Source of the DNA: an uncultured Chloroflexia bacterium
Lineage (GTDB): Bacteria > Chloroflexota > Limnocylindria > QHBO01
DNA length: 64,000 bases
NCBI GenBank assembly: GCA_963704115.1
Contig: CAVPGY010000007.1
Location: forward strand, 48,658 to 112,657
Direction: 5' to 3'
In this document: positions 1-64,000 of the stretch, in pieces
Layout: every line of letters starts with the position of its first letter
Numbering within the stretch: position 1 is the first letter of the stretch
Program-made: the position numbers and the translations under genes
The notes under the pieces: generated by a model
Seen by the model: the letters and a program-made list of their open reading frames with translations, nothing else
What the model was told of the DNA's origin: nothing
The model's database searches: none

Positions 1-1
1 G

Positions 2-835
2 TACCTCGCGCCGCTCGACGTGGCGCGCGACATCCCGAACTTCGACGCCAACGCGGCGGACAAGTACAAGGAGCGTTCGTACGATCCGGGCAACCGATAC
101 AGCGTGCCGTACCAGTCGGGCATCACCGGCATCGGCTACAACCCGGCGCTCGTCGACGAAGAGATCACCTCGCTCGACCAGCTCTTCGACCCCGAGCTCA
201 TCCAGAAGTACTGCGGCCAGATCGGCATGTTCAGCGAGATGCGCGACGTGCTGAGCCTCGCGCTGCTCTACAACGGCGTGACGCCGGAGGAAGCGACGAT
301 CGAGGAAGTCGAGGCCGCCCAGGAAGTGCTCCTCGAGCAGGCCGAGTGCGTGCGCGGCTACTACGGCAACGAGTACGCCGACGACTTCGCCAACGGCAGC
401 CTCGCCATCACGATGGCGTGGTCCGGCGACGTGTTCCAGCTCCAGCTCGACAACCCGGACCTCCAGTTCGTCGTCCCCGACGAGGGCGGCATCCTGTGGA
501 CCGACAACATGGCGATCCCAAAGGGTGCGGCGCATCCGAACGACGCGCTGGCCATGATGAACTACCTGTACGAGCCGGAGGTGGCCGCCCAGGTCGCCGA
601 GTGGGTGAACTACATCACCCCGGTGCCCGGCGCGCAGGAGATCATCCGGCAGCACGCCGCGGACGCGGAGGCCGAAGGCGACGCCGAGACGGCGGAGTAC
701 CTGCGGGCCGTCGCCGAATCACCACTCGTCTTCCCGACCGACGACATGCTTTCGCGCCTGTACAGCTACAAGGTTCTCGACGAGGCCGAGGAGCGGGAAT
801 GGGCGGAGCTCTTCCAGCAAGTGGTCCAGGGCTGA
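2..835 (+). CDS. potD: Polyamine ABC transporter substrate-binding protein (PotD/PotF family), 5' truncated by window edge
   Basis: Motifs YSVPYQSGITGIGYN, ITMAWSGD, EGGILWTDNMAIPKGA, MMNYLYEPEVAAQ; frame is open to the window start; permeases follow. Confidence 0.9.
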   Translation, partial: YLAPLDVARDIPNFDANAADKYKERSYDPGNRYSVPYQSGITGIGYNPALVDEEITSLDQLFDPELIQKYCGQIGMFSEMRDVLSLALLYNGVTPEEATIEEVEAAQEVLLEQAECVRGYYGNEYADDFANGSLAITMAWSGDVFQLQLDNPDLQFVVPDEGGILWTDNMAIPKGAAHPNDALAMMNYLYEPEVAAQVAEWVNYITPVPGAQEIIRQHAADAEAEGDAETAEYLRAVAESPLVFPTDDMLSRLYSYKVLDEAEEREWAELFQQVVQG

Positions 836-871
836 GCGCGTAGCCGACGATAGGGAGAGGACAGGGGTCGC

Positions 872-1732
872 ATGCTGACCTGGCTGCGCCATCACTCGGG
901 CATCGTCCCCTACCTCTTCCTGGTCCCGGGAGGGCTGTGGCTGATCGTCTTCTTCGTGGTCCCGCTGATCACGACGGTCTCGGTCGCGCTCCAGGAGGGG
1001 ACCCTCGCGACCGGCTTCCGGCTCACCTTCAACTTCGGGATCTTCCCGGAGGCAATCGACCGATGGAGCACGCAGCTCGTCCGGTCGCTGCAGTACGGCG
1101 TCACGGTCACGGTGCTGGCCATGCTCATCGGCTACCCGATGGCCTACACCATTGCCTTCCGCGGCGGTCGCTACAAGAACATCCTGCTGCTGCTCGTGAT
1201 CATGCCGTTCTTCACGAGCTTCATCATCCGAACCATCAGCTGGAAGTTCATCCTGGCCGACCAGGGCTTCGTCCTCGGGACGCTCAAGGACATCGGCATC
1301 CTCGACCAGGGGTTCCGGCTGCTGGCCACGCCGGTGGCGGTGATCAGCGGGATCACCTACAACTTCCTGCCGTTCGTGGTCCTGCCGCTCTACGTGGCGC
1401 TCGAGCGGATCGACCCCCGCCTCATCGAGGCGGCGACCGACCTGTACGCCAGCCGTCTCCAGGCCTTCCTGCGCGTGACGCTGCCCCTCTCCATCTCGGG
1501 GGTGTTCGCCGCGTCGCTGCTCAGCTTCATCCCGGCGGTCGGCGACTACCTGAACGCCGAGCTCCTGGGCAGCCGGAACGAGACGATGATCGGCAACGTC
1601 ATCCAGCGCCTCTTCCTGGTCAACCGTGACTACCCGGAGGCGGCGGCCCTCAGCCTCGTCCTGATGGGCGGCATCCTCGTCAGCATCTTCCTCTACATCC
1701 GTCTGCTGCGCGGCCAGGAGCTCACGGTCTGA
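872..1732 (+). CDS. potB: Polyamine ABC transporter permease (PotB family)
   Basis: Multiple TM segments; EAA loop LIEAATDLYAS; PFFTSFIIRT motif. Confidence 0.9.
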   Translation: MLTWLRHHSGIVPYLFLVPGGLWLIVFFVVPLITTVSVALQEGTLATGFRLTFNFGIFPEAIDRWSTQLVRSLQYGVTVTVLAMLIGYPMAYTIAFRGGRYKNILLLLVIMPFFTSFIIRTISWKFILADQGFVLGTLKDIGILDQGFRLLATPVAVISGITYNFLPFVVLPLYVALERIDPRLIEAATDLYASRLQAFLRVTLPLSISGVFAASLLSFIPAVGDYLNAELLGSRNETMIGNVIQRLFLVNRDYPEAAALSLVLMGGILVSIFLYIRLLRGQELTV

Positions 1733-2586
1733 TGGCGAGCATCGGTTCCCTTCCCGATCGCGGCCGACCGCTCGGGACGCGGGTGCGCAGCGCCGTCCTT
1801 CCGGTCTTCACCGCGCTCGTCGTCGCGTACCTCTTCCTGCCGATCATCGTGATGATCGTCTTCGGGTTCAACGACATCCAGGGCCGGTTCAACTTCGCGT
1901 GGCAGGGATTCACGCTCGAGCACTGGGCGAACGTCTTCAGCCGCTACCCGCAGCTCAACCAGGCGCTCATCAACAGCCTCACCGTGGCGATCGTGTCGAC
2001 CGTGGTGGCGACGACGTTCGGGACCCTCATCGGCCTCGCCCTCACCCGCTACGAGTTCCGGGGCCGCGGCGCGCTCAACCTCCTGATCTTTCTGCCCATC
2101 GCCACCCCCGAGATCGTGCTCGGCGCGTCACTGCTGGCACTTTTCGTGTCGCTGGCGACCCCGCTCGGCCTGCCGACCATCATCATCGCCCACATCATGT
2201 TCAACGTCTCGTTCGTGGTGGTCACGGTCCGCGCTCGCATCGCGGGCTTCGACCGCCACCTCGAGGAGGCGGCCATGGACCTCGGCGCCGACGAGTGGAC
2301 CACGTTCCGCAAGGTGACCTTCCCGCTCATCTTCCCGGGGATCCTCGCCGCCGGCCTGCTCGCCTTCGCGCTGTCCATCGACGACTTCGTGATCACGCAG
2401 TTCACGGCCGGCGCCCAGACGCTGACGTTCCCGCTCTGGGTCTACGGAGCTTCGCGCATCGGCGTGCCTCCGCAGGTCAACGTCATGGGCACGATCATCT
2501 TCCTCGTCGCCCTTGTCGGGATCGTCCTGTGGGTAGCGCTCCAGCGGCGTGACCTGACAGGCCAGCCAACCTCGGCAGACACCTGA
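1732..2586 (+). CDS. potC: Polyamine ABC transporter permease (PotC family)
   Basis: LFLPIIVMIVFGFN start; LEEAAMDLGA EAA loop; ALSIDDFVIT; coupled to potB by TGATG overlap. Confidence 0.9.
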   Translation: MASIGSLPDRGRPLGTRVRSAVLPVFTALVVAYLFLPIIVMIVFGFNDIQGRFNFAWQGFTLEHWANVFSRYPQLNQALINSLTVAIVSTVVATTFGTLIGLALTRYEFRGRGALNLLIFLPIATPEIVLGASLLALFVSLATPLGLPTIIIAHIMFNVSFVVVTVRARIAGFDRHLEEAAMDLGADEWTTFRKVTFPLIFPGILAAGLLAFALSIDDFVITQFTAGAQTLTFPLWVYGASRIGVPPQVNVMGTIIFLVALVGIVLWVALQRRDLTGQPTSADT

Positions 2587-3365
2587 TGTATCGCATCGGG
2601 GAGGCGGCGCAGCGCATCGGTGTGTCGCCCTCCGCCCTCCGCCTGTGGGAGCGGGAGGGCCTGGTCCGGCCCCGGCGCAGCGACCGACGCTACCGAATCT
2701 ACGACGACGCTGACCTCGACCGTCTGCGCCGCGTCCGCCGTCTGCGCGAGGTCGACCGCCTGAATGCCGCGGGCATCCGACGGTTGCTCCGCGACCCGGT
2801 CGGCGCGAGGCACGCCGACACCGCACATGACGGGTGGCTGCTCCGGCAGCTTCGCATGGATCGCCGCCTCAGCCTCCGCGAGGCAAGCGACCGCACCGGC
2901 CTGTCGGTCTCCTTCCTCTCGGCGCTCGAGCGCGGTCTCACCGGAGCCAGCGTGGCCACGCTCCAGCGCGTCACCGCGGCATATGGCACGACGATGCTCG
3001 AGGTCTTCGGCAGCCCCGGCGCGCCGGGGAACCGGCTCGTGCACGCCGAGGATCGCCAGGTGCTGCGCGTCGGACCGGCCGAGGTCCGGATCGAGCACCT
3101 CGCCCGCGACGCCCAGCACCTCGAGCCGCAGCTGTTCGTCCTCGCCGAGGGCGCCACCAGCGACGGTGCCTACGCCCATGAGGGCGAGGAGTTCCTCTAC
3201 CTCCTCTCCGGCGCCGTGACCATCTGGGTCGGCACCGAGGAGCCCTACCTGCTCGATCGCGCGGGCGACGCGCTCACCTTCCCATCCACGCTGCCACATC
3301 GCTGGCGAAACGACGCCCGCGGGGAGAGCCGACTGCTATGGATCAACACGCCACCGACCTTCTGA
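2586..3365 (+). CDS. Transcriptional regulator with MerR HTH + XRE HTH + cupin domains
   Basis: N-term YRIGEAAQRIGVSPSALRLWE (MerR); middle LSLREASDRTGLSVSFLSALERG (XRE); C-term HEGEEFLY...FPSTLPHRWRN (cupin). Confidence 0.85.
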   Translation: MYRIGEAAQRIGVSPSALRLWEREGLVRPRRSDRRYRIYDDADLDRLRRVRRLREVDRLNAAGIRRLLRDPVGARHADTAHDGWLLRQLRMDRRLSLREASDRTGLSVSFLSALERGLTGASVATLQRVTAAYGTTMLEVFGSPGAPGNRLVHAEDRQVLRVGPAEVRIEHLARDAQHLEPQLFVLAEGATSDGAYAHEGEEFLYLLSGAVTIWVGTEEPYLLDRAGDALTFPSTLPHRWRNDARGESRLLWINTPPTF

Positions 3366-4648
3366 CCGATTGGCGCGGCCTGCGCGCAGGAGTGCCACCG
3401 GTTTGGGCCCGCTACACCGATCTCGTCGTCGAGCGCGCCTCGGGCTCGTGGATCGAGACCCCCGGCGGCGACCGATACCTCGACTACACGTGCGGCATCG
3501 GTGTCACGAACACGGGACACGCGCATCCGCGCGTGGTGGCGGCGATCGCCGAACAGGCGGCCAAGGGGATCCACCTCCAGCAGAACGTGGTCTACCACCA
3601 GCCGGGGCTGGAGCTTCATCGCCGGCTGCCCGAGCGCTTCCCGAACCCGCGCAGCGGCGAGTCGTACGGGCTCTTCCTGTCGAACTCCGGCGCGGAGGCG
3701 GTCGAGGCGGCCGTGAAGCTCGCGAAGTACGTCACCCGGCGACCGATCGTGATCGCGTTCCGCGGGGGCTTCCACGGCCGCACCCACGGCGCCATGGCGC
3801 TGACCAGCTCGAGCGTGAAGTACCGGGCGCACTACGAGCCCCTGATGGGCGGCGTGCACTTCGTCCCGTACCCCTACCCGCTCCGCATGGGCGGCGACGA
3901 GGCGGCGCTGACGACCACCATGGCTGCGATCGAGGACCTCTTCACCACCCTGGTCTCGCCCGACGACGTCGCCGCCTTCCTCGTCGAGCCGGTTCTCGGC
4001 GAGGGCGGGTACGTGGTCCCACCCGCGGGATTCCTCCCGGCCCTTCGCCAGGTGGCCGATCGCCACGGAATCTTGCTCGCGGTAGACGAGGTCCAGTCAG
4101 GCTACGGGCGCACCGGGCGGTTCTTCGCCACCGAGTGGACCGATGCATCCCCGGACATCGTGATCATGGCCAAGGGAATCGCTTCCGGCCTTCCGTTGTC
4201 GGGCATCCTGGCGCCGCGATCCCTGTTGGACCAGCTATCGCCCGGCGCCCACGGCGGGACGTACGGCGGCAATGCGGTGGCGTGCGCCGCGGCCCTCGCG
4301 ACCCTGGCCGTGCTCGACGACGAGGGACTGGTGGAGCGCGCCGAGCGCGTCGGGGCCCGCATGCTGGCAGCCCTGGGCGAGCTGGCCGCGGGCCATGCGT
4401 CGGTAGCCGAGGTGCGCGGTCGCGGCCTCATGCTCGCCATCGAGTTCGCCGACGGTCCCTCGCTCACGCCCCGTCCCGATCTCGCGAAGGCGCTGCTCGC
4501 GGAGGCACTGGCAAGGAACCTGCTGCTCCTCTCGTGCGGCAGCTACGGCCAGGCGGTGCGCATCATTCCGCCGCTGGTGACGGCTGACGACGAAGTGGAC
4601 CTGGCACTCGGTATCATCGGCGAGGCGCTGCGGTCCATCGGCGCCTGA
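3338..4648 (+). CDS. Class III PLP aminotransferase (4-aminobutyrate/putrescine transaminase-like)
   Basis: NSGAEAVEAAVK, FHGRTHGA, EPVLGEGG, DEVQSGYGRTG, PLP lysine in IMAKGIASG. Confidence 0.9.
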   Translation: MDQHATDLLTDWRGLRAGVPPVWARYTDLVVERASGSWIETPGGDRYLDYTCGIGVTNTGHAHPRVVAAIAEQAAKGIHLQQNVVYHQPGLELHRRLPERFPNPRSGESYGLFLSNSGAEAVEAAVKLAKYVTRRPIVIAFRGGFHGRTHGAMALTSSSVKYRAHYEPLMGGVHFVPYPYPLRMGGDEAALTTTMAAIEDLFTTLVSPDDVAAFLVEPVLGEGGYVVPPAGFLPALRQVADRHGILLAVDEVQSGYGRTGRFFATEWTDASPDIVIMAKGIASGLPLSGILAPRSLLDQLSPGAHGGTYGGNAVACAAALATLAVLDDEGLVERAERVGARMLAALGELAAGHASVAEVRGRGLMLAIEFADGPSLTPRPDLAKALLAEALARNLLLLSCGSYGQAVRIIPPLVTADDEVDLALGIIGEALRSIGA

Positions 4649-4678
4649 AGCGAAGCCGTCCGCAGCCGGGAGGTCTCC

Positions 4679-5062
4679 ATGGCACAACGCGTCTGGGTCG
4701 TCGACGACGAGCCGCTCATCCGCACCGCCGTCCTCGCCGTCCTGGACGAGGTCGGCTACGAGGCGCGCGGATTCGCCGACGCCGAGGGGCTCTATACCGC
4801 GCTCGTCGAGGAGGGAACCGTGCCGGATCTGCTGATCCTCGACCAGCGCCTGCCTGACGAGTTCGGCTCCACGATCGTTCACTCCCTGCGCGAGCGGCCG
4901 CAGTATCGCGACATCCGGGTCCTCTTCGTCACCGCCATCGACGACGAGGAGGCGGGGCGACTCACCGACCTGGCACCGGTGGTCCGCAAGCCGTTCGACT
5001 TCGTCGACCTCGTCGAGGCGGTTCGGGGACAGCTCGCGGCATCGGACGCGGACGAGGCCTAG
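4679..5062 (+). CDS. Single-domain response regulator receiver
   Basis: VWVVDDE, PDLLILD, LFVTA, RKPFD receiver motifs. Confidence 0.85.
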   Translation: MAQRVWVVDDEPLIRTAVLAVLDEVGYEARGFADAEGLYTALVEEGTVPDLLILDQRLPDEFGSTIVHSLRERPQYRDIRVLFVTAIDDEEAGRLTDLAPVVRKPFDFVDLVEAVRGQLAASDADEA

Positions 5063-5103
5063 CTCAGGGGGTCGACCCCACGACGGAGGCACCCCGGGCA
5101 CCG

Positions 5104-6315
5104 ATGATCCGTACCACGCCGTTTCACGATCGGACCAGCGCGCTCAACCAGACCGGTCTCTGGCAGCACTGGTCCGCCCACCTCGTCGCGACGCGCTACC
5201 AGGCATCGGACAAGTTCGAGTACTTCGCGGTCCGCAACAGCGCCGGAATCTTCGACACCTCGCCGCTCTACAAGTACCGCATCACCGGACGCGACAGCGA
5301 GCGCTTCCTGTCCGGCATGCTGGCCCGCGACATCCGGAGCTGTCCGCCGGGGCACGCCCAGTACACGACCTGGCTGGACGACCGCGGATTTGTCCTGGAG
5401 GATGGGGTCATCCAGCATCGCCAGCCCGACGAGTACCTGCTGACCTCCGCGGAGCCGAACCTCGCCTGGTTCGCCGATCGGGTGGGCCGGCTGGCGGTGA
5501 CGGTGGAGGAGGTCAGCCTGGACGTCGGCGCGCTGGCGGTGCAGGGCCCGCGCTCGCGCGACCTGCTGGCACGCCTGATGCCGGGCGTGAGCGACCTGCC
5601 GTTCTTCGGGCTGACGTCGGGAACCATCGGCGGACGCGGCGTGACGGTGACCCGCACGGGCTACACCGGCGACCTGGGCTACGAGGTCTGGGTCGATGCC
5701 CCCGATGCCGCCGAGGTGTGGGATGCCGTGTGGGAGGCCGCCGAGGGGTACGGCGTGCTTCCCTACGGGATGGATGCGCTCTACATGCTGCGCATCGAGG
5801 CCGGGCTGCTGCTGCTGGGCGCTGACTTCGATTCCAGTCGCTTCGCCTTCAACGATGCCCACCGCTCGACGCCCATGGAGCTCGGATGGGCCTGGATGCT
5901 CAAGGGGCTCGAGGAGGACGATCGTCCGTTCATCGGCCGCCGGGCCCTGGAGCGGGAGCGCGCGGAGAAGACGTCCCGATGGCGGATGGTGGGCCTGGTG
6001 GTCGACTGGCAGGACTACGACCGCGTCTACTCGGGGGCCGGTCTCATCCCGCCGAAGGATCACCGGCCGGTCCACGAGGACTGGATGGTGTACGACGCCG
6101 ATCGGTCCCGCATCGGCTACGCGACGAGCATCATGTACTCGCCGGTGCTCCAGCAGCACATCGCACTGGCGCGCGTGCGACCCGACCTGGCGAAGCCCGG
6201 AACGCGGGTCTTCCTCGAGTTCACCGTCGACCACCAGTACCAGCAGGTCGCGGCCAGCGTGTCGCGGCTGCCCCTCTACAACCCGGCACGCAAGATGAGC
6301 ATGGGTGACCGATGA
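5104..6315 (+). CDS. Aminomethyltransferase family protein (GcvT-like)
   Basis: VRNSAGIFDTSPL, LAVQGPRS, TRTGYTGDLGYEVW, GMDALYMLRIEAG. Confidence 0.88.
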   Translation: MIRTTPFHDRTSALNQTGLWQHWSAHLVATRYQASDKFEYFAVRNSAGIFDTSPLYKYRITGRDSERFLSGMLARDIRSCPPGHAQYTTWLDDRGFVLEDGVIQHRQPDEYLLTSAEPNLAWFADRVGRLAVTVEEVSLDVGALAVQGPRSRDLLARLMPGVSDLPFFGLTSGTIGGRGVTVTRTGYTGDLGYEVWVDAPDAAEVWDAVWEAAEGYGVLPYGMDALYMLRIEAGLLLLGADFDSSRFAFNDAHRSTPMELGWAWMLKGLEEDDRPFIGRRALERERAEKTSRWRMVGLVVDWQDYDRVYSGAGLIPPKDHRPVHEDWMVYDADRSRIGYATSIMYSPVLQQHIALARVRPDLAKPGTRVFLEFTVDHQYQQVAASVSRLPLYNPARKMSMGDR

Positions 6316-7910
6316 GCACGGACCGATACGACGCGATCGTGGTGGGTGGCGGCCACAACGGACTGGTCAACGGCGCCTACCTGGCACGGGCCGGGCTGAA
6401 GACGCTGATCCTGGAGCGCCGCCACCTGGTCGGCGGCGGCGCCATCACCGAGGAGCTTCGGCCCGGCTTCCAGTTCACGACCTTCAGCTACGCGCTGTCG
6501 CTGCTGCGGCCCCAGATCATCCAGGAGCTGCAGCTGACGAATCATGGGTTCCTGCCGCTGCTGATGGCCACCCGGTTCGCGCCCGGCGAGGACGGCGACT
6601 ACCTGCTCTTCAACCGCGACCACGACGAGACGCTGCGTGAGATCGCCCGGCTCTCGCCGCACGATGCCGATGCCTACGAGCAGTACAGCCATGACCTCGA
6701 TCGTGTCTGCCAGGCGATCAAGCCGCTGCTGGACACGGTCCCGCCGGACCTCTTCAGCAGCGACCCGGAGGAGCTGGTCGCGCTGGCGGCCGTCGGCTCC
6801 CGACTCCGCGGACTCGACCGGCGAACGCTGCACAACGCGGTGCGGCTGCTGACCGGGAGCGCCGCCGACTTCCTCGACGACTACTTCGAGTCGCCGCTGC
6901 TGAAGGGCTACCTGGCCTCGTCCGGGATCATCGGCTCGAAGGTCGGCCCGCGCTCACAGGGAAGCGGCCTCGTCCTGCTCTTCCACTCGCTGGGCGAGCA
7001 CGACGGTGAGTTCGGCAGCTGGGCCTTCCACAAGGGCGGCAACGGCGGCTTCACCCAGGTGCTGGCACGGGCGGCCGAGGCATTCGGCGCCGAGATCCGG
7101 CTTGAGGCACCCGTCGAACGCGTCGTGACCCGCGACGGTGAGGTCACCGGGGTGGCGCTCGCCGATGGGACCGAGATCGCGGCCGGCGTGGTCGTCAGCG
7201 CGCTCGATCCGCGTCGCACGTTCCTCGAGCTGGTCGACCCGCGGGAGATGCCGGACGACCTGGTGGAGGACATCCGGCGCATGAAGTTCCAGGGCGTCAG
7301 CTCGAAGGTGAACTTCGCGCTCGACGGGCTGCCCGCGCACCCGGTGCTCGGCGCGCGGCCCGACCTATATCGCGGCTTCATGAACATCGGTCCGTCGATG
7401 GACTACCTGGAGCATGCCTTCGACGACGCGAAATACGGCTGGTACAGCGAGCACCCGTACATCGACTGTGCCATCCAGTCCACGATCGACCCCGACATGG
7501 CGCCGCCCGGCAAGCACGTGCTCTCGTGCTTCGTCCAGTACACGCCGTACGAGCTTCGGGAGAGCGACTGGGACGCGGAGCGCGACCACATGGCGGATCG
7601 GGTCCAGGCGACGCTGGAGCGGCACTTCCCCGGGTTCGGCGAACTCGTGCTCCAGCGCGAGGTGCAGACGCCGCTCGACATCGAGCGCACCGTCGGCCTG
7701 TCGGAGGGGAACATCTTCGCTGGCGAGTTCCTGGCGCCCCAGATGTTCTTCTTCCGCCCGGCGCCCGGCTGGTCGCAGTACCGAACCCCGATCGCCGGCT
7801 ACTACCAGTGCGGCTCGGGGACCCACCCGGGCGGCTGCGTGATGGGAGCGCCAGGCCGCCTCGCGGCCGGCCAGATCATCCGCGATCGGGAGCGCGCCGC
7901 CGGAGGCTGA
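6312..7910 (+). CDS. Phytoene dehydrogenase-like FAD-dependent oxidoreductase (PYROXD2-like)
   Basis: GGGHNGLVNGAYLA Rossmann motif; TPLDIERTVGLSEGNIF; YQCGSGTHPGGCVMG. Confidence 0.88.
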   Translation: MSTDRYDAIVVGGGHNGLVNGAYLARAGLKTLILERRHLVGGGAITEELRPGFQFTTFSYALSLLRPQIIQELQLTNHGFLPLLMATRFAPGEDGDYLLFNRDHDETLREIARLSPHDADAYEQYSHDLDRVCQAIKPLLDTVPPDLFSSDPEELVALAAVGSRLRGLDRRTLHNAVRLLTGSAADFLDDYFESPLLKGYLASSGIIGSKVGPRSQGSGLVLLFHSLGEHDGEFGSWAFHKGGNGGFTQVLARAAEAFGAEIRLEAPVERVVTRDGEVTGVALADGTEIAAGVVVSALDPRRTFLELVDPREMPDDLVEDIRRMKFQGVSSKVNFALDGLPAHPVLGARPDLYRGFMNIGPSMDYLEHAFDDAKYGWYSEHPYIDCAIQSTIDPDMAPPGKHVLSCFVQYTPYELRESDWDAERDHMADRVQATLERHFPGFGELVLQREVQTPLDIERTVGLSEGNIFAGEFLAPQMFFFRPAPGWSQYRTPIAGYYQCGSGTHPGGCVMGAPGRLAAGQIIRDRERAAGG

Positions 7911-7993
7911 GAGGATCGCGCGACAGGTCGTCAGCTGTCGCGCTCGGCTGCGCTGGGAAGGTCAGGGAGCGCGTGGCCGCCCATCGCCCGCAG

Positions 7994-8491
7994 TCAGCCC
8001 TCCGGCGCCATACGGCGGTAGCCCGACGCGTACCACAGCAGGGGCTCGGCATCCTCGCGGAAGCTCGCCGCCACGATCTCGCCGATGAAGATGGTGTGAT
8101 CGCCACCGGCGTGGCGCTCGATCAGCCGGCAGTCGAAGTAGGCCAGCGCGTCCTCGAGGATCGGCGATCCCGTCTCCGCCTCGTGCCATGCGGCGCCGCA
8201 GAATCCGGTCAGCTTCTCGGCCGTCGTCGCCCGGGCGAAGCACTCCGCCAGCTCCTGCTGGCCGTCGGCGAGGACGCTGATGGAGAACGCGTGGGAGCCG
8301 ACGATGGCGCCATGCGTCTCGGCCTTGCGCGCGACGCTGGCCATCATCAGCGGCGGGTCGATGCTGATCGAGGCGATGGCGTTGGCCGTCATGCCCGCCA
8401 GGAGCGGGCCGTGGCGGGCAGCGACGACGGTCACCCCGGTCGCGAAGCGCGCCATCAGGTCACGCATGCGACGTCGCTCGCGCTCCTCCAT
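7994..8491 (-). CDS. Flavin reductase-like protein
   Basis: FATGVTVV, GMTANAIASISIDPP, GDHTIFIGEIV; ATG at 8491 just after the upstream stop (the 516-aa ORF call is over-extended). Confidence 0.88.
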   Translation of the reverse strand: MEERERRRMRDLMARFATGVTVVAARHGPLLAGMTANAIASISIDPPLMMASVARKAETHGAIVGSHAFSISVLADGQQELAECFARATTAEKLTGFCGAAWHEAETGSPILEDALAYFDCRLIERHAGGDHTIFIGEIVAASFREDAEPLLWYASGYRRMAPEG

Positions 8492-8502
8492 GCGGGCTGG
8501 CG

Positions 8503-9351
8503 TCAGCCGGCCACGGGGGTGGCGGCGAGGCGCGTGAGCGCCACGAAGGTCCGGTAGAAGGCGTCGCCGTCGGGAGCGCCGAACGCGACGGTGTGGCCCC
8601 GGATCCTGGTTGTACCGGGGAGGACGGCGGCGTAGTCCGCCTGGATCGGCAGACGGAAGTCGATCTCGGCGGCGAGTGGCCGGGCGGGCTCGTAGCGTGC
8701 CATCTCGTCGAGCCGTCCCAGCGCACGGCGCATGCCCTCCCGGATCGCCTCGGCGGCGCGTGCCGGCGAGAGGGAGTCGGCCACGCTGTAGCCGAGGCCG
8801 CGCTTGACGACGACGCGCTCCGCCCACGGCAGGAGGGCTTCCACCTCCCTGGCCAGGGCATGGTCGCCGCTGACGAGGACCACCGGGACGCCATGGTGGC
8901 CCAGGCGGATCGCGTTGAGTGCGGCCTCGTTGTGGGAGACGCCGCTGACCCGGACGTCCATCACGGTGGCGGAGGAGTAGGTATGCGCGATGACGCCGGT
9001 GGGATGGCCCGCCCCGGCGTGGTAGCCGATGAAGGCCGCCGCGTCGAACGCGCCGTCCTTCCCTTCCCCGACCCCCTGGGTCATGCTCAGCGGCTTGTCG
9101 CCGATCACCAGGCGGGCTCGTGGGTCGAGGTCTCCTGCCCGCAGGTTGCGCATCTGCCAGTGGCTGTCGTTGACGACCACCTCCCGTGCGCCGGCCGCGA
9201 AGGCGGCCTCGATCGCCGCGTTCGCCTCGGCGGCCATCAGGCCGCGGGCGATGTCGTAGTCGACCCGGTCGATGCCGCCCCCGAAGGCCACCTGGTGCGG
9301 ATGTGCGACGCCGGCGAGCCCCTCCATGTCGATCGAGACGTAGATGCGCAT
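8503..9351 (-). CDS. dppA: M55 family metallopeptidase (D-aminopeptidase DppA-like)
   Basis: YVSIDMEG, VVVNDSH, IGYHA, AHTY, GHHGVPVVLVSGD; ATG at 9351. Confidence 0.88.
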   Translation of the reverse strand: MRIYVSIDMEGLAGVAHPHQVAFGGGIDRVDYDIARGLMAAEANAAIEAAFAAGAREVVVNDSHWQMRNLRAGDLDPRARLVIGDKPLSMTQGVGEGKDGAFDAAAFIGYHAGAGHPTGVIAHTYSSATVMDVRVSGVSHNEAALNAIRLGHHGVPVVLVSGDHALAREVEALLPWAERVVVKRGLGYSVADSLSPARAAEAIREGMRRALGRLDEMARYEPARPLAAEIDFRLPIQADYAAVLPGTTRIRGHTVAFGAPDGDAFYRTFVALTRLAATPVAG

Positions 9352-9353
9352 CG

Positions 9354-9653
9354 CTACCGGTATCGCTCCAGCTTCTCCAGGATGCTGCTGGTCGTGGCCC
9401 AATCCTCGGCGGTCGGCGCTTCGCCGAGATGCAGGTGAAAGAGCGGCACTGCATTCCAGCACGGCCCGTCCACGAGCGGCAGATGGATCCCGAGATCGCC
9501 CCGGTCCAGGGCGGCCACGAGCGTGGCGCCCCGATCGCCGCCACGCGCCTGGGCCCGGGTCAGCGAGTCGGCGAAGCCGGCCGAACCACCGAACTCGACG
9601 CCGATCCGCATTGCGGCCAATCCGGTCTCTGGCACGCGGAGGGAATCGGTCAT
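9354..9653 (-). CDS. Hypothetical protein
   Basis: 99-aa ORF coupled to both neighbours (overlap or 2-bp gap); no family recognised. Confidence 0.6.
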   Translation of the reverse strand: MTDSLRVPETGLAAMRIGVEFGGSAGFADSLTRAQARGGDRGATLVAALDRGDLGIHLPLVDGPCWNAVPLFHLHLGEAPTAEDWATTSSILEKLERYR

Positions 9654-10072
9654 CCGAGCATCTCCACCAGCCAGCTGAACGCGACCGCGGACCCGATGAC
9701 GGCGAAGGCGAGCACGAGCAGGAGCAGCACACCGCCGACGAGGGTCGCCCAGCGCGGGACCCGAGACTCGTCGAGGGCGACGTGCTGTGGCGGCACCTGC
9801 GCGAGTGACCCGCTGCCGAGCCAGACCGCGAGCGCATCGCCATCCACGCGTACCTCGACATCATCGTCCAGGGGCATGACCACCAGGCGCTCGCCGCTCG
9901 GCAGTTTGTCGGTGGTGAGGAGCGCACGGCCGCGCTGCGTCGGATCGGCCTCGCGAACCAGCAGCGCGTGATCGCCCGCGGCGGTCAGGGGCATCGCCTC
10001 GAGGCGCCCAGAGCGGCCGATCGGAATGACCGGCTCGCTGGCCGTCTCGCCGGGATCGCTGCTCGCCTCCAC
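9650..10072 (-). CDS. Hypothetical protein with C-terminal TM helix
   Basis: Hydrophobic C-term LVGGVLLLLVLAFAVIGSAVAF; GTG start at 10072 chosen to avoid overlap with the divergent gene. Confidence 0.55.
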   Translation of the reverse strand: MEASSDPGETASEPVIPIGRSGRLEAMPLTAAGDHALLVREADPTQRGRALLTTDKLPSGERLVVMPLDDDVEVRVDGDALAVWLGSGSLAQVPPQHVALDESRVPRWATLVGGVLLLLVLAFAVIGSAVAFSWLVEMLG

Positions 10073-10108
10073 GCGCTCGATGGTATCAGCGGGGCGTATC
10101 GTTGCGGG

Positions 10109-10342
10109 GTGGACGATCGTGATCCCCTCGCCGACGAGCCGTTCTCCTACCTCGGCCGGACCGACGGCTCGATCGTGATCCACTACCGGGCCGCACCGGT
10201 GACCGTCCTCCGCGGCAAGGCGGCCGGTCGGTTCCGAACGCGCGTCGAAGGCGCGGATTCGGGCGCCGCGCAGCAGCTCATGGCGCGCGCGACCGGCAAC
10301 TTCAAGCGCGGAAACGAACGGCGCGGCGGAGGCCCGACCTAA
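10109..10342 (+). CDS. Small conserved hypothetical protein
   Basis: EPFSY...AQQLMARATGNFKRGNER resembles a small protein family I recall from actinobacteria; GTG start. Confidence 0.6.
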   Translation: MDDRDPLADEPFSYLGRTDGSIVIHYRAAPVTVLRGKAAGRFRTRVEGADSGAAQQLMARATGNFKRGNERRGGGPT

Positions 10343-10343
10343 G

Positions 10344-12377
10344 TCAGGCCACGCGCTTCGACTTCTTCGAGACGTAGTCGACCAGCACGTACTCGCCGAG
10401 GTGCTCAGGCTCGACGTAGAAGGCGCGGCCGCGGTTCACCCGTGACATCAGGTCGACGAACTCCGAGAGGTAGCGCGACCGCTCGAGCATGAACGTGTTG
10501 ATGACGATCCCCTCACGGGTGCATCGGCCCACTTCGCGAAGCGTGGACTGGACGGTCCGCAGCGTCGGCGGGTACGCGAACTCGACCTGGCCGCCCTCGA
10601 TGTGGGCGGTCGGCTCGCCATCGGTGATGACGACGATCTCCTTGTTGCCGCCGGTGGACCGGCCGAGCAGCTGGCGCGCGATGATCAGCGCGTGCTGGAG
10701 ATTCGTGCCGTACTCGAACTCGTAGGGCGACAGCGTCGGGATCGACTCCGGCTTCAGCTGCCGGGCGTAGTACGCGAAGCCGACGACGTACAGCTTGTCC
10801 CGCGGGTACTTGGTGTGGATGAGCGTGTGGAGGGCCATCGCCACCTTCTTGGCGGCCGATGAGCAGCCGCGCAGCAGCATCGATCGGCTCATGTCGAGCA
10901 GTAGGACGGTGGAGGCGGTCGTGGTCTCCTCGGTGCGGCTCACCTCGAAGTCCCGGGCGCCGATGCGGACCGGCGTCCCCGCTCCGCCGCGTGCCATGGC
11001 ATTGAACAGCGTCCTGTTGATGTCGATGGCGAACGCGTCCCCGAATTCGTAGCGTTTCGTCTCGTCGGTCGGCTCGCCGCCGCGACCCGGCGCCGGAAGC
11101 GCGTGGCCGCCGAAACCCTCGCGCCGCAGCCGGCTGAAGATGTCGGTCAGCGCCCGCATCCCGAGCTTGCGTGCCGCGCGAGGGGTGAGATCCATGCGCC
11201 CGGACTCGCGGTCCAGGTACCCGGCCTCCTCGAGGCTGCGCGTCAGCTCGCGGAGCTGGTCGAGATCCTCGACCGCCTCGTCGCCCGCGAGGTCGCGGAG
11301 CGCATCTGGATCGACGGCCGCGAGTGCATCGGGATCTCGCGCGGCGCCGATGGCCTCCTCCATGGCGTCGTACTGCTGCTGGCGATCGATGGCCGCCAGC
11401 GCGTCGGCCAGGCCCATCGGCTCGTCGCCCTCGAAGGCATACGGCTCGCCGAACGGGAGGTCGGGACGCGCGGCCTGGAGGTTGCCGGCCAGGCGGGCCA
11501 TGTCGATCTTCAGCCGGTCGTCCCGCAGCAGGTCGTCCATGAGGTCGCGCAGCTCGCTGCGCATCTCGGGCGACAGGCTGTTCATGAGGCTGGCCATCTG
11601 CGACGCCTGGCGATGGAGGTGCTCGATCAGCTCATCGGTGGAGGTGATCCCGGGCGGGAAGTAGTGCCCGTGCTGCCCCATGAAGCGCGCGAAGTCCCCC
11701 GTCGTGTCGATGCCGGTGGCGTGCTTCTCGAGCAGGGCGTTGAGGTCGCGCACCATGCCGCGGATGCCGGCGAGGTCCTCGGGCGTCACCTTCTGGACAC
11801 CTTCCTTGAGGCCCTGGAAGTAGGTCTGGAGCATCTGCTGCCGCAGCTCGTCGGTGAGCTCGGTGAAGGCGTCCCGGGCATCGTCGTCCAGGAACTCGTA
11901 CTCGCGCAGGCCATTGAGCCGCCCCGCGAGCGTCTCGGGCAGCGCGTCGAGGCGATCGCTGCGCTGCCGGGTCGTGCGCCGCATGACCTGCTCCGCCATG
12001 CGGGCGTGGTCCTGGTCGTCGCCGGGGGCCGCGTCGAGCGCCCGCTGCTCGGTCTCGTGCATCCGCCGCTCGATCCCGGCACGCTCCTGATCGAGGATCC
12101 TCGCCAGCCGGTCGTTGATCTCGTCGAGCACGCCGTCCAGGTGCGCGCGCTCGAGCTCCTCCTGCCGCCGGGCGCGGAGCCGCTCCGTGATCCGGCGCAG
12201 CCCGGGGATGTCACCACCGCGCGTGCCGCGCAGGCCGCGCTGCATCAACCGCTGGAGGGCGCGGCGCACATCGCCCTCGGCAAGGATGTCGTCCGACAGG
12301 GCATCGAGCACGTCGTCCGCGTCGAAGGCCGGCAGCTGCTGGCTGCCGTCCCATCGGGTGTAGCGGAAGGTGCTCAT
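10344..12377 (-). CDS. VWA domain-containing protein (Rv0959-like)
   Basis: N-term FRYTRWDGSQ; MIDAS motifs LLDMSRSM, GTNLQHAL, ITDGEPT; ATG at 12377. Confidence 0.85.
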   Translation of the reverse strand: MSTFRYTRWDGSQQLPAFDADDVLDALSDDILAEGDVRRALQRLMQRGLRGTRGGDIPGLRRITERLRARRQEELERAHLDGVLDEINDRLARILDQERAGIERRMHETEQRALDAAPGDDQDHARMAEQVMRRTTRQRSDRLDALPETLAGRLNGLREYEFLDDDARDAFTELTDELRQQMLQTYFQGLKEGVQKVTPEDLAGIRGMVRDLNALLEKHATGIDTTGDFARFMGQHGHYFPPGITSTDELIEHLHRQASQMASLMNSLSPEMRSELRDLMDDLLRDDRLKIDMARLAGNLQAARPDLPFGEPYAFEGDEPMGLADALAAIDRQQQYDAMEEAIGAARDPDALAAVDPDALRDLAGDEAVEDLDQLRELTRSLEEAGYLDRESGRMDLTPRAARKLGMRALTDIFSRLRREGFGGHALPAPGRGGEPTDETKRYEFGDAFAIDINRTLFNAMARGGAGTPVRIGARDFEVSRTEETTTASTVLLLDMSRSMLLRGCSSAAKKVAMALHTLIHTKYPRDKLYVVGFAYYARQLKPESIPTLSPYEFEYGTNLQHALIIARQLLGRSTGGNKEIVVITDGEPTAHIEGGQVEFAYPPTLRTVQSTLREVGRCTREGIVINTFMLERSRYLSEFVDLMSRVNRGRAFYVEPEHLGEYVLVDYVSKKSKRVA

Positions 12378-12397
12378 GGCTGGCACCAGCCTAGGCC

Positions 12398-12433
12398 GAT
12401 GGCGTGGCCGCGTCCATCGACGCGGCTGCCATC
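12398..12433. terminator. GC-rich hairpin between MerR gene end and VWA gene start
   Basis: gatggc-gt-gccgcgtc / gacgcggc-t-gccatc inverted repeat; no clear U-tract. Confidence 0.35.
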
Positions 12434-12484
12434 GATGCGTTGCCGGATTCCAGGGCGTCCAGCGGTCCCTGGCGATGCTGGGCG

Positions 12485-13291
12485 CTAGGCGGTCTCGAGA
12501 TCGCTCAGCACGAGCTCTCGGTCCTCGTCGTCCGCGATCTGGGCCGCCAGCTCCCGAGCCCGCACCAGCGCGGCATCGGCCGTGGCGTGGTCGCCGCCAA
12601 CGCGCGCGGCACGCGCGATCGCCTCGTGGGCGAACGCGATATCGAAGTCGCCGATGCCATGCTCCTCGCAGAGGGTGCGGCAGCGCTGCGCATGCCACAT
12701 GGCGGGCTCCGCGCGGCCGAGCACGGCGTACACCCGCGAGCACTGCCACTCGCCACGGGCAAGGGTCACCGCATCGCCCACCTCGCCCCAGTGGTAGCGC
12801 GAGGCGTGGGCGGCGTGGAGCATCTCGTCGTCGTCCCGCGGCGTGCGATCGGTCCGCTCGAGCAGGGTCCAGACGTGGTTGAAGAGGTCGACGGCGAGCG
12901 TCCGCCGCAGTCCATCGTCGATCGGTGTCGAAGGGGTGGTGGTGGTCATGATCGGCTCCTCGTGGTCGATGGCTCGATTCAGCCAGTGGATCTGGCGCTG
13001 CGTGCGTGCGAGCAGAGCCTGCAGACGCGAGCGGTGGTCGGCCAGCAGCGCGGAGCGATCCGCGTGCCCGGCGCGCAGGATGGCCCGGATCTCGGCCAAT
13101 CCCAGGTCGAGCTCCCGCAGGCGAGCGATGAGCCGGGCGTCCTCGAGCTGATCCGCCGCGTACTGCCGGTACGACGTCTCGGGGTCGACATGCGCCGGAA
13201 CCAGGAGCCCGAGCTCGTGGTAGTGACGCAGCGCTCCGATGCTCAATCCGGAGCGTCGACCGAACCGCCCGATCGGCAGCAGCTCATCCAT
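12485..13291 (-). CDS. MerR-family regulator with uncharacterised C-terminal domain
   Basis: LLPIGRFGRRSGLSIGALRHYHELGLLVPAHVDPETSYRQY HTH; C-term helical domain with HAAHASRYHW and EWQCSRVY. Confidence 0.85.
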   Translation of the reverse strand: MDELLPIGRFGRRSGLSIGALRHYHELGLLVPAHVDPETSYRQYAADQLEDARLIARLRELDLGLAEIRAILRAGHADRSALLADHRSRLQALLARTQRQIHWLNRAIDHEEPIMTTTTPSTPIDDGLRRTLAVDLFNHVWTLLERTDRTPRDDDEMLHAAHASRYHWGEVGDAVTLARGEWQCSRVYAVLGRAEPAMWHAQRCRTLCEEHGIGDFDIAFAHEAIARAARVGGDHATADAALVRARELAAQIADDEDRELVLSDLETA

Positions 13292-13297
13292 GGCGCG

Positions 13298-13328
13298 AGC
13301 ATGAAGCCTCGACCAGGTCGAGAGTCAA
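13298..13328 (-). promoter_or_regulatory. MerR-type promoter/operator of the MerR gene
   Basis: Minus strand reads TTGACT, 19-bp spacer containing the palindrome CTCGACC-T-GGTCGAG, then CATGCT; ATG 7 nt downstream. Confidence 0.75.
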
Positions 13329-13888
13329 GCCCCTTGCTCCGGCAGGTCGGGAAAGGCCGTGGGCTCGGTGGGTCGCCCGGACCGCTCGCCGATCGGCATG
13401 CCGTACCACGCGACGTCGTGCCAGGCACCGAACTTGAAACCGACCCCCTCGTAGACGCCGATCAATCGCATCCCGATGCGCTCGTGCAGCGCGACGCTGG
13501 CCGGGTTCGGGAGGGCGACGCCCGCATACAGGTTCACGAAGCCCTGGCGTCGGAGGATCGGCAGGAGCGCGTCGTAGAGACGACGTCCGATGCCCTGCCC
13601 CCGGAACGCGGGGGCGATGTAGGCCGACACGTCGACCGACCATCGATACCCGGGACGTTCGCGGTGCCGCGCCGCGTAGGCATAGCCGACGACGGGTCCA
13701 CCGGCCGCCTCCTCGGCGACGAGCCAGGGGCTCCACCGCAGGGTGGTGCGGATGCGCTCGGCCATCTCGTCGGGGCCGGGCGGGACCTCCTCGAACGTCG
13801 CGACCGAGGCCTCGACGGCGGGGCGGTAGATCTCGGCGACCGCACCCGCATCAGTTTCGGGGTCGGCGACCCGGATGCTCAGGCGCAT
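13325..13888 (-). CDS. GNAT N-acetyltransferase (phosphinothricin acetyltransferase/ArsN1-like)
   Basis: VATFEEVPP, GYAYAARHRERPGYRWSVDVSAYI, PNPASVALHERIG, GFKFGAWHDV. Confidence 0.88.
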   Translation of the reverse strand: MRLSIRVADPETDAGAVAEIYRPAVEASVATFEEVPPGPDEMAERIRTTLRWSPWLVAEEAAGGPVVGYAYAARHRERPGYRWSVDVSAYIAPAFRGQGIGRRLYDALLPILRRQGFVNLYAGVALPNPASVALHERIGMRLIGVYEGVGFKFGAWHDVAWYGMPIGERSGRPTEPTAFPDLPEQGA

Positions 13889-13939
13889 GCCGCCATAGTG
13901 CCGCACGACGGACGACCCGTGGCGGGCGCCGGCGGGACG

Positions 13940-15307
<1,368 letters not shown>

Positions 15308-15496
15308 GGGAAGGAAGCTCCTGAGAGGGCCCTCCCGCACGCGGCGATCGCTGCGGGGCCCGGTCAGGGCGATGAGATAGGCGAGGTCGGGCGGGGTTGA
15401 AGCCGTGGCGCTGACCGGAGCGCCAAATCGAACACGTGTGCGAAGCGTATCACAGCGATGCGGTGTACGCTGGAGACCCACCCAGAAAGGCGGCAC

Positions 15497-15841
15497 ATGT
15501 CAGACCGATGCATCCACGGATTCGAGCCGCAGTCCTGCGCCTCCTGCCGCCGATGTGCCCATGGACTCCTCGAATCACGCTGCGGCATCTGCGTCCCTCG
15601 CACGTCGCGTGAGGCCACCGTGATGCTCGCCAACGACGCCGCACGGCCCTCCGAGGAGCATCGGGGATACGAGATCCTCTATGTCGCAGGCCAGCGAAGC
15701 TGGCACTTCCGGGCCGATCCCGACAGCCCGCTCTCACAGCACTCCTACCGATCCGCCTTCCAGGCGCGACGCGCCGTCGATCAGCTGCTCGACGCCCCTG
15801 AACCGGCCGTGACCGGCAAGAAGGGCAAGCGGAAGGCCTAG
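15497..15841 (+). CDS. Small Cys/His-rich hypothetical protein
   Basis: AGAAAGG RBS; tandem C-x-H-G-x5-C-x2-C motifs; basic tail. Confidence 0.7.
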
Positions 15842-15907
15842 CTCCTTCGCGATCGTGACCGCACCGATGGCGCCGACCGACGCCGCCGCCGCCACACGGA
15901 TGCCGCG

Positions 15908-16570
15908 ATGAGCCGATCCCTGGCCCTCGCCGTTCCGGTGCTGCTCGCCATGCCGGTGGCAGGCGGGCTCGCGCTCACGTCGTCTGGTCATCCCCCGCTC
16001 ATCGGGCCGTTGCTCGCCGGCGCCGTTGGCTGGCTCGTCGCACTGGTGCTCCGCAGCCCCGTCGGCCTGGCCGGACTGAGACTCAGCGGCTCCACCGAGC
16101 GCACGCAGCGCTGGGTGGTCGCCTCATCCGGTCCCCTCGAGGAGTCCGTGCGACTGGCCGTGCTGCTCCTCGTCGGACGCGACCTCTCGACGGCGCTGTG
16201 GATCGGCTTCGGGTGGGCGTCCATCGAGGTCCTGTATGCCATCGCCAACGGGTTCGCGCTTGCGACGCTGGCGCATCGGACCGATCCCGAGGCGGAGCAG
16301 GCCCGCGCGATGCTGCCGCCGGGCGTCCTGAGCTCCAGCGCGCCGCTGTGGGGCATCGTGGAGCGCGCCTGGGCCTCGGGGCTCCACGTCGGCTTCACGC
16401 TCATGCTCGCCGCCGTTCCGCTGCTCGTGATCGTCACGGCCCCGCTCCACACCGGCGTGAACGTCGGTGCGATGTGGCTCATGCAGCGATGGCCGATGGT
16501 GCGCGTCCAGGCGCTCGGGCTCGTGGTCGGCGCGACGACGCTGCTCGTCGGCTTCCTGCTGCGCGCCTGA
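15908..16570 (+). CDS. YhfC-like intramembrane glutamic/metalloprotease (CPBP superfamily)
   Basis: Multi-TM; LEESVR, GFGWASIEV, ERAWASGLH, LHTGVN motifs. Confidence 0.7.
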   Translation: MSRSLALAVPVLLAMPVAGGLALTSSGHPPLIGPLLAGAVGWLVALVLRSPVGLAGLRLSGSTERTQRWVVASSGPLEESVRLAVLLLVGRDLSTALWIGFGWASIEVLYAIANGFALATLAHRTDPEAEQARAMLPPGVLSSSAPLWGIVERAWASGLHVGFTLMLAAVPLLVIVTAPLHTGVNVGAMWLMQRWPMVRVQALGLVVGATTLLVGFLLRA

Positions 16571-16630
16571 TCCGTTGCCCGCCGTGCGTCCCGGTAGCGA
16601 TACTGTGCGCGGCATGGAGGTGAATTCGGC

Positions 16631-19600
16631 GTGATCTGTGCGGCCTGTGGCACCGAGAACGAGAGCGGCCGCAAGTTCTGTGGCGAGTGCGGCGAGCGGC
16701 TTGCGTCCGGCTGCCCGAGCTGCGGCGCGCCGAACTCCCCCAAGACCAAGTTCTGCGGTGAGTGCGGAACCGCACTGCTCGATGCCACGGCGGCGGCCGC
16801 CCAGCCGATCGCCGCACCCGCCACGGAGCGCCGGCTCGTAACCGTCCTGTTCGCGGATCTCGTGGGCTTCACCACGCTCTCCGAGCAGCGCGATGCCGAG
16901 GACGTGCGCGAGCTGCTCGCGCAGTACTTCGACGCGGGCCGTGACGTCATCGAGCGCTATGGCGGGACCGTGGAGAAGTTCATCGGTGACGCGGTGATGG
17001 CCGTATGGGGCACCCCGGTCGCCCAGGAGGACGACGCCGAACGCGGGGTCCGCGCCGCCCTGGACCTGGTCGCTGCCGTGCGCCAGCTTGGCGCCGATCG
17101 CGGGATGCCGGCCCTCGCCCTGCGCGCGGGCGTCCATACCGGCGAGGCGGTGGTGACCATCGGTGCCAGCGGCATGGGGATGGTCGCCGGCGACCTGGTG
17201 AACACCGCGTCCCGCCTTCAGTCGGTCGCGGAGCCGGGAACGGTGCTCGTCGGCGAAGGGACGCAGCGCGCCGCGACGACCGCGATCGTGTTCGAGCCGG
17301 CGGGCGACCAGGACCTCAAGGGCAAGGCGGCGCCGGTGGCGGCGTTCCGTGCGATCCGGGTCGTGGCGCAGCGCGGCGGCGTGGGACGGACGGAGGGCCT
17401 GGAGCCACCGTTCGTCGGCCGGGAGTCCGAGCTGCGGCTGATCAAGGACTTCTATCACGCCACCGCCAGCGAACGAGGGCCGCGACTGGTGAGCGTCATC
17501 GGCCAGGCGGGCATCGGCAAGAGCCGGCTGGCGTGGGAGTTCCTCAAGTACATCGACGGCGTGACCGAGATCGTCCACTGGCACCAGGGACGCTCCCCCG
17601 CATACGGCGAGGGAATCAGCTTCTGGGCGCTGGGCGAGATGGTGCGGATGCGCATCGGCATTGGCGAGAGCAGCGACGAGCAGACCACGCGGCAGCAGCT
17701 GACCGAGAGCCTCACGCAATTCGTCACCGACGCGGACGAGCGGCGGGCGCTGACGGACCCACTGCTCTATCTGCTGGGTGTCGGAGAGTCGTCGGCGCAC
17801 GAACGTGGGCGGCTCTTCGCCGCGTGGCGAACGTTCTTCGAGCGCATCGCGGAGCAGGGACCGGTGGTCATGGTCTTCGAGGACCTCCAGTGGGCCGACG
17901 ACGGTCTGCTCGACTTCATCGAAGAGCTGATCACCTGGTCGCGCGGCCACTCGATCTACGTCATCACGCTGGCGCGAGCCGAGCTCCTCGACCGGCGGCC
18001 GAGCTGGGGCGCCGGTCAGCGGAGCTTCACCTCGCTCAACCTCGCCCCGCTGTCCGACGACGACATGCGCGCCATGCTCGGCGGCCTCGTGCCCGGCCTG
18101 CCGGAGGCCGTCACCAACCGGATCGTCGGGCGCGCGGAGGGGATCCCGCTCTACGCGGTCGAAACGGTTCGCATGCTGCTCAACGACGCTCAGATCGAGC
18201 GCGACGGCGACCGGTTCCGCCCGGTCGGCGACCTCAGCCAGCTTGCGGTTCCCGAGTCACTGCTGGCGCTGATCGCGGCGCGAATCGATGCGCTGCCACC
18301 CGCCGAGCGCACCGTGGTCCAGGATGCGGCCGTCCTCGGGCTGTCCTTCGCGCTTTCCGCGGTCGAAGCCGTCTCCCGAGCGCCGGCCGAACAGGTCGAG
18401 CCGATGCTCCGCCACCTTCTGCAGCGCGAGCTGCTCACCGTCGACAACGACCCCCGGTCCCCGGAGCGCGGGCAGTACCGGTTCGTCCAGGGCCTGCTGC
18501 GCGAGGTGGCGTACGGAACGCTGTCCCGCGATGATCGGCGCTCACGACACCTGGCCGCTGCCCGCTACTACGAGGCGCTCGGCGACGATGAGCTGTCCGG
18601 CGTCCTGGCGCAACACTACGTGGATGCCTACCAGGCGCACCCCGACGGTCCCGAGGGAGCCGCGGTGGCGGCCCAGGCCCGCGTTGCGCTGCGGGGCGCG
18701 GCCCAGCGTGCGGCCGAGCTCGGGTCGGGTCGGCTGGCGGTCGGGTACTACACGACGGCCCTGGCGGTCACCACCGATGTCAACGAGGAGCTGGAGCTCC
18801 GCACCGGCGCCCGCGACGCAGCCGGTGCCGCCGGCATGATCGAGGTCGCCGCGGAGCACGCAAGTCGCGTGGTCGAACTCGCCGGTCTGCTGGAGCTCCA
18901 TGAGATCCGGGTGCGCGGCATTGCGACCCTGGCGGACATTCTCCTCGAAGGGCATCAGCAGCGGGCGCACGAGCTGCTGGATGCTGCGCTCGCCGATCCG
19001 TCCCTCACGCCCGATGCCCCCGGATACATCGAGCTTGCGGCGATCATGGCCAAGGCCGAGATGCGGATGATGAACGATTCGCGCAGCGTCGAGATCGCCG
19101 ATCAGGCACTCCCCCTGGCCGCACGCGCTCGTGCGTCGGAGACCGTCCTCGAGCTCCTCACCACGAGGGCCGTGGCGCTCGCGAACCTCGGACGCGGCAC
19201 CGAGGCGACGGCGATCCTCACCGGCGTCCTCGAGCTCGCGCGCCGACGCGGGATGCCCCGGGTGGCGGGCCGCGCGGCCATCAATCTCTCCTACGCGCTC
19301 GCTCCCGATGACCCGGCCGCGGCGTTCGAGGTCGCGAAGACGGCGCTCGAGGAGGCGAAGCAGTACGGCGAGATCGTCGGCGTCCGGTACCTGATGGGCA
19401 ACGCCGGCGGGGCCGCCCTCGAGATCGGTGAATGGGACTGGGCGCTGGAGCAGATCGAGGAGCTGGAGGGGCTCATCGTGGAGCCCGGGGAGGCTCTCTG
19501 GCTGGGACACCTCCGTGGCACCATCGCCGCCTACCGGGGCGTGGACATGGAGCCGCTGGCCCGACAGTTCCAGGAACAGTCGAGGGTGGTGGACGATCTG

Positions 19601-20152
19601 CAATACCAGGCGACCGGGGCCGAGCTCCTGCTGATCCAGCTGCTCGTGGACGGCCGTCACGAGGAGCTGATGGCCCTGGCCGACGAGGTGCTCCAGCTCG
19701 GCTTGCCCGGGGTGACTGCCGCCGCCTACGGCGCCCAGGCTGCCGCGCTGACCGGAAGCTTGCCGGACGTCCGGCGGTACCGCGAGGCGTTCGAAATCGT
19801 GCCATCGGGCCGGCTGACGGACTGCACCAAGCTGACCATGGATGCCAGCATCGCCGCCCTCGAAGGCCGAACCGAGGAGGCACGCGCCCTCTTCGCACAA
19901 GCGCGTGCACGCGCACGTGAGATCCGTGCGTTGAAGGAGCTGGCGATGACCGATTTCATCATCGCGCTCATGCCGGGACTCGATCGGAAGGATCAGGTTC
20001 CCGCCGCCGCCGAGGCACGCGAGATCTTCGAGCGGCTCGGCGCCAGCCCGATGATCCAGCGCATCGATGCGGCGCTGGCGGCGCATCCTTCCGACCGGCG
20101 GACCGCCGAGCCTCGAACCGACGCCGTGCACGAGGTCGCCGGCGAGGGCTGA
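16631..20152 (+). CDS. Double zinc ribbon + class III adenylate/guanylate cyclase + AAA ATPase + TPR-like protein
   Basis: [60 protein letters not shown]. Confidence 0.92.
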   Translation: MICAACGTENESGRKFCGECGERLASGCPSCGAPNSPKTKFCGECGTALLDATAAAAQPIAAPATERRLVTVLFADLVGFTTLSEQRDAEDVRELLAQYFDAGRDVIERYGGTVEKFIGDAVMAVWGTPVAQEDDAERGVRAALDLVAAVRQLGADRGMPALALRAGVHTGEAVVTIGASGMGMVAGDLVNTASRLQSVAEPGTVLVGEGTQRAATTAIVFEPAGDQDLKGKAAPVAAFRAIRVVAQRGGVGRTEGLEPPFVGRESELRLIKDFYHATASERGPRLVSVIGQAGIGKSRLAWEFLKYIDGVTEIVHWHQGRSPAYGEGISFWALGEMVRMRIGIGESSDEQTTRQQLTESLTQFVTDADERRALTDPLLYLLGVGESSAHERGRLFAAWRTFFERIAEQGPVVMVFEDLQWADDGLLDFIEELITWSRGHSIYVITLARAELLDRRPSWGAGQRSFTSLNLAPLSDDDMRAMLGGLVPGLPEAVTNRIVGRAEGIPLYAVETVRMLLNDAQIERDGDRFRPVGDLSQLAVPESLLALIAARIDALPPAERTVVQDAAVLGLSFALSAVEAVSRAPAEQVEPMLRHLLQRELLTVDNDPRSPERGQYRFVQGLLREVAYGTLSRDDRRSRHLAAARYYEALGDDELSGVLAQHYVDAYQAHPDGPEGAAVAAQARVALRGAAQRAAELGSGRLAVGYYTTALAVTTDVNEELELRTGARDAAGAAGMIEVAAEHASRVVELAGLLELHEIRVRGIATLADILLEGHQQRAHELLDAALADPSLTPDAPGYIELAAIMAKAEMRMMNDSRSVEIADQALPLAARARASETVLELLTTRAVALANLGRGTEATAILTGVLELARRRGMPRVAGRAAINLSYALAPDDPAAAFEVAKTALEEAKQYGEIVGVRYLMGNAGGAALEIGEWDWALEQIEELEGLIVEPGEALWLGHLRGTIAAYRGVDMEPLARQFQEQSRVVDDLQYQATGAELLLIQLLVDGRHEELMALADEVLQLGLPGVTAAAYGAQAAALTGSLPDVRRYREAFEIVPSGRLTDCTKLTMDASIAALEGRTEEARALFAQARARAREIRALKELAMTDFIIALMPGLDRKDQVPAAAEAREIFERLGASPMIQRIDAALAAHPSDRRTAEPRTDAVHEVAGEG

Positions 20153-20163
20153 GCCGCAGCCGC

Positions 20164-21048
20164 TCAGTGGATCCGGGAGCCGCCGCCGCCTTCCTCTTCC
20201 CCGGGGCCCCCGCCGCTCCCACCGCCCTCGCGCAGGAAGCGCTCGATATCGGCGATGAGCTCGTCGCCCTCGGGGAGGCGTGACTCGTCGGAGAGGGCCT
20301 CCAGCCGCTCCACGTAGGCCTTGGTCTGCTCGTCGGAAGCCGTCGCGGCGTCGAGCATGCTTCGGCGCTCGAGCGCCCGCGTCGCGAGCTGGCCGACCGG
20401 CAGTTCCACCCCCAGGTGGCGGCCGAGCGCCGTGAGCAGGGCAATCGAGGCCGTCGGATACGAGGCGCTCACGTAATGCGGCACCTGCGCGAAGAGGCCG
20501 ATCGCCGGAATCCCGCTGGCAGCCGCCGTCAGCTCGAACACCGAGAGGGCGGCCGAGGGAACCCGCAGCAACCCGTCGGGCCCCTGGCGGATGCCCGACG
20601 GCAGCAGCCCGTCGGCGGAGGCGGTGGCCAGGATGGGCACCGGCCGCGTGTGCGGCACCGCTGCCGGAATGGCACCAAGGCTCGCCCAGCTCGCCACTCC
20701 CAGCCGCTTCGCGAGGTCGACCACGTCCGTCGCGAGCTCACGCCATCGGTAGTCGGGCTCCGGCCCGGTCAGGACGAGCAACTCGCGCCCATCGACCGTC
20801 GTCGCGGTGAGGGTGAGGCTCGGCCACTCGAGGGTCAGCGGGCGGCCGTCGACGATGTCCAGGGTCGGGCGGCGAGCGCGGTAGTCGTAGATCGCATCGG
20901 CGTCAAAGGTGGCGACCACGGTGCCGCCGTCGGCCAGCTGGCCCGCCGCGGTCGTGCCGGCACCGCCGGCGTCCACCCACCCCTCGAGAGCCGCCACCAG
21001 GATGGGTGCCGTGAACGCCGGTTCCTCGGTGAGCCGGTAGAGCGCCAT
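20164..21048 (-). CDS. PAC2 family (proteasome assembly chaperone-like) protein
   Basis: EGWVDAG, YDYRARRP, GPEPDYRW, LGAIPAAVPHTRP, AQVPHYV. Confidence 0.85.
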   Translation of the reverse strand: MALYRLTEEPAFTAPILVAALEGWVDAGGAGTTAAGQLADGGTVVATFDADAIYDYRARRPTLDIVDGRPLTLEWPSLTLTATTVDGRELLVLTGPEPDYRWRELATDVVDLAKRLGVASWASLGAIPAAVPHTRPVPILATASADGLLPSGIRQGPDGLLRVPSAALSVFELTAAASGIPAIGLFAQVPHYVSASYPTASIALLTALGRHLGVELPVGQLATRALERRSMLDAATASDEQTKAYVERLEALSDESRLPEGDELIADIERFLREGGGSGGGPGEEEGGGGSRIH

Positions 21049-21057
21049 CGGTCCAGT

Positions 21058-22155
21058 CTACGTTGCGGAGGCGTCGACGCCGCCATCCGCAGCCGGGCGT
21101 CGCAGCTCGCGCACCGTGACGATGATGAAGGTGAGCACCGTGAGCGGGATGACGAAGAAGAGCATGACGGCGCTGAACGGCCCGACGGCTCGATGCCCCG
21201 TCGCGTCGAGCACGAGGTAGGCCGTGTAGGCCAGCGCGTAGCCGATGAAGACCGCGCCCTCCCATCGCTCGATGCGGTGGCCACGGAAGAAGATCGGCAG
21301 GCAGGCGATCGCCACGGCGAGCATCACAGGCAGGTCGAGGCGCAGGATGGCATCGGCCACCGGGACGCCGTCCGGGGCAATGATCATCGCGAAGCCGGCG
21401 ATGGCCAGGATGTTCATGATGTTGCTGCCGACGATGTTCCCGACCGCGATCTCGCGCTCACCACGGATGGCCGCCACGACCGAGGTGGCGAGCTCCGGCA
21501 TCGAGGTTCCGAGCGCGACGATCGTCAGGCCGATCACCAGCCGATCCACCCCCAGCGACTCGGCGATCTCGACCGCGCCGTCCACCAGTCGATCGGCCCC
21601 GATGACGAGCAGCGCGAGGCCGCCGGCGAGCAGCAGCACGTTCAGGATCACCGCGCCGCGACCCAGGGCGCGGGCGTGGTACTCGAGCTCGAACTCGTCG
21701 TCGTCGCTCCCCTGCCGGCGGCTCCAGAAGACGGTGGCCGCCAGGTAGCCGGCAAGGGCGAGCATGAGGACGATCCCCTCGACGCGAGTCAGGCTGCCAT
21801 CGGCGGCGAACAGCAGCAGGCCCAGCGAGGCCCCGATCATCACCGGTACGTCCCACTGGACGAGCTTGCGCTGGACGACCAGCGGCACGATGAGCGCCGA
21901 CAGCCCGAGGACCAGCAGCACGTTGTAGATGTTGCTGCCGACGATGTTGCCGGTCACGAAGTCCGGCTCGCCGCGAATGGCGGCGCCGATGGCCACGGCC
22001 AGCTCCGGCGAGCTGGTTCCGAACGCAACGATCGTCAGGCCGACCACGACCGGCGGGATGCGCGCCCACTCCGCCAGCCGCGAGGCGGCGCGCACCACGA
22101 GCTCGCCGCCGGCGACGAGCAGCACGAGGCCGAGAACGATGAGCACGATGGGCAT
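21058..22155 (-). CDS. Calcium/sodium antiporter (CaCA family, YrbG-like)
   Basis: Two alpha-repeats GLTIVAFGTSSPEL / GLTIVALGTSMPEL and GNIVGSNI; ATG at 22155. Confidence 0.9.
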   Translation of the reverse strand: MPIVLIVLGLVLLVAGGELVVRAASRLAEWARIPPVVVGLTIVAFGTSSPELAVAIGAAIRGEPDFVTGNIVGSNIYNVLLVLGLSALIVPLVVQRKLVQWDVPVMIGASLGLLLFAADGSLTRVEGIVLMLALAGYLAATVFWSRRQGSDDDEFELEYHARALGRGAVILNVLLLAGGLALLVIGADRLVDGAVEIAESLGVDRLVIGLTIVALGTSMPELATSVVAAIRGEREIAVGNIVGSNIMNILAIAGFAMIIAPDGVPVADAILRLDLPVMLAVAIACLPIFFRGHRIERWEGAVFIGYALAYTAYLVLDATGHRAVGPFSAVMLFFVIPLTVLTFIIVTVRELRRPAADGGVDASAT

Positions 22156-22219
22156 GGGCGGCCCATCGTACCGGTCATCCGGGTTGGGCGCCGGAGCGGC
22201 GCCGCGGTAAGGTGGACGC

Positions 22220-22885
22220 ATGCCGAGGGCAAAGCGCCCGGCCACGGCCGGCGATCCCGACAAGCTCGAGCGCCAGGCGGCGGGCACGTACCGAACGTCC
22301 GACGAGCGGTTCGAAGTCCGCGGCGGCTCTGCGGAGGGCTGGTTCCTGGTCGACTCCGAGCAGACCAACGACTTCGGCCAGGCGCTCATCCAGGGACCGT
22401 TCGCCACGCTCGCCGATGTGCGCGCTGCGATCCCGTCGGCCCGCTCGACGAAGATCACCCCGATCCGTCCGCCGGCCACGCCGACCCGCCGCGCGAAGCG
22501 GCCGGCGGCCGCGAAACCCGCGCTGCCGAGCTGGATCGATCAGCTGCCGGCCAACGACGCGACCGCGGTCCGTCGCCTCATCCGCGCGCTCGAGGCCGAG
22601 GGAATCGGCGACGCCGAGGCCCTCGTACGGCGCGACCGGGACGGGATCGGTCCCGCGATCGCAACCCGGATCATCGAGCGGCGGCTGGAGGTCATCGTCG
22701 AGGAGCTCCCCGAGCGGGGGCGGACGGGGGCACGCGAGCTGATCCGCCGGGCGGCCGAGGTGCTCACCGCCGAGGGAACCGCGATGGCGCGGGGCGTGCC
22801 CGGCTGGTCGCTCGTCGAGATCGGCCCCGAGCCGGAGCCGACGAACCGGCGCATCACGATCCGCGAGCTGTCCGGAGGCAGCTGA
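22220..22885 (+). CDS. Hypothetical protein
   Basis: 221-aa ORF filling the gap and co-oriented with the GNAT; no family recognised. Confidence 0.6.
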   Translation: MPRAKRPATAGDPDKLERQAAGTYRTSDERFEVRGGSAEGWFLVDSEQTNDFGQALIQGPFATLADVRAAIPSARSTKITPIRPPATPTRRAKRPAAAKPALPSWIDQLPANDATAVRRLIRALEAEGIGDAEALVRRDRDGIGPAIATRIIERRLEVIVEELPERGRTGARELIRRAAEVLTAEGTAMARGVPGWSLVEIGPEPEPTNRRITIRELSGGS

Positions 22886-22894
22886 CAGGCCGGC

Positions 22895-23518
22895 ATGGTC
22901 CACCCGCAGCTGAAGCGCGCGAGCGAGGCGGAGATTCCGGAGATGGCCGGCGTCCTGGCCCGGGCGTTCGCCCACGACCCCTTCTTCGGCTGGCTCGCGG
23001 GCGACGCGCCGGAGCGCAACATGCGGATGCGCCTGGGATGGGCGGGCATCCTGCGTCACGCCTCGGCCGGCCTGCGCGAGACCTGGCTGACGGACGACGT
23101 GGCCGGCGTGGCGATCTGGCTGCCGCCCGGAAGCAAGGCCTCCTCGTTCCTCGACTCCCTGCGGATGGTCCCCGCCCTCGCGCGCCTCACCGGCTGGCGC
23201 CGTCTGCGAGAGGTGTCGGCGGCCACGGAGCTCCTGGAGGAGCGCCGGCGGACCCACGTTCCCGCGCCGCACTGGTACCTCGCGGCCCTCGGCGTCGACC
23301 CCGATCGGCAGCGGCAGGGCATCGGCGCCGCGCTGCTTCGCCTCGTCCTCGACCGGGCCGATGCGGACCGAACGCCGGCGTATCTCGAGACCGCGACCGC
23401 GCGCAACGTGCTGCTCTACGAGCGCCACGGGTTCGACGTGGTCGAGGAGCTGATCCTCCCGCGCACCGACATCCGCGGCTGGCTCATGCTCCGCCCGCCG
23501 TCGGGTCACCGCGGCTGA
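22895..23518 (+). CDS. GNAT N-acetyltransferase
   Basis: HWYLAALGVDPDRQRQGIGAALL, AYLETATARNVLLYERHGF. Confidence 0.88.
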   Translation: MVHPQLKRASEAEIPEMAGVLARAFAHDPFFGWLAGDAPERNMRMRLGWAGILRHASAGLRETWLTDDVAGVAIWLPPGSKASSFLDSLRMVPALARLTGWRRLREVSAATELLEERRRTHVPAPHWYLAALGVDPDRQRQGIGAALLRLVLDRADADRTPAYLETATARNVLLYERHGFDVVEELILPRTDIRGWLMLRPPSGHRG

Positions 23519-23588
23519 GTCGGATCGCGCTGACGGTGTCGGCTCACGCCGCATCCTCCGCTCACCTGACGCCGGGCCTTGCGCATCG

Positions 23589-23604
23589 GTAAACGATCCT
23601 TTAC
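23589..23604. promoter_or_regulatory. Candidate ArsR operator upstream of the SRPBCC-ArsR operon
   Basis: AT-rich palindrome GTAAA-N6-TTTAC about 33 bp upstream of the operon start. Confidence 0.35.
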
Positions 23605-23636
23605 GGTAAGCGTTCATCGACCGAAAGGAGGCACGC

Positions 23637-24056
23637 GTGCGAGCATTCGAGGCCACGACCCTGATCGACGCCCCGGCGGAGCGCGTCTGGAGCATCCTCA
23701 CCGACGGTGCCGCCTACCCAACCTGGGACTCGGGTGTCACGCGCGTGGAGGGCCGCATCGCCGACGGTGAGCGGATCACCGTCCACGCCGAGGTGAGCCC
23801 CGGGCGCGCGTTCCCCGTCCTCGTCGCTATGGGGCCACCGGACGGCATGACCTGGACCGGCGGCATGCCGCTCGGCCTGTTCACCGGCACCCGGACCTTC
23901 CGGACCGCGTCGAGTGGGGGCGGCGGCACGTCGCTCACGATGCGCGAGGCATACACCGGACCGCTGGCGGGGCTCATGTTCCGCCAGATCCCCGACCTCG
24001 CGCCCTCGTTCGAGCGGTTCGTCAACGGAGTGAAGCAGCGTGCCGAGGCCGGCTGA
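23637..24056 (+). CDS. SRPBCC (polyketide cyclase/dehydrase-like) protein
   Basis: IDAPAERVWSILTD...W; GGMPLGLFTGTRTF; AAAGGAGG RBS before GTG. Confidence 0.85.
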   Translation: MRAFEATTLIDAPAERVWSILTDGAAYPTWDSGVTRVEGRIADGERITVHAEVSPGRAFPVLVAMGPPDGMTWTGGMPLGLFTGTRTFRTASSGGGGTSLTMREAYTGPLAGLMFRQIPDLAPSFERFVNGVKQRAEAG

Positions 24057-24381
24057 GGAGCGGCCGGTCGCGGCCATCGGCGACCCGTTCGGGGCACTCG
24101 GCGACCCGCATCGGCGGACCATCCTCGCGCTGCTGCGCGAGCGACCACGCGCCGTGGGCGAGATCGCGGCCGAGCTCCCGGTCAGCCGACCCGCCGTCTC
24201 CTGGCACCTCCGCCTCCTCCGCGAGGCCGGGCTCGTCGAGGAGGAACGGGTCGGAACACGGCGCATCTACGCCCTGCGCAAGGAGGGGCTTGACGCGGTC
24301 GCCCGCTACCTGGAGGAGGTCTGGGGCACGGCATCGACGCGCTTCCGCCTCGTCGCGGAGAACACGAGGCCGCGCCGATGA
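24040..24381 (+). CDS. ArsR/SmtB family regulator
   Basis: FGALGDPHRRTIL, VSRPAVSWHLRLLREAGLV, GTRRIY; start uncertain. Confidence 0.85.
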   Translation: MPRPAEERPVAAIGDPFGALGDPHRRTILALLRERPRAVGEIAAELPVSRPAVSWHLRLLREAGLVEEERVGTRRIYALRKEGLDAVARYLEEVWGTASTRFRLVAENTRPRR

Positions 24382-24857
24382 CCGACATCCCGATCGAGCC
24401 GCTCCGGCTCGCGTTCGAGGTCGACTGCGCGCCCGATCACGCCTTCATGGTCTGGACCGAGCGCATCGGCACCTGGTGGCCATCCGATCACACCGCGTCG
24501 GGCGAACCCGACCTGCGGGTGGTGCTCGAGGGACGGGTGGGCGGTCGGATCTTCGAGCGTACCGCATCAGGCACGGAGCACGACTGGGGCGAGGTCGTTG
24601 CCTGGGAGCCACCGCGACGGTTCGTCTATCTCTGGCACCTGCGCCGCGATCGCGCCGATGCGACCGAGGTCGAGATCCGCTTCCAACCGTCCGGCTCCGC
24701 GACCCGGGTCGAGATCGAGCATCGCGGCTGGGAGCGGCTCGGCGCAGATGGCCGCACGTGGCGCGACCGCAACTTCGGCGGCTGGAGCACGCTCTTGCCG
24801 CACTACGTCGAGGCCGCCGGCGGCGGCACCACACCCACAGGGGAGGCTCACGCATGA
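24378..24857 (+). CDS. SRPBCC/AHSA1-like domain protein
   Basis: AFMVWTERIGTWWP, WGEVVAWEPPRRF, TRVEIEHRGWE. Confidence 0.85.
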   Translation: MTDIPIEPLRLAFEVDCAPDHAFMVWTERIGTWWPSDHTASGEPDLRVVLEGRVGGRIFERTASGTEHDWGEVVAWEPPRRFVYLWHLRRDRADATEVEIRFQPSGSATRVEIEHRGWERLGADGRTWRDRNFGGWSTLLPHYVEAAGGGTTPTGEAHA

Positions 24858-25270
24858 CCAGCGAGGCTCGCGGCACCGGCACGAAGGATGATCCCTGGCA
24901 GCTCACCACCGCACCGGGCAGCAGCGACTACACGATGTACCGCGACGATTCGGCCGACCCGCCGGCGCTCGTGTGCCAGGTCGGCTCGACGACACTCAAG
25001 TACCACCTGGCCGCGATCGACGACCTCCACGCCTGGCTCAAGGCGCAGGGCGACTGGGTGCCTCTCGGGGCCGCCGACGAGAGCAAGGAGGCCGCGCCCG
25101 GGACCGTCGAGGCCTGGGGCCGTGATCCCGCGAACCCTGTCGGCGGCTGGTACGGGCTGCGGAAGGGGTATCGCGGGCGGTTCGGCATGTACCTGCCCCC
25201 ACTCCTGGAGGCGCTCGGGCTCGTGGAGCTCGAGCACAACCCCCGCAACAACCGGGTGCGGGCTCGCTGA
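24854..25270 (+). CDS. Conserved hypothetical protein (DUF6855-like)
   Basis: GTKDDPW, CQVGSTTLKY, NPVGGWYGLRKGYRGRFGMY; ATGA-coupled; family name from recall. Confidence 0.7.
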   Translation: MTSEARGTGTKDDPWQLTTAPGSSDYTMYRDDSADPPALVCQVGSTTLKYHLAAIDDLHAWLKAQGDWVPLGAADESKEAAPGTVEAWGRDPANPVGGWYGLRKGYRGRFGMYLPPLLEALGLVELEHNPRNNRVRAR

Positions 25271-25404
25271 CCTGATGAAGGTCGCCCGGAAAGCGGCCAA
25301 CCTCTTGACAGGTACTGCCCGACCACAGCACTTCAGCAGGACTTTCGTGTCATCGGTGCCGGCGTGGCCCGGTGCTACGGTCGTGGCGGACGAGCGTCCA
25401 CACC

Positions 25405-25779
25405 ATGATCAAGCGAACAGCACTCACCGTTGTGGCGTCCCTGGCTGGCATCCCGCTCGCGCGTCGTCGGTCTCGCCACGGCCCGCCGGAGGCAGCGGTG
25501 GCCGAGCTCACCCTTGTGAGCGGCGCACGGTCAAGCTCGGCCCTCGAGTCGAGCGTCTCGAACCCGGACGAGAGCCCATTCCCCTCCGTGCGGCCACTGC
25601 CGCCGATGCGTGAGCTGATCCCGCCCGTCAACCCCGCGCTCCTCGACGACGACGGGCGGGACGAGGGCGATGAGCGCCGAGCATCGGGGGAGGAAGGGAT
25701 CCCGCGCTGGTTGCGGCCTTCGGTTCGCGCGGCGCGATTCGCCAACGACCGCGACCACCGCCGCAGCGACTGGGGCTGA
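25405..25779 (+). CDS. Hypothetical protein
   Basis: ORF fills the intergenic space; Pro/Arg-rich, ends PRWLRPSVRAAR; weak support. Confidence 0.4.
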   Translation: MIKRTALTVVASLAGIPLARRRSRHGPPEAAVAELTLVSGARSSSALESSVSNPDESPFPSVRPLPPMRELIPPVNPALLDDDGRDEGDERRASGEEGIPRWLRPSVRAARFANDRDHRRSDWG

Positions 25780-25785
25780 GCGGCC

Positions 25786-26712
25786 TCAGAGCGCCTCGCG
25801 CACCTCACCCAGGCGCCGGATCGTCTCCAGGTCCCACGGCGGGCGCAGCACCCACATCGCGTGACCGATCCCGGCTGCCGCATACTCCCGCAGGGTCGTC
25901 GCCACCTCCGCGGGTGATCCGGCCGCATCGAGGTCCCGCTCGTCACCCTGGGGCGTGTTGTGGTCCAGCACGGCGGCGAACGCCGCCTCGGCGGACGCCC
26001 GGTCGGCACGCACGACGACGTTGAGCGTGACGGTCCAGGTCAGCTCTGCGGGATCGCGGCCGATGGCCACGCAGGCCTCGCCGAGCACCGCCCCGTTCGC
26101 ACGGATCACGTCGGGCGTGCCGTAGGCATTCCACAGGTCGGCGTGGCGGGCGACGAGCGGAAGGGTGCGCCTGGGGCCGGACCCCCCGATGAGCAGCGGG
26201 AGCGGCCGCTGGATCGGCGTCGGTGCGCAGACGGCATCGGTCAGGTGGTAGAAGCGCCCCTCGTGCGTGACGATCTCTCCGGCGAGCAGGCGCCGCAGCA
26301 GCTCCACGGCCTCCCCCAGCCGCTCGATCCGCTGACCCGCCGAGGCACCGAAGTCGAGGCCGAATGCCCGATGCTCCGCCTCGAACCAGCCGGCGCCCAT
26401 GCCCAGCACCGCCCTGCCGCCCGACACGTGGTCCAGTGTGGCGGCCATCTTCGCAAGCAGCCCGGGACTCCGGAACGTGTTGGCGGTGACGAGGTGGCCG
26501 ATCGTCGCTCGCTCCGTGATCGCCGCGGCGGCGGCCGCCACGGTCCAGCCCTCCAGCTTCGGGTCCGTTGGGACGCCCTCGTCGGCCAGCAGGTGATCGT
26601 CGAACCAGAGGGAGTCGAAGCCGGCATCGTCGGCGACTGTGATCGCCTCGCGAAGCGACGGCCAATCGGTGTCGTTGAGCCAGAATGCGGCGCCGAGCTT
26701 CACGCGGGCCAT
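25786..26712 (-). CDS. LLM class flavin/F420-dependent oxidoreductase
   Basis: AGFDSLWFDDH, GHLVTANTFRSPGLLAKMAATLDHVSGGRAVLGMGAGW, LLIGGSG; ATG at 26712. Confidence 0.88.
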   Translation of the reverse strand: MARVKLGAAFWLNDTDWPSLREAITVADDAGFDSLWFDDHLLADEGVPTDPKLEGWTVAAAAAAITERATIGHLVTANTFRSPGLLAKMAATLDHVSGGRAVLGMGAGWFEAEHRAFGLDFGASAGQRIERLGEAVELLRRLLAGEIVTHEGRFYHLTDAVCAPTPIQRPLPLLIGGSGPRRTLPLVARHADLWNAYGTPDVIRANGAVLGEACVAIGRDPAELTWTVTLNVVVRADRASAEAAFAAVLDHNTPQGDERDLDAAGSPAEVATTLREYAAAGIGHAMWVLRPPWDLETIRRLGEVREAL

Positions 26713-26741
26713 CGTAGCGTGCTCGTTCGCCCCGGCAGGGC

Positions 26742-26807
26742 CATGTGACCTATGTCCCGGCGGGGCGGGGGGTGCCTCGGCCCCCACATGGGTCCTTAGG
26801 TCACATG
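26742..26807. promoter_or_regulatory. Inverted pair of candidate regulator boxes in a divergent promoter region
   Basis: CATGTGACCTA (26742-52) and TAGGTCACATG (26797-807) form a perfect 11-bp inverted repeat; boxes resemble GGGAC-N4-GTCCC. Confidence 0.45.
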
Positions 26808-26898
26808 TGCTCGCGCGCCGGACCGTGGAGAGTGGACCTGGGTGATGAACCCAGGAAATCAGCAAGAACATCCACTCACACGAGAGGGAGTCAGAGAA

Positions 26899-27588
26899 AT
26901 GATCGGTCGGCTTCGGGGACTCGGCATCGTCCTCGGCATCATCGGATTCGCATTCGTCATCGTTGGGGCGTATGCGTTCTTCAAGGTTCAGGAAGGGACC
27001 GCCTCCCTGAACGCCTTCAGCGAGGCCCAGGGGGTCGAGCTCGCCTACAACGAAGATGGTCAGCTGACTGACCGCGGCACGGTCGAAGGTGCGGAGCCGA
27101 TCATGGCCCTGCTGACCGACGACTGGGGCTATCCCGTCGCGAACGCCGAGCTCGACCCCAACGATCCGCTCGTCAACACGGGCAGCGAGTACATGTACCA
27201 GATGGCAGTCATCTCGTACCACACGCTCCACGGCGAGACGACCGTCGTCCTGCCCGAGGACGTCGAATACAACGGCGAGGTCTTCGAGGCGGGCGAGTAC
27301 GCCTTCGTCAACGATGGGCGCTACTGGACCGACTTCGACCGCATGCACCCGATCGAGGGCGCGGCCCGCGGTCAGATCTGGACCGGCACGGCGCACGCCC
27401 TGGTCGGTGAGCTCGGCGTCGGGACCGTCACGGCCCAGGCGCTGACCTTGGGACTGGCGCTCGCGGGAATCGCCGGCGGACTCGGCGGAACCCTGATCAT
27501 CACCGGCGCCGGCCTGGTCTGGGCGACCCGCGGAGCCGAGGAGAAGGTCACCGTTCGCGAGCCGAGTGCGGCGCGCGTGAGCATCTGA
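26899..27588 (+). CDS. Membrane protein with two TM regions and an acidic extracytoplasmic loop
   Basis: GAGGGAG RBS; N- and C-terminal hydrophobic helices; D/E-rich middle. Confidence 0.75.
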   Translation: MIGRLRGLGIVLGIIGFAFVIVGAYAFFKVQEGTASLNAFSEAQGVELAYNEDGQLTDRGTVEGAEPIMALLTDDWGYPVANAELDPNDPLVNTGSEYMYQMAVISYHTLHGETTVVLPEDVEYNGEVFEAGEYAFVNDGRYWTDFDRMHPIEGAARGQIWTGTAHALVGELGVGTVTAQALTLGLALAGIAGGLGGTLIITGAGLVWATRGAEEKVTVREPSAARVSI

Positions 27589-27602
27589 CCCACCCTGACC
27601 AA

Positions 27603-27681
27603 CCGGTCCCAAGGGACCGGGCCTCCGGAGCCCGCTCCCGGCGAGTGGTCCAAGAAGGACACTCCCCGACGAGCGGGCTCC
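27603..27681. terminator. Two hairpins between convergent genes (probable bidirectional terminator)
   Basis: ccggtccc-aa-gggaccgg (27603-20) and ggagcccgctc...gagcgggctcc (27627-81). Confidence 0.55.
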
Positions 27682-27696
27682 TTCCTGTCCGCGGGG

Positions 27697-29289
27697 TCAG
27701 CGCAGGGCGGCAGCGATCGCGCGGCGGGCAGCCTCCGCACGATCCAGGGAGCCGAAGGCGTCGCGCACGATCGCTTCGCGGACCGACTGCTCCACGCGCG
27801 CGCTGATGCGACCGGCCACCCGCCGGCCGACCCATGACGCGTGAATCCCCAGCAGCCATCCCAGGAGCGCCGACGCCACGAGCGCGGCGGTGAGCAGCGC
27901 CAGGGGGATCGGGAGCGGTCCCAGGACCGGGACCTCGAAGGCGGCCACGGGCACGCTGCCGCCTGCGACGAAGAGCGTCACCAGCCAGGCGATCGCGAAC
28001 AGGAGGATCGCGCCGGCCACGAGCTGCAGTGCCCCGATCGCCGGCCAGACTGGCGACCCCGGCACCTCGACCGAGGTCGCCTCCGCATGTGTGGCCCGGT
28101 CCAGGACGCGCTCGAGGTCCCGCTCGATCGAGGGCGCGCCGAGCGTCTCGAGCACCCGGCCACGGCTTTCGGGCGGAGCGGCGCTCGCGGCCTCGACCAT
28201 GGCCTGGCGCACCGGATTGAGGACGCGGCCCAGCGCACCGCGGCTCCGCCAGTCGTCGAGGTAGGCGCCGGGGTCCGCCCGGCGCCGCCGGCCGCCGGTG
28301 AGCGACGCGACCAGCGCGATCACGCGACCCAGGAACGAGCCGCCGCCGACGCGGGCGCGGTGCAGCACCGCCGTGCTGACCTGGGCCGCCACACCGGCCG
28401 GGTCCACCAGCGTCAACGCCCCACCGATCGCCGCCCGGATCATCTCCTCGCGCCGCTCCCCGGTCAGCATCGGCGCATAGCCGACCGCTGGGTCGATGCC
28501 GGCCGCCCGGGCGAGCGCGCCCGCCGCGGCGGCGCGATCTGCCTCCAGCTTGGCGGTGATGATCACCTTGGCATGGGCCGCGTCCGCGAGCTCGGCGCGC
28601 AGGCGGTCGATCCCGTACCCCTCCAGCGCCGAGACCACGTTGATCACGGGGCGGTCGATGGCATCCGCCACCAGACGTGCCCGGAGGTCCTCGGTGATCT
28701 GCGAGCCCTCCTCCGCCGTCAGGCGATCCGCCTTGTTGAGGATGAAACGCAGACGGTCGGCGTGCGGCGCCAGGGCACGCCAGTAAAGGTGCACGCGGGC
28801 ATCGTCATACTTCTCCGGATCCACCACCCATGTGACCGCATCGATCCGCGGCAACAGCACGTCGACCATGGCGCGGTGGTCGCCGCGCACCGAGTCGACA
28901 TCCGGCAGGTCGAGGATGGCGACGTCGGCCAGCTGGGCATGGGCATGGCCGATCACCGTCTCGACCTTGAGCCACTCGAGCAACGGCTCGAGCTCCGCGC
29001 GACGATGCTCGGCCACCCACGCCACCGGGCGGTCCGTGGTCGGCCGCACGGGTCGCACATCGCTGACCACCGACCCGGCGAGTGCGTTGAGGACCGAAGA
29101 CTTCCCGACCCCGGTGCCGCCCGCCAGCGCCATCACGTAGACGGATCCCCCGAAGCCTGACCGCCGCCCGATCCGCCGAGCGACGGCGCGAGCCTCGGCG
29201 GCCTCCTCCTCGAGGCCGATCGTGCGCGCCGCGTCCACCGCCTCTCGGAGGCGAGCGAGCCGCTCGTCGAGGGGTCCGCTCTCGCTCAT
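27697..29289 (-). CDS. Dynamin-like/YfjP-type GTPase with C-terminal TM pair
   Basis: G1 GGTGVGKSS, G3 DLPD, G4 NKAD; two C-terminal TM helices. Confidence 0.8.
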   Translation of the reverse strand: MSESGPLDERLARLREAVDAARTIGLEEEAAEARAVARRIGRRSGFGGSVYVMALAGGTGVGKSSVLNALAGSVVSDVRPVRPTTDRPVAWVAEHRRAELEPLLEWLKVETVIGHAHAQLADVAILDLPDVDSVRGDHRAMVDVLLPRIDAVTWVVDPEKYDDARVHLYWRALAPHADRLRFILNKADRLTAEEGSQITEDLRARLVADAIDRPVINVVSALEGYGIDRLRAELADAAHAKVIITAKLEADRAAAAGALARAAGIDPAVGYAPMLTGERREEMIRAAIGGALTLVDPAGVAAQVSTAVLHRARVGGGSFLGRVIALVASLTGGRRRRADPGAYLDDWRSRGALGRVLNPVRQAMVEAASAAPPESRGRVLETLGAPSIERDLERVLDRATHAEATSVEVPGSPVWPAIGALQLVAGAILLFAIAWLVTLFVAGGSVPVAAFEVPVLGPLPIPLALLTAALVASALLGWLLGIHASWVGRRVAGRISARVEQSVREAIVRDAFGSLDRAEAARRAIAAALR

Positions 29290-30968
29290 GACGGCACCTG
29301 CTCGGCGACCCGGCCGGCGGCCTCTCGCAGCTCCATCGCGAGGGCCGGATCCCCGGTGCTGCCGAGCGCTGCGGCGTAGCGCGCGCGCTCATCGGCGAAC
29401 GCCGCGTCGAGGACCGTTGCGAGGTCGTCTCGCGCCCGGCCCACGAAGGCGGCCACGTTCGCCTCGCCGAAGATCGCCTCGAGGAGCTTCTGGTTGACGA
29501 CGGCGGTGGCGGCGGTGATGCCGACCTCGGTGCCGGTCAGGCCCCCGGTGTGGACGAACACCGCCAGCACGGCGCTCGTGCCGATGGCGTTGACCCCGAC
29601 GCTGGCCGCTTGCGCCCAGCCCTTGCGCTGCGCGCCCATCTGTCGGATCCGCTGGCCGATGTCGCGGGCCCATTCCTCGAGGGCATCGGTCAGGCGCTGG
29701 GCGAGTTCCGGGGACGCGCGCCACAGCGACTGGTCGCCGGCGAGGGCCAGCGCGCCGTAGGTGTCGCCGGACCAGCCGGTTGCGACCCGTTGGGCGGCGG
29801 TATCGGCGTGCTGCACCGCCAGCGCCACGAGGTCGGCGAATGCCGCCTCACGCACCTCGGTCGCAGGCGCGGCCGGACCGGGCTGCACCAGGCTGCGCAG
29901 GGTGGCCGCCACCTTCCCGATCCCCTGCGCCAGGAAACGGGCCACCTGCCCGGCGCCGATGAAGTCCTGCCACTGGCGGAGGACCTCGGCGCGCAGGAAG
30001 GTCCCGCGCTTCAGCTCATCGGTCAGCGCCGCCCGGGCGGAGCCATAGGCGCGGTCGGCCGCTGCTCGAAGCTCCGCCACGGCCGCTTGCTCCTCGTCGA
30101 TCTGCCCGGCGATGACTTCGACCGCCTCGGGCACGCCCGACAGCGCCCCGGCAAGCCCGCGCCGCGCCAGCTCGATCCGCGCGTCCCTGGAGGCCACCAG
30201 CCGGTCGAGCGCATCGCGGACCGGCGCCACGGCCTGCTCGTCGAGAGCGTCGCGCTCCTCGTCGAGCGCCCCCTCCCGGACCGCCACCACCTCGAGCTCG
30301 CCCATGGCGGCCTGATCGACCAGGCCACTGCGCTGGAGGAGCTCACGGTAATCGTGGATGACCGCACCGGCGTCGTCAGCCTCGGGCGGCAGCCGGTTCA
30401 GGACGGCGAGAAGCGGCACGCCGCGCTGGCGGGCACGGCCGAGCACCTCCCACGGAACCTGGTCGGCGTAGCGCGTGGCGGTGGTCACGAAGATGACGAG
30501 GTCGGCGACTTCGAGCAGGCCGAGGGCCCGTTCCCGGTTCTCGGCCTCGACGCTGTCGAAGTCGGGCGCGTCGACGATCACCAGGCCCCGGCGGGCGTTG
30601 CCGTCGGGTCGGACCTCCAGGCCCGTGTGCTCGGCCACGTTCGCTATCCGGCCGCCGTCGTCGTTCGGATGGATCACCGCGATCGGGCGCCTGGTTGTCG
30701 GCCGCAGCACGCCGGACGGGCTCACCGGTGCGCCCGCGAGCGCGTTGAGCAGGCTCGACTTGCCACTCCCGGTCGAGCCCAGGATGACGACGAGCAGCGG
30801 CGCAGCGAGGTTCGACGCACGCGGCAGGAGGTACCCGGCGACGTGGTGCCACAGCGCGTCGGCGCGGGCCTCGCGCTCCTCGCCGGGTGCGCTGGCGATC
30901 CGCCGTGCGAGCGCGTTGGCGAGGCTCGCCAGCGGGTCGGCCGCTGGTCCTCGCTGGTCGTCGTTCAT
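29286..30968 (-). CDS. Dynamin-like GTPase
   Basis: G1 GSTGSGKSS, G2 PTT, G3 DAPDFDS, TATRYAD; helical stalk; hydrophobic hairpin; ATGA overlap with partner. Confidence 0.8.
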   Translation of the reverse strand: MNDDQRGPAADPLASLANALARRIASAPGEEREARADALWHHVAGYLLPRASNLAAPLLVVILGSTGSGKSSLLNALAGAPVSPSGVLRPTTRRPIAVIHPNDDGGRIANVAEHTGLEVRPDGNARRGLVIVDAPDFDSVEAENRERALGLLEVADLVIFVTTATRYADQVPWEVLGRARQRGVPLLAVLNRLPPEADDAGAVIHDYRELLQRSGLVDQAAMGELEVVAVREGALDEERDALDEQAVAPVRDALDRLVASRDARIELARRGLAGALSGVPEAVEVIAGQIDEEQAAVAELRAAADRAYGSARAALTDELKRGTFLRAEVLRQWQDFIGAGQVARFLAQGIGKVAATLRSLVQPGPAAPATEVREAAFADLVALAVQHADTAAQRVATGWSGDTYGALALAGDQSLWRASPELAQRLTDALEEWARDIGQRIRQMGAQRKGWAQAASVGVNAIGTSAVLAVFVHTGGLTGTEVGITAATAVVNQKLLEAIFGEANVAAFVGRARDDLATVLDAAFADERARYAAALGSTGDPALAMELREAAGRVAEQVPS

Positions 30969-30970
30969 GG

Positions 30971-32641
30971 CTACCGCTCGTCGCGACGGACGGGCAGCCG
31001 GCGACCCCGGATGCTGGCTGCGTTCAATGCCCGCACCACGTCGTCCGCGACCTCGTCCGGCACCTCGACCAGGGCGAACCGATCGCCGATCTCGATCGCT
31101 CCGATCGCCCGACCCGCGATGCCCGCTTCGTTGGCGATCGCCCCGACGATGTCGGCCGGTCGCAGCCCGAGCTCCCGCCCACCGCCGATGAAGAGCCGCG
31201 TCATCCCGGCGCCATCGCGATAGGCGCGGGCGCCGCGCCCCCCCGGGATCCGTGGCGGCGGGCTCACCTGCGGCCGCAGCGTGACATCCGGCAGCTCGAC
31301 CTCCTCGCGATCGACCCCGCCACCGGCGGCATCGGCCAGGCTGGCGGCGGCGAGGGCGATGTCCACCAGGTCGAACTCCTCGGAGAGCGGCTCGACCACG
31401 GCGCGGTAGCGGTCGAGGTCGTCCCCGAGCAGCGCCTCGCGCAGCGACGCGTCGAGCAGCTCCAGCCGGCGCGCCCGCAGGTCGGCCACCGTCGGCAGGC
31501 GCGCGATCTCGATCTTCCGCTTCAGCAGGCGTTCGATGTTGCGCAGCAGCCGCTGCTCGCGGGGCTCCACCAGCGTGATCGCCATCCCCTTGCGACCCGC
31601 CCGGCCGGTGCGGCCGATTCGGTGCAGGTAGGCCTCGGGATCCGAGGGCACGTCGTAGTTCACGACGTGGGAGACCTGCTCGATGTCCAGGCCGCGCGCC
31701 GCGACGTCGGTCGCGACGAGCACCCCGATGGCGCCGTCGCGGAACCGGGCCATCACCCGGTCGCGCTGCTCCTGGGCGAGCCCACCGTGGAGGGCGGCAG
31801 TGTCATGACCGCGCCCCGCGAGCGCCTCGGCGAGCTCGTCGACCTCCAGGCGCGTGCGGGCAAAGATCAGCACCGACGTCGGCGCCTCGACATCGAGGAT
31901 GCGGGTGAGGGCGGCGAGCTTGTGCGGCCGGGTCGTGACGTAGGCGACCTGGCGGACGAGTGGCCGGCCCTCGGTGGCGGCGACGTCGTGGACGACGGTG
32001 ATGCGAACCGCGTCCCGCAGGTGCCGCGCGGCGATGCGGGCGATGCCCGGCGAGATCGTCGCCGAGAAGAGCGCCGTCTGCCGCTCCGCGGACGCCGCCT
32101 GGAGGATGATCTCGAGATCCTCGGCGAAGCCCATGTCGAGCATCTCGTCGGCCTCGTCGAGCCCAACGAACCGGACCTGGTCGAGCCGCAGCGATCCGCG
32201 CTTCAGGTGGTCGACCGCACGGCCGGGTGTCGCGACGACCACGTCCACGCCTCGCTTCAGGCGCCCGAGCTGCTGCCCGATCGACTGGCCCCCGTAGACC
32301 GGCAGCACGCTGGCATCAAGGCCACGCCCGTACCGATGGACCGCCTGGGCGACCTGCATCGCCAGCTCGCGCGTCGGGACCAGGATCAGCGCCGCCGGCG
32401 CCCCGCCCTCGGTCTTGGCCAGGCCCTGGAGCATGGGCAGGGCGAAGGCCGCCGTCTTGCCGGTGCCGGTGGGCGCCTCCGCCAGCAGGTCACGGCCGGC
32501 AAGCAGTGGCGGAATCGCCTCGCGCTGGATCGGGGTCGGCTCCTCGTAGCCGAGCTCGGCCAGGCTTTCGAGCAGCTCGGCGCGCAGCCCGAGCTGGGCG
32601 AAGCCATCGGCGCGTTGCCCGACGACGATCGCGTCCGTCAC
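30971..32641 (-). CDS. deaD: DEAD-box RNA helicase with DbpA RNA-binding domain (DeaD/CsdA-like)
   Basis: [33 protein letters not shown]; C-term RLFIGGG...IGAIEI; start approximate. Confidence 0.85.
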   Translation of the reverse strand: MTDAIVVGQRADGFAQLGLRAELLESLAELGYEEPTPIQREAIPPLLAGRDLLAEAPTGTGKTAAFALPMLQGLAKTEGGAPAALILVPTRELAMQVAQAVHRYGRGLDASVLPVYGGQSIGQQLGRLKRGVDVVVATPGRAVDHLKRGSLRLDQVRFVGLDEADEMLDMGFAEDLEIILQAASAERQTALFSATISPGIARIAARHLRDAVRITVVHDVAATEGRPLVRQVAYVTTRPHKLAALTRILDVEAPTSVLIFARTRLEVDELAEALAGRGHDTAALHGGLAQEQRDRVMARFRDGAIGVLVATDVAARGLDIEQVSHVVNYDVPSDPEAYLHRIGRTGRAGRKGMAITLVEPREQRLLRNIERLLKRKIEIARLPTVADLRARRLELLDASLREALLGDDLDRYRAVVEPLSEEFDLVDIALAAASLADAAGGGVDREEVELPDVTLRPQVSPPPRIPGGRGARAYRDGAGMTRLFIGGGRELGLRPADIVGAIANEAGIAGRAIGAIEIGDRFALVEVPDEVADDVVRALNAASIRGRRLPVRRDER

Positions 32642-32840
32642 GAGCCAGCTTCCAGGGGACTGGGCCGGCGCAGGGTGGTGCCACTCATCGCTCGGGCGAC
32701 GCGGGCGATGAACCTGTCGACGAGGTGGTGCGCTGGCATGCGACAAGGGTACGGCACGGTCGAGGATGTCGACGGGCGGGTTGTATGGGTCGACGGGGGC
32801 GATTGATCGGGCTTGACCGCGCATGAGGCGGTTGTGGAGG

Positions 32841-33270
32841 CGCTCACGCTCCGGCAGATCGGGCACCCGGGCGCATCGGCCCGCGCTCACGTCCTCCCCG
32901 GCCGATAGATCGGGCACGCGGGCGCATCGGCCCGCGCTCACGTCCTCCCCGCCCGATAGATCGGGCACCCGGGCGCATCGGCCCGCGCTCAGTCCTCCCC
33001 GGCCGATAGATCGGGCACGCGGGCGCGGATCGCACCCGGCCCTGAGCCTCCATGCCCGATCTGTCGGGCATCGGCGTGCCGCATCGACGGCATGCGCCTC
33101 CGTGCCCGATCTTCGGGCATCGGCGTGCAGATGGCCCCTCGTGAGCCTCCATGCCCGATCTGTCGGGCATCGGCGTGCCGCAATCGACGACATGCGCCTC
33201 CGTGCCCGATCTATCGGGCATCGACCCGAGCCAATCGACGACATGCCGCCTCGGCGCCCGATCTATCGGC
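32841..33270. repeat. Intergenic ~51-bp-period palindromic repeat array, 4 copies in one orientation then 5 in the other
   Basis: AGATCGGGCAC at 32856, 32907, 32958, 33008; its reverse complement within GCCTCCRTGCCCGATCT(R)TCGG starting near 33046, 33096, 33145, 33196, 33248. Confidence 0.9.
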
Positions 33271-33324
33271 TCGCGGGAAGTGAGTGCAACTGGCTGGTAC
33301 GCGGCCACGCACTACCATCGGCCC

Positions 33325-35266
33325 ATGGATCCCGAGGCCATCCTGGCCGGCCTGAACGAGGAGCAGCGAGCGGCTGCCACCGCCACATCCGGACCGGTCG
33401 TCATCCTCGCCGGCGCCGGCACCGGGAAGACGCGTGTGATCAGCCACCGCGTGGCGTACGCCGCCGCAACGGCTGCGATCGACCCGAAGCAGGCGCTGAT
33501 CGTCACCTTCACCGAGAAGGCCGCAGCGGAGATGAAGCATCGGCTCACCGGCCTGGGGCTGCCGCAGGTCCAGGCCTCGACGTTTCATGCGGCCGCCCGC
33601 CGCCAGCTCGCGCATTTCTGGCCGATCACCCGCGGCGAGCCGCTGCCCGAGGTGCTCGACACGAAGCTGCGGATCATCGGTCCGTTGGCGCGTTCGCTGC
33701 CGGGTGGCTACAAGTTCACGCCCGCCAAGGACCTGGCGGACGAGATCGAGTGGGCGAAGGTCCGCCGCCAGACCCCCGCGACCTACGCTCCCGAGCGCGA
33801 GCCACCCGTCCCCGCAGACGTCTTCACCGGTCTGTGGCGTCGCTACGAGGGGGCGAAGCAACGCGCGAACCGCATCGACTTCGAGGACATGCTGACCCTC
33901 GCGGTCGAGCTGTACGAGACCGATGCCGATGCGCTGGCGCTCACGCATCGGCGCTACAGCTGGTTCAGCGTCGACGAGTACCAGGACACGAACCGGCTCC
34001 AGGAGGACCTGCTGCGGCTGTGGCTCGGCGACCGCCGCGACCTGTGCGTGGTCGGCGATCCCGACCAGACGATCTACTCCTTCACCGGCGCGTCCAGCGA
34101 CTACCTGCTCACCTTCGCGGACCGATACGCCGATGCGCGCGTCGTCCGCCTCTCGCAGAACTACCGCAGCAGCCCGCAGGTCATCGCCCTGGCCAACCGG
34201 CTCATCCCCGGTCGCGAGCTGCGTTCGACGCGGGCCTGATGGACCGGAACCGGAGCTCCGCGCCTTCGCGGATGGCGACGACGAGGTCGCGGCACTGGTG
34301 GCGCGCATCCGGATGCCCGAGGTGCCGCTGCCCGAGGTGGCCGTGCTCGTCCGGACGAACGCCCAGCTGGTCGGGCTGGAGGCGGCACTCACCGCCGCCG
34401 AGATCCCGTTCACCGTCCGCGGCGTTCGATTCTTCGCCCGCCCCGACGTCCGCGCTGCCATGCGTGCGCTCCGGACCGATGCGGTCGGGCGCCTGACGCG
34501 GATCGTGGCGACGCGCTGGCGGACCGAGCTCGGCTTCGACGAGAAGGAGCCGCCGGGGCCCGGCGCGGAGGCCCGTGACCGTCATGCCGCGCTGACGACG
34601 TTGCTCGCCATCGCCCGTCAGCTCGAGACGGCGCAGCCGGATGCCACGGTGGCGGACTACCTCGCCGAACTTGCGCGGCGCGATGCCGACGAGGCCGCTG
34701 CCGATGCCGGCGGCCGCGGAGTGACCCTGTCGACGCTCCACCGGGCCAAGGGCCTCGAGTGGGACGCCGTCTTCCTCCCCCAGCTCGAGGAGGGCACGCT
34801 GCCGATCCGGCAGTCCTCCGACGGCGCGGCCCTGGCCGAGGAGCGGCGCCTCCTCTACGTCGGCATCACGCGCGCGCGGCGGCACCTGGTGCTGTCGTGG
34901 GCGGCGACGCGGATCGGCGCGAAGGGCACGTCGGTGCGGGCGCGACCATCACGATTCATCGCGGAGCTGCGGCCCGGCGCCGTGGCGCGCCCGGCTCCCA
35001 AGCCCGGTCGTGGTGGTTCGGCGCCGGCGACCTTCGATCTCTCACCGGCTGACGAGCCGCTCCTCGCCGCGCTCATCGAGTGGCGCCGCCAACGCGCCCG
35101 CGCCGACGGGGTGCCCGCGTACGTGGTGGCGGACAACAAGACCCTCGCCGCCATTGCGGTGCGGCGGCCATCGGACGCGGGCGGGCTGCTCGGCGTGCCC
35201 GGCATCGGGCAACGCAAGGTGGCGGCTTACGGTGACGAGATCCTCGGAATCGTCCGCTCCGCGTGA
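33325..35266 (+). CDS. uvrD: UvrD/REP helicase with HRDC domain (UvrD2-like), one frameshift near 34235
   Basis: AGAGTGKT, VDEYQD, VGDPDQTIYSF, NYRS in the first frame; STLHRAKGLEW, LYVGITRA and HRDC in the second frame. Confidence 0.85.
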
Positions 35267-35304
35267 GGCTGCGATGCTCAGGAGAGGCGGGGGCCGGTGG
35301 ACGC

Positions 35305-37658
35305 CTATCCGACGGCCGAGAGCTGGCGCCGCAGATGGTCCCCGGTGAGCGAACCCTCGGCTCGCGCCAGCTCACCAGGCGGCCCCTCGAAGACCACGCG
35401 CCCGCCATCGTGGCCGGCCCCGGGGCCGAGGTCGATCACCCAGTCCGCCCGCGCCACCACGTCGAGGTTGTGCTCGATCACGATCACCGTCCGCCCCGAC
35501 TCGACCAGCCGGTCCAGCAGGCCGATGAGGTTGTCGACGTCGTGCATGTGCAGCCCCGAAGTCGGCTCGTCCAGGACGTAGACCTCCGCGTCGCCCGACA
35601 TCTCGATCGCCAGCTTGAGCCGCTGCCGCTCCCCGCCCGACAGCGTGTTCAGCATCTGCCCCAGCGTGACGTACCCCAGCCCAACGTCCACCAGCCGGTC
35701 GAGCATGACCCGCACCGAGCGTTCGGTGAAGAAGGCGGCAGCTTCCTCGATCGGCATCTCGAGCACATCGGAGATCGAGCGCTCGCGCAATCGGTACTGC
35801 AGCACCTCATCGGTAAAGCGCCGGCCCTCGCAGAGCTCGCACGTCGAGACGACGCCCGCCATGAAGGCGAGGTCGGTGTAGATCTGCCCGAGGCCCCGGC
35901 ACTCGGGGCACGCCCCCTCCGAGTTCGCGCTGAACAACGCCGGCTTCACCTTGTTGGCCGATGCAAACGCCTTGCGGATCGGCTCCAGGATCCCGGTGTA
36001 GGTGGCCGGGTTCGATCGTCGCGAGCCGCGGATGGCGGACTGGTCGATGAAGGTGACCGACGGATCGGTCCGCGGCAGGCACCCGCGGATCAGCGACGAC
36101 TTGCCCGATCCCGCCACGCCGGTCACCGCCACGAGCACGCCGGTCGGCACGTCGACCGACACGTCGTGGAGGTTGTGGAGCGACGCCCCGCGGATCGGTA
36201 TGGCGCCCTTCGGCGACCGCACCGCTCGCCTTCAGACTCTGCCGGACCTCGAGGTGCTGCCCGGTGAGCGTGCCCGATGCCGCGAGGCCCGCGAACGGCC
36301 CCTGGTACACGACTTCGCCCCCGTGCGAGCCGGCGCCGGGGCCCATGTCGACCACCTGGTCCGCGATCCGCATGACCTCCGGCTCGTGCTCGACCACCAG
36401 GACGGTGTTGCCCTTGTCCCGGAGGCGCTGCAGCAATCCGTTCATCTGCTGCACGTCGTGGGCATGGAGGCCGATCGTCGGCTCGTCGAACACGTAGGTC
36501 ACATCGGTCAACGAGCGAGCCGAGGTGGCGGACCATCTTCGTACGCTGTGCCTCGCCACCGGAAAGCGACGAGGACTCTCGATCGAGCGACAGGTACCCG
36601 AGGCCGATGCGCACGAAGTGATCGAGGACCGCGCCGAGCTGCTCGATCATCGGCCGGGCGCCGCCGGCATCCAGTCCACCCAGCCAGTCGGCCAGGTCGG
36701 TGATCTGCATCCGCGCGCAGTCGGCGATCGATCTCCCGCCGATCAGGGACGACCGCGCCACCGCGTTCAGCCGCGTGCCGTCGCAGGCCGGACACGCCTG
36801 CGAGGTCGAGATGCGCTCCACCGCCGCGCGCAGCCCCGGCTGGAGCGATTCGGGATCCTTGACCAGGTAGAGCCGGCGGATCTTGTCGACCAGCCCCTCG
36901 TAGGTGAGGGTCACGAGCTCCGTCTTCACCTTTGCCTCCGGGCCGTGAAGCAGGCGCTCCATCTCGGCATCGGTGAAGTCGCGCAGCGGCTTGCTGTTGT
37001 CGAAGAAGCCGGAGTCCGTGAAGATCCGGTGGTACCACGTCCCGACCGTGAAGTTGGGGAACGTGATGGCACCCTCGTTGAGACTCTTGTCGCGATCCAC
37101 CAGCTGCTCCACGTCGACGGTCGAGGCGCGCCCGAGCCCCTCGCACTCGGCGCACATGCCGCCGGTGATCGTGATCTCGCGCTGCTCCGTCGTTCCCGTT
37201 CCGCGCTCGAGCGTGATCTCGCCACTGATCGTCCCGGCGGGAATGTTGAAGCTGAAGGCTGACGAGGATCCGATGCTCGGCTGCCCCAGCCGGCTGAAGA
37301 TGACGCGCAGCATGTCGTACGCATCGGTGGCGGTGCCGACCGTCGAGCGAGCGTTGGCGCCCATGCGCTCCTGGTCGACGATGATCGCCGGCGTCAGGTT
37401 CTCCAGCTGGTCGACGTCGGGCCGCGGGGGCGTGGCCATGAAGCCCTGGAGGAAGGCCGAGTAGGTCTCGTTGATGAGCCGCTGCGACTCCGCCGCGATC
37501 GTCTCGAAGACCAGGCTGCTCTTCCCACTGCCGGACACCCCGGTGAAGACCGTCAGCTTCCGCTTGGGGATGCTGAGTGTGACCTCGCGCAGGTTGTTCT
37601 CGCGCGCGCCCCGGACCTGGATCGCGCCCCACGGCGTGGGTTGCTCGTCGTTGCTCAT
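35305..37658 (-). CDS. UvrA-like ABC ATPase (class II/DrrC-like), two frameshifts near 36515 and 36222
   Basis: [52 protein letters not shown] spread over three frames. Confidence 0.85.
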
Positions 37659-38024
37659 TCGCTCCCCGGCTGTATCGGCGCATCTTGCCGCATCTCAATG
37701 GACCGGGTCGGCGGCCGAACCTCAGCGCGACCGGCCGCGGTCTCCGTGGCCGCATGCAGCATCCGGGACTTGGACATTGCGCTCGCTGCGCCCAGTGACC
37801 GGGGCCGGGAGCCTGGCGTTGGATTGGGCGCGCAGGCGCGCGTCAGGTGGGAAGTGGCCTGCCGCTGCGCGCGATTTACGCTCAGCCGCGGCTGGCTGGA
37901 GCCGAATCGCACTTGCGTAGCGCCTCCGTACGAGCACATTGCCCAGGATCGCGAGTCCCGCCCCACGCACGGCCCAAGTCCTGCAATGGGCCGATGCATT
38001 GGCATCCACAGCGGAGACGGCCCG

Positions 38025-38462
38025 ATGAGAGACCACGACAAGAACCTGATCGATCACGTGAAGGACGCCCTGGGCATGGGCGACGAGCACGGCACGCAGG
38101 ACGACCACCGCACACACGACGACCACGACCGCCACGCCGACGCGGACGAGGAACCCCATCGGCGCGGCGCCGCGATCGGCGTGGATGGCGCCGCACAGGC
38201 CGGATCCGAGGGGATCAGCGGCGGCATGGGCGCCTCGGGCGCCATGGGTGGCGCCGGTGCCGGCGGCCCGGTGGGTGCGACGCCGGATCCCAGCGAGGAG
38301 ATCGTGGTGCCGGCCGACGGCAACCGCGTTCGTACCGAGTACGAGATGGGCCACGAGTTCGACCCGCAGCACGAGCAGGTGGCCGACAGCGGCCTCTTTG
38401 CCGAGCGCCGCGGCGACGCGGTGGTCGACACCTGGCGCGAGGACGACCGCCGGGAGCCGTAG
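38025..38462 (+). CDS. Acidic His/Gly-rich hydrophilic hypothetical protein
   Basis: GGAG RBS; low complexity D/H/G/E composition. Confidence 0.6.
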   Translation: MRDHDKNLIDHVKDALGMGDEHGTQDDHRTHDDHDRHADADEEPHRRGAAIGVDGAAQAGSEGISGGMGASGAMGGAGAGGPVGATPDPSEEIVVPADGNRVRTEYEMGHEFDPQHEQVADSGLFAERRGDAVVDTWREDDRREP

Positions 38463-38579
38463 GCCCGCGCCACATCGGCCGCGGAGACGGCCGTACGTCA
38501 TTCGCCGCTGGACGGCGCCGTCCATCCGGATATCGTGGCCGGATCAACCGGTGACGCACGATGGCCGGAGGAAACCGCG

Positions 38580-39686
38580 ATGTCGTACCGAGACGAGCCG
38601 TCGGAGTCCACATGCGCCTCGTGTGGCGCCCAGCTGACGCCACGCGCGAGCTATTGCCCCGAGTGTGGCGCCGCTCAACCTCGTACGCGGGTCCCGATGG
38701 CCCCACTGCCGGAGGGTCGCCGATGGGGGGTCCCTGTGGCGATCGGGCTTGGCGCCATCGCGGCACTGCTCGGTGGCGCGCTGATCGGCGTGGCGCTCAT
38801 GGGCTCGCCAGACGGTACGGCCAGCGATCCGTCGCCCACCGCCACGGCGACTGCGTCAGCCGACACCCCGACCGCCGGCCCCAGCCATACCCTGGATCCA
38901 AGCCCTTCGCCGAGCGCGTCGGAAGCCACGGCCGCTGCCCCGATCCCGAATCGTGCCGTCGTCGAGGTGGCGACCGACGGCCTGACCCTTCGCGCGGCCG
39001 CTGCCGACGAATCGGAGTCGTTGCTCACCCTCGAGCGTGGGCGCCGCCTGTTCATCATCGGCGAGCCCAGCGACGGATCGGAGCTGCGCTGGTATCGCGT
39101 CGCCCCGTTCGACGACATCGAGGGCTGCGAGGGCGGCTGCGGACTCATCGGCTTCGTCGCCACCCCGCTCAGCGACGACGAGGAGCCATGGATCGAGCGC
39201 GTCGAGGTCTCCTGCCCCTCATCGCCGACGACCGCGGCCGAGATCGGAGTTCTCGACCCGCTTGAAGCGCTGCACTGCTACGGCCGCAACGAGATCGAGA
39301 TCACCGGCACGCTCGATCTGCCGATCCATGGACCGATCAGCCCGTTCCGCTACTCCCCCGCCTGGCTGACCCAGGGCTCGCTGCTGTTCATGCGCGAAGC
39401 GTGGTGGATCACGTATCGGCCACATCCGGAAGCCGATCTGGAGGAGCCGGAACGCGGCGACGTCGTCAGGGTGACCGGCCACTTCGAGGATCCGGCGGCC
39501 GCCGACTGCCGCGTCACCGTCGACCCGGACTTCTTCGGTGGCGAGATCCCCGACAGCTTCGAGTCGACGGTCATCCCGGCACGTGTGGTGCTCGACTGCC
39601 GAACGGCCTTTGCCTGGACCGACTACGAGGTCATCGGGTTCGAGGACCTCGGTGAGTGCTGCGGCCTACCTAAGCCCTCACCCTGA
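38580..39686 (+). CDS. Membrane-anchored protein: zinc ribbon, TM, S/T/P linker, SH3-like domain, Cys-containing C-terminal domain
   Basis: CASCG...YCPECG; TM GVPVAIGLGAIAALLGG; LTLRAAA...RWYRV; VTGHFEDPAAADCR. Confidence 0.75.
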   Translation: MSYRDEPSESTCASCGAQLTPRASYCPECGAAQPRTRVPMAPLPEGRRWGVPVAIGLGAIAALLGGALIGVALMGSPDGTASDPSPTATATASADTPTAGPSHTLDPSPSPSASEATAAAPIPNRAVVEVATDGLTLRAAAADESESLLTLERGRRLFIIGEPSDGSELRWYRVAPFDDIEGCEGGCGLIGFVATPLSDDEEPWIERVEVSCPSSPTTAAEIGVLDPLEALHCYGRNEIEITGTLDLPIHGPISPFRYSPAWLTQGSLLFMREAWWITYRPHPEADLEEPERGDVVRVTGHFEDPAAADCRVTVDPDFFGGEIPDSFESTVIPARVVLDCRTAFAWTDYEVIGFEDLGECCGLPKPSP

Positions 39687-39974
39687 TCGGCTGTTCGCTG
39701 GGCTTGACACCCCGGCAGCCACTCCAGTGCGCGCATGGCGATGAGCAGCTCAGCGCTCGTCGGACGCTTGCCGCGTCGTGCTGCGCGACAAACGGCCGAC
39801 GCCAATGGCGCCAAGGCGCCCCGTAGGCAACGAAGACGAAGGGGCCCCGGCGCATCCGAGGCCTTTTCCGTGCCATCCGCCACCACTGGCCATCGATCTG
39901 GCATCCGATCTGCATGTTCGGCGGACGTTTTTCTGGCCTTCGAGCCGTTGGCTGCTTACCGAGCAGGGAGACCG

Positions 39975-40688
39975 ATGAACGCCGAGCTTCAGAGTGCACC
40001 CGGACCCGACGCGGATCCGCTCCGCGTCCTGCTGGTCGACAACGACGAGGACATCACGGCCCTCGTCACGGCCATCCTCAACGACGACGGATATGCCGTC
40101 ACCACGCTCAATGACACCGATCACGCATCGGTCGCCGCCGCGGTCGGGCGCGTGGAACCCGACTGCATCCTCCTCGACGGCGCGGAGGGACCCGCCTTCG
40201 GCGGCAGCTGGGGCGAGGCGGCGTACCTGTCGCGCCGGGATCGGCCCGTGCCCGCGGTGATGTTCACCGGGCATGCGCGCGCCGTCACCGAAGCGCGCGA
40301 GCGAGCCAGCGAGCGCGCCCGCGAGGCCGACTTCGCGGCCATCGTGCCCAAGCCGTTCTCACTCGACGAGCTGCTGGACGCCGTCGAGGCGGCCGCCGGT
40401 CGATCGCAGCGGTTCGATCGGTCTGAAGAGGCCGACCGCCGGCGCACGGAGCAGCTGGTGGTGGAGCTCCGGGCCGCCGGCGCCACCGACATCCGCACCA
40501 GCGAGCGACGCGAGTGGGCGACCTTCACCTCACCGCGCGACGATCGCCTCTACCAGGTCTACTGGTGGCAGCGGCAGGGCCGCTACATGCTCGGCCGATA
40601 TGACGACAGAGCCCGGCTCGAGATGGTCGGGGAGTACTTCGAACGCTCCGCGGCGATCTCGGCGGCCCTGCAGACCACGCCCGTCTGA
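39975..40688 (+). CDS. Response regulator receiver with unknown C-terminal domain
   Basis: VLLVDND, PDCILLD, MFTG, VPKPF; about 90 extra residues with no HTH. Confidence 0.8.
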   Translation: MNAELQSAPGPDADPLRVLLVDNDEDITALVTAILNDDGYAVTTLNDTDHASVAAAVGRVEPDCILLDGAEGPAFGGSWGEAAYLSRRDRPVPAVMFTGHARAVTEARERASERAREADFAAIVPKPFSLDELLDAVEAAAGRSQRFDRSEEADRRRTEQLVVELRAAGATDIRTSERREWATFTSPRDDRLYQVYWWQRQGRYMLGRYDDRARLEMVGEYFERSAAISAALQTTPV

Positions 40689-40740
40689 TCTCGCGCCGCC
40701 GGTCCGACCGGCGTCAATGGGGCGCAGCAGCGCGCGTCGA

Positions 40741-41415
40741 TCAGCGCGGCGCGGCAAACCACCCCGACATCGCGGAGACCAGCGCCGGCGGGCCGTCGGC
40801 GGTGACCGACCCGTCGTCGATCGCATCGGTCCAGGACCGCTGACCACGGGCGACCGGCAGGAGGCCGGCGGCTCCGGCCTCCACGTAGACATAGCGCTCG
40901 TCGCCGATCATCGGATCCTCCAGGCAGAGGTTCGGCTCGTGATCGCGGGCCAGGAGGAGCCACGTTCGGTCCGGGCGCGCCTCGCGCAGGTCGATCTCGA
41001 TCGCCACCTGCCGGGCGGGCGCCGCGGTCCGATCGACGCGGTGCCGGAGCCACCACAGGACGACCGACGGATCGCGCTGCGCCATCGCCGGATCCTCCGG
41101 GATCCAGTGCTCGGCCCAGTCCCAGAGCGACTTCATGGTCGGCAGCAGCTGCTCCCCCGCCGGCGTCAGGCAATACGGCGCGGACCGGCCCGGGACCGAT
41201 GGATCTCGCGCCAGCAGCCCGATCTCCTCGAGCTTGCGCAGCCTGGCGGCCAGGACCGATCGCGAGACTCGCCCCGGCAGGCCGGTCGCCAGGGTGTTGA
41301 AGCCCTGCGGACCGAACTGGGCCAGCTCGCGGACGATGAGCAGGCTCCATCGGTCTCCCAGGTGCTCCACCGCCTTGGTGAAGGCGCAGTACTCGGTCTG
41401 CTCGGCTGAGCTCAT
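40741..41415 (-). CDS. HxlR family winged-helix regulator with C-terminal extension
   Basis: YCAFTKAVEHLGDRWSLLIVREL, RSVLAARLRKLEEIGL, YCLTPAG. Confidence 0.85.
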   Translation of the reverse strand: MSSAEQTEYCAFTKAVEHLGDRWSLLIVRELAQFGPQGFNTLATGLPGRVSRSVLAARLRKLEEIGLLARDPSVPGRSAPYCLTPAGEQLLPTMKSLWDWAEHWIPEDPAMAQRDPSVVLWWLRHRVDRTAAPARQVAIEIDLREARPDRTWLLLARDHEPNLCLEDPMIGDERYVYVEAGAAGLLPVARGQRSWTDAIDDGSVTADGPPALVSAMSGWFAAPR

Positions 41416-41531
41416 GGCCGGTGCATTGTCCCACCGTGGGGCGAACGGCGAGCCAGTTCTCGATCCGAACTTCCCGCCGGGGTGGCGCGGCGCGACCATG
41501 GAGGACACCACGCACACATCGGGGAAGCATC

Positions 41532-42648
41532 ATGGACCGCGCTCACGAGACCGTCGTCATCGGCGGCGGACAGTCCGGCCTGGCGGCCGCCCATCACCTG
41601 GCGCGACGCAACGTCGACGCGGTGGTGCTCGAGGCCAGCGATCGCATCGGTGATCTCTGGCGCTCGCGGTGGGACTCGCTGCGCCTCTACAGCCCGGCGA
41701 AGTACGACTCCCTGCCGGGCATGCGCATGGGCATGCCGGGCCATTCGGTTCCCGAGTGCTCGCGAGATGGGCGACTACCTCGAGACCTACGCCGATGCCC
41801 AGCAGCTGCCGATCCGCACCGGCGTGGCCGTCACGCGCGTGCGAGCCGATGGCGACGGGTACGCGGTGGAGACCAACGAGGGCACCGTCGCCGCGCACCA
41901 GGTGATCGTGGCGACCGGTGGCTTCCAGCACCCGTACGTCCCGCAGGCGGCCCACGACCTGGATCCCGGTGTCCGCCAGATCCACTCGGTCAACTACCGC
42001 CGCCCCGACCAGCTCGCCGACGGAGCGGTCCTCGTGGTCGGGTTGAGCCACTCCGGCGCCGATATCGCCCGCGAGGCGGCCCTCGCCGGCCACCGCACGA
42101 TCGTGGCGGGCACGTCCCATGGCCAGCTTCCCTTCCCGGTGGACAGCCGGCGGGCACGCCTGGCCTGGCCGGTCCTCCGATTCGTGGCCTCGAACGTGCT
42201 CACGCTGCGGACGCCGATCGGCCGCAAGATGGCGCCCATGGTCCGGCTCGGCGGCGGGCCCCTGCTGCGGTATCGGCGGCAGGAGCTGCTCGAGGCCGGC
42301 GTGGAGCTGCGTGCTTCTCGCTTCACCGGGGCCCGTGACGGCCGCCCGCTGCTGGCCGACGACTCGGTCCACGACGTCGCGACGGTGGTGTGGTGCACCG
42401 GCTTCCGCCCGGACTTCGGGTGGGTCGAGCCGGCAACCGTCGACGAGCGCGGCTGGCCCATCCAGGAGCGCGGCGCGGCCGCTGGCGCGCCGGGGCTCTA
42501 CTTCCTGGGCATCCCGTTCCTGTTCGGCTTCACATCGATGCTCGTGCTCGGGGCCGATCGCGACGCCGCCTTCGTCGCCGATGCCGTCGCGCGCCGAGTC
42601 GTGTCCGACGGTCATCCGCTCGCCGGCGCCCCGCAGCGGGCCGCCTGA
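41532..42648 (+). CDS. Flavin-containing monooxygenase-like oxidoreductase, frameshift near 41750
   Basis: GGGQSGLAA, WRSRWDSLRLYSP in one frame; FPSAREMGDYLETYA, IVATG, VWCTGFRPD in the next. Confidence 0.8.
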
Positions 42649-42697
42649 CGTGCAGGTTGCGCCGCCCTGGGCTGGTGGCCCGCGGGCCTCGTCCACC

Positions 42698-42836
42698 GCA
42701 GTTATCCGCCCGGGTATCCAACAGCCGCCGAGCGGTCGCTGGCCGTCCCCGCGTTACCGGCAGCGGTATCGGGCGAACTCTGATCACGGCCGACTTCCTG
42801 CGCCGATCGCCGTTGGTTACCCGGGCGGGTAACCGC
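42698..42836 (-). repeat. 139-bp element E1 (reverse orientation, divergent subfamily C)
   Basis: Reverse complement reads GCGGTTAC-N7-GGTAACCAAC...GATACC (offset 66)...GTTGGATACC-N6-GATAACTGC. Confidence 0.8.
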
Positions 42837-42849
42837 AGGGGCGGAGTGA

Positions 42850-43695
42850 TCAGCGGAGCCGATAGACCTCGATCGGCCGCTCCATGCCCTTGAGCTCCAT
42901 GGGGCCCTGGCTCTCGAACGCGAGGCCGCTCCCATCGGCCAGGCCGACGGTCATGACCGAGGCGAAGACCTCCGAAGGGCCGGCGAGAGCCATGATCCGA
43001 GCGGCCGCGTGCACCGCCACGCCGCCGATGTCGTCGCCGATCGGCTCCACCTCCCCGGTGTGGACGCCGATGCGCACGGCGACCTGGGTGTCACGCACCG
43101 CTTCGATGATGGCTGCGGCGCAGCGCAGTCCCGCCACCGCGCTGCGGAAGGTGGCGAGGAAGCCATCGCCCGTCGTGTTGACCTCGGCCCCGCCGAAGCG
43201 GCGCAGCTGCGCGCGGACGAGGCGGTTGTGATCGGAGAGCACCTGCTTCCAGGCGGCGTCGCCGAGCCGGTGGGCGGTCGGGGTCGAGTCGACGATATCG
43301 GTCATCAGCAGGGTGGTGACGATGCGCTCGTGCTCGCGGGGCAGGCCCAGCGTGTCGATGTTGCCCGCGAAGTCGATCAGCACCGCCGGCTCGTCACCGA
43401 CGACCCAGGCATCGTGGCCCGGTGGGACGTCCATCACGTCGCCGGGCTCGAAGGTCATCTCCTCACCGTCGTCCATGCGCACCGCGAAGCGCCCCGAGAG
43501 CAGGATCTGGACGTGGTGCACCGGGCAGGATTCGGCTCGCATGGTCGGCCCCAGGTGCTCCGTCCAGCGCCAGCCGGGCTGCACCACGCCACGACCGATC
43601 GTGTTCGCCCCGATCCGCGCAAGCTGGACCGTGAGCAGCGGCAGCTCGCGCAGGCCATCGGGGTCGCCAAAGTTCCGTCGCCGGATTGCACCCAT
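42850..43695 (-). CDS. Cupin domain fused to class III nucleotide cyclase domain
   Basis: QPGWRW...HHVQILLSG...PPGHDAWVVG cupin; LMTDIVDST, TTGDGFLA, RIGVHTGE, GVAVHAAARI cyclase. Confidence 0.85.
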   Translation of the reverse strand: MGAIRRRNFGDPDGLRELPLLTVQLARIGANTIGRGVVQPGWRWTEHLGPTMRAESCPVHHVQILLSGRFAVRMDDGEEMTFEPGDVMDVPPGHDAWVVGDEPAVLIDFAGNIDTLGLPREHERIVTTLLMTDIVDSTPTAHRLGDAAWKQVLSDHNRLVRAQLRRFGGAEVNTTGDGFLATFRSAVAGLRCAAAIIEAVRDTQVAVRIGVHTGEVEPIGDDIGGVAVHAAARIMALAGPSEVFASVMTVGLADGSGLAFESQGPMELKGMERPIEVYRLR

Positions 43696-43747
43696 CGGTC
43701 CATGGTGACGCCCCCGCGCAAGGCCGGCGCGCCCCACGACGCACCGC

Positions 43748-43886
43748 CGCGTTTCGCGCCGTGGTATCCAACTGACACTGAGCGCTATCCGGGTTTGCCC
43801 GCGTTATCCGCAGTGGTGGCGCGGGGCGCCTGAATGGCCCTCACTGCCTTGCTCGCCCGCCGTTGGTCGTCAGCACGGGTAACCGG
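43748..43886 (-). repeat. 139-bp element E2 (reverse orientation, most degenerate)
   Basis: Same length and box offsets as E1; keeps GGTTAC, CCAAC, GATAACGCGG and GTTGGATACC on the minus strand. Confidence 0.65.
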
Positions 43887-43973
43887 GCGCGCGGCCATTG
43901 CGCCGACGCTCGAGGGAGCGCCCCGGAGGAACCCGTTCCCTTCCGTGGTCCGTTCACGTACGCTCCGCACCGA

Positions 43974-45164
43974 ATGACGGCGGCGACGGTGGAACCCGCG
44001 GTCCCGGCCGACAAGGATCGGCGGCTCTCGGCACGCGCCCGGATCCTGCCGTGGGTCGTCTGGGCCTGGGCCGCGGTCGAAGCGGCGCTCCTCGCGGTCG
44101 CCCTTCTCCTCTTCCCGGCCCTGCCGGGCACCGCGTCGACCGCAGAGGTCATCGAGTTCGCCGCCTTCCTGGTGACGCTGGCGGTGGCGGTCATGGCGTT
44201 CGCCACGGCGGGACTGCTGGTCACGCTCCAGCAGGCGCGCAACGCGGTCGGCTGGGCGATGCTCGGCGGCGGCGCGGCACTGGGGGCCGTGTTCGTCGGC
44301 TACGCCGTCGGCGTGGCGATCCTCGAGACCGATCCGCAGCTCGGCGGCTGGTTCGTGCTCCTCGGCGTCGTGCTGTTCGGGCCGGCGCTCTACCTGCTCG
44401 GGCCGGGGCTGGCATCGGTCTTCCCCGATGGGCGCCCGCTGCGCGGATGGTGGGCGCGGGCCGCGTGGCTCACGTCGGCCGGGATCGTGATCGGCTCCAT
44501 CCTGGCGGCCGTCGTGCCGGGGCCGCTCGAGGAGAGCATCGATGCGGCGAACCCACTTGGCATCGCCGCACTGCCGGCCGGGTTGCGCGACCTGGCCGAT
44601 GGCGTGACAGCGCTGGCCCTCATGGCCGGCGGCATCGTCGGCGTGGCGTCGCTGGTGGTCCGCTTCCGGCGGGCGACCTCGGAGACCCGCCACCAGCTCA
44701 AGTGGTTCCTCTTCGCCGTGGCGATCTGGGCCGTCGTGCTGCCGATCAGCCTGGTCGTCGGCGACAACTGGACGGCGATCGCGGCGCTCCTCGCCCTGTC
44801 GCTCGTGCCGGCCGCCGTGGTCGTGGCGATCCGTCGCTATCGGCTCTACGAGATCGACGTGCTGATCAACCGGACGCTGGTCTACGTGCCGCTCGTCGGG
44901 ATCGTGGCGGGGCTGTTCGCCGGACTCACGGCGCTGCTCCAGCGCGTCTTCACCGCCGTGACCGGGAACGGGTCGGATGCGGCGGCGGTGATCAGTGCGC
45001 TGACGCTGGCCACCGTCTTCACGCCGATTCGCAACTGGATCCAGGCCGGCGTCGACCGACGCTGGAAGCCGGACGACACCAACGCGGCGGGCAGGTGGGA
45101 GGACCCCGAGTTCCGAGCCGCCGTGGAGGCCATCGTCCGCGACGTCACCGGGCGCCGGGGCTGA
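43974..45164 (+). CDS. Multi-pass membrane protein resembling a stand-alone sensor module
   Basis: About 10 TM helices; NAVGWAML, FPDGR, NPLGI, QLKWF, RYRLYEIDVLINRTLVY motifs. Confidence 0.75.
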   Translation: MTAATVEPAVPADKDRRLSARARILPWVVWAWAAVEAALLAVALLLFPALPGTASTAEVIEFAAFLVTLAVAVMAFATAGLLVTLQQARNAVGWAMLGGGAALGAVFVGYAVGVAILETDPQLGGWFVLLGVVLFGPALYLLGPGLASVFPDGRPLRGWWARAAWLTSAGIVIGSILAAVVPGPLEESIDAANPLGIAALPAGLRDLADGVTALALMAGGIVGVASLVVRFRRATSETRHQLKWFLFAVAIWAVVLPISLVVGDNWTAIAALLALSLVPAAVVVAIRRYRLYEIDVLINRTLVYVPLVGIVAGLFAGLTALLQRVFTAVTGNGSDAAAVISALTLATVFTPIRNWIQAGVDRRWKPDDTNAAGRWEDPEFRAAVEAIVRDVTGRRG

Positions 45165-45208
45165 GGGCGCACTGGGTCCCGCGGCCTCCGTGGCATCCCG
45201 ACAATGCG

Positions 45209-45347
45209 GCGGTTACTCGCCTCGGTATCCAATGGACCCCGAACCCCGGGGACGCCCCGCTTCCGACGCCGCCTGATACCCATGCCGGTACCCACCGGCC
45301 GTTCGGTCACGCCTCACCCGCCGATGGATACCCGTGCCGGTAACCGC
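45209..45347 (+). repeat. 139-bp element E3 (subfamily A)
   Basis: GCGGTTAC-N7-GGTATCCAA...GATACC...GGTACC...GATGGATACC...GGTAACCGC. Confidence 0.9.
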
Positions 45348-45390
45348 GGCCGCGCGGACAACCGCGGCCGGCGAAGCACGCGGCCGCCGA

Positions 45391-48300
45391 TCAGTTGCGG
45401 ACCGGCTGCCTCGCGTCGTCGGAGGCGGCCACCGGCTCCCCGTCCCTGGCGGTCATCGCTCGCTCCAGCAGGGCCAGCAGCGGCGCGGCCCCCAGCCGAT
45501 CGAAGAGCGCCCGTGCATCATCGGCAGCGGCACGGGCCTGCGGATCGGCCGGACCCACCATCGACACCCAGTCGACCGCGCACCAGCCTACCTCGACGTG
45601 GTGCCCGAGCTCGCGCCAGCGAGTGATCGCATCGGCGAACCCGGCGGTCGCGTCGGCGCGTCGGCCCTCCATCGCGGCGAGAGCCGCCTCGGCCTCGCGT
45701 CGGGCCGCTGCCGGAAGGCGTCCGGGCTTGTCACGGAAGTGATCGATCGCGCTCGTGAGCGCCGAGGCGTCTCCTCCCCAGGCCGCCGCGCGCGCGGCGA
45801 TCTGGAACGTGGTGGTGTCGGGAGCGCTACCGGCCTCGTACGCGCGGCGAGCCAGCGCGAGCGCCTCTGCGAAGTCACCCCTGGCCAGGGCGACGAGCGC
45901 CTCTGCCTCGTCCAGGGTGGCGAACACCTGGAGCTCGGTCGTGTCCCCGACCCTCTGCCGCACGGCGGCAAAGTCGGCCGCCACGTCCTCGCCGCGGAGC
46001 CCGCGGAACTCCGCGAGCCGGAACCGGGCCGAGGACTCTCCCAGCCCTGACAGCTCCTCCTCGAGCGCGCTGACCGCCCACTCCCACTCGCCATTCGAGA
46101 GGGCGAACGCCGCGGCGTTGCCGAGCATGTAATCCCCGTAGCCGGCCATCCCGTAGCGGCGCACCAGCTCGACCCCCTCTCTGGCCACGTCGAACGCCAT
46201 CCGCGGATCCTCGGCCGCGGCCGAGTAGCTGAGGTTGATGCGGGCGCGCAGTCCCACGTCGACCAGCCCGTAGGACGTGGCCGACGCCACCGCGCCGACC
46301 AGCGTGGTGACCGACTCGCGAATGCGTCCCGCCGCTGCCAGGCATGGACCACGGGTGACAAGGAGCTGGATCGTCTCACGGTTGAGCTCCAGCCGTTCCG
46401 CCGTGGGCAGGATCTCGTCCACGATCCGCATCGCGTCGGTGCCACGTCCCTGCAGCATCGTGGACCGGGCGAGCTCGGCGGCGAGCCGGACGTACTCGAC
46501 GGTGTCCTCGAGGTCGCGGTACTCCCGGTGTGCCGGCTCGAGCATGGCGATCGACTCGACCACCTTGCCCTGGACCGCGATCGCGAGCGCGTGGTCGTCG
46601 AATCGCCGACATGAGGAGGCGCCGATCGCCGCCTGCCCTGGCCAGCTCGAGCGCACGCTCGGTGTGCGCCGTCGTCTCGTCGACGAGCCCCGCGAAGAGT
46701 CCGGCGTCGCCGGCCGCCGCGTGGAGCTGGCGCTGCTCGTCGGGATCGGTCGTGACCTCCAGCGCACTCTCCAGGAACCGCATGGCCTGCACGAACGATC
46801 CGAGCGAGCGCGCCCGGTCGGCGGCCCCGCGGAGCGCGACGCGCGCCTGCGCCGCCACCGCGTCGCCCTCCGGCCCTTCGGGGTGGGCCCGGTACGCCGC
46901 CAGGTAGTGCTCGGCCAGCGCTCCGGCGATGCCCTCATCGTCGAGCGTCTCGTAGTGGCGCGCCGCCGCCAGGTGGAGCCGCCGTCGATCGGCGCGTGCG
47001 AGCGTGCCGTACGCGACCTCGCGGATCAACGCCTGGACGAACGTGAACTGCCCACGCTCTGGCGAACGAGGATCGACCTCGAGCGACAGCAGCTCGCGGC
47101 GCACGAGGTGGCGCAGCCGAGCGGCGATCGCCTCCGTGTCCTGGCCCGTCAGCGCCGCCAGCTCGTCGATGCTGAAGGTCTTGCCGACGATCGATGCCGC
47201 CTGGAGCAGTGACCGATCCTCCGCCTCCAGCGCGTCGAGGCGCGAAGCGATGAGCGCGTGGAGCGACGCCGGGACCGACAGCTCCGACAGGTCGCCGGTC
47301 GGTCGATAGACCCCATCGTCGAGCGACACGTGCCCCTCGCTCAGGAGCATGCGCACCGTCTCGACGGCATAGAGCGGAATACCCTCCGCACGCTCCAGGA
47401 CGCGCTCCACGACCGGGTCCGGCAGGCCCGGCACGAGGCCGGCGAGCAGCTCGCGCATCGATTCGGCGTCGAGCGGCTCGAGCACGAGCGAGGTGAAGTT
47501 GCGCCGGCCGGCGCCCCAATCGGCACGGCGATCGAGCAGCTCGGGGCGCGCCAGGCTGATCAGGTAGATCGGCCGGTCGCGCGACCACTCGAGGATGTGA
47601 TCGATGAAGTCGAGCAGGCCGCCATCGGCCCATTGGAGATCCTCGAACACCAGCACCACCACGCCCTGCTCGGCGATGCGCTCGAAGAAAACGCGCCACG
47701 CGGCGAACAGCGACTCGCGATCCGGGCGCGTGCCGGCGTCGGACGACTCGAGGCCCAGCAGCTGGAGCATGCGCGGCTCCATCCAGGCGCGTTCGGCCTC
47801 GTCGGGCACCCAGGTTGCGAGTGCTGTCGCCAGCTTCGCTCGTGCGGTGGCGGGGGCATCGGCCTCGGTGATCTCCGCCCGACCGCGCACCATCTCGGCC
47901 AGCGCCCAGAAGCTGATGCCCTCGCCGTACGCCGGCGAGCGGCCCTGGTGCCAGTAGACGACCTCGGTCACGCCGTCGAGGTACTTCTGGAACTCCCAGA
48001 CCAGCCGGCTCTTGCCGATGCCACCCTGCCCGATGATCGAGACGAGGCGCGGGCGTCGCTCGGCGGCGGTGGCGGCATGGAAGTCCTTGAGCATGCGCAG
48101 CTCGGCGGCGCGGCCCACGAACGGCGCCTCCAGCTGCTCGCTGCGTCCGGCCCCGCCCCGGCGCGCCACCACGCGCAGGGCGCGGTAGGCAGGCACCGGG
48201 GCCTGCTTGCCCTTGAGCAGCTGCTCGCCGGCCGGCTCGAAGGCGACCGCGCCGCTCGCCGCGTGGAAGGTCGACTCGCCCACCAGCACCGATCCCGGCG

Positions 48301-48913
48301 GCGCCACCGACTGCAGCCGGCTGGCCGTGTTGACGAGGTCGCCGGCGACCATGCCCTGGTTCGGTGGCACCCAGCGTGACGGCCGCCTCGCCGGTGAGCA
48401 CGCCGGCACGCAGCGTCAGCTCCGCCCCGATCTCGGTGCCGATCGCCCGCACGACCTCCACCAGGTCGAGCCCGCTGCGCACCGCCCGCTCCGCATCGTC
48501 CTCGTAGGCGATCGGCGCGCCCCAGACCGCCATGACCGCGTCACCGATGAACTTCTCGACGGTTCCGCCGTAGGCTGCCGATGATCTGGTTCGCCGTCTC
48601 GAAGTACCGGCCGAGCAGCTCTCGCACGGCTCTCGGGGTCCCGCGACTCCGACAGCGTGGTGAACCCCACCAGGTCCGCGAACAGCACCGAGACGAGGCG
48701 CCGCTCCGCGGTCGGTGCCGGGATCGATGCCGCTGGGGTGGACGCGGGTGCGGCGGCGGTCGCTCCAAGGGCTGAGCCACATTGGCCGCAGAACTTCACG
48801 CCGGGGGCGTTCGCCGCGCCGCACGACGGACATGACGCGGCCAGGCTCGCTCCACACTCGCCACAGAACCGCCGATCCGGCTCGTTCGGCGTCGCGCATG
48901 CCGGACAGATCAC
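45391..48913 (-). CDS. Second zinc ribbon/cyclase/AAA/TPR protein, multiply frameshifted
   Basis: [54 protein letters not shown] across at least 4 frames; paralog of 16631-20152. Confidence 0.8.
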
Positions 48914-48978
48914 TCGCGGCCTCCGTGCTGAGCGCCGAGTATCGGCGGGCACGGAGGACGGGTCAACCTGGTCGCGCG

Positions 48979-49098
48979 TCAGCGATGAGCCCGACGCGCG
49001 CGATCCTCCTGCCGCTCCTCGAGATACTCGAGGGGCACCGCCGCCAGGAGTGCCAGGCACCCCAGGCCGGTGAGAACGAGGAGGATGAGCTCCACCAT
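48979..49098 (-). CDS. Small single-TM protein (39 aa)
   Basis: [22 protein letters not shown] followed by a charged tail. Confidence 0.4.
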
Positions 49099-49198
49099 TC
49101 GCCCAGCGTGATCATCGAACGACGGTCGCGCCATGGGCCATAGGTCCGGTGGAGGTCCCCCGTCGACTGCCCGGGCCGGCATGACAACCTCGAGGCCG

Positions 49199-49972
49199 CT
49201 ACCCCTCGTCGAGCTTCAACAGCCCGAACATGGCGCCCTGCGGATCGCTGACGATCGCGAAACGGCCGCCCGGCATCGGCATCGGAGCCACCATCTCGGT
49301 CGCGCCCAGCCCGGTCGCCTTCGCGAACGCACCGTCGACATCGGCGACGTTGAAGTAGACCATCCAGTAGCTCGGTACCTCGGGCGGCATCGACGCCTGC
49401 ATCTCCATCCCGCCGGCGATCTGCTCTCCGTCGACCGAGAAGGTCGTGTAGTCCGGCTGACCCTCCCCCATGGGGCTCGTCTCGGCCTGCCAGCCGAAGA
49501 CCGTGCGGTAGAAGGCGATGGCCTTGTCGATCCCGCGCGCGTTGACCTCGGCCCACCCGAACGTGCCGGCGTCGCCGGTGCGGAACGACCGCATCCCGGT
49601 CGCCTGCCAGGCCGATATGACCGCACCGGACGGATCGGCGAAGACGGCCATGCGGCCCATGTCGCCCACGTCGAACGCCGGCGCGATGACGCTGCCGCCG
49701 GCGGCCTGGACCGCATCGCCGAGCGCTGCCGCGTCATCGGTCTCGATGTAGAGGCTCCAGGCGGTCGGTGCCTCCGGCATCATCTTGGCGGTGATCCCGG
49801 CCACGTCGCCGTCGCCGTCGGCAAGGCGCGCCATGGCGTAGCCGCCGTACTGGGGATCCTCCGACACCGAGATGTCCCATCCCAGCAGCTTGCCGTAGAA
49901 CTCGCGCGCTGCGGCGGGGTCGTCCGCCGCCAGCTCGACCCAGGCGGGCCGTGTCTTCGTGGCCGTGACCAT
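49199..49972 (-). CDS. Two-domain VOC/glyoxalase family protein (Rv0577-like)
   Basis: PAWVEL..FYGKLLGW, GRMAVFADPSGA, FGWAEVN, GGRFAIVSDPQGA. Confidence 0.9.
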   Translation of the reverse strand: MVTATKTRPAWVELAADDPAAAREFYGKLLGWDISVSEDPQYGGYAMARLADGDGDVAGITAKMMPEAPTAWSLYIETDDAAALGDAVQAAGGSVIAPAFDVGDMGRMAVFADPSGAVISAWQATGMRSFRTGDAGTFGWAEVNARGIDKAIAFYRTVFGWQAETSPMGEGQPDYTTFSVDGEQIAGGMEMQASMPPEVPSYWMVYFNVADVDGAFAKATGLGATEMVAPMPMPGGRFAIVSDPQGAMFGLLKLDEG

Positions 49973-50377
49973 GTCGTTCTCCGATCGTCTGTGAGCCGGG
50001 AATGCTGCGCCGATAGCGGTGCCGGGTCAAGGCACGGGGTTCTCCGCACTTGGGACCCGGCGCCGGCCCAGCGGGCCGGCAGCCCCCATGGACGCCGGTC
50101 CGAGCGAAAGGTCGGGCCGAGACGGCCGGGTCCGGCAGGCTGGCGGTGACCTGCGCCACATCCGTGATCCTCATCTGGCACTCCGACGATGCTCGGATCG
50201 TCGAAGTGACCCGTGAATCGCAGGATGACCGGGACTCCCCGTGGCCATGGACGCGCGCTGGCTCGTGCAGGGGACAACGACATCAGACGGCCCTCGGTGC
50301 CTGTGGGCCGCTGTGGGGCGGCGCTGCGGTTGCGATGCCACGTGACGACGCTCGCGCCCACGCGGACGTTGCCTTCG

Positions 50378-52389
50378 TCATGGTCGGATCGACTCCACGA
50401 CGAAGTTCTCCTCGCACTGGCGGAACATGGTGGTGGCCCCCGTCAGCCGGTTCGGGATGAAGGCAGGCGCGTCCGCCGGGAGGGTTCCGCCGTGCGACCC
50501 ACGGGTCTGCGGCACCAGGCGGCAGGTCGCCGATGCTTCGTCCCGGTAGTGGCCGGTGATTTCGACCCAGGCGTGCGTCGTCAACGGCCCCAAGTCCACC
50601 TCGTCCGGCACGTGCAGCGTCAGCCAGTTGTCGGACAGCTCCTCCTCGGCGGGAGCCACCACGGGGGTATATGACAAGGCCAGCCAACCCGGCTCAGGCG
50701 AGCCGGACCAACAGCATGGCAGGAAGGCGGCGTTGGGGACCCAGGCGCGGATCGCGACCGACGCGTCACCGAGGCAGGTGCCGGCGTAGGGCTCGAGGTA
50801 CAGCAGCAGGAGCGTCGAGATTGCCCCCGGCGGCGGGCATGGCGGCAGCGGCCCGGGGTACGTGACGGGATCTCCGGTGGGCTCCCAGGTGGCGCCGTCC
50901 GTGGAGTGCCAAAGCTGCGTACCTCGCCCATCCGGGCTGGCTCCAACGGTCACCCAGCCGGCGGCCCCCCACGCGGGCTCCGTGACCACCGACCCCCCGA
51001 GCGCGCCCGGGGAGACCGAGAGGCGCGTCCACGCCGATCCGTCGGTCGAGGCCCAGGTGGTCACCGCGAGCGAGCCGGTGGTCCAGCCAGTCGCGAGCAG
51101 ACCATCGGCACCAGCGCTGAGGCTCACGATCGAGAACGCGCCGTCATCGATACGTATCGGCGGACCGTCCCACGTCACCGCGCCCGAGGCGAGGAGCCGT
51201 CCGCGATGGAGGCTCGCGAGGGTCGTATCGGGCTCGACGGTCAGCAGGTAGACCCGATCGCCAACCAGTTCGCCGTCCGAGATCCAGTCGTCGATGCCAA
51301 GCGTCACGTCCAGCGGAGCCCATGTGATGCCGTCCGCCGAAGCCCATGGCCGGTCCTCTGTGCCCGGGACGAAGGCGAGATAGCCGCCGTCCGAGGACTC
51401 CAGTGCGACCTCGCCGTACTCGGAAATCGGCAGCGGCGCTCCTTCCGACCACGTCCGCCCGTCTGTTGATCGCCTGGCCGTGGCGCCGTCGACCATCACC
51501 CAGCCTGCCGCGCCGTAGGCAACCGCTCGTCCGCCAGGCTCGACGTCGAGAACTTCCCACGTCTCGCCATCGGTCGAGACGGCGACTCGGGTGACTCCCG
51601 GGTAGAAGCCCGCGAGGGCGACCATCGCGGTCGGACCGATCGCAATCTGGTGCATCTCTCCCGCGACGGCCCCGTGGATGTGCTCCACGTCACGCCGTCG
51701 CCGGATCGCCAGGTGGATGTCTCCCCGCCACCCTCGTATGGCAGCAGTAGTTCGCCCGGAGACTGGGTCCGAACGCCACGTACGTCGAGCCGTTCGATAC
51801 GACGCCGACGAGCCGCGATGCGTACGCCTTCCATGGCGTCACAGTGGGGACGAGATAGCGATCGTCGTCGGGGCCCGAGTAGGCAAAGCCCGTCGAACCA
51901 TCGGCGAGGATGGGTATCCAGGTGTCCGGCACCTGCCACAGCTCGGTACCCAGAGCGAGGTCACCGGCGTCGAGCGAGCCGACCACCGGATGCTCCGTTC
52001 CAGGCCCGGACCGAATGCTCAGGTCGTTCACGGCCGATACCAGCCACACGCCCCCGGCTTCGTACGGGCCGTCCCGGTCCGGCGCTGGCGGCCAGGGCAG
52101 GTGCGCCATCTCGGGCGGAGGAGCTTCCGTCGGTGCGACACTCGGCGCGTCGCTGGGGGCCGGTTCGAAGCTCGGCGTTGCCGAGGGCTCCGAGGTGCCG
52201 GTGGGCCATGGCGTCGGCGTCGGATCCGCGTCACCGGTGGGGCGCGCGTCACTCAGCACGACCAGCGCGACCACCGCAGCGACACCAAGCAGGACGGCAG
52301 CGCCGCCGATCGCAGCGAAGCCCGCTCCCCTCGGATGCCGCTCGATCCAGCCGGGCCATCCCCCCGCGCGGCTGCCCCGCGCCCGTCAT
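50378..52389 (-). CDS. Membrane-anchored SH3-like + BNR-like repeat + Cys-domain protein, frameshifted into at least 4 frame segments
   Basis: TM GFAAIGGAAVLLGVAAVVALVV; LSIRSGPG SH3b-like; repeated S-x-D-G-x-T-W; ITGHYRDEASATCR. Confidence 0.65.
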
Positions 52390-52679
52390 GCGTGAACCCT
52401 ACGCTCTTGCGACGCAAAAGCAATCCCCAGATTCCGGGGCCGGCGTTGGCGGTTGCGCGCCGCGGTCAACGGTCCGAGGGCGTTCGACGCACACTGCGCC
52501 TGGTCGCCCACCGGCGTCCCCGCTGCTGGCACGTGCGATGCAATCGAGCCGCTACGTGGTCGATGCGCCCACCACAGGATCAGTTGGACGGTGGAGCGGG
52601 CAGCGGCCATGATGTGCGTCGCTCGTGGGACCGCCTCTCACGGGACAATCCCGAACCGGCTACTCCCCTGGAGACATCG

Positions 52680-53069
52680 TTGACCCACTTCGCGGAAATC
52701 GAAGTCATCACCCTCTTCGTCGAGGATGTGGAGACGGCGAACGCCTTCTATGTCGACGTCCTCGGCGCCGAGGTCGTCTTCGGCGACGAATCGTCCGCCG
52801 TCGTCAAGCTCTCGAATCTGATGATCAACCTGCTGCACGCCGACAGCGCCCCGACGCTGGTGGAGCCGGCTGCCGTTGGCGGCCCGGCCGCCGGTGCGCG
52901 TGCCCTCTACACGATCCGGGTGGACGACGCCGATGCGGCGCACCGGGAGCTGACCCAGCGAGGCGCCACCTTCCTCAACGGTCCCGTCGACCGCCCGTGG
53001 GGGCGCCGGACGGCCGCATTCGCCGATCCTGCCGGCAACGTCTGGGAGATCGCCGAGGAGCTCGCCTGA
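52680..53069 (+). CDS. VOC/glyoxalase family protein
   Basis: ITLFVEDVETANAFY, RPWGRRTAAFADPAGNVWEI; TTG start after GGAG. Confidence 0.85.
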   Translation: MTHFAEIEVITLFVEDVETANAFYVDVLGAEVVFGDESSAVVKLSNLMINLLHADSAPTLVEPAAVGGPAAGARALYTIRVDDADAAHRELTQRGATFLNGPVDRPWGRRTAAFADPAGNVWEIAEELA

Positions 53070-53725
53070 CGCAGGGCGCGCAGAGGCCACACGAAGGCCG
53101 CCGCTCGCAGGCCGCGCTCGCGCTCACGGCGGCCGGCCTCGGGATCCTGGCCGGGATCGCCGCCAAGCTCGCCGACGAGTCGGGGATCGGGTGGCTCAGC
53201 GACCTCGGCACCTTCGCGGCCATCTGGGTCCTGGTGATGGTCGTCATCGGCTGGACGGCACCGACGCTCACGGCTGCGGCCCTTCGCGCGGGACTGTTCT
53301 TCGTCGGACTCAGCCTCGCCTACTACGCGTTCTCCACCTTCGTGCTCGGTTACCCGGGCGGGGCGCTGGTGCAGCGCTGGGCGATCCTGGCGGTCACAGC
53401 GGTTCCGCTGGTGGCCGCGGCGACGTGGTGGGCGTCGCGACACCGGGGGCCGCTGCCGGCCGTCGTTCTGGGGCTGGTCGCCGCGATCGCGCTCATTGAT
53501 GGCAATGTGCTGCCGTTCTGGTACGCCGTCATCGGCGATCCGCTTCCGGCCGAGTTCCCCTATCGGCCGATCCAGGCGGTCGTCGAGATCGGCACCGCAT
53601 CCGTCATCGCCGGTCTCGTTCCGCGCAACTGGGCGACACGGGCGATGGCGCTGGTCGTCGTCGTCCCCGCGCTGTGGCTCGTGCCGGAGCTCGTGTCGAT
53701 CGCGATGCGCCTCGTGGCATTCTGA
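53066..53725 (+). CDS. Membrane protein (DUF6518-like)
   Basis: About 6 TM helices, LAYY motif; start uncertain (CTG overlapping the upstream stop, or a frameshift). Confidence 0.55.
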   Translation: MTQGAQRPHEGRRSQAALALTAAGLGILAGIAAKLADESGIGWLSDLGTFAAIWVLVMVVIGWTAPTLTAAALRAGLFFVGLSLAYYAFSTFVLGYPGGALVQRWAILAVTAVPLVAAATWWASRHRGPLPAVVLGLVAAIALIDGNVLPFWYAVIGDPLPAEFPYRPIQAVVEIGTASVIAGLVPRNWATRAMALVVVVPALWLVPELVSIAMRLVAF

Positions 53726-53811
53726 GTTCCGGCTGGCGCGGCATTTTCGGCACGTGCGGCTCGCCGCCGAACCACGGTCCTCCCGGGGCCCGCGGGTATA
53801 GGCTGAATGCG

Positions 53812-54180
53812 ATGACGCTCAGCCGATCTCGAGCGGCCCGCTACGCCCGACGGCGCAGGCGCCGCATGCAGCGCGTCGAGCACGATCTGAGCCCGGACCA
53901 GTGGGCCGCCCTGCAGGCGGCGTGGGGCGGCTGCGCCTACTGCGGCGCGACCGACGTGCCGCTCCAGCGCGACTGCGTGCTGCCGATCTCGCGAGGCGGG
54001 CGCTACACGCTCGACAACATCGCCCCGGCGTGTGGCTCCTGCAACGCGAGCAAGGGCAACCAGGAGGTCACGCGCTGGATGCGCCGCCATCGGCTCGACG
54101 AGCCGGCCTTCCTCCGGCGCCACCTCGCGATCTCCACCACGCTCGCCGCTGGCGACCTGGGGATTCCACCGCAGGAGTGA
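53812..54180 (+). CDS. HNH endonuclease-fold protein with DH replaced by DC
   Basis: CAYCG...QRDCVLPISRGG...NIAPACGSCNASK. Confidence 0.85.
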   Translation: MTLSRSRAARYARRRRRRMQRVEHDLSPDQWAALQAAWGGCAYCGATDVPLQRDCVLPISRGGRYTLDNIAPACGSCNASKGNQEVTRWMRRHRLDEPAFLRRHLAISTTLAAGDLGIPPQE

Positions 54181-54191
54181 CCTGGTGGCGC

Positions 54192-54233
54192 TGGCGACCG
54201 CTGACGGCAGGCGGGCACCTGGGGCCGTCTCGC
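54192..54233 (+). repeat. 42-bp direct repeat, copy 1
   Basis: 36/42 identical to 54499-54540. Confidence 0.8.
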
Positions 54234-54244
54234 TGGGCACCCCG

Positions 54245-54383
54245 GCGGTTACTCGCCCGGGTATCCAACTGACGGGTTCGGGCCGGTTCGCCCTACCTCA
54301 GCGGTCCGCCGATACCGGTGCCGATACCCCGCGACGCCCGAAGTGCTCGCCGTTCGCCGATGGATACCAATGCGGATAACCGC
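54245..54383 (+). repeat. 139-bp element E4 (subfamily B)
   Basis: GCGGTTACTCGCCCGGGTATCCAACTGAC...GATACCGGTGCCGATACC...GATGGATACC...GATAACCGC. Confidence 0.9.
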
Positions 54384-54498
54384 GGCTTCCGGGCGCGGCC
54401 AGGGGCTCACCGTCACCGGCGCCTCATCTGCCAGCTCCAGTTCGTGCTGACGGGCGTCGAGGCCGGCTAGACCAGCTCCGGGCGACGCACTGGCCGCG

Positions 54499-54540
54499 TG
54501 GCGACCATTGACAGCAGGTGGACACTTGGGGCCGTCTCGC
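54499..54540 (+). repeat. 42-bp direct repeat, copy 2 (possible promoter of the FG-GAP gene)
   Basis: TTGAC...CGTCT, ending 31 bp before the ATG at 54572. Confidence 0.75.
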
Positions 54541-54571
54541 GTCGTCGACGCGTACAGGAGGGGGCACCTCC

Positions 54572-56174
54572 ATGACCCGAGCCTCGAGCATCGCAGTCGC
54601 GGTCGCGCTGGCCTTGAGCGGTTGCGGAGCCACGGAGTCGACGCCCACCGGGTCGCCGACGCCCACGCAGACTCCCCCATCGTCCACTCCGTCGGCATCC
54701 ACCGCCGCATCGGCCGAACCGAGCCACGGGGAGCAGGCGCCGTCGGAATTCGCGGGAGCGTGGGAGGACGTCACACCATCGGAGCTGTCGGCGGCCGGCG
54801 CCTGGACGAACAAGCTCGAGCTGGCGGACCTGGACCTCGACGGCGACGTGGACATCCTGTTCGCGAACGGCGGTGACTACCAGAGCCCCGGTGAGCCGGT
54901 CGCCAGCGGGGCCTGGCGCAACAACGGCGACGGCACCTTCGTGGACGCCACCACCGAGATCCTGGGCGAGCACGCCCTCCTCACCCGCGTCATCAAGGTC
55001 GCGGACCTCAACGGCGACACCTTCCCCGATATCCTCATGGGCACGACGTACGACACCCAGAGCCGGCTCCTCCTCGGCTCCCCGGCCGGCACCTGGGCCG
55101 ATGTGACCGATACCCACCTGCCCGCCGCCGAGCTGAGCATCGGCGACCTCGAGTTCGGCGATGTCGATGCCGATGGCGACCTGGACGTGGCCATCGCCGA
55201 CTGGGGCGACAACGGCCCGATCAACGACCGCGGCGGCCGCACCGCGCTGTGGCTCAACGATGGGTCCGGCGTCTTCGCCGACGCGACCGATGCGCAGATG
55301 CCCGAGACGCTGGTGGGCTTCAGCTGGGACATCGAGGTCGTCGACGTCGACAACGACTGGGACCTCGATCTCGCCATCTCGTGCAAGCTCTGCCCGTCGA
55401 GCCTCCTGTTCGAGAACGACGGCACCGGCACCTTCGCCGATGTCACCGAAGGACGCTTGCCGGCGTTCACGAACAACTACGAGTTCGCGCCGATCGATCT
55501 CGACGGCGACGGGTTCCTGGACCTGGTGACGATCAACGACGGGGCGGACACGGGGAGCGGAGTCACCGAGCACGTGTTCCGCAACGACGGCGCGGGCAGC
55601 TTCGAGGACGCAACCGCCGAGTGGTGGCCGGCCGATGCGAACCTCGGCTGGGACGACAACGTCGTCGTGGCGATCGACATCGAGTCGGACGGTGACGCCG
55701 ACTTCGTCATCGGGTCGCTGGATGGTGCCGATCGGCTGCTCGTCAACGACGGGTCCGGCCGGCTGTCGGTGGTGCTCGACGCCTTCGTCGGGGAACCGAG
55801 CTCCGGGACGCTCGACCTGGCGATCGCGGACCTGAACGGCGACGGGCGGCCGGACCTGGTCGAGGCGCAGGGCGAGGTTGCCGAGGACGAGCGGATCTAC
55901 CTCGCCACCGAGGTGCTCGCCCCCGACACTGCCGCGCCGATCATCCGAGGGGAAATGGGACCGCGTCAGACGGTGCTCGCCCGCGTGCACGACAACCTCA
56001 CCCCGAACACCTCCCTGCGCTGGCAATCGATTGTGGCGCGATGGTCCGGCGGCGAGGTCCCGATGACCTGGTATGGCGAGCACCTCTTCCGGGTGACAGC
56101 TGCCCGACGGTGCGACGCTGACCGAGATCTGCGCGGTCGACGTCGCGGGCAACGAGACCTGCCTTCCCGGCTGA
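54572..56174 (+). CDS. FG-GAP/VCBS repeat lipoprotein, frameshift near 56100
   Basis: Lipobox ALSGC; repeated D-x-D-x-D-G-D-x-D motifs; shifted tail reads ...ICAVDVAGNETCLPG stop. Confidence 0.85.
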
Positions 56175-56223
56175 TGCCCCTCAGACCGTGGCCGATGCGG
56201 ACCATGCGCCCGCCGGCCCGCCC

Positions 56224-56363
56224 GCGGTTACTCGCCCGGGTATCCAACTGACCGGTCGGGGCTGGATCGGCCTGTCTCAGCGGTCCGCCGATACCGGTGC
56301 CGATACCCGGCGGCGTCCGAAGTGCGTGGCCGTTCGCCGATGGATACCGGTGCGAGTAACCGC
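56224..56363 (+). repeat. 140-bp element E5 (subfamily B)
   Basis: 25-bp terminal inverted repeat with 22/25 matches; same boxes as E4. Confidence 0.9.
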
Positions 56364-56474
56364 AGTTCGAGGGACCCGATACCGCGGCGTCCACGACGAT
56401 GAGCGCCGAGCCGCCAGCGGCCGCGTGAAAGCGACCCGCACAGAGGGCTGGCGTCGGCGTGCGAGGATGGGTGC

Positions 56475-57221
56475 ATGGCACTCCACGTCGAGCGCGCCGG
56501 CGAGGCCGGGCCGGCGGTCGTCCTCGTTCACGGTTCCGGGGCGCCCGGCTGGGGCGCGTGGGAGGCGGTCCGCCCGCTGGCGGAGCACTATCGGCTCGTC
56601 GTCCCCCACCGCAGCGGCTTCCCGCCGAATCCGCCGCTGGAGCGGATCGACTTCGAGGTGCAGGCCGATGAGATCGCCGCGCTGGTCGAGCCCGGCGCGC
56701 ACCTCGTCGGGCACTCGTACGGCGGGGTGGTCGCGCTCCTGGCGGCGGCGCGCACGGGCGACCGGCTCCGCTCACTGACCGTGATCGAGCCGCCGGCACT
56801 CGGGGTGGCGCGCGGCGACCCGGCGATCGAGCAGTTCATCGACGCCGTCGACGAGGCATCGGCCGTCGAGGGCACCCCGCGCGATCGGCTCGTGGCCTTT
56901 CTGCGGGTGGTCGGGTCGACCTCCGAGGTTCCCGACCCGCTGCCGCCGGGATTCGAGGCGATCACCCGGGCCAACGACGCCCAGCGACCGCCGCAGGAGG
57001 CGGAGATCCCGTTCGAGGCGATCCGGGCGACCGGCGTGCCGGTCCTCGTCGTGACCGGAGGGCACCTCATGGCCTACGACGTCATCGCGGAGGTGCTCGA
57101 GCGGGAGCTGCACGCGGAGCGCGCGATCCTTCCCGGCGCGGGGCACTCGGTCCAGCGGCTCGGCTCGCCCTTCAACGATCGGCTTGCCACCTTCGTCGAC
57201 ACGGCCGATCAGCGCGCCTGA
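56475..57221 (+). CDS. Alpha/beta hydrolase
   Basis: VLVHG, nucleophile elbow GHSYGG, PGAGH. Confidence 0.88.
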   Translation: MALHVERAGEAGPAVVLVHGSGAPGWGAWEAVRPLAEHYRLVVPHRSGFPPNPPLERIDFEVQADEIAALVEPGAHLVGHSYGGVVALLAAARTGDRLRSLTVIEPPALGVARGDPAIEQFIDAVDEASAVEGTPRDRLVAFLRVVGSTSEVPDPLPPGFEAITRANDAQRPPQEAEIPFEAIRATGVPVLVVTGGHLMAYDVIAEVLERELHAERAILPGAGHSVQRLGSPFNDRLATFVDTADQRA

Positions 57222-57268
57222 GGCTTGACCGCCCCCGGCGGCCCTTGGACCCGGGCGAGCGTGCGCAT

Positions 57269-57407
57269 GCGGTTACTCGCGCGGGTATCCAACTGACGGG
57301 TTGGGGCCGGATCGGCACGTCTCAGCGGTCCGCCGATACCGGTGCCGATACCCAGCGGCTGCCGAAGTCCGCGCCATTCGCCGATGGATACCAGCGCCGG
57401 TAACCGC
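57269..57407 (+). repeat. 139-bp element E6 (subfamily B)
   Basis: Same boxes and offsets as E4/E5. Confidence 0.9.
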
Positions 57408-57567
57408 GGCGCCGCGGGCAAGCGGCGCTCGGCCGGATGACGTAGCGGGGTCGCCCGAATGACCCGCCAGGGTCCGTGGCGCATGTCCGTGGGCGCCGGG
57501 GTTGCCAGCCCCGACGATCCACGTGCACATCCACCAGACATCCGCCACACCTTGGAGCCCAACCACC

Positions 57568-58974
57568 ATGGAATCGGTCCTGGCCCCCGAAGGCCGCAAC
57601 GACACCCCCGCCGACTTCACTCAGCTCGCCGCCACCCTGACGGGCACGGTCCTGACCCCCGACGCCGACGGCTACGAGGCCGCGCGGAGCGTCTGGAACC
57701 TCTACTACAACGATGCGCGGCCCGCCGCCGTCGTCCAGGCGGCAGACGCCAACGACGTCGCCCGGGCGATCGCCTTCGGCCGGGAGTTCGGGCTGGAGAT
57801 CGCGGTCCGCAGCGGCGGACACTCGATGGCCGGCTTCTCGACCGGCGATGGCGTGCTGGTCATCGACCTGCGCACGATCCGTGGCCTCCACATCGACCCG
57901 GAGACGCGCCTCGTATCGGCCGGTGCCGGCCTCAACGCCGGCGAGATCACCACGGCGCTCGTGCCGCACGAGCTCGCCATCCCGTTCGGCGACACCGCGA
58001 GCGTCGGGATCGCCGGGCTGACGCTGGGCGGTGGCATCGGCTACCTGGCCCGCAAGGCCGGCCTGGCCATCGATCGGCTGCGGAGCGTCGAGCTCGTCAC
58101 GGTCGACGGTGAGGTGCTCACCGCATCGGCCGACGAGCATGCCGACCTGTTCTGGGGCATTCGCGGCGGCGGCGGCAACTTCGGCGTCGTGACGCGCTTC
58201 GTGTACGAGGCGGTGCCGGTGGCCGAGACGCTGTCCGGCGCGCTCGTTCTGCCGCTCAGCGCCGAGGTCCTCTCCGGCGCCCTGGCGATCGCCGACGAGG
58301 CGCCCGAGGAGACGACCAGCATCTTCGAGATCATGGCCGCCCCGCCGGCGCCGTTCATCCCGGAGGACAAGGTCGGCACCCCGATCCTGACGATCCTCAT
58401 GGTCCACGCCGGTGATCCGGCCGACGGCCAGGCCGTGGCCGATCGGTTCCGGGCCCTGGCAACACCGATCGCCGACCTCGTGGCGCCGATGCCGTACGGC
58501 GGGATCTACCAGTTCTCCGCCGAGGCCGAGAACCCGATGCCGGCCGTGACCCGCTCGCTGTTCACGCGCGAGCTCCTGGGCCCCGAGGCCGTCGAACGGG
58601 TCGTGGCGCGCATGACCGATCCCGACGGACCGATGGTCGCGGTCAGCCAGGTCCGCGTCCTGGGCGGCGCGATGGGTCGCGTCCCGGCCGATGCCACCGC
58701 ATTCGCCCACCGCGACGCGAAGATCATGGTGACCCTCTACACGATCTTCGTCGACCCGGACAAGACGGCATCGGACATCGCCTGGACCCACGCCTACTTC
58801 GAGGAGCTGGCGCCGTTCGCCAGCGGGGTCTACGTGAACTTCCTCGACCTCGAGGGCGCGGCGCGCGTCCGCGACGCGTATCCATCGGCCACCTACGCGC
58901 GGCTGGCGGACCTCAAGACCCGATGGGATCCGGAGAACGTCCTCCGCCGCAACCAGAACGTGCGGCCCGCCTGA
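57568..58974 (+). CDS. FAD-binding oxidoreductase (berberine bridge enzyme-like)
   Basis: VRSGGHS, GIAGLTLGGG, FWGIRGGGGNFGVVT, YVNF, LKTRWDPENV. Confidence 0.9.
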   Translation: MESVLAPEGRNDTPADFTQLAATLTGTVLTPDADGYEAARSVWNLYYNDARPAAVVQAADANDVARAIAFGREFGLEIAVRSGGHSMAGFSTGDGVLVIDLRTIRGLHIDPETRLVSAGAGLNAGEITTALVPHELAIPFGDTASVGIAGLTLGGGIGYLARKAGLAIDRLRSVELVTVDGEVLTASADEHADLFWGIRGGGGNFGVVTRFVYEAVPVAETLSGALVLPLSAEVLSGALAIADEAPEETTSIFEIMAAPPAPFIPEDKVGTPILTILMVHAGDPADGQAVADRFRALATPIADLVAPMPYGGIYQFSAEAENPMPAVTRSLFTRELLGPEAVERVVARMTDPDGPMVAVSQVRVLGGAMGRVPADATAFAHRDAKIMVTLYTIFVDPDKTASDIAWTHAYFEELAPFASGVYVNFLDLEGAARVRDAYPSATYARLADLKTRWDPENVLRRNQNVRPA

Positions 58975-59018
58975 GGGCGGGTCGCACCCCGGCCGGGTGG
59001 TTCCGGGGTCCGACCAGG

Positions 59019-59157
59019 CCGGTTACCCGCCTCGGTATCCAACGGACCCCGAACCCGCGGAATCCCGACCTCCAGGCGCCGTCTGATACCGGGGCCGGTA
59101 CCCACCGGCCGCCCGGCCACGCCTCAACCGCCGATGGGTACCCGCGCCGGTAACCGC
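59019..59157 (+). repeat. 139-bp element E7 (subfamily A)
   Basis: Closely similar to E3 and E8; same offsets. Confidence 0.9.
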
Positions 59158-60428
59158 TCACCGTGGCCGCCGCCGATCGCGGCGTCGGCGCCACGCCATC
59201 GGAAGGCGCCATCCGCCCCGGGCTGGAGCGGGTACACCTCGACGAGCACGTCGGTGGGCGCGTGCACATCGCCCAGCACCGACCGCGGCTCGTCGCCGAG
59301 GACGTGCTCCAGGAACGCCACGAGGAACCCGCGGGTCACCGTCAGGACGGCGTCCGCAGTTCCCTCCAGCGGCAGGATGCGGGGCTGGAAGCGCGGGCCG
59401 TCCGTGAACGAGTCGTGGGCCGCGGCGGGCACGACGACGCGGTAGCCGCCGGCGCCGCCTTCCTCGAAGGCCTGGACGAGGGCGGGATGCAGCTCGGCAT
59501 CCTTGGTCAGGAACAGGAACGGGTTCGCCGGAGCCACGGGTTCGGTGCCGGTGCCGAACGGACCGGCCGCGTTCTGGCCGTCGAGGTTCGCGCAGGCACG
59601 GACGCGCGGGTCATCGCAGATCTGGACGGCGGCCAGTCCGCCGTTCGAGTGACCGATCACCGCGACGCGGCCGAGGTCGAGCCGCGCATCGAGCATCGCG
59701 AAACCGGCCGCATCGGCCTCCAGGCGGTCGAGAACGAAGCCGATGTCGGCGACCCGCTCGTCGATTCGCGCGCGTGTGACAGCTTCCGCCTGGGCCATCG
59801 GTGCGTCGCCGGCATAGGTCACGACGGAGTCGCCGATCGCCACGGCGGCGCTCTGGTACGGGTGGTCCAGGCCGATGACGACATAGCCGTGGCTCGCCAG
59901 CTCCTCCGCCAGGGCGCCGTAGAACTCGACGTTCGTGGCGTTCCCGGGAGAGAGAATGACGACCGGGTACGCCTCGTCGGTGCCCGCCACGGTGGCGCGG
60001 TGGCGGGCGGAGGTGCTCACCCAGTCGAGCCCGGCTCGCGCGAACGCATCGATCGCTCCACTGGCGACCAGTCCGTCGCCGATGCGGTCAAGGCCGTCAA
60101 GGTAGGCGGCAGGCTCACCGGTCCCGGCGACGGCCGGGTACCACGCGACGACCCGCACCTGGCGTCGATCACCCGGCGTCTCGGTGGCCACCTCGGCCCG
60201 AGACGCATCCTCCAGCAGCTGCGCCTCCTTCCCGACCGCGTGGATACCCGTCGGGTCGGGCGTCCGGAGGTGCAGGAACGTCGAAGCCACCGTGGACAGC
60301 GCCAGCAGCGCTGCGAACGCGAACACCAGGACCGCGGCCCGGCGCCGGTCGAGGTGCGGTGGACGGAGACCGGTGGTGCGGGCACGGGGCCACGCGCGGA
60401 CCGTCTGGCCCGTGATCGAATGCGTCAT
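59124..60428 (-). CDS. Secreted/anchored alpha/beta hydrolase (PAF-acetylhydrolase-like)
   Basis: N-term TM; GIHAVG, ELASHGYVVIGLDHPY, GHSNGG, ANLDG, AHDSFTD; 3' end as annotated runs 34 nt into E7. Confidence 0.8.
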   Translation of the reverse strand: MTHSITGQTVRAWPRARTTGLRPPHLDRRRAAVLVFAFAALLALSTVASTFLHLRTPDPTGIHAVGKEAQLLEDASRAEVATETPGDRRQVRVVAWYPAVAGTGEPAAYLDGLDRIGDGLVASGAIDAFARAGLDWVSTSARHRATVAGTDEAYPVVILSPGNATNVEFYGALAEELASHGYVVIGLDHPYQSAAVAIGDSVVTYAGDAPMAQAEAVTRARIDERVADIGFVLDRLEADAAGFAMLDARLDLGRVAVIGHSNGGLAAVQICDDPRVRACANLDGQNAAGPFGTGTEPVAPANPFLFLTKDAELHPALVQAFEEGGAGGYRVVVPAAAHDSFTDGPRFQPRILPLEGTADAVLTVTRGFLVAFLEHVLGDEPRSVLGDVHAPTDVLVEVYPLQPGADGAFRWRGADAAIGGGHGERLPARVPIGG

Positions 60429-60514
60429 GCGGCATGAACGCAGGCCGCGGCCGAAAGGTTCAATTCGCGGTGCGGCCGATCAGATGACAGGGGTCGCGCT
60501 ACGCTGAACGCGGC

Positions 60515-61477
60515 ATGGCACCACGCACTCCTGCGGTCGACTGGCTCCTGCGCTCTGATGAGCCGGCCGTCCGCTACCGGGCCCGGACGTGGCTTCTGCA
60601 TCAAGCCGAGACCGATCCCGACGTTCGCGGCGACCGCAACGCCGTCGCCACCGGGCCGATCGTCTCGACCCTGCTCGACTTCCCGGAGCCGAGCGTCAAT
60701 CCGTATCGGAAGTGGCTCGGCCTCCACTGGCGGCTCGTCTCCCTGGCCGATTTCGAGCTGCCCACGGATGACGCGACGCTGCGTACCGCCCTCGAAGCAG
60801 CCGTCGATCGTGAGCTCGACTGGATCGCGAACCCGCGACGGCTGGACGGGGTTCCTCGGATCGACGGGCTCTTTCGGCCTGATGCGTCGATGGAGGGCAA
60901 CGGTCTCTACGCGGCCAGCCGCTTCGGCGTAGCCGGCGACGAGCGCGCCCGGCGGCTGGCGCATCGGCTGATCGAGTGGCAGTGGCCCGATGGCGGCTGG
61001 AACTGCGATCGTGCCGCCACCGGCTACCGGTCGAGCTTCCACGAGAGCTGGCCGACCGCGCTGGGGCTGGCGGCATACCACGACGCAACCGGCGACGCCG
61101 ATGCCCTGGCTGCCGCGCGCCGCACCGCCGAGCTGCTGCTCGAGCATCGGCTGTTTAGGCGGCTGGCGGACGGCACGCGGATCCATCCCAGCTTCGTCGC
61201 ACTGCACTGGCCGGCCTACTGGCACTACGACGTGCTCGCCGGCCTCCGCGTGCTCCTCGCCACCGGGACCCTGGCCGATCCGCGCGCGACCGATGCGCTC
61301 GACCTCCTCGCTTCGAAGCAGCGCGCCGACGGCCGCTTCGAGACGCGCGCGACCTGGTGGCGGACCGGACGGCGTGCGACGTCGCCGGTAGACGTCATCG
61401 ACTGGGGCAAGGGCCGCCCCAGCGAGGTGCTCACCCTCCACGCCCTCCGCGTCCTTCTCGCCGCCACCGAGCGGTAG
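60515..61477 (+). CDS. Prenyltransferase/squalene-cyclase-like repeat hypothetical protein
   Basis: QWPDGGWNC and KQRADGRF QW-like repeats; YWHYDVL; GRPSEVLTLHALRVL. Confidence 0.65.
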   Translation: MAPRTPAVDWLLRSDEPAVRYRARTWLLHQAETDPDVRGDRNAVATGPIVSTLLDFPEPSVNPYRKWLGLHWRLVSLADFELPTDDATLRTALEAAVDRELDWIANPRRLDGVPRIDGLFRPDASMEGNGLYAASRFGVAGDERARRLAHRLIEWQWPDGGWNCDRAATGYRSSFHESWPTALGLAAYHDATGDADALAAARRTAELLLEHRLFRRLADGTRIHPSFVALHWPAYWHYDVLAGLRVLLATGTLADPRATDALDLLASKQRADGRFETRATWWRTGRRATSPVDVIDWGKGRPSEVLTLHALRVLLAATER

Positions 61478-61514
61478 CCTTCGTGGGCGTCTCGGCCGGG
61501 TGGTCCCACCAGGC

Positions 61515-61653
61515 GGGGTTACCCGCCTCGGTATCCAACGGACCCCGAACCCCCGGAATCCCCGCCCTCGGGCGCCGTCTGATACCCAAGCCGATACCCA
61601 CCGGCTGCCCAGTCACGCCTCAACCGCCGATGGATACCCGCGCCGGTAACCGC
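61515..61653 (+). repeat. 139-bp element E8 (subfamily A)
   Basis: Same boxes and offsets; shares upstream flank GGCCGGGTGGT..ACCAGG with E7. Confidence 0.9.
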
Positions 61654-61671
61654 GGCCGCTGAGCACCCCGC

Positions 61672-61880
61672 CTACGACGGTCCGATGCGCTCAGCCACGG
61701 ACGCCAGGAGCACACGACCACCAGGTGCGACCGTGCTCGATGGCACCCACGTAGAGCAGCCCCGCCAGCTCCCCCGCATCCACCCGCCCGTCGATCTCGC
61801 GAGCACGACGCACGGCGACTCGAGGCCCTGGTATCGATGGATCGTCGCGCACGCGCACCTCGTTGCCCTTCGTGGGCGCC
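61672..61880 (-). pseudogene. 3' stub of a UvrD-C/NERD-type helicase
   Basis: Joining frames gives ATIHRYQGLESPCVVL-EIDG...LLYVGA-SRARSHLVVV, i.e. SF1 motifs V/VI only. Confidence 0.6.
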
Positions 61881-61912
61881 GGCGCACCGCGCCCTCTGGA
61901 CCGTACTCGGGC

Positions 61913-63524
61913 ATGAGCCGATACGTCCACGGCTCCACGAGACTTATCGATACCCAAAGCCCGCTCTTGGCTCAATCGCCGAAGATGCGGCGGAGTATCG
62001 AAACTTCTTCGAGGTCACTCGCTGGCCCAACTGGCCCGGACTGCGACTCGCTGGACGGGCGCAGCTTGAGCGCGGAATTGACGCCATTACATCGATCGTC
62101 GCCCCTGACGGGGAGAGACGACCTGCGATTCTGATAGGCATCAACCCGCACAAGGCTGGGTCAGATTGGACGCCTTGGCACGACGAGATCGATCCGCGTA
62201 GCGGGTTCGTCCGCTACTACGGAGACAATAAGCCTGGGTATCGCCAAGACCCCATGCTGACTAGCGGGAATCGGGCCCTGGTCGGCCAGCAGAGCTTGCA
62301 TGCAGCGGAAAGCCCGTCGCTCCGCGTAAGGGCGGCGCCATTACTGTTCTTCGAAAACGTGATTCAGGAGGGCCGCAGCAAGGGCTATCGGCGATTTCGC
62401 GGAATTGGCTTGCTGGACCGAGTCGAGCGCGTCGTTCAAGTCGACCGCCACAGCGTTCCCTTCTTGAACTACCGCTACGACTGCATGATCCTGCGGTTGG
62501 ACGCGGAAAGTAACGAGCTCAACTGGGAATGGATCGCCGCACGACGAGATCCGTCTAAGACAGCGGCTGAAGCGTCCGCACTAGCGCCGGAGTCTTGGAG
62601 GCGGTGGGTCACGCAGGGCCCGGCCGCGGGCGAGACGATCCGCCAACGCCTGTTGACATACCGGACCATGAAGGAGCACGAACAGCGGCCAGAACCGAAG
62701 TCGCCGGCGCATGAGGCTCTTCTTGCGATCCTAGCGTTCTACGCGACGCGAAAGGCTCGGTTCGAGGCACTGGCGGAGCGCATCGCCCAAGCCGCCCTCA
62801 AGTCAACGGGCGCCTATCGCACCGGTTGGCTAACATCATCCGTCGGCTCGCTCCGGCGTGGCCGTCAGGCCGAGAAGCTCGCGCGGTCAAGGGTCGAGGA
62901 TCAGGCGAGCAAGCGCATGTGGACTTGTCGGTCGCCTCGATCTTCGGGGATCACGCCCACCCCTTGCGCGTGTGATTGGACGCTTGCGAACACATGGCGC
63001 CACCGCTCTGGCCGGGCGCCACCAACGTAGAGCTCGCCAAATCCGGGATCGATGAGGACTTCCCGGTAGGTCCGCAGTGATTGTTCAAGGATCTCGCGCA
63101 TGCGCACAAACAGCAGCGACGGCTTCGGGTCGTCGCAGGACAGGCCAAGTGCCAACTCGGAGCAACGGGAGTTGCCGCGTCCCCCTCGCGTTAGCTACCG
63201 CGGTTGGGTGGCGCATGGACCTGGCGCTCTGCCTCAATCGCATCCAGCATTTCCTGCTGATACGGATACGGTCTGACTTCGAGACCTGACAGGATGGCGG
63301 GAGTGTTCGTGACCACGGGTCACTTCTCTGAGCCAGCTCAACGCGAGCTACAGGACGATGGCTACCCAATCCTCCTTATCCATGGGCGCGCCGTAGCGGA
63401 CATTGTCATGCGGGAGGCAGTGCAAATCGGCAGCACAGTTCTTGAGTACCTCGAACTCGTCGACGCTTCGTACGAGGAGCGCATCCGGGCGCGCACACCC
63501 GCGCAGATATTGAGCGACGAGTAG
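61913..63524 (+). pseudogene. AspBHI/Mrr-like modification-dependent restriction endonuclease, disrupted
   Basis: TPWHDE, YYGDNK, GNRAL, APLLFF, KGYRRFRG, NYRYD N-terminal domain; scattered VD-VGRLDL, VVAGQAKC, GVFVTTGHFSEPAQ; visibly less GC-biased than flanks. Confidence 0.7.
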
Positions 63525-63704
63525 TTGTTTGCGCAGGTCTGGCACTAGCGGCCACCCCTGGCTGTTAGTCCCAAGCGTGTCCCCGCCGTGTGCGCGGGGC
63601 GCACCAGACGGACACCGCCGAGGCCGAATCGGGCCGTCGTTGGCCGTTATGTGCTCCCCAGGCACAGCCAACGGCGGCCCGCAGCCCGGGCGCCGCTCAC
63701 CGCC

Positions 63705-64000
63705 TCAGCCGGCCACCTTCCGCAGGACCGCTCTGGCGGCGGCGATCGTCTCGTCCACGTCGTCATCGGTGAAGGCGAGGTTGAGGCGCGCATCGGTGAT
63801 GACGTACGGCGGCAGCAGGATCGCGGCGTCGAGCATGCCGACCCGGAAGGCCTCGCCGAGCTCGAAATCGGCGTCCACGGCCTGGCGGAAGGTGACCGGC
63901 GGATCGGGACGCCAGTTGATGATCCAGCCCGAGCCGATGCCGGTGACGTTGGCCGCCACGCCGGCATCGCGGAGCTCCCGCGTCAGTCCGTCGCGCAGGC
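63705..64000 (-). CDS. C-terminus of a class III aminotransferase (GSA aminomutase-like), truncated by window edge
   Basis: LRDGLTRELR...GIGS...LNLAFTDDDVDETIAAA. Confidence 0.65.
   Translation of the reverse strand, partial: LRDGLTRELRDAGVAANVTGIGSGWIINWRPDPPVTFRQAVDADFELGEAFRVGMLDAAILLPPYVITDARLNLAFTDDDVDETIAAARAVLRKVAG

Follow-up and report, generated by a model that had tools for sequence, protein, structure and literature searches.

To our knowledge, REPIN-RAYT is the only well-described repeat population that persists in bacterial genomes alongside one vertically inherited gene for an enzyme. Correia/ERIC-type MITEs are 100-150 bp long, carry terminal inverted repeats, lie between genes and are patchily distributed. 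In Acinetobacter plasmids, the XerC/XerD sites of pdif modules bound single-gene modules. Limnocylindria are abundant, uncultured soil and freshwater Chloroflexota. As comparison systems we used REPIN-RAYT pairs (Bertels and Rainey, PMC3337134, PMC3116915; features compared here taken from PMC3337134), integron attC/CALIN arrays (Cury et al. 2016, PMC4889954) and the bacterial MITEs of the Correia/ERIC type (reviewed in PMC10969869).

Here we analyze a 64-kb stretch of DNA (the window) from a Limnocylindria (Chloroflexota) MAG, G000, which is 70% complete and 2.66 Mb long. An earlier note on this DNA had proposed that eight sites between accessory genes form a site-specific cassette-shuffling system. 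We consider it probable that the sites, E1-E8, are instead non-coding, non-autonomous REPIN-type repeats partnered with a gene that we call B1, that they are not integron sites, and that the array in the window is a pile-up of such repeats.

Results

Eight elements in the window

Repeat search, alignment and nhmmer recovered all eight elements at the positions and on the strands first reported:

E1, 42695-42838, minus strand: full element (nhmmer score 94.8; alignment), between the convergent genes 41482-42648 (plus, flavin oxidoreductase) and 42850-43737 (minus, cupin and cyclase)
E2, 43750-43887, minus strand: the most degenerate copy (nhmmer score 65.4), at the divergent starts of 42850-43737 (minus) and 43863-45164 (plus)
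E3, 45208-45349, plus strand (nhmmer, gene context): between the convergent genes 43863-45164 (plus) and 45391-48899 (minus, AAA_16/TPR regulator)
E4, 54244-54385, plus strand: 63 bp 3′ of the HNH gene 53674-54180
E5, 56222-56365, plus strand: the FG-GAP gene 54518-56251 terminates inside this copy
E6, 57268-57409, plus strand: 46 bp 3′ of the alpha/beta hydrolase gene 56475-57221; modules at element coordinates 3-22, 67-84 and 118-137, counted on the sequence with E6 as 57269-57410
E7, 59019-59158, plus strand: between 57502-58974 (plus, FAD/BBE oxidase) and 59124-60428 (minus, hydrolase), overlapping the end of the latter
E8, 61514-61655, plus strand: 36 bp 3′ of the gene 60515-61477; an AspBHI-like restriction endonuclease gene (61837-63030) lies downstream

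The earlier statements that the first 42 kb are free of copies (repeat search, nhmmer) and that there is a single gene in each of five of the seven intervals (gene calls) were borne out, as was the description of the region as an accessory, rearranging island. E4-E8 are all on the plus strand, spaced 1.0-2.5 kb apart (nhmmer); E4, E5 and E6 form one subfamily, with 85% identity between E4 and E5. The interval from E3 to E4 holds about eight genes on both strands. In the gene context of G000, most copies sit just 3′ of stop codons. The earlier note had E3-E8 each follow the stop of a plus-strand gene, but by our own ORF call E5 contains the TGA of the FG-GAP gene. The final codons of the minus-strand hydrolase gene fall within E7, which therefore lies between convergent genes.

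Anatomy of the element

Each element is 129-131 bp long and comprises three phased two-part modules (GGTTACC-N6-GGTATCC in G000), of which the outer two are inverted. The module centers are 63 and 52 bp apart, which places the modules on one face of the helix. In alignments of 27 copies from G000 and 24 foreign copies, the modules are conserved, the intermodule sequence is variable and the length is constant, unchanged at 60% identity (40% divergence) among copies. The terminal inverted repeats measure about 25 nt. No target duplication was found in about 50 copies, and in neither G000 nor 63 genomes of the genus did the element ends occur apart from each other, around a gene or transposase.

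The alignment confirmed the outer boxes already noted (GGTTACC/GGTAACC) and revealed inner boxes, ATCCAAC...GTTGGAT, which had been overlooked and which are better conserved than the outer ones. In G000 these inner boxes match the attC consensus RYYYAAC/GTTRRRY, whereas the AACCAAC/GTTGGTT boxes of relatives do not, and 17 conserved nt lie outside the attC-like inner boxes of G000. The consensus fold from RNAalifold has 8 invariant pairs and 0 compensatory changes. In a 28-pair arm structure, 76.1% of cells are paired, compared to 75.4% in shuffles, and 125 of 500 shuffles pair equally well; neither analysis yielded covariation between the paired arms. Single-strand fold z-scores of the copies range from -0.6 to -5.3. 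An attC-like hairpin was rejected for lack of covariation. Rfam gave no match on the window from 40 to 64 kb.

Copies in the genome and in the genus

Searching the whole assembly with nhmmer, we found about 28 full copies in G000, so the family is not limited to the window. A second cluster has 11 co-oriented copies (G000:C7:295.4-311.9 kb), and about 10 single copies are spread over four other contigs. Whether copies cluster had been posed as a check; with eight in 19 kb against 28 in 2.66 Mb, they do so far above chance (Poisson tail 5e-11). Single copies sit inside ordinary operons in either orientation, with gaps of 14-15 bp; one separates a MeaB/B12-binding gene from a gene for 3-hydroxyacyl-CoA dehydrogenase. 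Within islands, co-orientation is complete (11/11, 6/6, 5/5 and 3/3 copies). Adjacent copies are more similar than other pairs (0.69 vs 0.56), a value that none of 20,000 permutations reached. There are also direct tandem pairs 14-30 bp apart, and in some copies element halves are partly duplicated in tandem.

The element was found only in the genus of the window's own genome, where it occurs in 11 of 63 species genomes; none of 16 genomes representing other genera in the class has it. About 15 further genomes carry a sister type with GACTAACGGCCAA boxes, which reaches about 30 copies in G024. Among sister species, copy number ranges from two to about 30 and whole families replace one another; amplification to 10-30 copies is lineage-specific. 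Only one of the 65 loci from a metagenome scan is a true member. Near-identical strains were not found in public data by protein look-up or metagenome scan, and the exact protein of the E5-E6 hydrolase, looked up for strain variants, returned no record. In genome G061, an element lies between two convergent genes that abut in G003. A base-exact empty site could not be placed for this pair, as the gene ends are too diverged, but the comparison indicates that one element has been gained or lost between collinear genes.

A candidate partner gene

In line with the earlier expectation that a cognate protein would be encoded elsewhere, a candidate lies about 183 kb past the end of the window, where the second cluster begins. 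It belongs to a family, B, that has three members in G000:

B1, C7:295.4-296.4 kb: about 217 aa, adjoining nrdJ
B2, C1:346423-347076: flanked by ~140-nt elements with GTGCC-N6-GGCAC-rCATCGG modules
B3, C1:318.1-318.9 kb: flanked by GCCCGATAGATCGGGC arrays, which are found at >50 sites

Five species share the second cluster as an orthologous locus, with the order nrdJ, element, B1, element and variable genes thereafter. With the exception of G009, every species examined has an element of this architecture, with species-specific boxes, on either side of B1. Species without amplification keep one element of the same layout, with other boxes, on each side of B1, and across the genus the elements beside B hold two constant positions. 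G009 has both repeat types and an nrdJ-linked B gene without a flanking element. As B1 stands at the start of the second cluster and is flanked by elements, it would explain the family; we think it likely, as part of the reading given above, that B1 is the single, vertically inherited DNA partner of the E family. Such an arrangement, a gene between its own binding sites, would be equally compatible with an autoregulated transcription factor. In the G000 assembly, B1 is divided between two reading frames, meaning that it is either inactive in this genome or affected by a MAG error. A heliorhodopsin gene lies between B1 and an element fragment in G000.

The B2-type elements have about seven further occurrences in G000, and three-module elements also flank B2 orthologues on four metagenome contigs. 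As 52 of 63 genus genomes carry the B family, its presence or absence is uninformative as a co-distribution marker. In public data the family forms about 1,070 clusters at 50% identity. We note as a practical point that these repeats break assemblies and that B homologues are mostly on 1-3 kb contigs.

B1 has an XRE-type HTH followed by a C-terminal domain with a predicted PD-(D/E)xK nuclease-like fold. In the AlphaFold model (pLDDT 93.9 for the full length, 94.6 for the C-terminal domain), this domain has the topology alpha-beta-beta-beta-alpha-beta. The best Foldseek matches are nearly all of the restriction-endonuclease fold (among them AF1548, Bax1, R2 endonuclease, Hjc, OkrAI and XisH), with weak scores (best E 4e-3, TM 0.4-0.47), suggesting that the domain resembles a PD-(D/E)xK nuclease. 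The invariant residues are E29, D42 and E55, on strands 1-3, and one lysine, K73; this residue is on the following helix and not at E+2, so the classical (D/E)xK lysine is missing from its usual place. Pfam, NCBIfam and PADLOC returned generic HTH matches only, and every database labels B an XRE-family transcriptional regulator. The HTH recognition helix differs among species groups with different repeat types, a co-variation that phylogeny confounds. In the limited literature covered, an HTH/PD-(D/E)xK protein with flanking REP-like repeats is not described.

Discussion

By analogy, the repeat and its partner gene follow the logic of REPIN/RAYT with a different enzyme. B1 dimers would bind the element modules through the HTH, and the nuclease domain would nick or cut there. 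Copies would spread mainly over short range, either through copying coupled to repair or through excision and insertion, and would thus pile up in gene islands that tolerate insertions. Among the ideas in the earlier note, a REP-like family came closer than a cassette system; a cognate protein gene, B1, is now added to it. A RAYT/Y1 transposase was rejected as the partner, since only 1 of the 63 genus genomes has PF01797, and that genome is element-free.

Site-specific cassette shuffling as originally proposed is unsupported, given the absence of IntI and of covariation, the single copies in operons and the presence or absence of elements alone. No tyrosine recombinase was seen at an array: the PF00589 search of G000 (70% complete) gave only an Xer-like pair, far from the arrays, and that of six relatives (63-95% complete) gave 2-4 genes each, none at an array. 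A gene-shuffling platform of another kind is an unlikely reading. Here an HTH-nuclease and co-oriented three-module sites on the chromosome would allow the capture, duplication and loss of genes between sites, through breaks or exchanges due either to the B nuclease or to host recombination acting on the 130-bp homologies, giving integron-like arrays at nrdJ-B1 and in the window with a nuclease in place of the tyrosine recombinase. It draws on the nrdJ-B1 anchor with its variable, element-punctuated array in five species, uniformly oriented to the anchor, on the likeness of neighboring elements, the direct tandem pairs and the heliorhodopsin gene beside B1, and on window genes, unlinked in relatives, that adjoin between E4, E5, E6 and E7. 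However, one element alone is present or absent between collinear genes, and two genes that in G061 form a block with elements at its borders have none in G003. Species that lack the amplified family show just as much shuffling in islands of both the nrdJ-side and the window type, and neither the singles inside operons nor the E3-E4 interval, with its several genes on both strands, fits. Homology blocks ending near elements are expected anyway, because the elements sit at gene ends. As a point against our preferred reading, island-wide co-orientation is not predicted by simple transposition. Co-orientation and neighbor similarity remain unexplained, and a role in gene shuffling is possible but unproven.

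Host regulatory or architectural sites are a more doubtful reading still. The B proteins would be plain transcription factors or nucleoid proteins, and the elements, as three phased operators, would be retained by the host as insulators, terminators or silencers for its accessory genes, multiplying by local duplication only. Conserved modules and length amid drifting intermodule sequence, the two constant positions beside B, the database label of B and the many copies directly after stop codons all suit such sites. Yet the range from two to about 30 copies among sisters, with families replaced, is easier to reconcile with selfish amplification than with a regulon; a repressor needs no conserved nuclease-fold domain with invariant acidic residues; and copies are inserted within operons in gaps of 14-15 bp. 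That the elements are divergent attC sites of a CALIN (an integrase-less integron array) or a MITE of a DDE insertion sequence is very improbable. Integrons are known in Chloroflexi (PMC4889954), the inner boxes in G000 fit the attC consensus, and E4-E8 lie <4 kb apart on one strand; but none of seven genomes has IntI, the arms pair no better than many shuffles, and the boxes do not fit in relatives, in agreement with the earlier distinction from ordinary attC. The terminal inverted repeats recall a MITE, against which stand the missing target duplication, the ends never found apart around a gene and the constant length at 60% identity. No multi-copy IS-like repeats were found in the G000 assembly, although MAGs may lose such repeats. 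An Xer/dif-site idea found no support and appears unlikely: a search of 12 genomes for the canonical dif core gave none, and since the module pattern is absent from all element-free genomes, the module is probably not the dif site of the genus.

Our preferred reading, REPIN-type repeats with B1 as partner, would place REPIN-RAYT logic in Limnocylindria with an unrelated protein that joins an XRE-type HTH to a restriction-endonuclease-like domain. Should B cut its repeats, the pair would represent a second kind of enzyme-plus-repeat replicator, evolved independently, and B a sequence-specific nuclease whose site is long and composite. If, in addition, the sites drive gene turnover in islands, they would offer a new route of gene-order change.

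Comparison with known systems

With pdif modules the elements share short two-armed sites with a 6-bp spacer that bound single accessory genes, and an Xer-like pair is the only set of tyrosine recombinases in these genomes; in contrast to pdif, each element has three modules, and no link to Xer was found. Like Correia/ERIC-type MITEs, they are 100-150 bp in size, intergenic and patchy, with terminal inverted repeats, but they have no target-site duplication or parent insertion sequence, contain an internal third site and keep their length at 40% divergence.

As in attC/CALIN arrays, a palindromic site follows a gene, the sites lie on one strand and have a sequence specific to the species, an array adjoins a conserved chromosomal gene, and each arm has two boxes with a short spacer. 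The elements differ in that there is no integron integrase, sequence rather than structure is conserved, the RYYYAAC/GTTRRRY-type boxes are internal and not outermost, some intervals hold several genes, and copies also occur singly in operons and beside genes of either strand.

Like REPIN-RAYT repeats, the elements consist of two inverted imperfect palindromes with a spacer, are extragenic, lack target duplications and number in the tens; the candidate partner gene is single-copy, passes on vertically and has its own repeats on both sides, and copy number varies by lineage. Several paralogues per genome each have their own repeat family (B1 with E, B2 with the GTGCC type and B3 with GCCCGATAGATCGGGC), with G009 as an exception. 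In place of a Y1/HUH transposase, however, the partner here has an XRE-HTH and a predicted PD-(D/E)xK-like fold; there is no sign of selected hairpin pairing, the elements have a third, internal module, and their copies are strongly clustered and co-oriented.

Copies of the element in the source genome

The assembly of the source genome (G000) comprises 2.66 Mb in 13 contigs, is ~70% complete and has 70% G+C; the named records closest to a core gene nearby come from Candidatus Limnocylindria/Limnocylindrales MAGs (Chloroflexota). The window corresponds to C7:48658-112657 of this assembly. A repeat search, alignment and nhmmer confirmed the coordinates and strands that the earlier note had given for the eight elements of the window, E1-E8, as well as its remark that no copy occurs before position 42 kb. 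Three of its gene contexts had to be corrected: the FG-GAP gene, after whose stop E5 had been placed, has its stop codon inside E5; E7 extends into the last codons of a hydrolase gene on the minus strand; and E2 sits between divergent gene starts.

With an iterated nhmmer profile, we found 33 matches in G000 (28 full length), which form three groups: the window eight, 11 full and 3 partial copies that cluster at C7:295.4-311.9 kb (the second cluster), and single copies on contigs C1, C2, C7, C9 and C11. At a density of 28 copies per 2.66 Mb, clustering this tight has a Poisson tail of 5e-11 in the window and 1e-16 in the second cluster; the latter includes three tandem pairs in direct orientation, spaced 14-30 bp. 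The single copies on C1 and C9 represent a single locus: C1:1-8656 and C9:1-8660 hold the same 8.7 kb (98% identity) in reverse orientation with one element copy inside, and this double assembly probably reflects two strains in the MAG.

Anatomy of the element

Counted from the opening T on the left through the closing A on the right, element length stays at 129-131 bp in the ~50 copies compared, which come from five genomes, and no target-site duplication was seen. Copies range down to 55-60% identity, and three modules of two boxes are conserved, listed here for E6.

Modules of E6, by element position
3-22, module 1: GGTTACT-N6-GGTATCC
67-84, module 2: GATACC-N6-GATACC
118-137, module 3: GGATACC-N6-GGTAACC

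The module centres are spaced 63 and 52 bp apart, or about six and five helical turns, and the sequence between modules varies from subfamily to subfamily. Conservation is strongest in the inner box and its flank, GGTATCCAACGG ... CCGTTGGATACC. In G000 these inner boxes fit the attC consensus, a point that the earlier note had overlooked; the inner boxes of relatives (GATAACCAACGG ... CCGTTGGTTAYC) do not fit it.

In the consensus fold of the elements just eight pairs are kept. For an arm structure of 28 pairs, 76.1% of cells are paired compared to 75.4% after shuffling, and 125 of 500 shuffles pair as well as the real arms; single-strand folding z-scores range from -0.6 to -5.3. Because the arms pair no better than shuffles and the eight kept pairs are all invariant, the arms are conserved as sequence, like protein-binding sites, and not as a hairpin.

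No tyrosine recombinase was found at the arrays: in G000 and six relatives, PF00589 matched only an Xer-like pair, ~37-45 kb apart. Y1 transposases were present in only one of the 63 genomes of the genus, and the end boxes were never found apart around a gene in G000 and the 63 genomes. We also considered the module as the dif site of the genus; since it is missing from all genomes without elements, this is improbable. The canonical dif core was not found in 12 genomes.

Distribution across genomes

A covariance model detected the element family in 11 of 63 species genomes of the window's own genus; the 16 genomes scanned from other genera within the class gave no match. Copies in relatives are again clustered and co-oriented (6/6 on G061:C7, 5/5 on G003:C11 and 3/3 on G017:C54). 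A sister repeat type with the same layout and GACTAACGGCCAA boxes occurs in ~15 further genomes; G024 carries ~30 copies of it, again clustered.

A probable partner gene flanked by repeats

Clusters orthologous to the second one of G000 occur in four relatives (G061, G066, G003 and G017). All five open with nrdJ, encoding class II ribonucleotide reductase (84-92% amino-acid identity), and continue in the order element, B1 (~217 aa), element and variable genes, the last punctuated by co-oriented elements. The Pfam content of B1 is an XRE-type HTH only.

The B1-nrdJ pair is kept throughout the genus, and we read the intergenic DNA around B1 in nine further species. Seven of these have a ~130-nt three-module element with other boxes on both sides of B1; six of the seven are without any match to the covariance model, yet their B1 is flanked all the same. 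G043 has a different repeat at both flanking positions. The exception is G009, where the flanking element is absent from the nrdJ-linked B gene (L100, G009:C6:190-208 kb). Both repeat types are scattered elsewhere in G009; these may be orphan populations, or their cognate gene may be located elsewhere.

The three B genes of G000 and their flanking repeats
B1, beside nrdJ in the second cluster: flanked by E
B2, C1:346423-347076: flanked by ~140-nt elements on GTGCC-N6-GGCAC-rCATCGG
B3, C1:318.1-318.9 kb: flanked by palindrome arrays (GCCCGATAGATCGGGC)

Elements of the B2 type lie at about seven more places in G000. On four metagenome contigs, B2 orthologues share one conserved context, with an Flp pilin gene on one side and a two-component pair on the other, and are also flanked by three-module elements. 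The B3-flanking GCCCGATAGATCGGGC family has >50 sites in G000, including window 32841-33270 (C7:81.5-81.9 kb), where it forms arrays with a 51-bp period.

Every B gene start is preceded, at a distance of ~40 bp, by three GGTAAG/GGTACG/GATAAG-like repeats with 11-bp spacing, in B1, B2 and B3 orthologues alike and regardless of the flanking repeat family (e.g., G000:C7:296350-296385; L210, L211, L096-L104). They may be a promoter or operator.

The region directly upstream of nrdJ is highly conserved across the genus, including a conserved 5' leader (L096-L104). It holds two tandem palindromes (ACCACCAGATGTTGTGGT), which we take to be of the NrdR-box type, and TTGACT...TATTACAGT, presumably a promoter-like pair. 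In three relatives (G001:C180, G002:C11 and G006:C134), the nrdJ match falls into separate pieces of one open frame (1,400-1,840 aa), a pattern suggestive of inteins.

The B protein

AlphaFold modelled B2 with a pLDDT of 93.9, or 94.6 in the C-domain (the C-terminal 132 residues), and the predicted C-domain topology is alpha-beta-beta-beta-alpha-beta. In Foldseek searches of the PDB, nearly all C-domain matches were restriction-endonuclease-fold proteins, with weak scores (best E 4e-3, TM 0.4-0.47); they include AF1548, Bax1, R2 endonuclease, Hjc resolvase, OkrAI, BspD6I, XisH, Can2 and AddAB. B1, B2 and B3 share four invariant residues (C-domain numbering): E29, D42 and E55 on strands 1-3, and K73, which lies off the classical lysine position.

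No family in Pfam, NCBIfam or PADLOC covers the C-domain. Of 401 Chloroflexota genomes sampled, 36 carry it, at 1-9 copies each, and all 36 fall in two families of the window's class. Among 1.84 billion representatives there are ~1,070 B clusters, nearly all of ~217 aa; the named homologues are all annotated as XRE-family regulators, and most lie on 1-3 kb contigs. A partial C-domain match (E 7e-18, positions 72-132) is also present at G000:C2:355761-355943, inside a 761-aa open frame.

The HTH recognition helix varies between species groups with different repeat types. These differences are compatible with cognate recognition, but they are confounded with phylogeny.

Variable islands and the cassette question

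The arrays could also be read as sites of cassette exchange or gene turnover: the anchor is conserved and the array behind it varies. Element co-orientation is strict within islands, neighbouring copies are more similar than others (0.69 versus 0.56; 0 of 20,000 permutations as high), tandem pairs and duplicated element halves occur, and a heliorhodopsin gene (Pfam E 1e-79; G000:C7:296415-297344) separates B1 from an element fragment. Since elements sit at gene ends, homology blocks would be expected to stop close to them in any case. However, an element separates two convergent genes in G061 that directly adjoin each other in G003, a two-gene block with elements at its borders in G061 has none in G003, and single copies lie inside ordinary operons, in 14-15 bp gaps and either orientation.

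G076 bears on the same question. It has no E copies, yet its contig C4 holds homologues of seven window genes in a different order (HxlR, flavin oxidoreductase, cupin-cyclase, glyoxalase, a 434-aa hydrolase, HNH and a 433-aa gene), separated by another repeat family of CGGATTCCTATCAC...GGAAC units (L200:8318-8350, 11396-11483, 17907-17994). The region upstream of nrdJ is, moreover, variable in all species. Islands thus shuffle with or without the amplified E family, and with no recombinase at the arrays, the integron-like cassette system proposed in the earlier note was not borne out; we regard a turnover role for the element sites as unlikely.

Further features in or edging the window array
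45391-48899, minus strand: large cyclase/AAA_16/TPR regulator, reading as two overlapping ORFs
53674-54180: HNH endonuclease gene
54189-54233 and 54497-54540: 42-45-nt direct repeat, 86% identical, unique in the genome
61837-63030: AspBHI-like restriction endonuclease gene

The split of the regulator could be a frameshift or sequencing error. It has paralogues at window 16631-20152 and at G000:C7:313.5-317.4 kb, and in many species members of this paralogue group turn up again within element islands or next to them. The direct repeat brackets E4 plus 110 bp, and its second copy overlaps the FG-GAP gene start. Other cargo of the second cluster includes MFS, MarC, TetR, an Na/Ca exchanger and a cyclopropane-fatty-acid-synthase-like methyltransferase.

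Comparison with known systems

We consider it fairly probable that the window array is a local pile-up of REPIN-like repeats with a cognate HTH and nuclease-fold gene, rather than an integron or CALIN. Beside this reading stand two caveats: G009 breaks the flanking rule, and B1 is split across two frames in the G000 MAG. In the mechanism we propose, the B protein would bind and cut the elements, which would be mobile. Literature searches found no published description of a partnership between the B protein and these repeats. REPIN-RAYT systems are defined by a partner gene flanked by its own repeats and by one repeat family per paralogue (PMC3337134); the B genes resemble them in both respects, being flanked by their own repeats, with each paralogue having its own repeat family.

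Follow-up and report, generated by a model that had tools for sequence, protein, structure and literature searches.

The core sites of integrons follow the consensus RYYYAAC/GTTRRRY. Sedentary chromosomal integron arrays and CALINs, which are clusters of attC sites without an integrase, have been described previously (Cury et al. 2016, PMC4889954). Other intergenic palindromes include REP/BIME sequences, REPINs mobilised by RAYT, and MITEs of the ERIC/Correia type (reviewed in PMC3184786, PMC10969869, PMC3733652). In Acinetobacter, plasmid dif modules carry pdif sites associated with XerC/XerD (PMC6449649, PMC13141974). Here, we describe a palindromic element, E, which resembles each of these in part. 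It was found on the chromosome of an uncultured soil Chloroflexota bacterium (assembly ~70% complete), in a stretch of 64,000 nucleotides referred to as the window. We tentatively propose, as an explanation that is quite possible though short of probable, that E is a junction repeat resident in the chromosome, subject to local copying or homogenisation, and that it lies outside the mobile unit of the genes around it.

The features of the locus are collected in Table 1. The four directly oriented elements E4-E7 (139-140 nt, all on the plus strand) were confirmed at the positions given in the preliminary description, together with the three unrelated plus-strand genes that they separate. All eight window copies share one orientation (p = 0.008), and seven of the eight begin 36-63 nt past the upstream stop codon, a regularity that the resident-repeat explanation does not account for. 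The FG-GAP reading frame was called at 54518-56251, but a frameshift near 56095 is probable; the real stop is at 56172-56174, where the C-terminus, ...NETCLPG and a stop, agrees with the relative G061 in another frame. Translation probably begins at ATG 54572. The 42-nt direct-repeat pair around E4 occurs once in the genome.

Table 1. Elements and genes of the locus (window coordinates)
Feature	Position	Strand	Description and basis
E1	42698-42836	+	Between convergent FMO-like and cyclase genes; alignment, CM
E2	43748-43886	+	5' side of cyclase gene; alignment, CM
E3	45209-45347	+	Subfamily A; alignment, CM, tree
HNH endonuclease-domain gene	53674-54180	+	Upstream of E4; Pfam HNH; 83% nt identity to G061
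42-nt direct-repeat pair	54192-54233, 54499-54540	+	86% alike; bracket E4 and 113 nt
E4	54245-54383	+	139 nt, subfamily B; alignment, CM 127.8 bits, tree
FG-GAP/VCBS-repeat lipoprotein gene	54572-56174	+	Pfam FG-GAP_3 1.4e-39; lipobox LSGC
E5	56224-56363	+	140 nt, subfamily B; onset ~48-49 nt past FG-GAP stop
Hydrolase module	56443-57246	+	33-nt leader, alpha/beta hydrolase ORF 56475-57221, 25-nt trailer; Pfam Abhydrolase_6
E6	57269-57407	+	139 nt; B body, A-like right end; 47 nt past hydrolase stop
FAD oxidase module	57429-58974	+	~73-nt leader; FAD_binding_4/BBE ORF 57502-58974 (Pfam)
E7	59019-59157	+	139 nt, subfamily A; 44 nt past oxidase stop
E8	61515-61653	+	Subfamily A; alignment, CM, tree

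E is a palindrome consisting of two 25-nt inverted arms and an internal module. In E4-E7, the left side reads GCGGTTAC-N8-GTATCCAAC, the right side GATGGATAC-N8-GTAACCGC, and the interior module GATACC-N6-GRTACC. Each module is built of a 7-nt half-site, a spacer of 6-8 nt, and a second 7-nt half-site. The arm pattern was matched 10 times in the window versus 1.2 expected, and E1-E8 scored 76-134 bits (nhmmer, CM). The core-to-core distance was 108-110 nt in 26 of 27 copies with interiors ~50% diverged; overall, the copies are ~64% alike, yet their length is invariant. Among congeners, the half-sites vary (GGTATCC, GGTAACC, GGCAACC). The invariant length despite diverged interiors, together with species-specific half-sites at conserved positions, points to constraint rather than decay and counts against a resident repeat.

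The fixed 139-nt length and module spacing would suit a boundary element serving the host, although we consider this explanation improbable. E would then consist of three dyad sites in phase, recognised by a lineage-specific DNA-binding protein or folded in the RNA, and its function would be the insulation, termination or stabilisation of transcription units, those of accessory genes above all. Where the neighbouring genes are in tandem or convergent, E mostly lies 14-63 nt past a stop codon, in agreement with such a role, but some 5 of 22 copies separate divergent genes, one of these contexts being a promoter region. Moreover, only an invariant 8-bp stem was predicted as secondary structure, with no compensatory (covarying) pairs within the genome, U-tract terminators were not found at E, and no candidate binding protein was identified. 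The Rfam scan of 41-64 kb gave no match. A structured RNA family was rejected on the grounds of the missing covariation and Rfam match.

The inner half-sites ATCCAAC...GTTGGAT, present in 15 of 27 copies (alignment A2), fit the integron consensus. As in integron arrays and CALINs, co-oriented imperfect palindromes of 100-140 nt stand between mostly single unrelated accessory genes, the sites are alike within the host, and a fixed chromosomal position is combined with variable cargo. Together with the geometry of the modules, which is like that of tyrosine-recombinase core sites, and the strong clustering of E (16 of ~28 genomic copies, or 57%, packed in 1% of the assembly, p = 5e-25), this speaks for a gene-cassette system without an integrase, a reading that is conceivable but on the doubtful side. 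On this view, E, and likewise the element F of a sister lineage, would serve as recombination sites for the entry and exit of single-gene modules, each E being composed of two inverted core-type sites 109 bp apart and an accessory site. The acting enzyme would be the host Xer-like recombinases or an unrecognised enzyme, and the sites would be homogenised per lineage as in sedentary chromosomal integrons; the block of subfamily B would represent successive insertions at a B-type site. Several features of E differ from integron arrays or speak against cassettes. The copies E3-E8 carry GATGGAT instead of GTTGGAT, the AAC/GTT boxes sit inside a further conserved outer half-site, the spacers within modules differ from copy to copy, and a third module lies within E, whose length is strictly fixed. 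Genes of either strand, units of several genes and sites paired in tandem also occur in E arrays, and the half-site differences among congeners are hard to square with a conserved XerCD/dif pair.

The division into subfamilies made in the preliminary description was borne out. E4, E5 and E6 (subfamily B) are 83-85% identical to each other, E3, E7 and E8 (subfamily A) 77-84%, and A versus B 58-66%; in the tree of all 28 genomic copies, A and B form distinct clades. The mosaic (hybrid-site) analysis of E3-E8 gave signals of just 1-3 informative positions. The closest similarity was found between neighbouring copies, and a second cluster contains partial copies as well as E-E pairs in tandem, nearly identical and separated by 10-28 nt. 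These are signs of local copying and favour a resident repeat, and the tandem pairs speak against cassettes. We infer that the B copies would have arisen locally, through duplication of a neighbouring copy into adjacent gaps in the same orientation, or through gene conversion among neighbours; the flanking A copies would be the older local type.

It had been suggested that recombination between direct sites excises single genes. E4, E5 and E6 share perfect stretches of 33-35 nt, which makes deletion between direct copies physically possible and is sufficient for ordinary homologous recombination of the RecA type, by which single genes may be lost. To that extent the suggestion is supported, but no recombinase goes with the sites. 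Reads or contigs joining E4 directly to E6 or E7 were also looked for, and none was found among the low-depth contigs of a 95-97% relative, which counts against cassette excision. A single joint from 59053 to 57379 was treated as a repeat artefact because its 33-nt side lies inside repeats at 88% likeness.

Co-orientation was complete within each array examined (8/8, 8/8, 6/6 and 7/7 copies), which simple insertion of a resident repeat does not predict. Replication-strand bias was rejected as its cause, since the weak GC skew shows no relation to E orientation. In the other arrays, E orientation is independent of gene orientation and the units comprise 1-8 genes; this lower regularity is in favour of the resident repeat.

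A fixed operon in relatives would have contradicted the view that the three genes are independent units; they were never syntenic in 40 same-genus genomes, and the nearest homologue of each lies at a different location. The hydrolase module is ~94% identical in nucleotide sequence to the JGI contig L151 over exactly 56443-57246, with unrelated flanks; contig X1 breaks at 56446, near the module start. For the oxidase, the nucleotide identity to contigs L152 and L153 is 88%, beginning at 57429 and reaching the stop codon, and the flanks are unrelated in all three. Both homologies have sharp ends, located 20-81 nt from the E edges, as the cassette reading would have it. None of these homologues carries E, in favour of the resident repeat and against cassettes; an integron site, by contrast, accompanies its cassette. 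Thus, what varies from genome to genome is the gene alone and not the gene with its site. In G016, the oxidase (78% nucleotide identity), again without E, lies between two genes which adjoin each other in contig C11 of the present genome.

The FG-GAP gene has a homologue with 82% nucleotide identity in G061, the closest relative, likewise without E and beside the same HNH gene. This adjacency is ancestral, which does not support the view of independent units. Compared with G061, the present genome carries ~13.5 kb of additional DNA here, in line with independent units; the extra DNA starts directly past the FG-GAP stop, and this end lies 48 nt before E5, not at an E, which disagrees with cassette insertion. 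According to the resident-repeat explanation, E would be a lineage-specific 139-bp palindromic junction element of the chromosome, separate from the mobile unit of the genes. The three genes would be independent accessory modules with their own short leaders in an old flexible island, whose turnover would proceed by recombination events ending near, not inside, E copies.

E is also gained or lost alone between conserved core genes. The gap between the cupin and cysteine-desulfurase genes contains E in the present genome only and measures 3-55 nt in G003, G081, G082, G061 and G016; similarly, the meaB/hbd gap contains E in the present genome and is empty in G019 and G002. Such solo copies support the resident repeat, argue against cassettes and, together with the genes varying alone, against the claim that the site is part of the independent unit. 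At other positions E persists: it follows ispH in the present genome, G009, G082 and G036 with lineage-specific half-sites, and its place beside the class II ribonucleotide reductase gene is kept with species-specific half-sites. This persistence would be expected of a boundary element; the many orthologous gaps without E, and the 42 of 63 congeners with zero copies scored by the E model, would not. At the ispH-der locus E is old, and a neighbouring glycosyltransferase-like gene is missing in the present genome. Its loss by E-by-E deletion was rejected because the locus is without a second E.

Arrays occupy two conserved chromosomal anchors, the class II ribonucleotide reductase gene and window 14-37.6 kb, in three species (the present one, G081 and G003), with almost wholly different cargo. 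This is evidence for cassettes and is not readily explained by a resident repeat. In G081 and G003, a gene of ~250 aa stands between two copies of E; the present genome retains a fragment of it in the corresponding place, again flanked by E copies and next to a further ORF of 366 aa, which also favours cassettes.

No dedicated site-specific enzyme is evident for E. The best match to the integron integrase model (TIGR02249) in the present genome reached 71 bits, the cut-off being 265, and none of the 63 genus genomes passed; a canonical integron was rejected, as IntI is absent from the genus and the site does not travel with the gene. Three dimer-type subsites within ~120-140 bp, whose direct repeats would lead to deletion, recall the res sites of Tn3-family serine resolvases. 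However, serine recombinases (PF00239) are absent from the E-rich genomes (the present one, G081, G003, G009, G017 and G084), and a res site was rejected. The RAYT Y1 transposase (PF01797) was found in 0 of 15 genomes with positive controls, on which basis a REP-RAYT system was rejected. A multi-copy IS or coding repeat was not found in the assembly; genome self-BLAST gave strain-variant contig duplicates only, and a parent IS was rejected. The lack of a partner enzyme supports the resident repeat and weakens the cassette reading.

Like REP, REPIN and MITE sequences, E is intergenic, palindromic and clustered, often lies shortly past stop codons, and shows species-specific variants, local tandem copies and presence/absence polymorphism with empty sites in relatives, which, combined with the 25-nt inverted arms, are MITE features. 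In contrast, E has no GTAG/CGTC head, contains three phased dyad modules in 139 nt, and is strictly co-oriented inside arrays. The 27 copies lack target-site duplications, and this, like the missing parent transposon in the ~70% complete assembly, is a weakness of the resident-repeat explanation too.

The likeness to pdif modules is that genes stand between inverted core-type sites (formed by the right-hand module of an E and the left-hand module of the E that follows), that the accessory genes are modular, and that the host Xer proteins, with two XerC/XerD-like genes per genome in the 63 genus genomes, are the only recombinases available. The geometry of the E modules (7 nt, 6-8 nt, 7 nt) is compatible with Xer sites. 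Nevertheless, E modules do not match the dif consensus, their half-sites vary among congeners, E sites are 139-nt composite units on the chromosome, and no module was seen in two E contexts. No convincing dif site was found in the host.

The E family is confined to one genus. A search for the exact pattern in 185,579 species genomes gave one contig only, 95% identical to contigs C1/C9 of the present genome, and the same search in metagenome contigs gave one unrelated E-like copy. E matched no described repeat family and is apparently undescribed.

Contig L152, from the sister lineage, carries a 50-nt co-oriented palindrome, F, which is unrelated to E and fills the same gaps (4/4 comparable gaps). 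F in L152 and E in the present genome bracket the same cyclase and oxidase genes, and the gaps of E1 (FMO-like/cyclase) and E2 (5' side of the cyclase gene) are occupied by F in L152. This favours the cassette reading and also a boundary role, with F as the analogous element of the sister lineage, and is difficult for the resident repeat. The replacement of E by F in identical gaps offers a concrete, testable contrast between a selfish or structural repeat and recombination platforms.

Even if E is merely a selfish or structural repeat, it constitutes a clean, apparently undescribed family from an abundant uncultured soil lineage, with three phased modules, fixed length and lineage-specific half-sites as its hallmarks. 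It is unlikely, in our estimate, that soil Limnocylindria-like Chloroflexota possess integron-like cassettes without IntI, in which modules would be swapped at lineage-homogenised E or F sites in conserved docking regions by a housekeeping Xer or an unrecognised enzyme. If the arrays are recombination platforms, they would demonstrate that the shuffling of genes in the manner of cassettes can arise in evolution with no integron integrase, and the field in which to look for gene-capture systems of environmental bacteria would be wider.

Repeat finding and alignment revealed eight copies of the 139-nt palindromic junction element E in the window (70% G+C), all on the + strand and each 139-140 nt long. 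The left arm of E is GCGGTTAC-N8-GTATCCAAC, and the right arm is an inverted copy of it, GATGGATAC-N8-GTAACCGC. Inside the element is a further module, GATACC-N6-GRTACC, the third with half-sites of this type. E4, E5 and E6 (subfamily B) are 83-85% alike and E3, E7 and E8 (subfamily A) 77-84%, while the likeness between the groups is 58-66%; a phylogeny of the copies also placed them in two distinct clades. The sites, genes and subfamilies of the preliminary description were borne out in all respects by alignment, covariance-model coordinates and identities. E4 plus 113 nt is flanked by a 42-nt direct repeat (window 54192-54233 and 54499-54540, 86% alike), a pair that is unique in the genome and does not occur in the related genome G061.

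Coordinates of E copies, E-dense stretches and recurrent neighbouring genes (G000, own assembly; C, its contigs; L089, a further locus)
Feature	Coordinates	Strand	Basis
E1	window 42698-42836	+	covariance model
E2	window 43748-43886	+	covariance model
E3	window 45209-45347	+	covariance model
E4	window 54245-54383	+	covariance model
E5	window 56224-56363	+	covariance model
E6	window 57269-57407	+	covariance model
E7	window 59019-59157	+	covariance model
E8	window 61515-61653	+	covariance model
E-dense stretches	window array; C7:295-304 kb		
Cyclase/AAA_16 genes adjoining E	window 42850-43803, 46376-48409; G000:C1:7686-8630; C7:113837-119374; L089:12341-13828		

The interval E4-E7 contains genes for an FG-GAP protein with a lipobox, an alpha/beta hydrolase and a FAD_binding_4/BBE oxidase. 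The C-terminus of the FG-GAP protein (...NETCLPG*) aligns to relatives in another frame only, and therefore the true stop is at 56174; the shift relative to G061, at ~56095, is probably a sequencing frameshift. The three genes are not a fixed operon: in a DNA search of 40 congeners their best homologues were scattered, each in a different genome and place. The FG-GAP homologue in G061 (82% identical) adjoins a homologue of the HNH gene found upstream of E4, with two other genes replacing E4. The hydrolase homologue is in G010 (74% identical), and that of the oxidase is in G016 (78%), between two genes adjacent in own contig C11. In G061, the FG-GAP stop is followed by 570 nt and a cyclase 90% identical to that at own C7:118481; own genome has ~13.5 kb more between these points. 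One end of this stretch is 48 nt ahead of E5; the other falls within the remnant of a SnoaL-like gene and does not coincide with an E copy. The hydrolase was also found at ~94% nucleotide identity on a 1203-nt JGI contig (L151), limited to window 56443-57246; this contig has no E, and its flanks are unrelated. A contig of the soil-metagenome run X1 breaks at 56446, the same point as the JGI match. For the oxidase, matches at 88% nucleotide identity that run from 57429 to the stop codon were found on two JGI contigs, and its flanks are unrelated across all three contexts. The genes are therefore discrete modules that end sharply at 20-81 nt from the E copies, but E does not accompany them. The expectation that the cargo would carry the same flanking site elsewhere was not upheld, as the hydrolase and oxidase modules lack E in other contexts.

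Homologous recombination between direct B copies could delete single genes because these copies have common identical runs of 33-35 nt; no read support for such deletion was found. One low-depth X1 contig joins window 59053 to 57379, so that the left portion of E7 meets E6's right arm. It is the junction expected of an oxidase-unit circle or tandem duplication, and repeat sequence lies at both sides of the join (33-nt side, 88% likeness).

Own assembly (2.66 Mb, 13 contigs, ~70% complete) contains ~28 full and five partial E copies, 16 of which lie in two stretches making up 1% of the assembly (p = 5e-25). Measured core to core, 26 of 27 copies span 108-110 nt, although identity in the interiors is only about one half. 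Target duplications were not seen at E copies. RNAalifold gave the invariant 8-bp GGTATCCA/TGGATACC as the sole stem, with zero compensatory changes, and E had no match in Rfam. The exact core pattern was not found in 60 relatives and is essentially missing among 185,579 species genomes and metagenome contigs. Of 63 same-genus genomes, 21 have full-length relatives (138-139 nt) detected by the covariance model, which gave none in any other of 43 genera of the class. Those of congeners bear other half-sites, e.g., GTTTACC-N6-GGTAACCAAC in G081 and G003. The copy at G000:C2:199961-200105 seems to lie within what looks like one continuous coding region, possibly a Y-family polymerase accessory gene. 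An 8.7-kb segment with panC, panB, an S58 peptidase, an amylase, a luciferase-like gene, E and a cyclase occurs twice in G000 at contig ends (C1:1-8660 and C9:1-8660, 98% identity). It is also present, 95% identical, on one contig (C61) of the otherwise unrelated MAG G065, which suggests strain duplication or mis-binning.

An integron integrase was not found in own genome or any of 63 congeners; each of these genomes has exactly two Xer-like tyrosine recombinases. Serine recombinases were absent from every E-rich genome, Y1/RAYT transposases from 15 genomes, and multi-copy IS from own assembly. An integrase-less cassette system is a possible reading that we place second, with considerable doubt. 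Ordinary accessory genes surround both arrays: cyclases, STAND ATPases, glyoxalases, hydrolases and an MFS transporter. Adenylate/guanylate cyclase and AAA_16 (STAND-type) genes repeatedly adjoin E in several genomes.

Four singleton E loci lie between conserved core genes, with flanks kept in 14 relatives at 75-91% identity. In the cupin/cysteine-desulfurase gap, E is present in own genome only, and five relatives have 3-55 nt. The meaB/hbd gap is empty in two relatives; others have unrelated small genes and no E there. Across congeners, this gap (G000:C11:64255) has 0, ~0.5, ~1.0 or ~1.4 kb of such genes. It is a hot spot for single-gene insertion without E. The E-type element 3' of ispH is common to own genome, G009, G082 and G036, with lineage-specific half-sites, and therefore this copy is old. 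In 14 of 14 relatives examined, ispH and der are separated by a ~430-aa glycosyltransferase-like gene; it is missing from own assembly (G000:C2:583600-583900), where E alone is left, with no second E at the locus. In G002, copies of a different repeat of ~50 nt, GAACCGTCCGAATTCCCGCCAGGTGAGCGTTATCG..., are arrayed in tandem 3' of ispH (L115, G002:C16:81150-83150). That E is a host boundary element is the third reading, and an unlikely one.

The own second cluster and the arrays on G081:C7 and G003:C11 all start beside the gene for the class II ribonucleotide reductase (83-92% aa), relative to which every E copy is co-oriented. Their cargo differs almost wholly between genomes. A ~250-aa gene has E at both sides in G081 and G003; at the same spot, own genome has a fragment of it between two E copies, adjoining a further 366-aa ORF. 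The left anchor of the window array, at window 14.1-37.6 kb, shares synteny with G081:C8, the continuation of which likewise has six E copies. In the reductase-side and G081:C8 arrays, units comprise 1-8 genes, which may be on either strand, and some E copies form tandem pairs of near-identical sequence.

The sister-lineage JGI contig L152 matches window 38479-43723 at 81-85% identity, also bears the oxidase module and has no E. Instead, seven co-oriented copies of F, a ~50-nt palindrome (AACTGTCAGCGATTATGTCGTTTGTGATATATCGGCTGACAGTTG) unrelated to E, were found at L152:3834-13922 (Ga0493925_00039). Four of the seven occupy exactly the gaps of E1, E2, E6 and E7, and F flanks the same cyclase and oxidase genes as E does in own genome. 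F punctuates the island in the form found in the sister lineage. F-like cores number 1-4 per genome in 10 of 63 congeners and zero in own genome. A second motif, GTATATCAG(C/G)GTATATAC, lies 3' of the hydrolase on L151 (~960-990) and of the oxidase on L152 (~11555-11580). Co-orientation inside arrays, conserved anchors, the fixed E architecture and the coincidence of E and F in the same slots count in favour of junction sites that take part in, or are constrained by, island organisation. The reading we rank first, still tentatively, is that E is a resident, locally propagating repeat, since it is gained or lost by itself, modules move without it, no enzyme is evident, and likeness is greatest between neighbouring copies.
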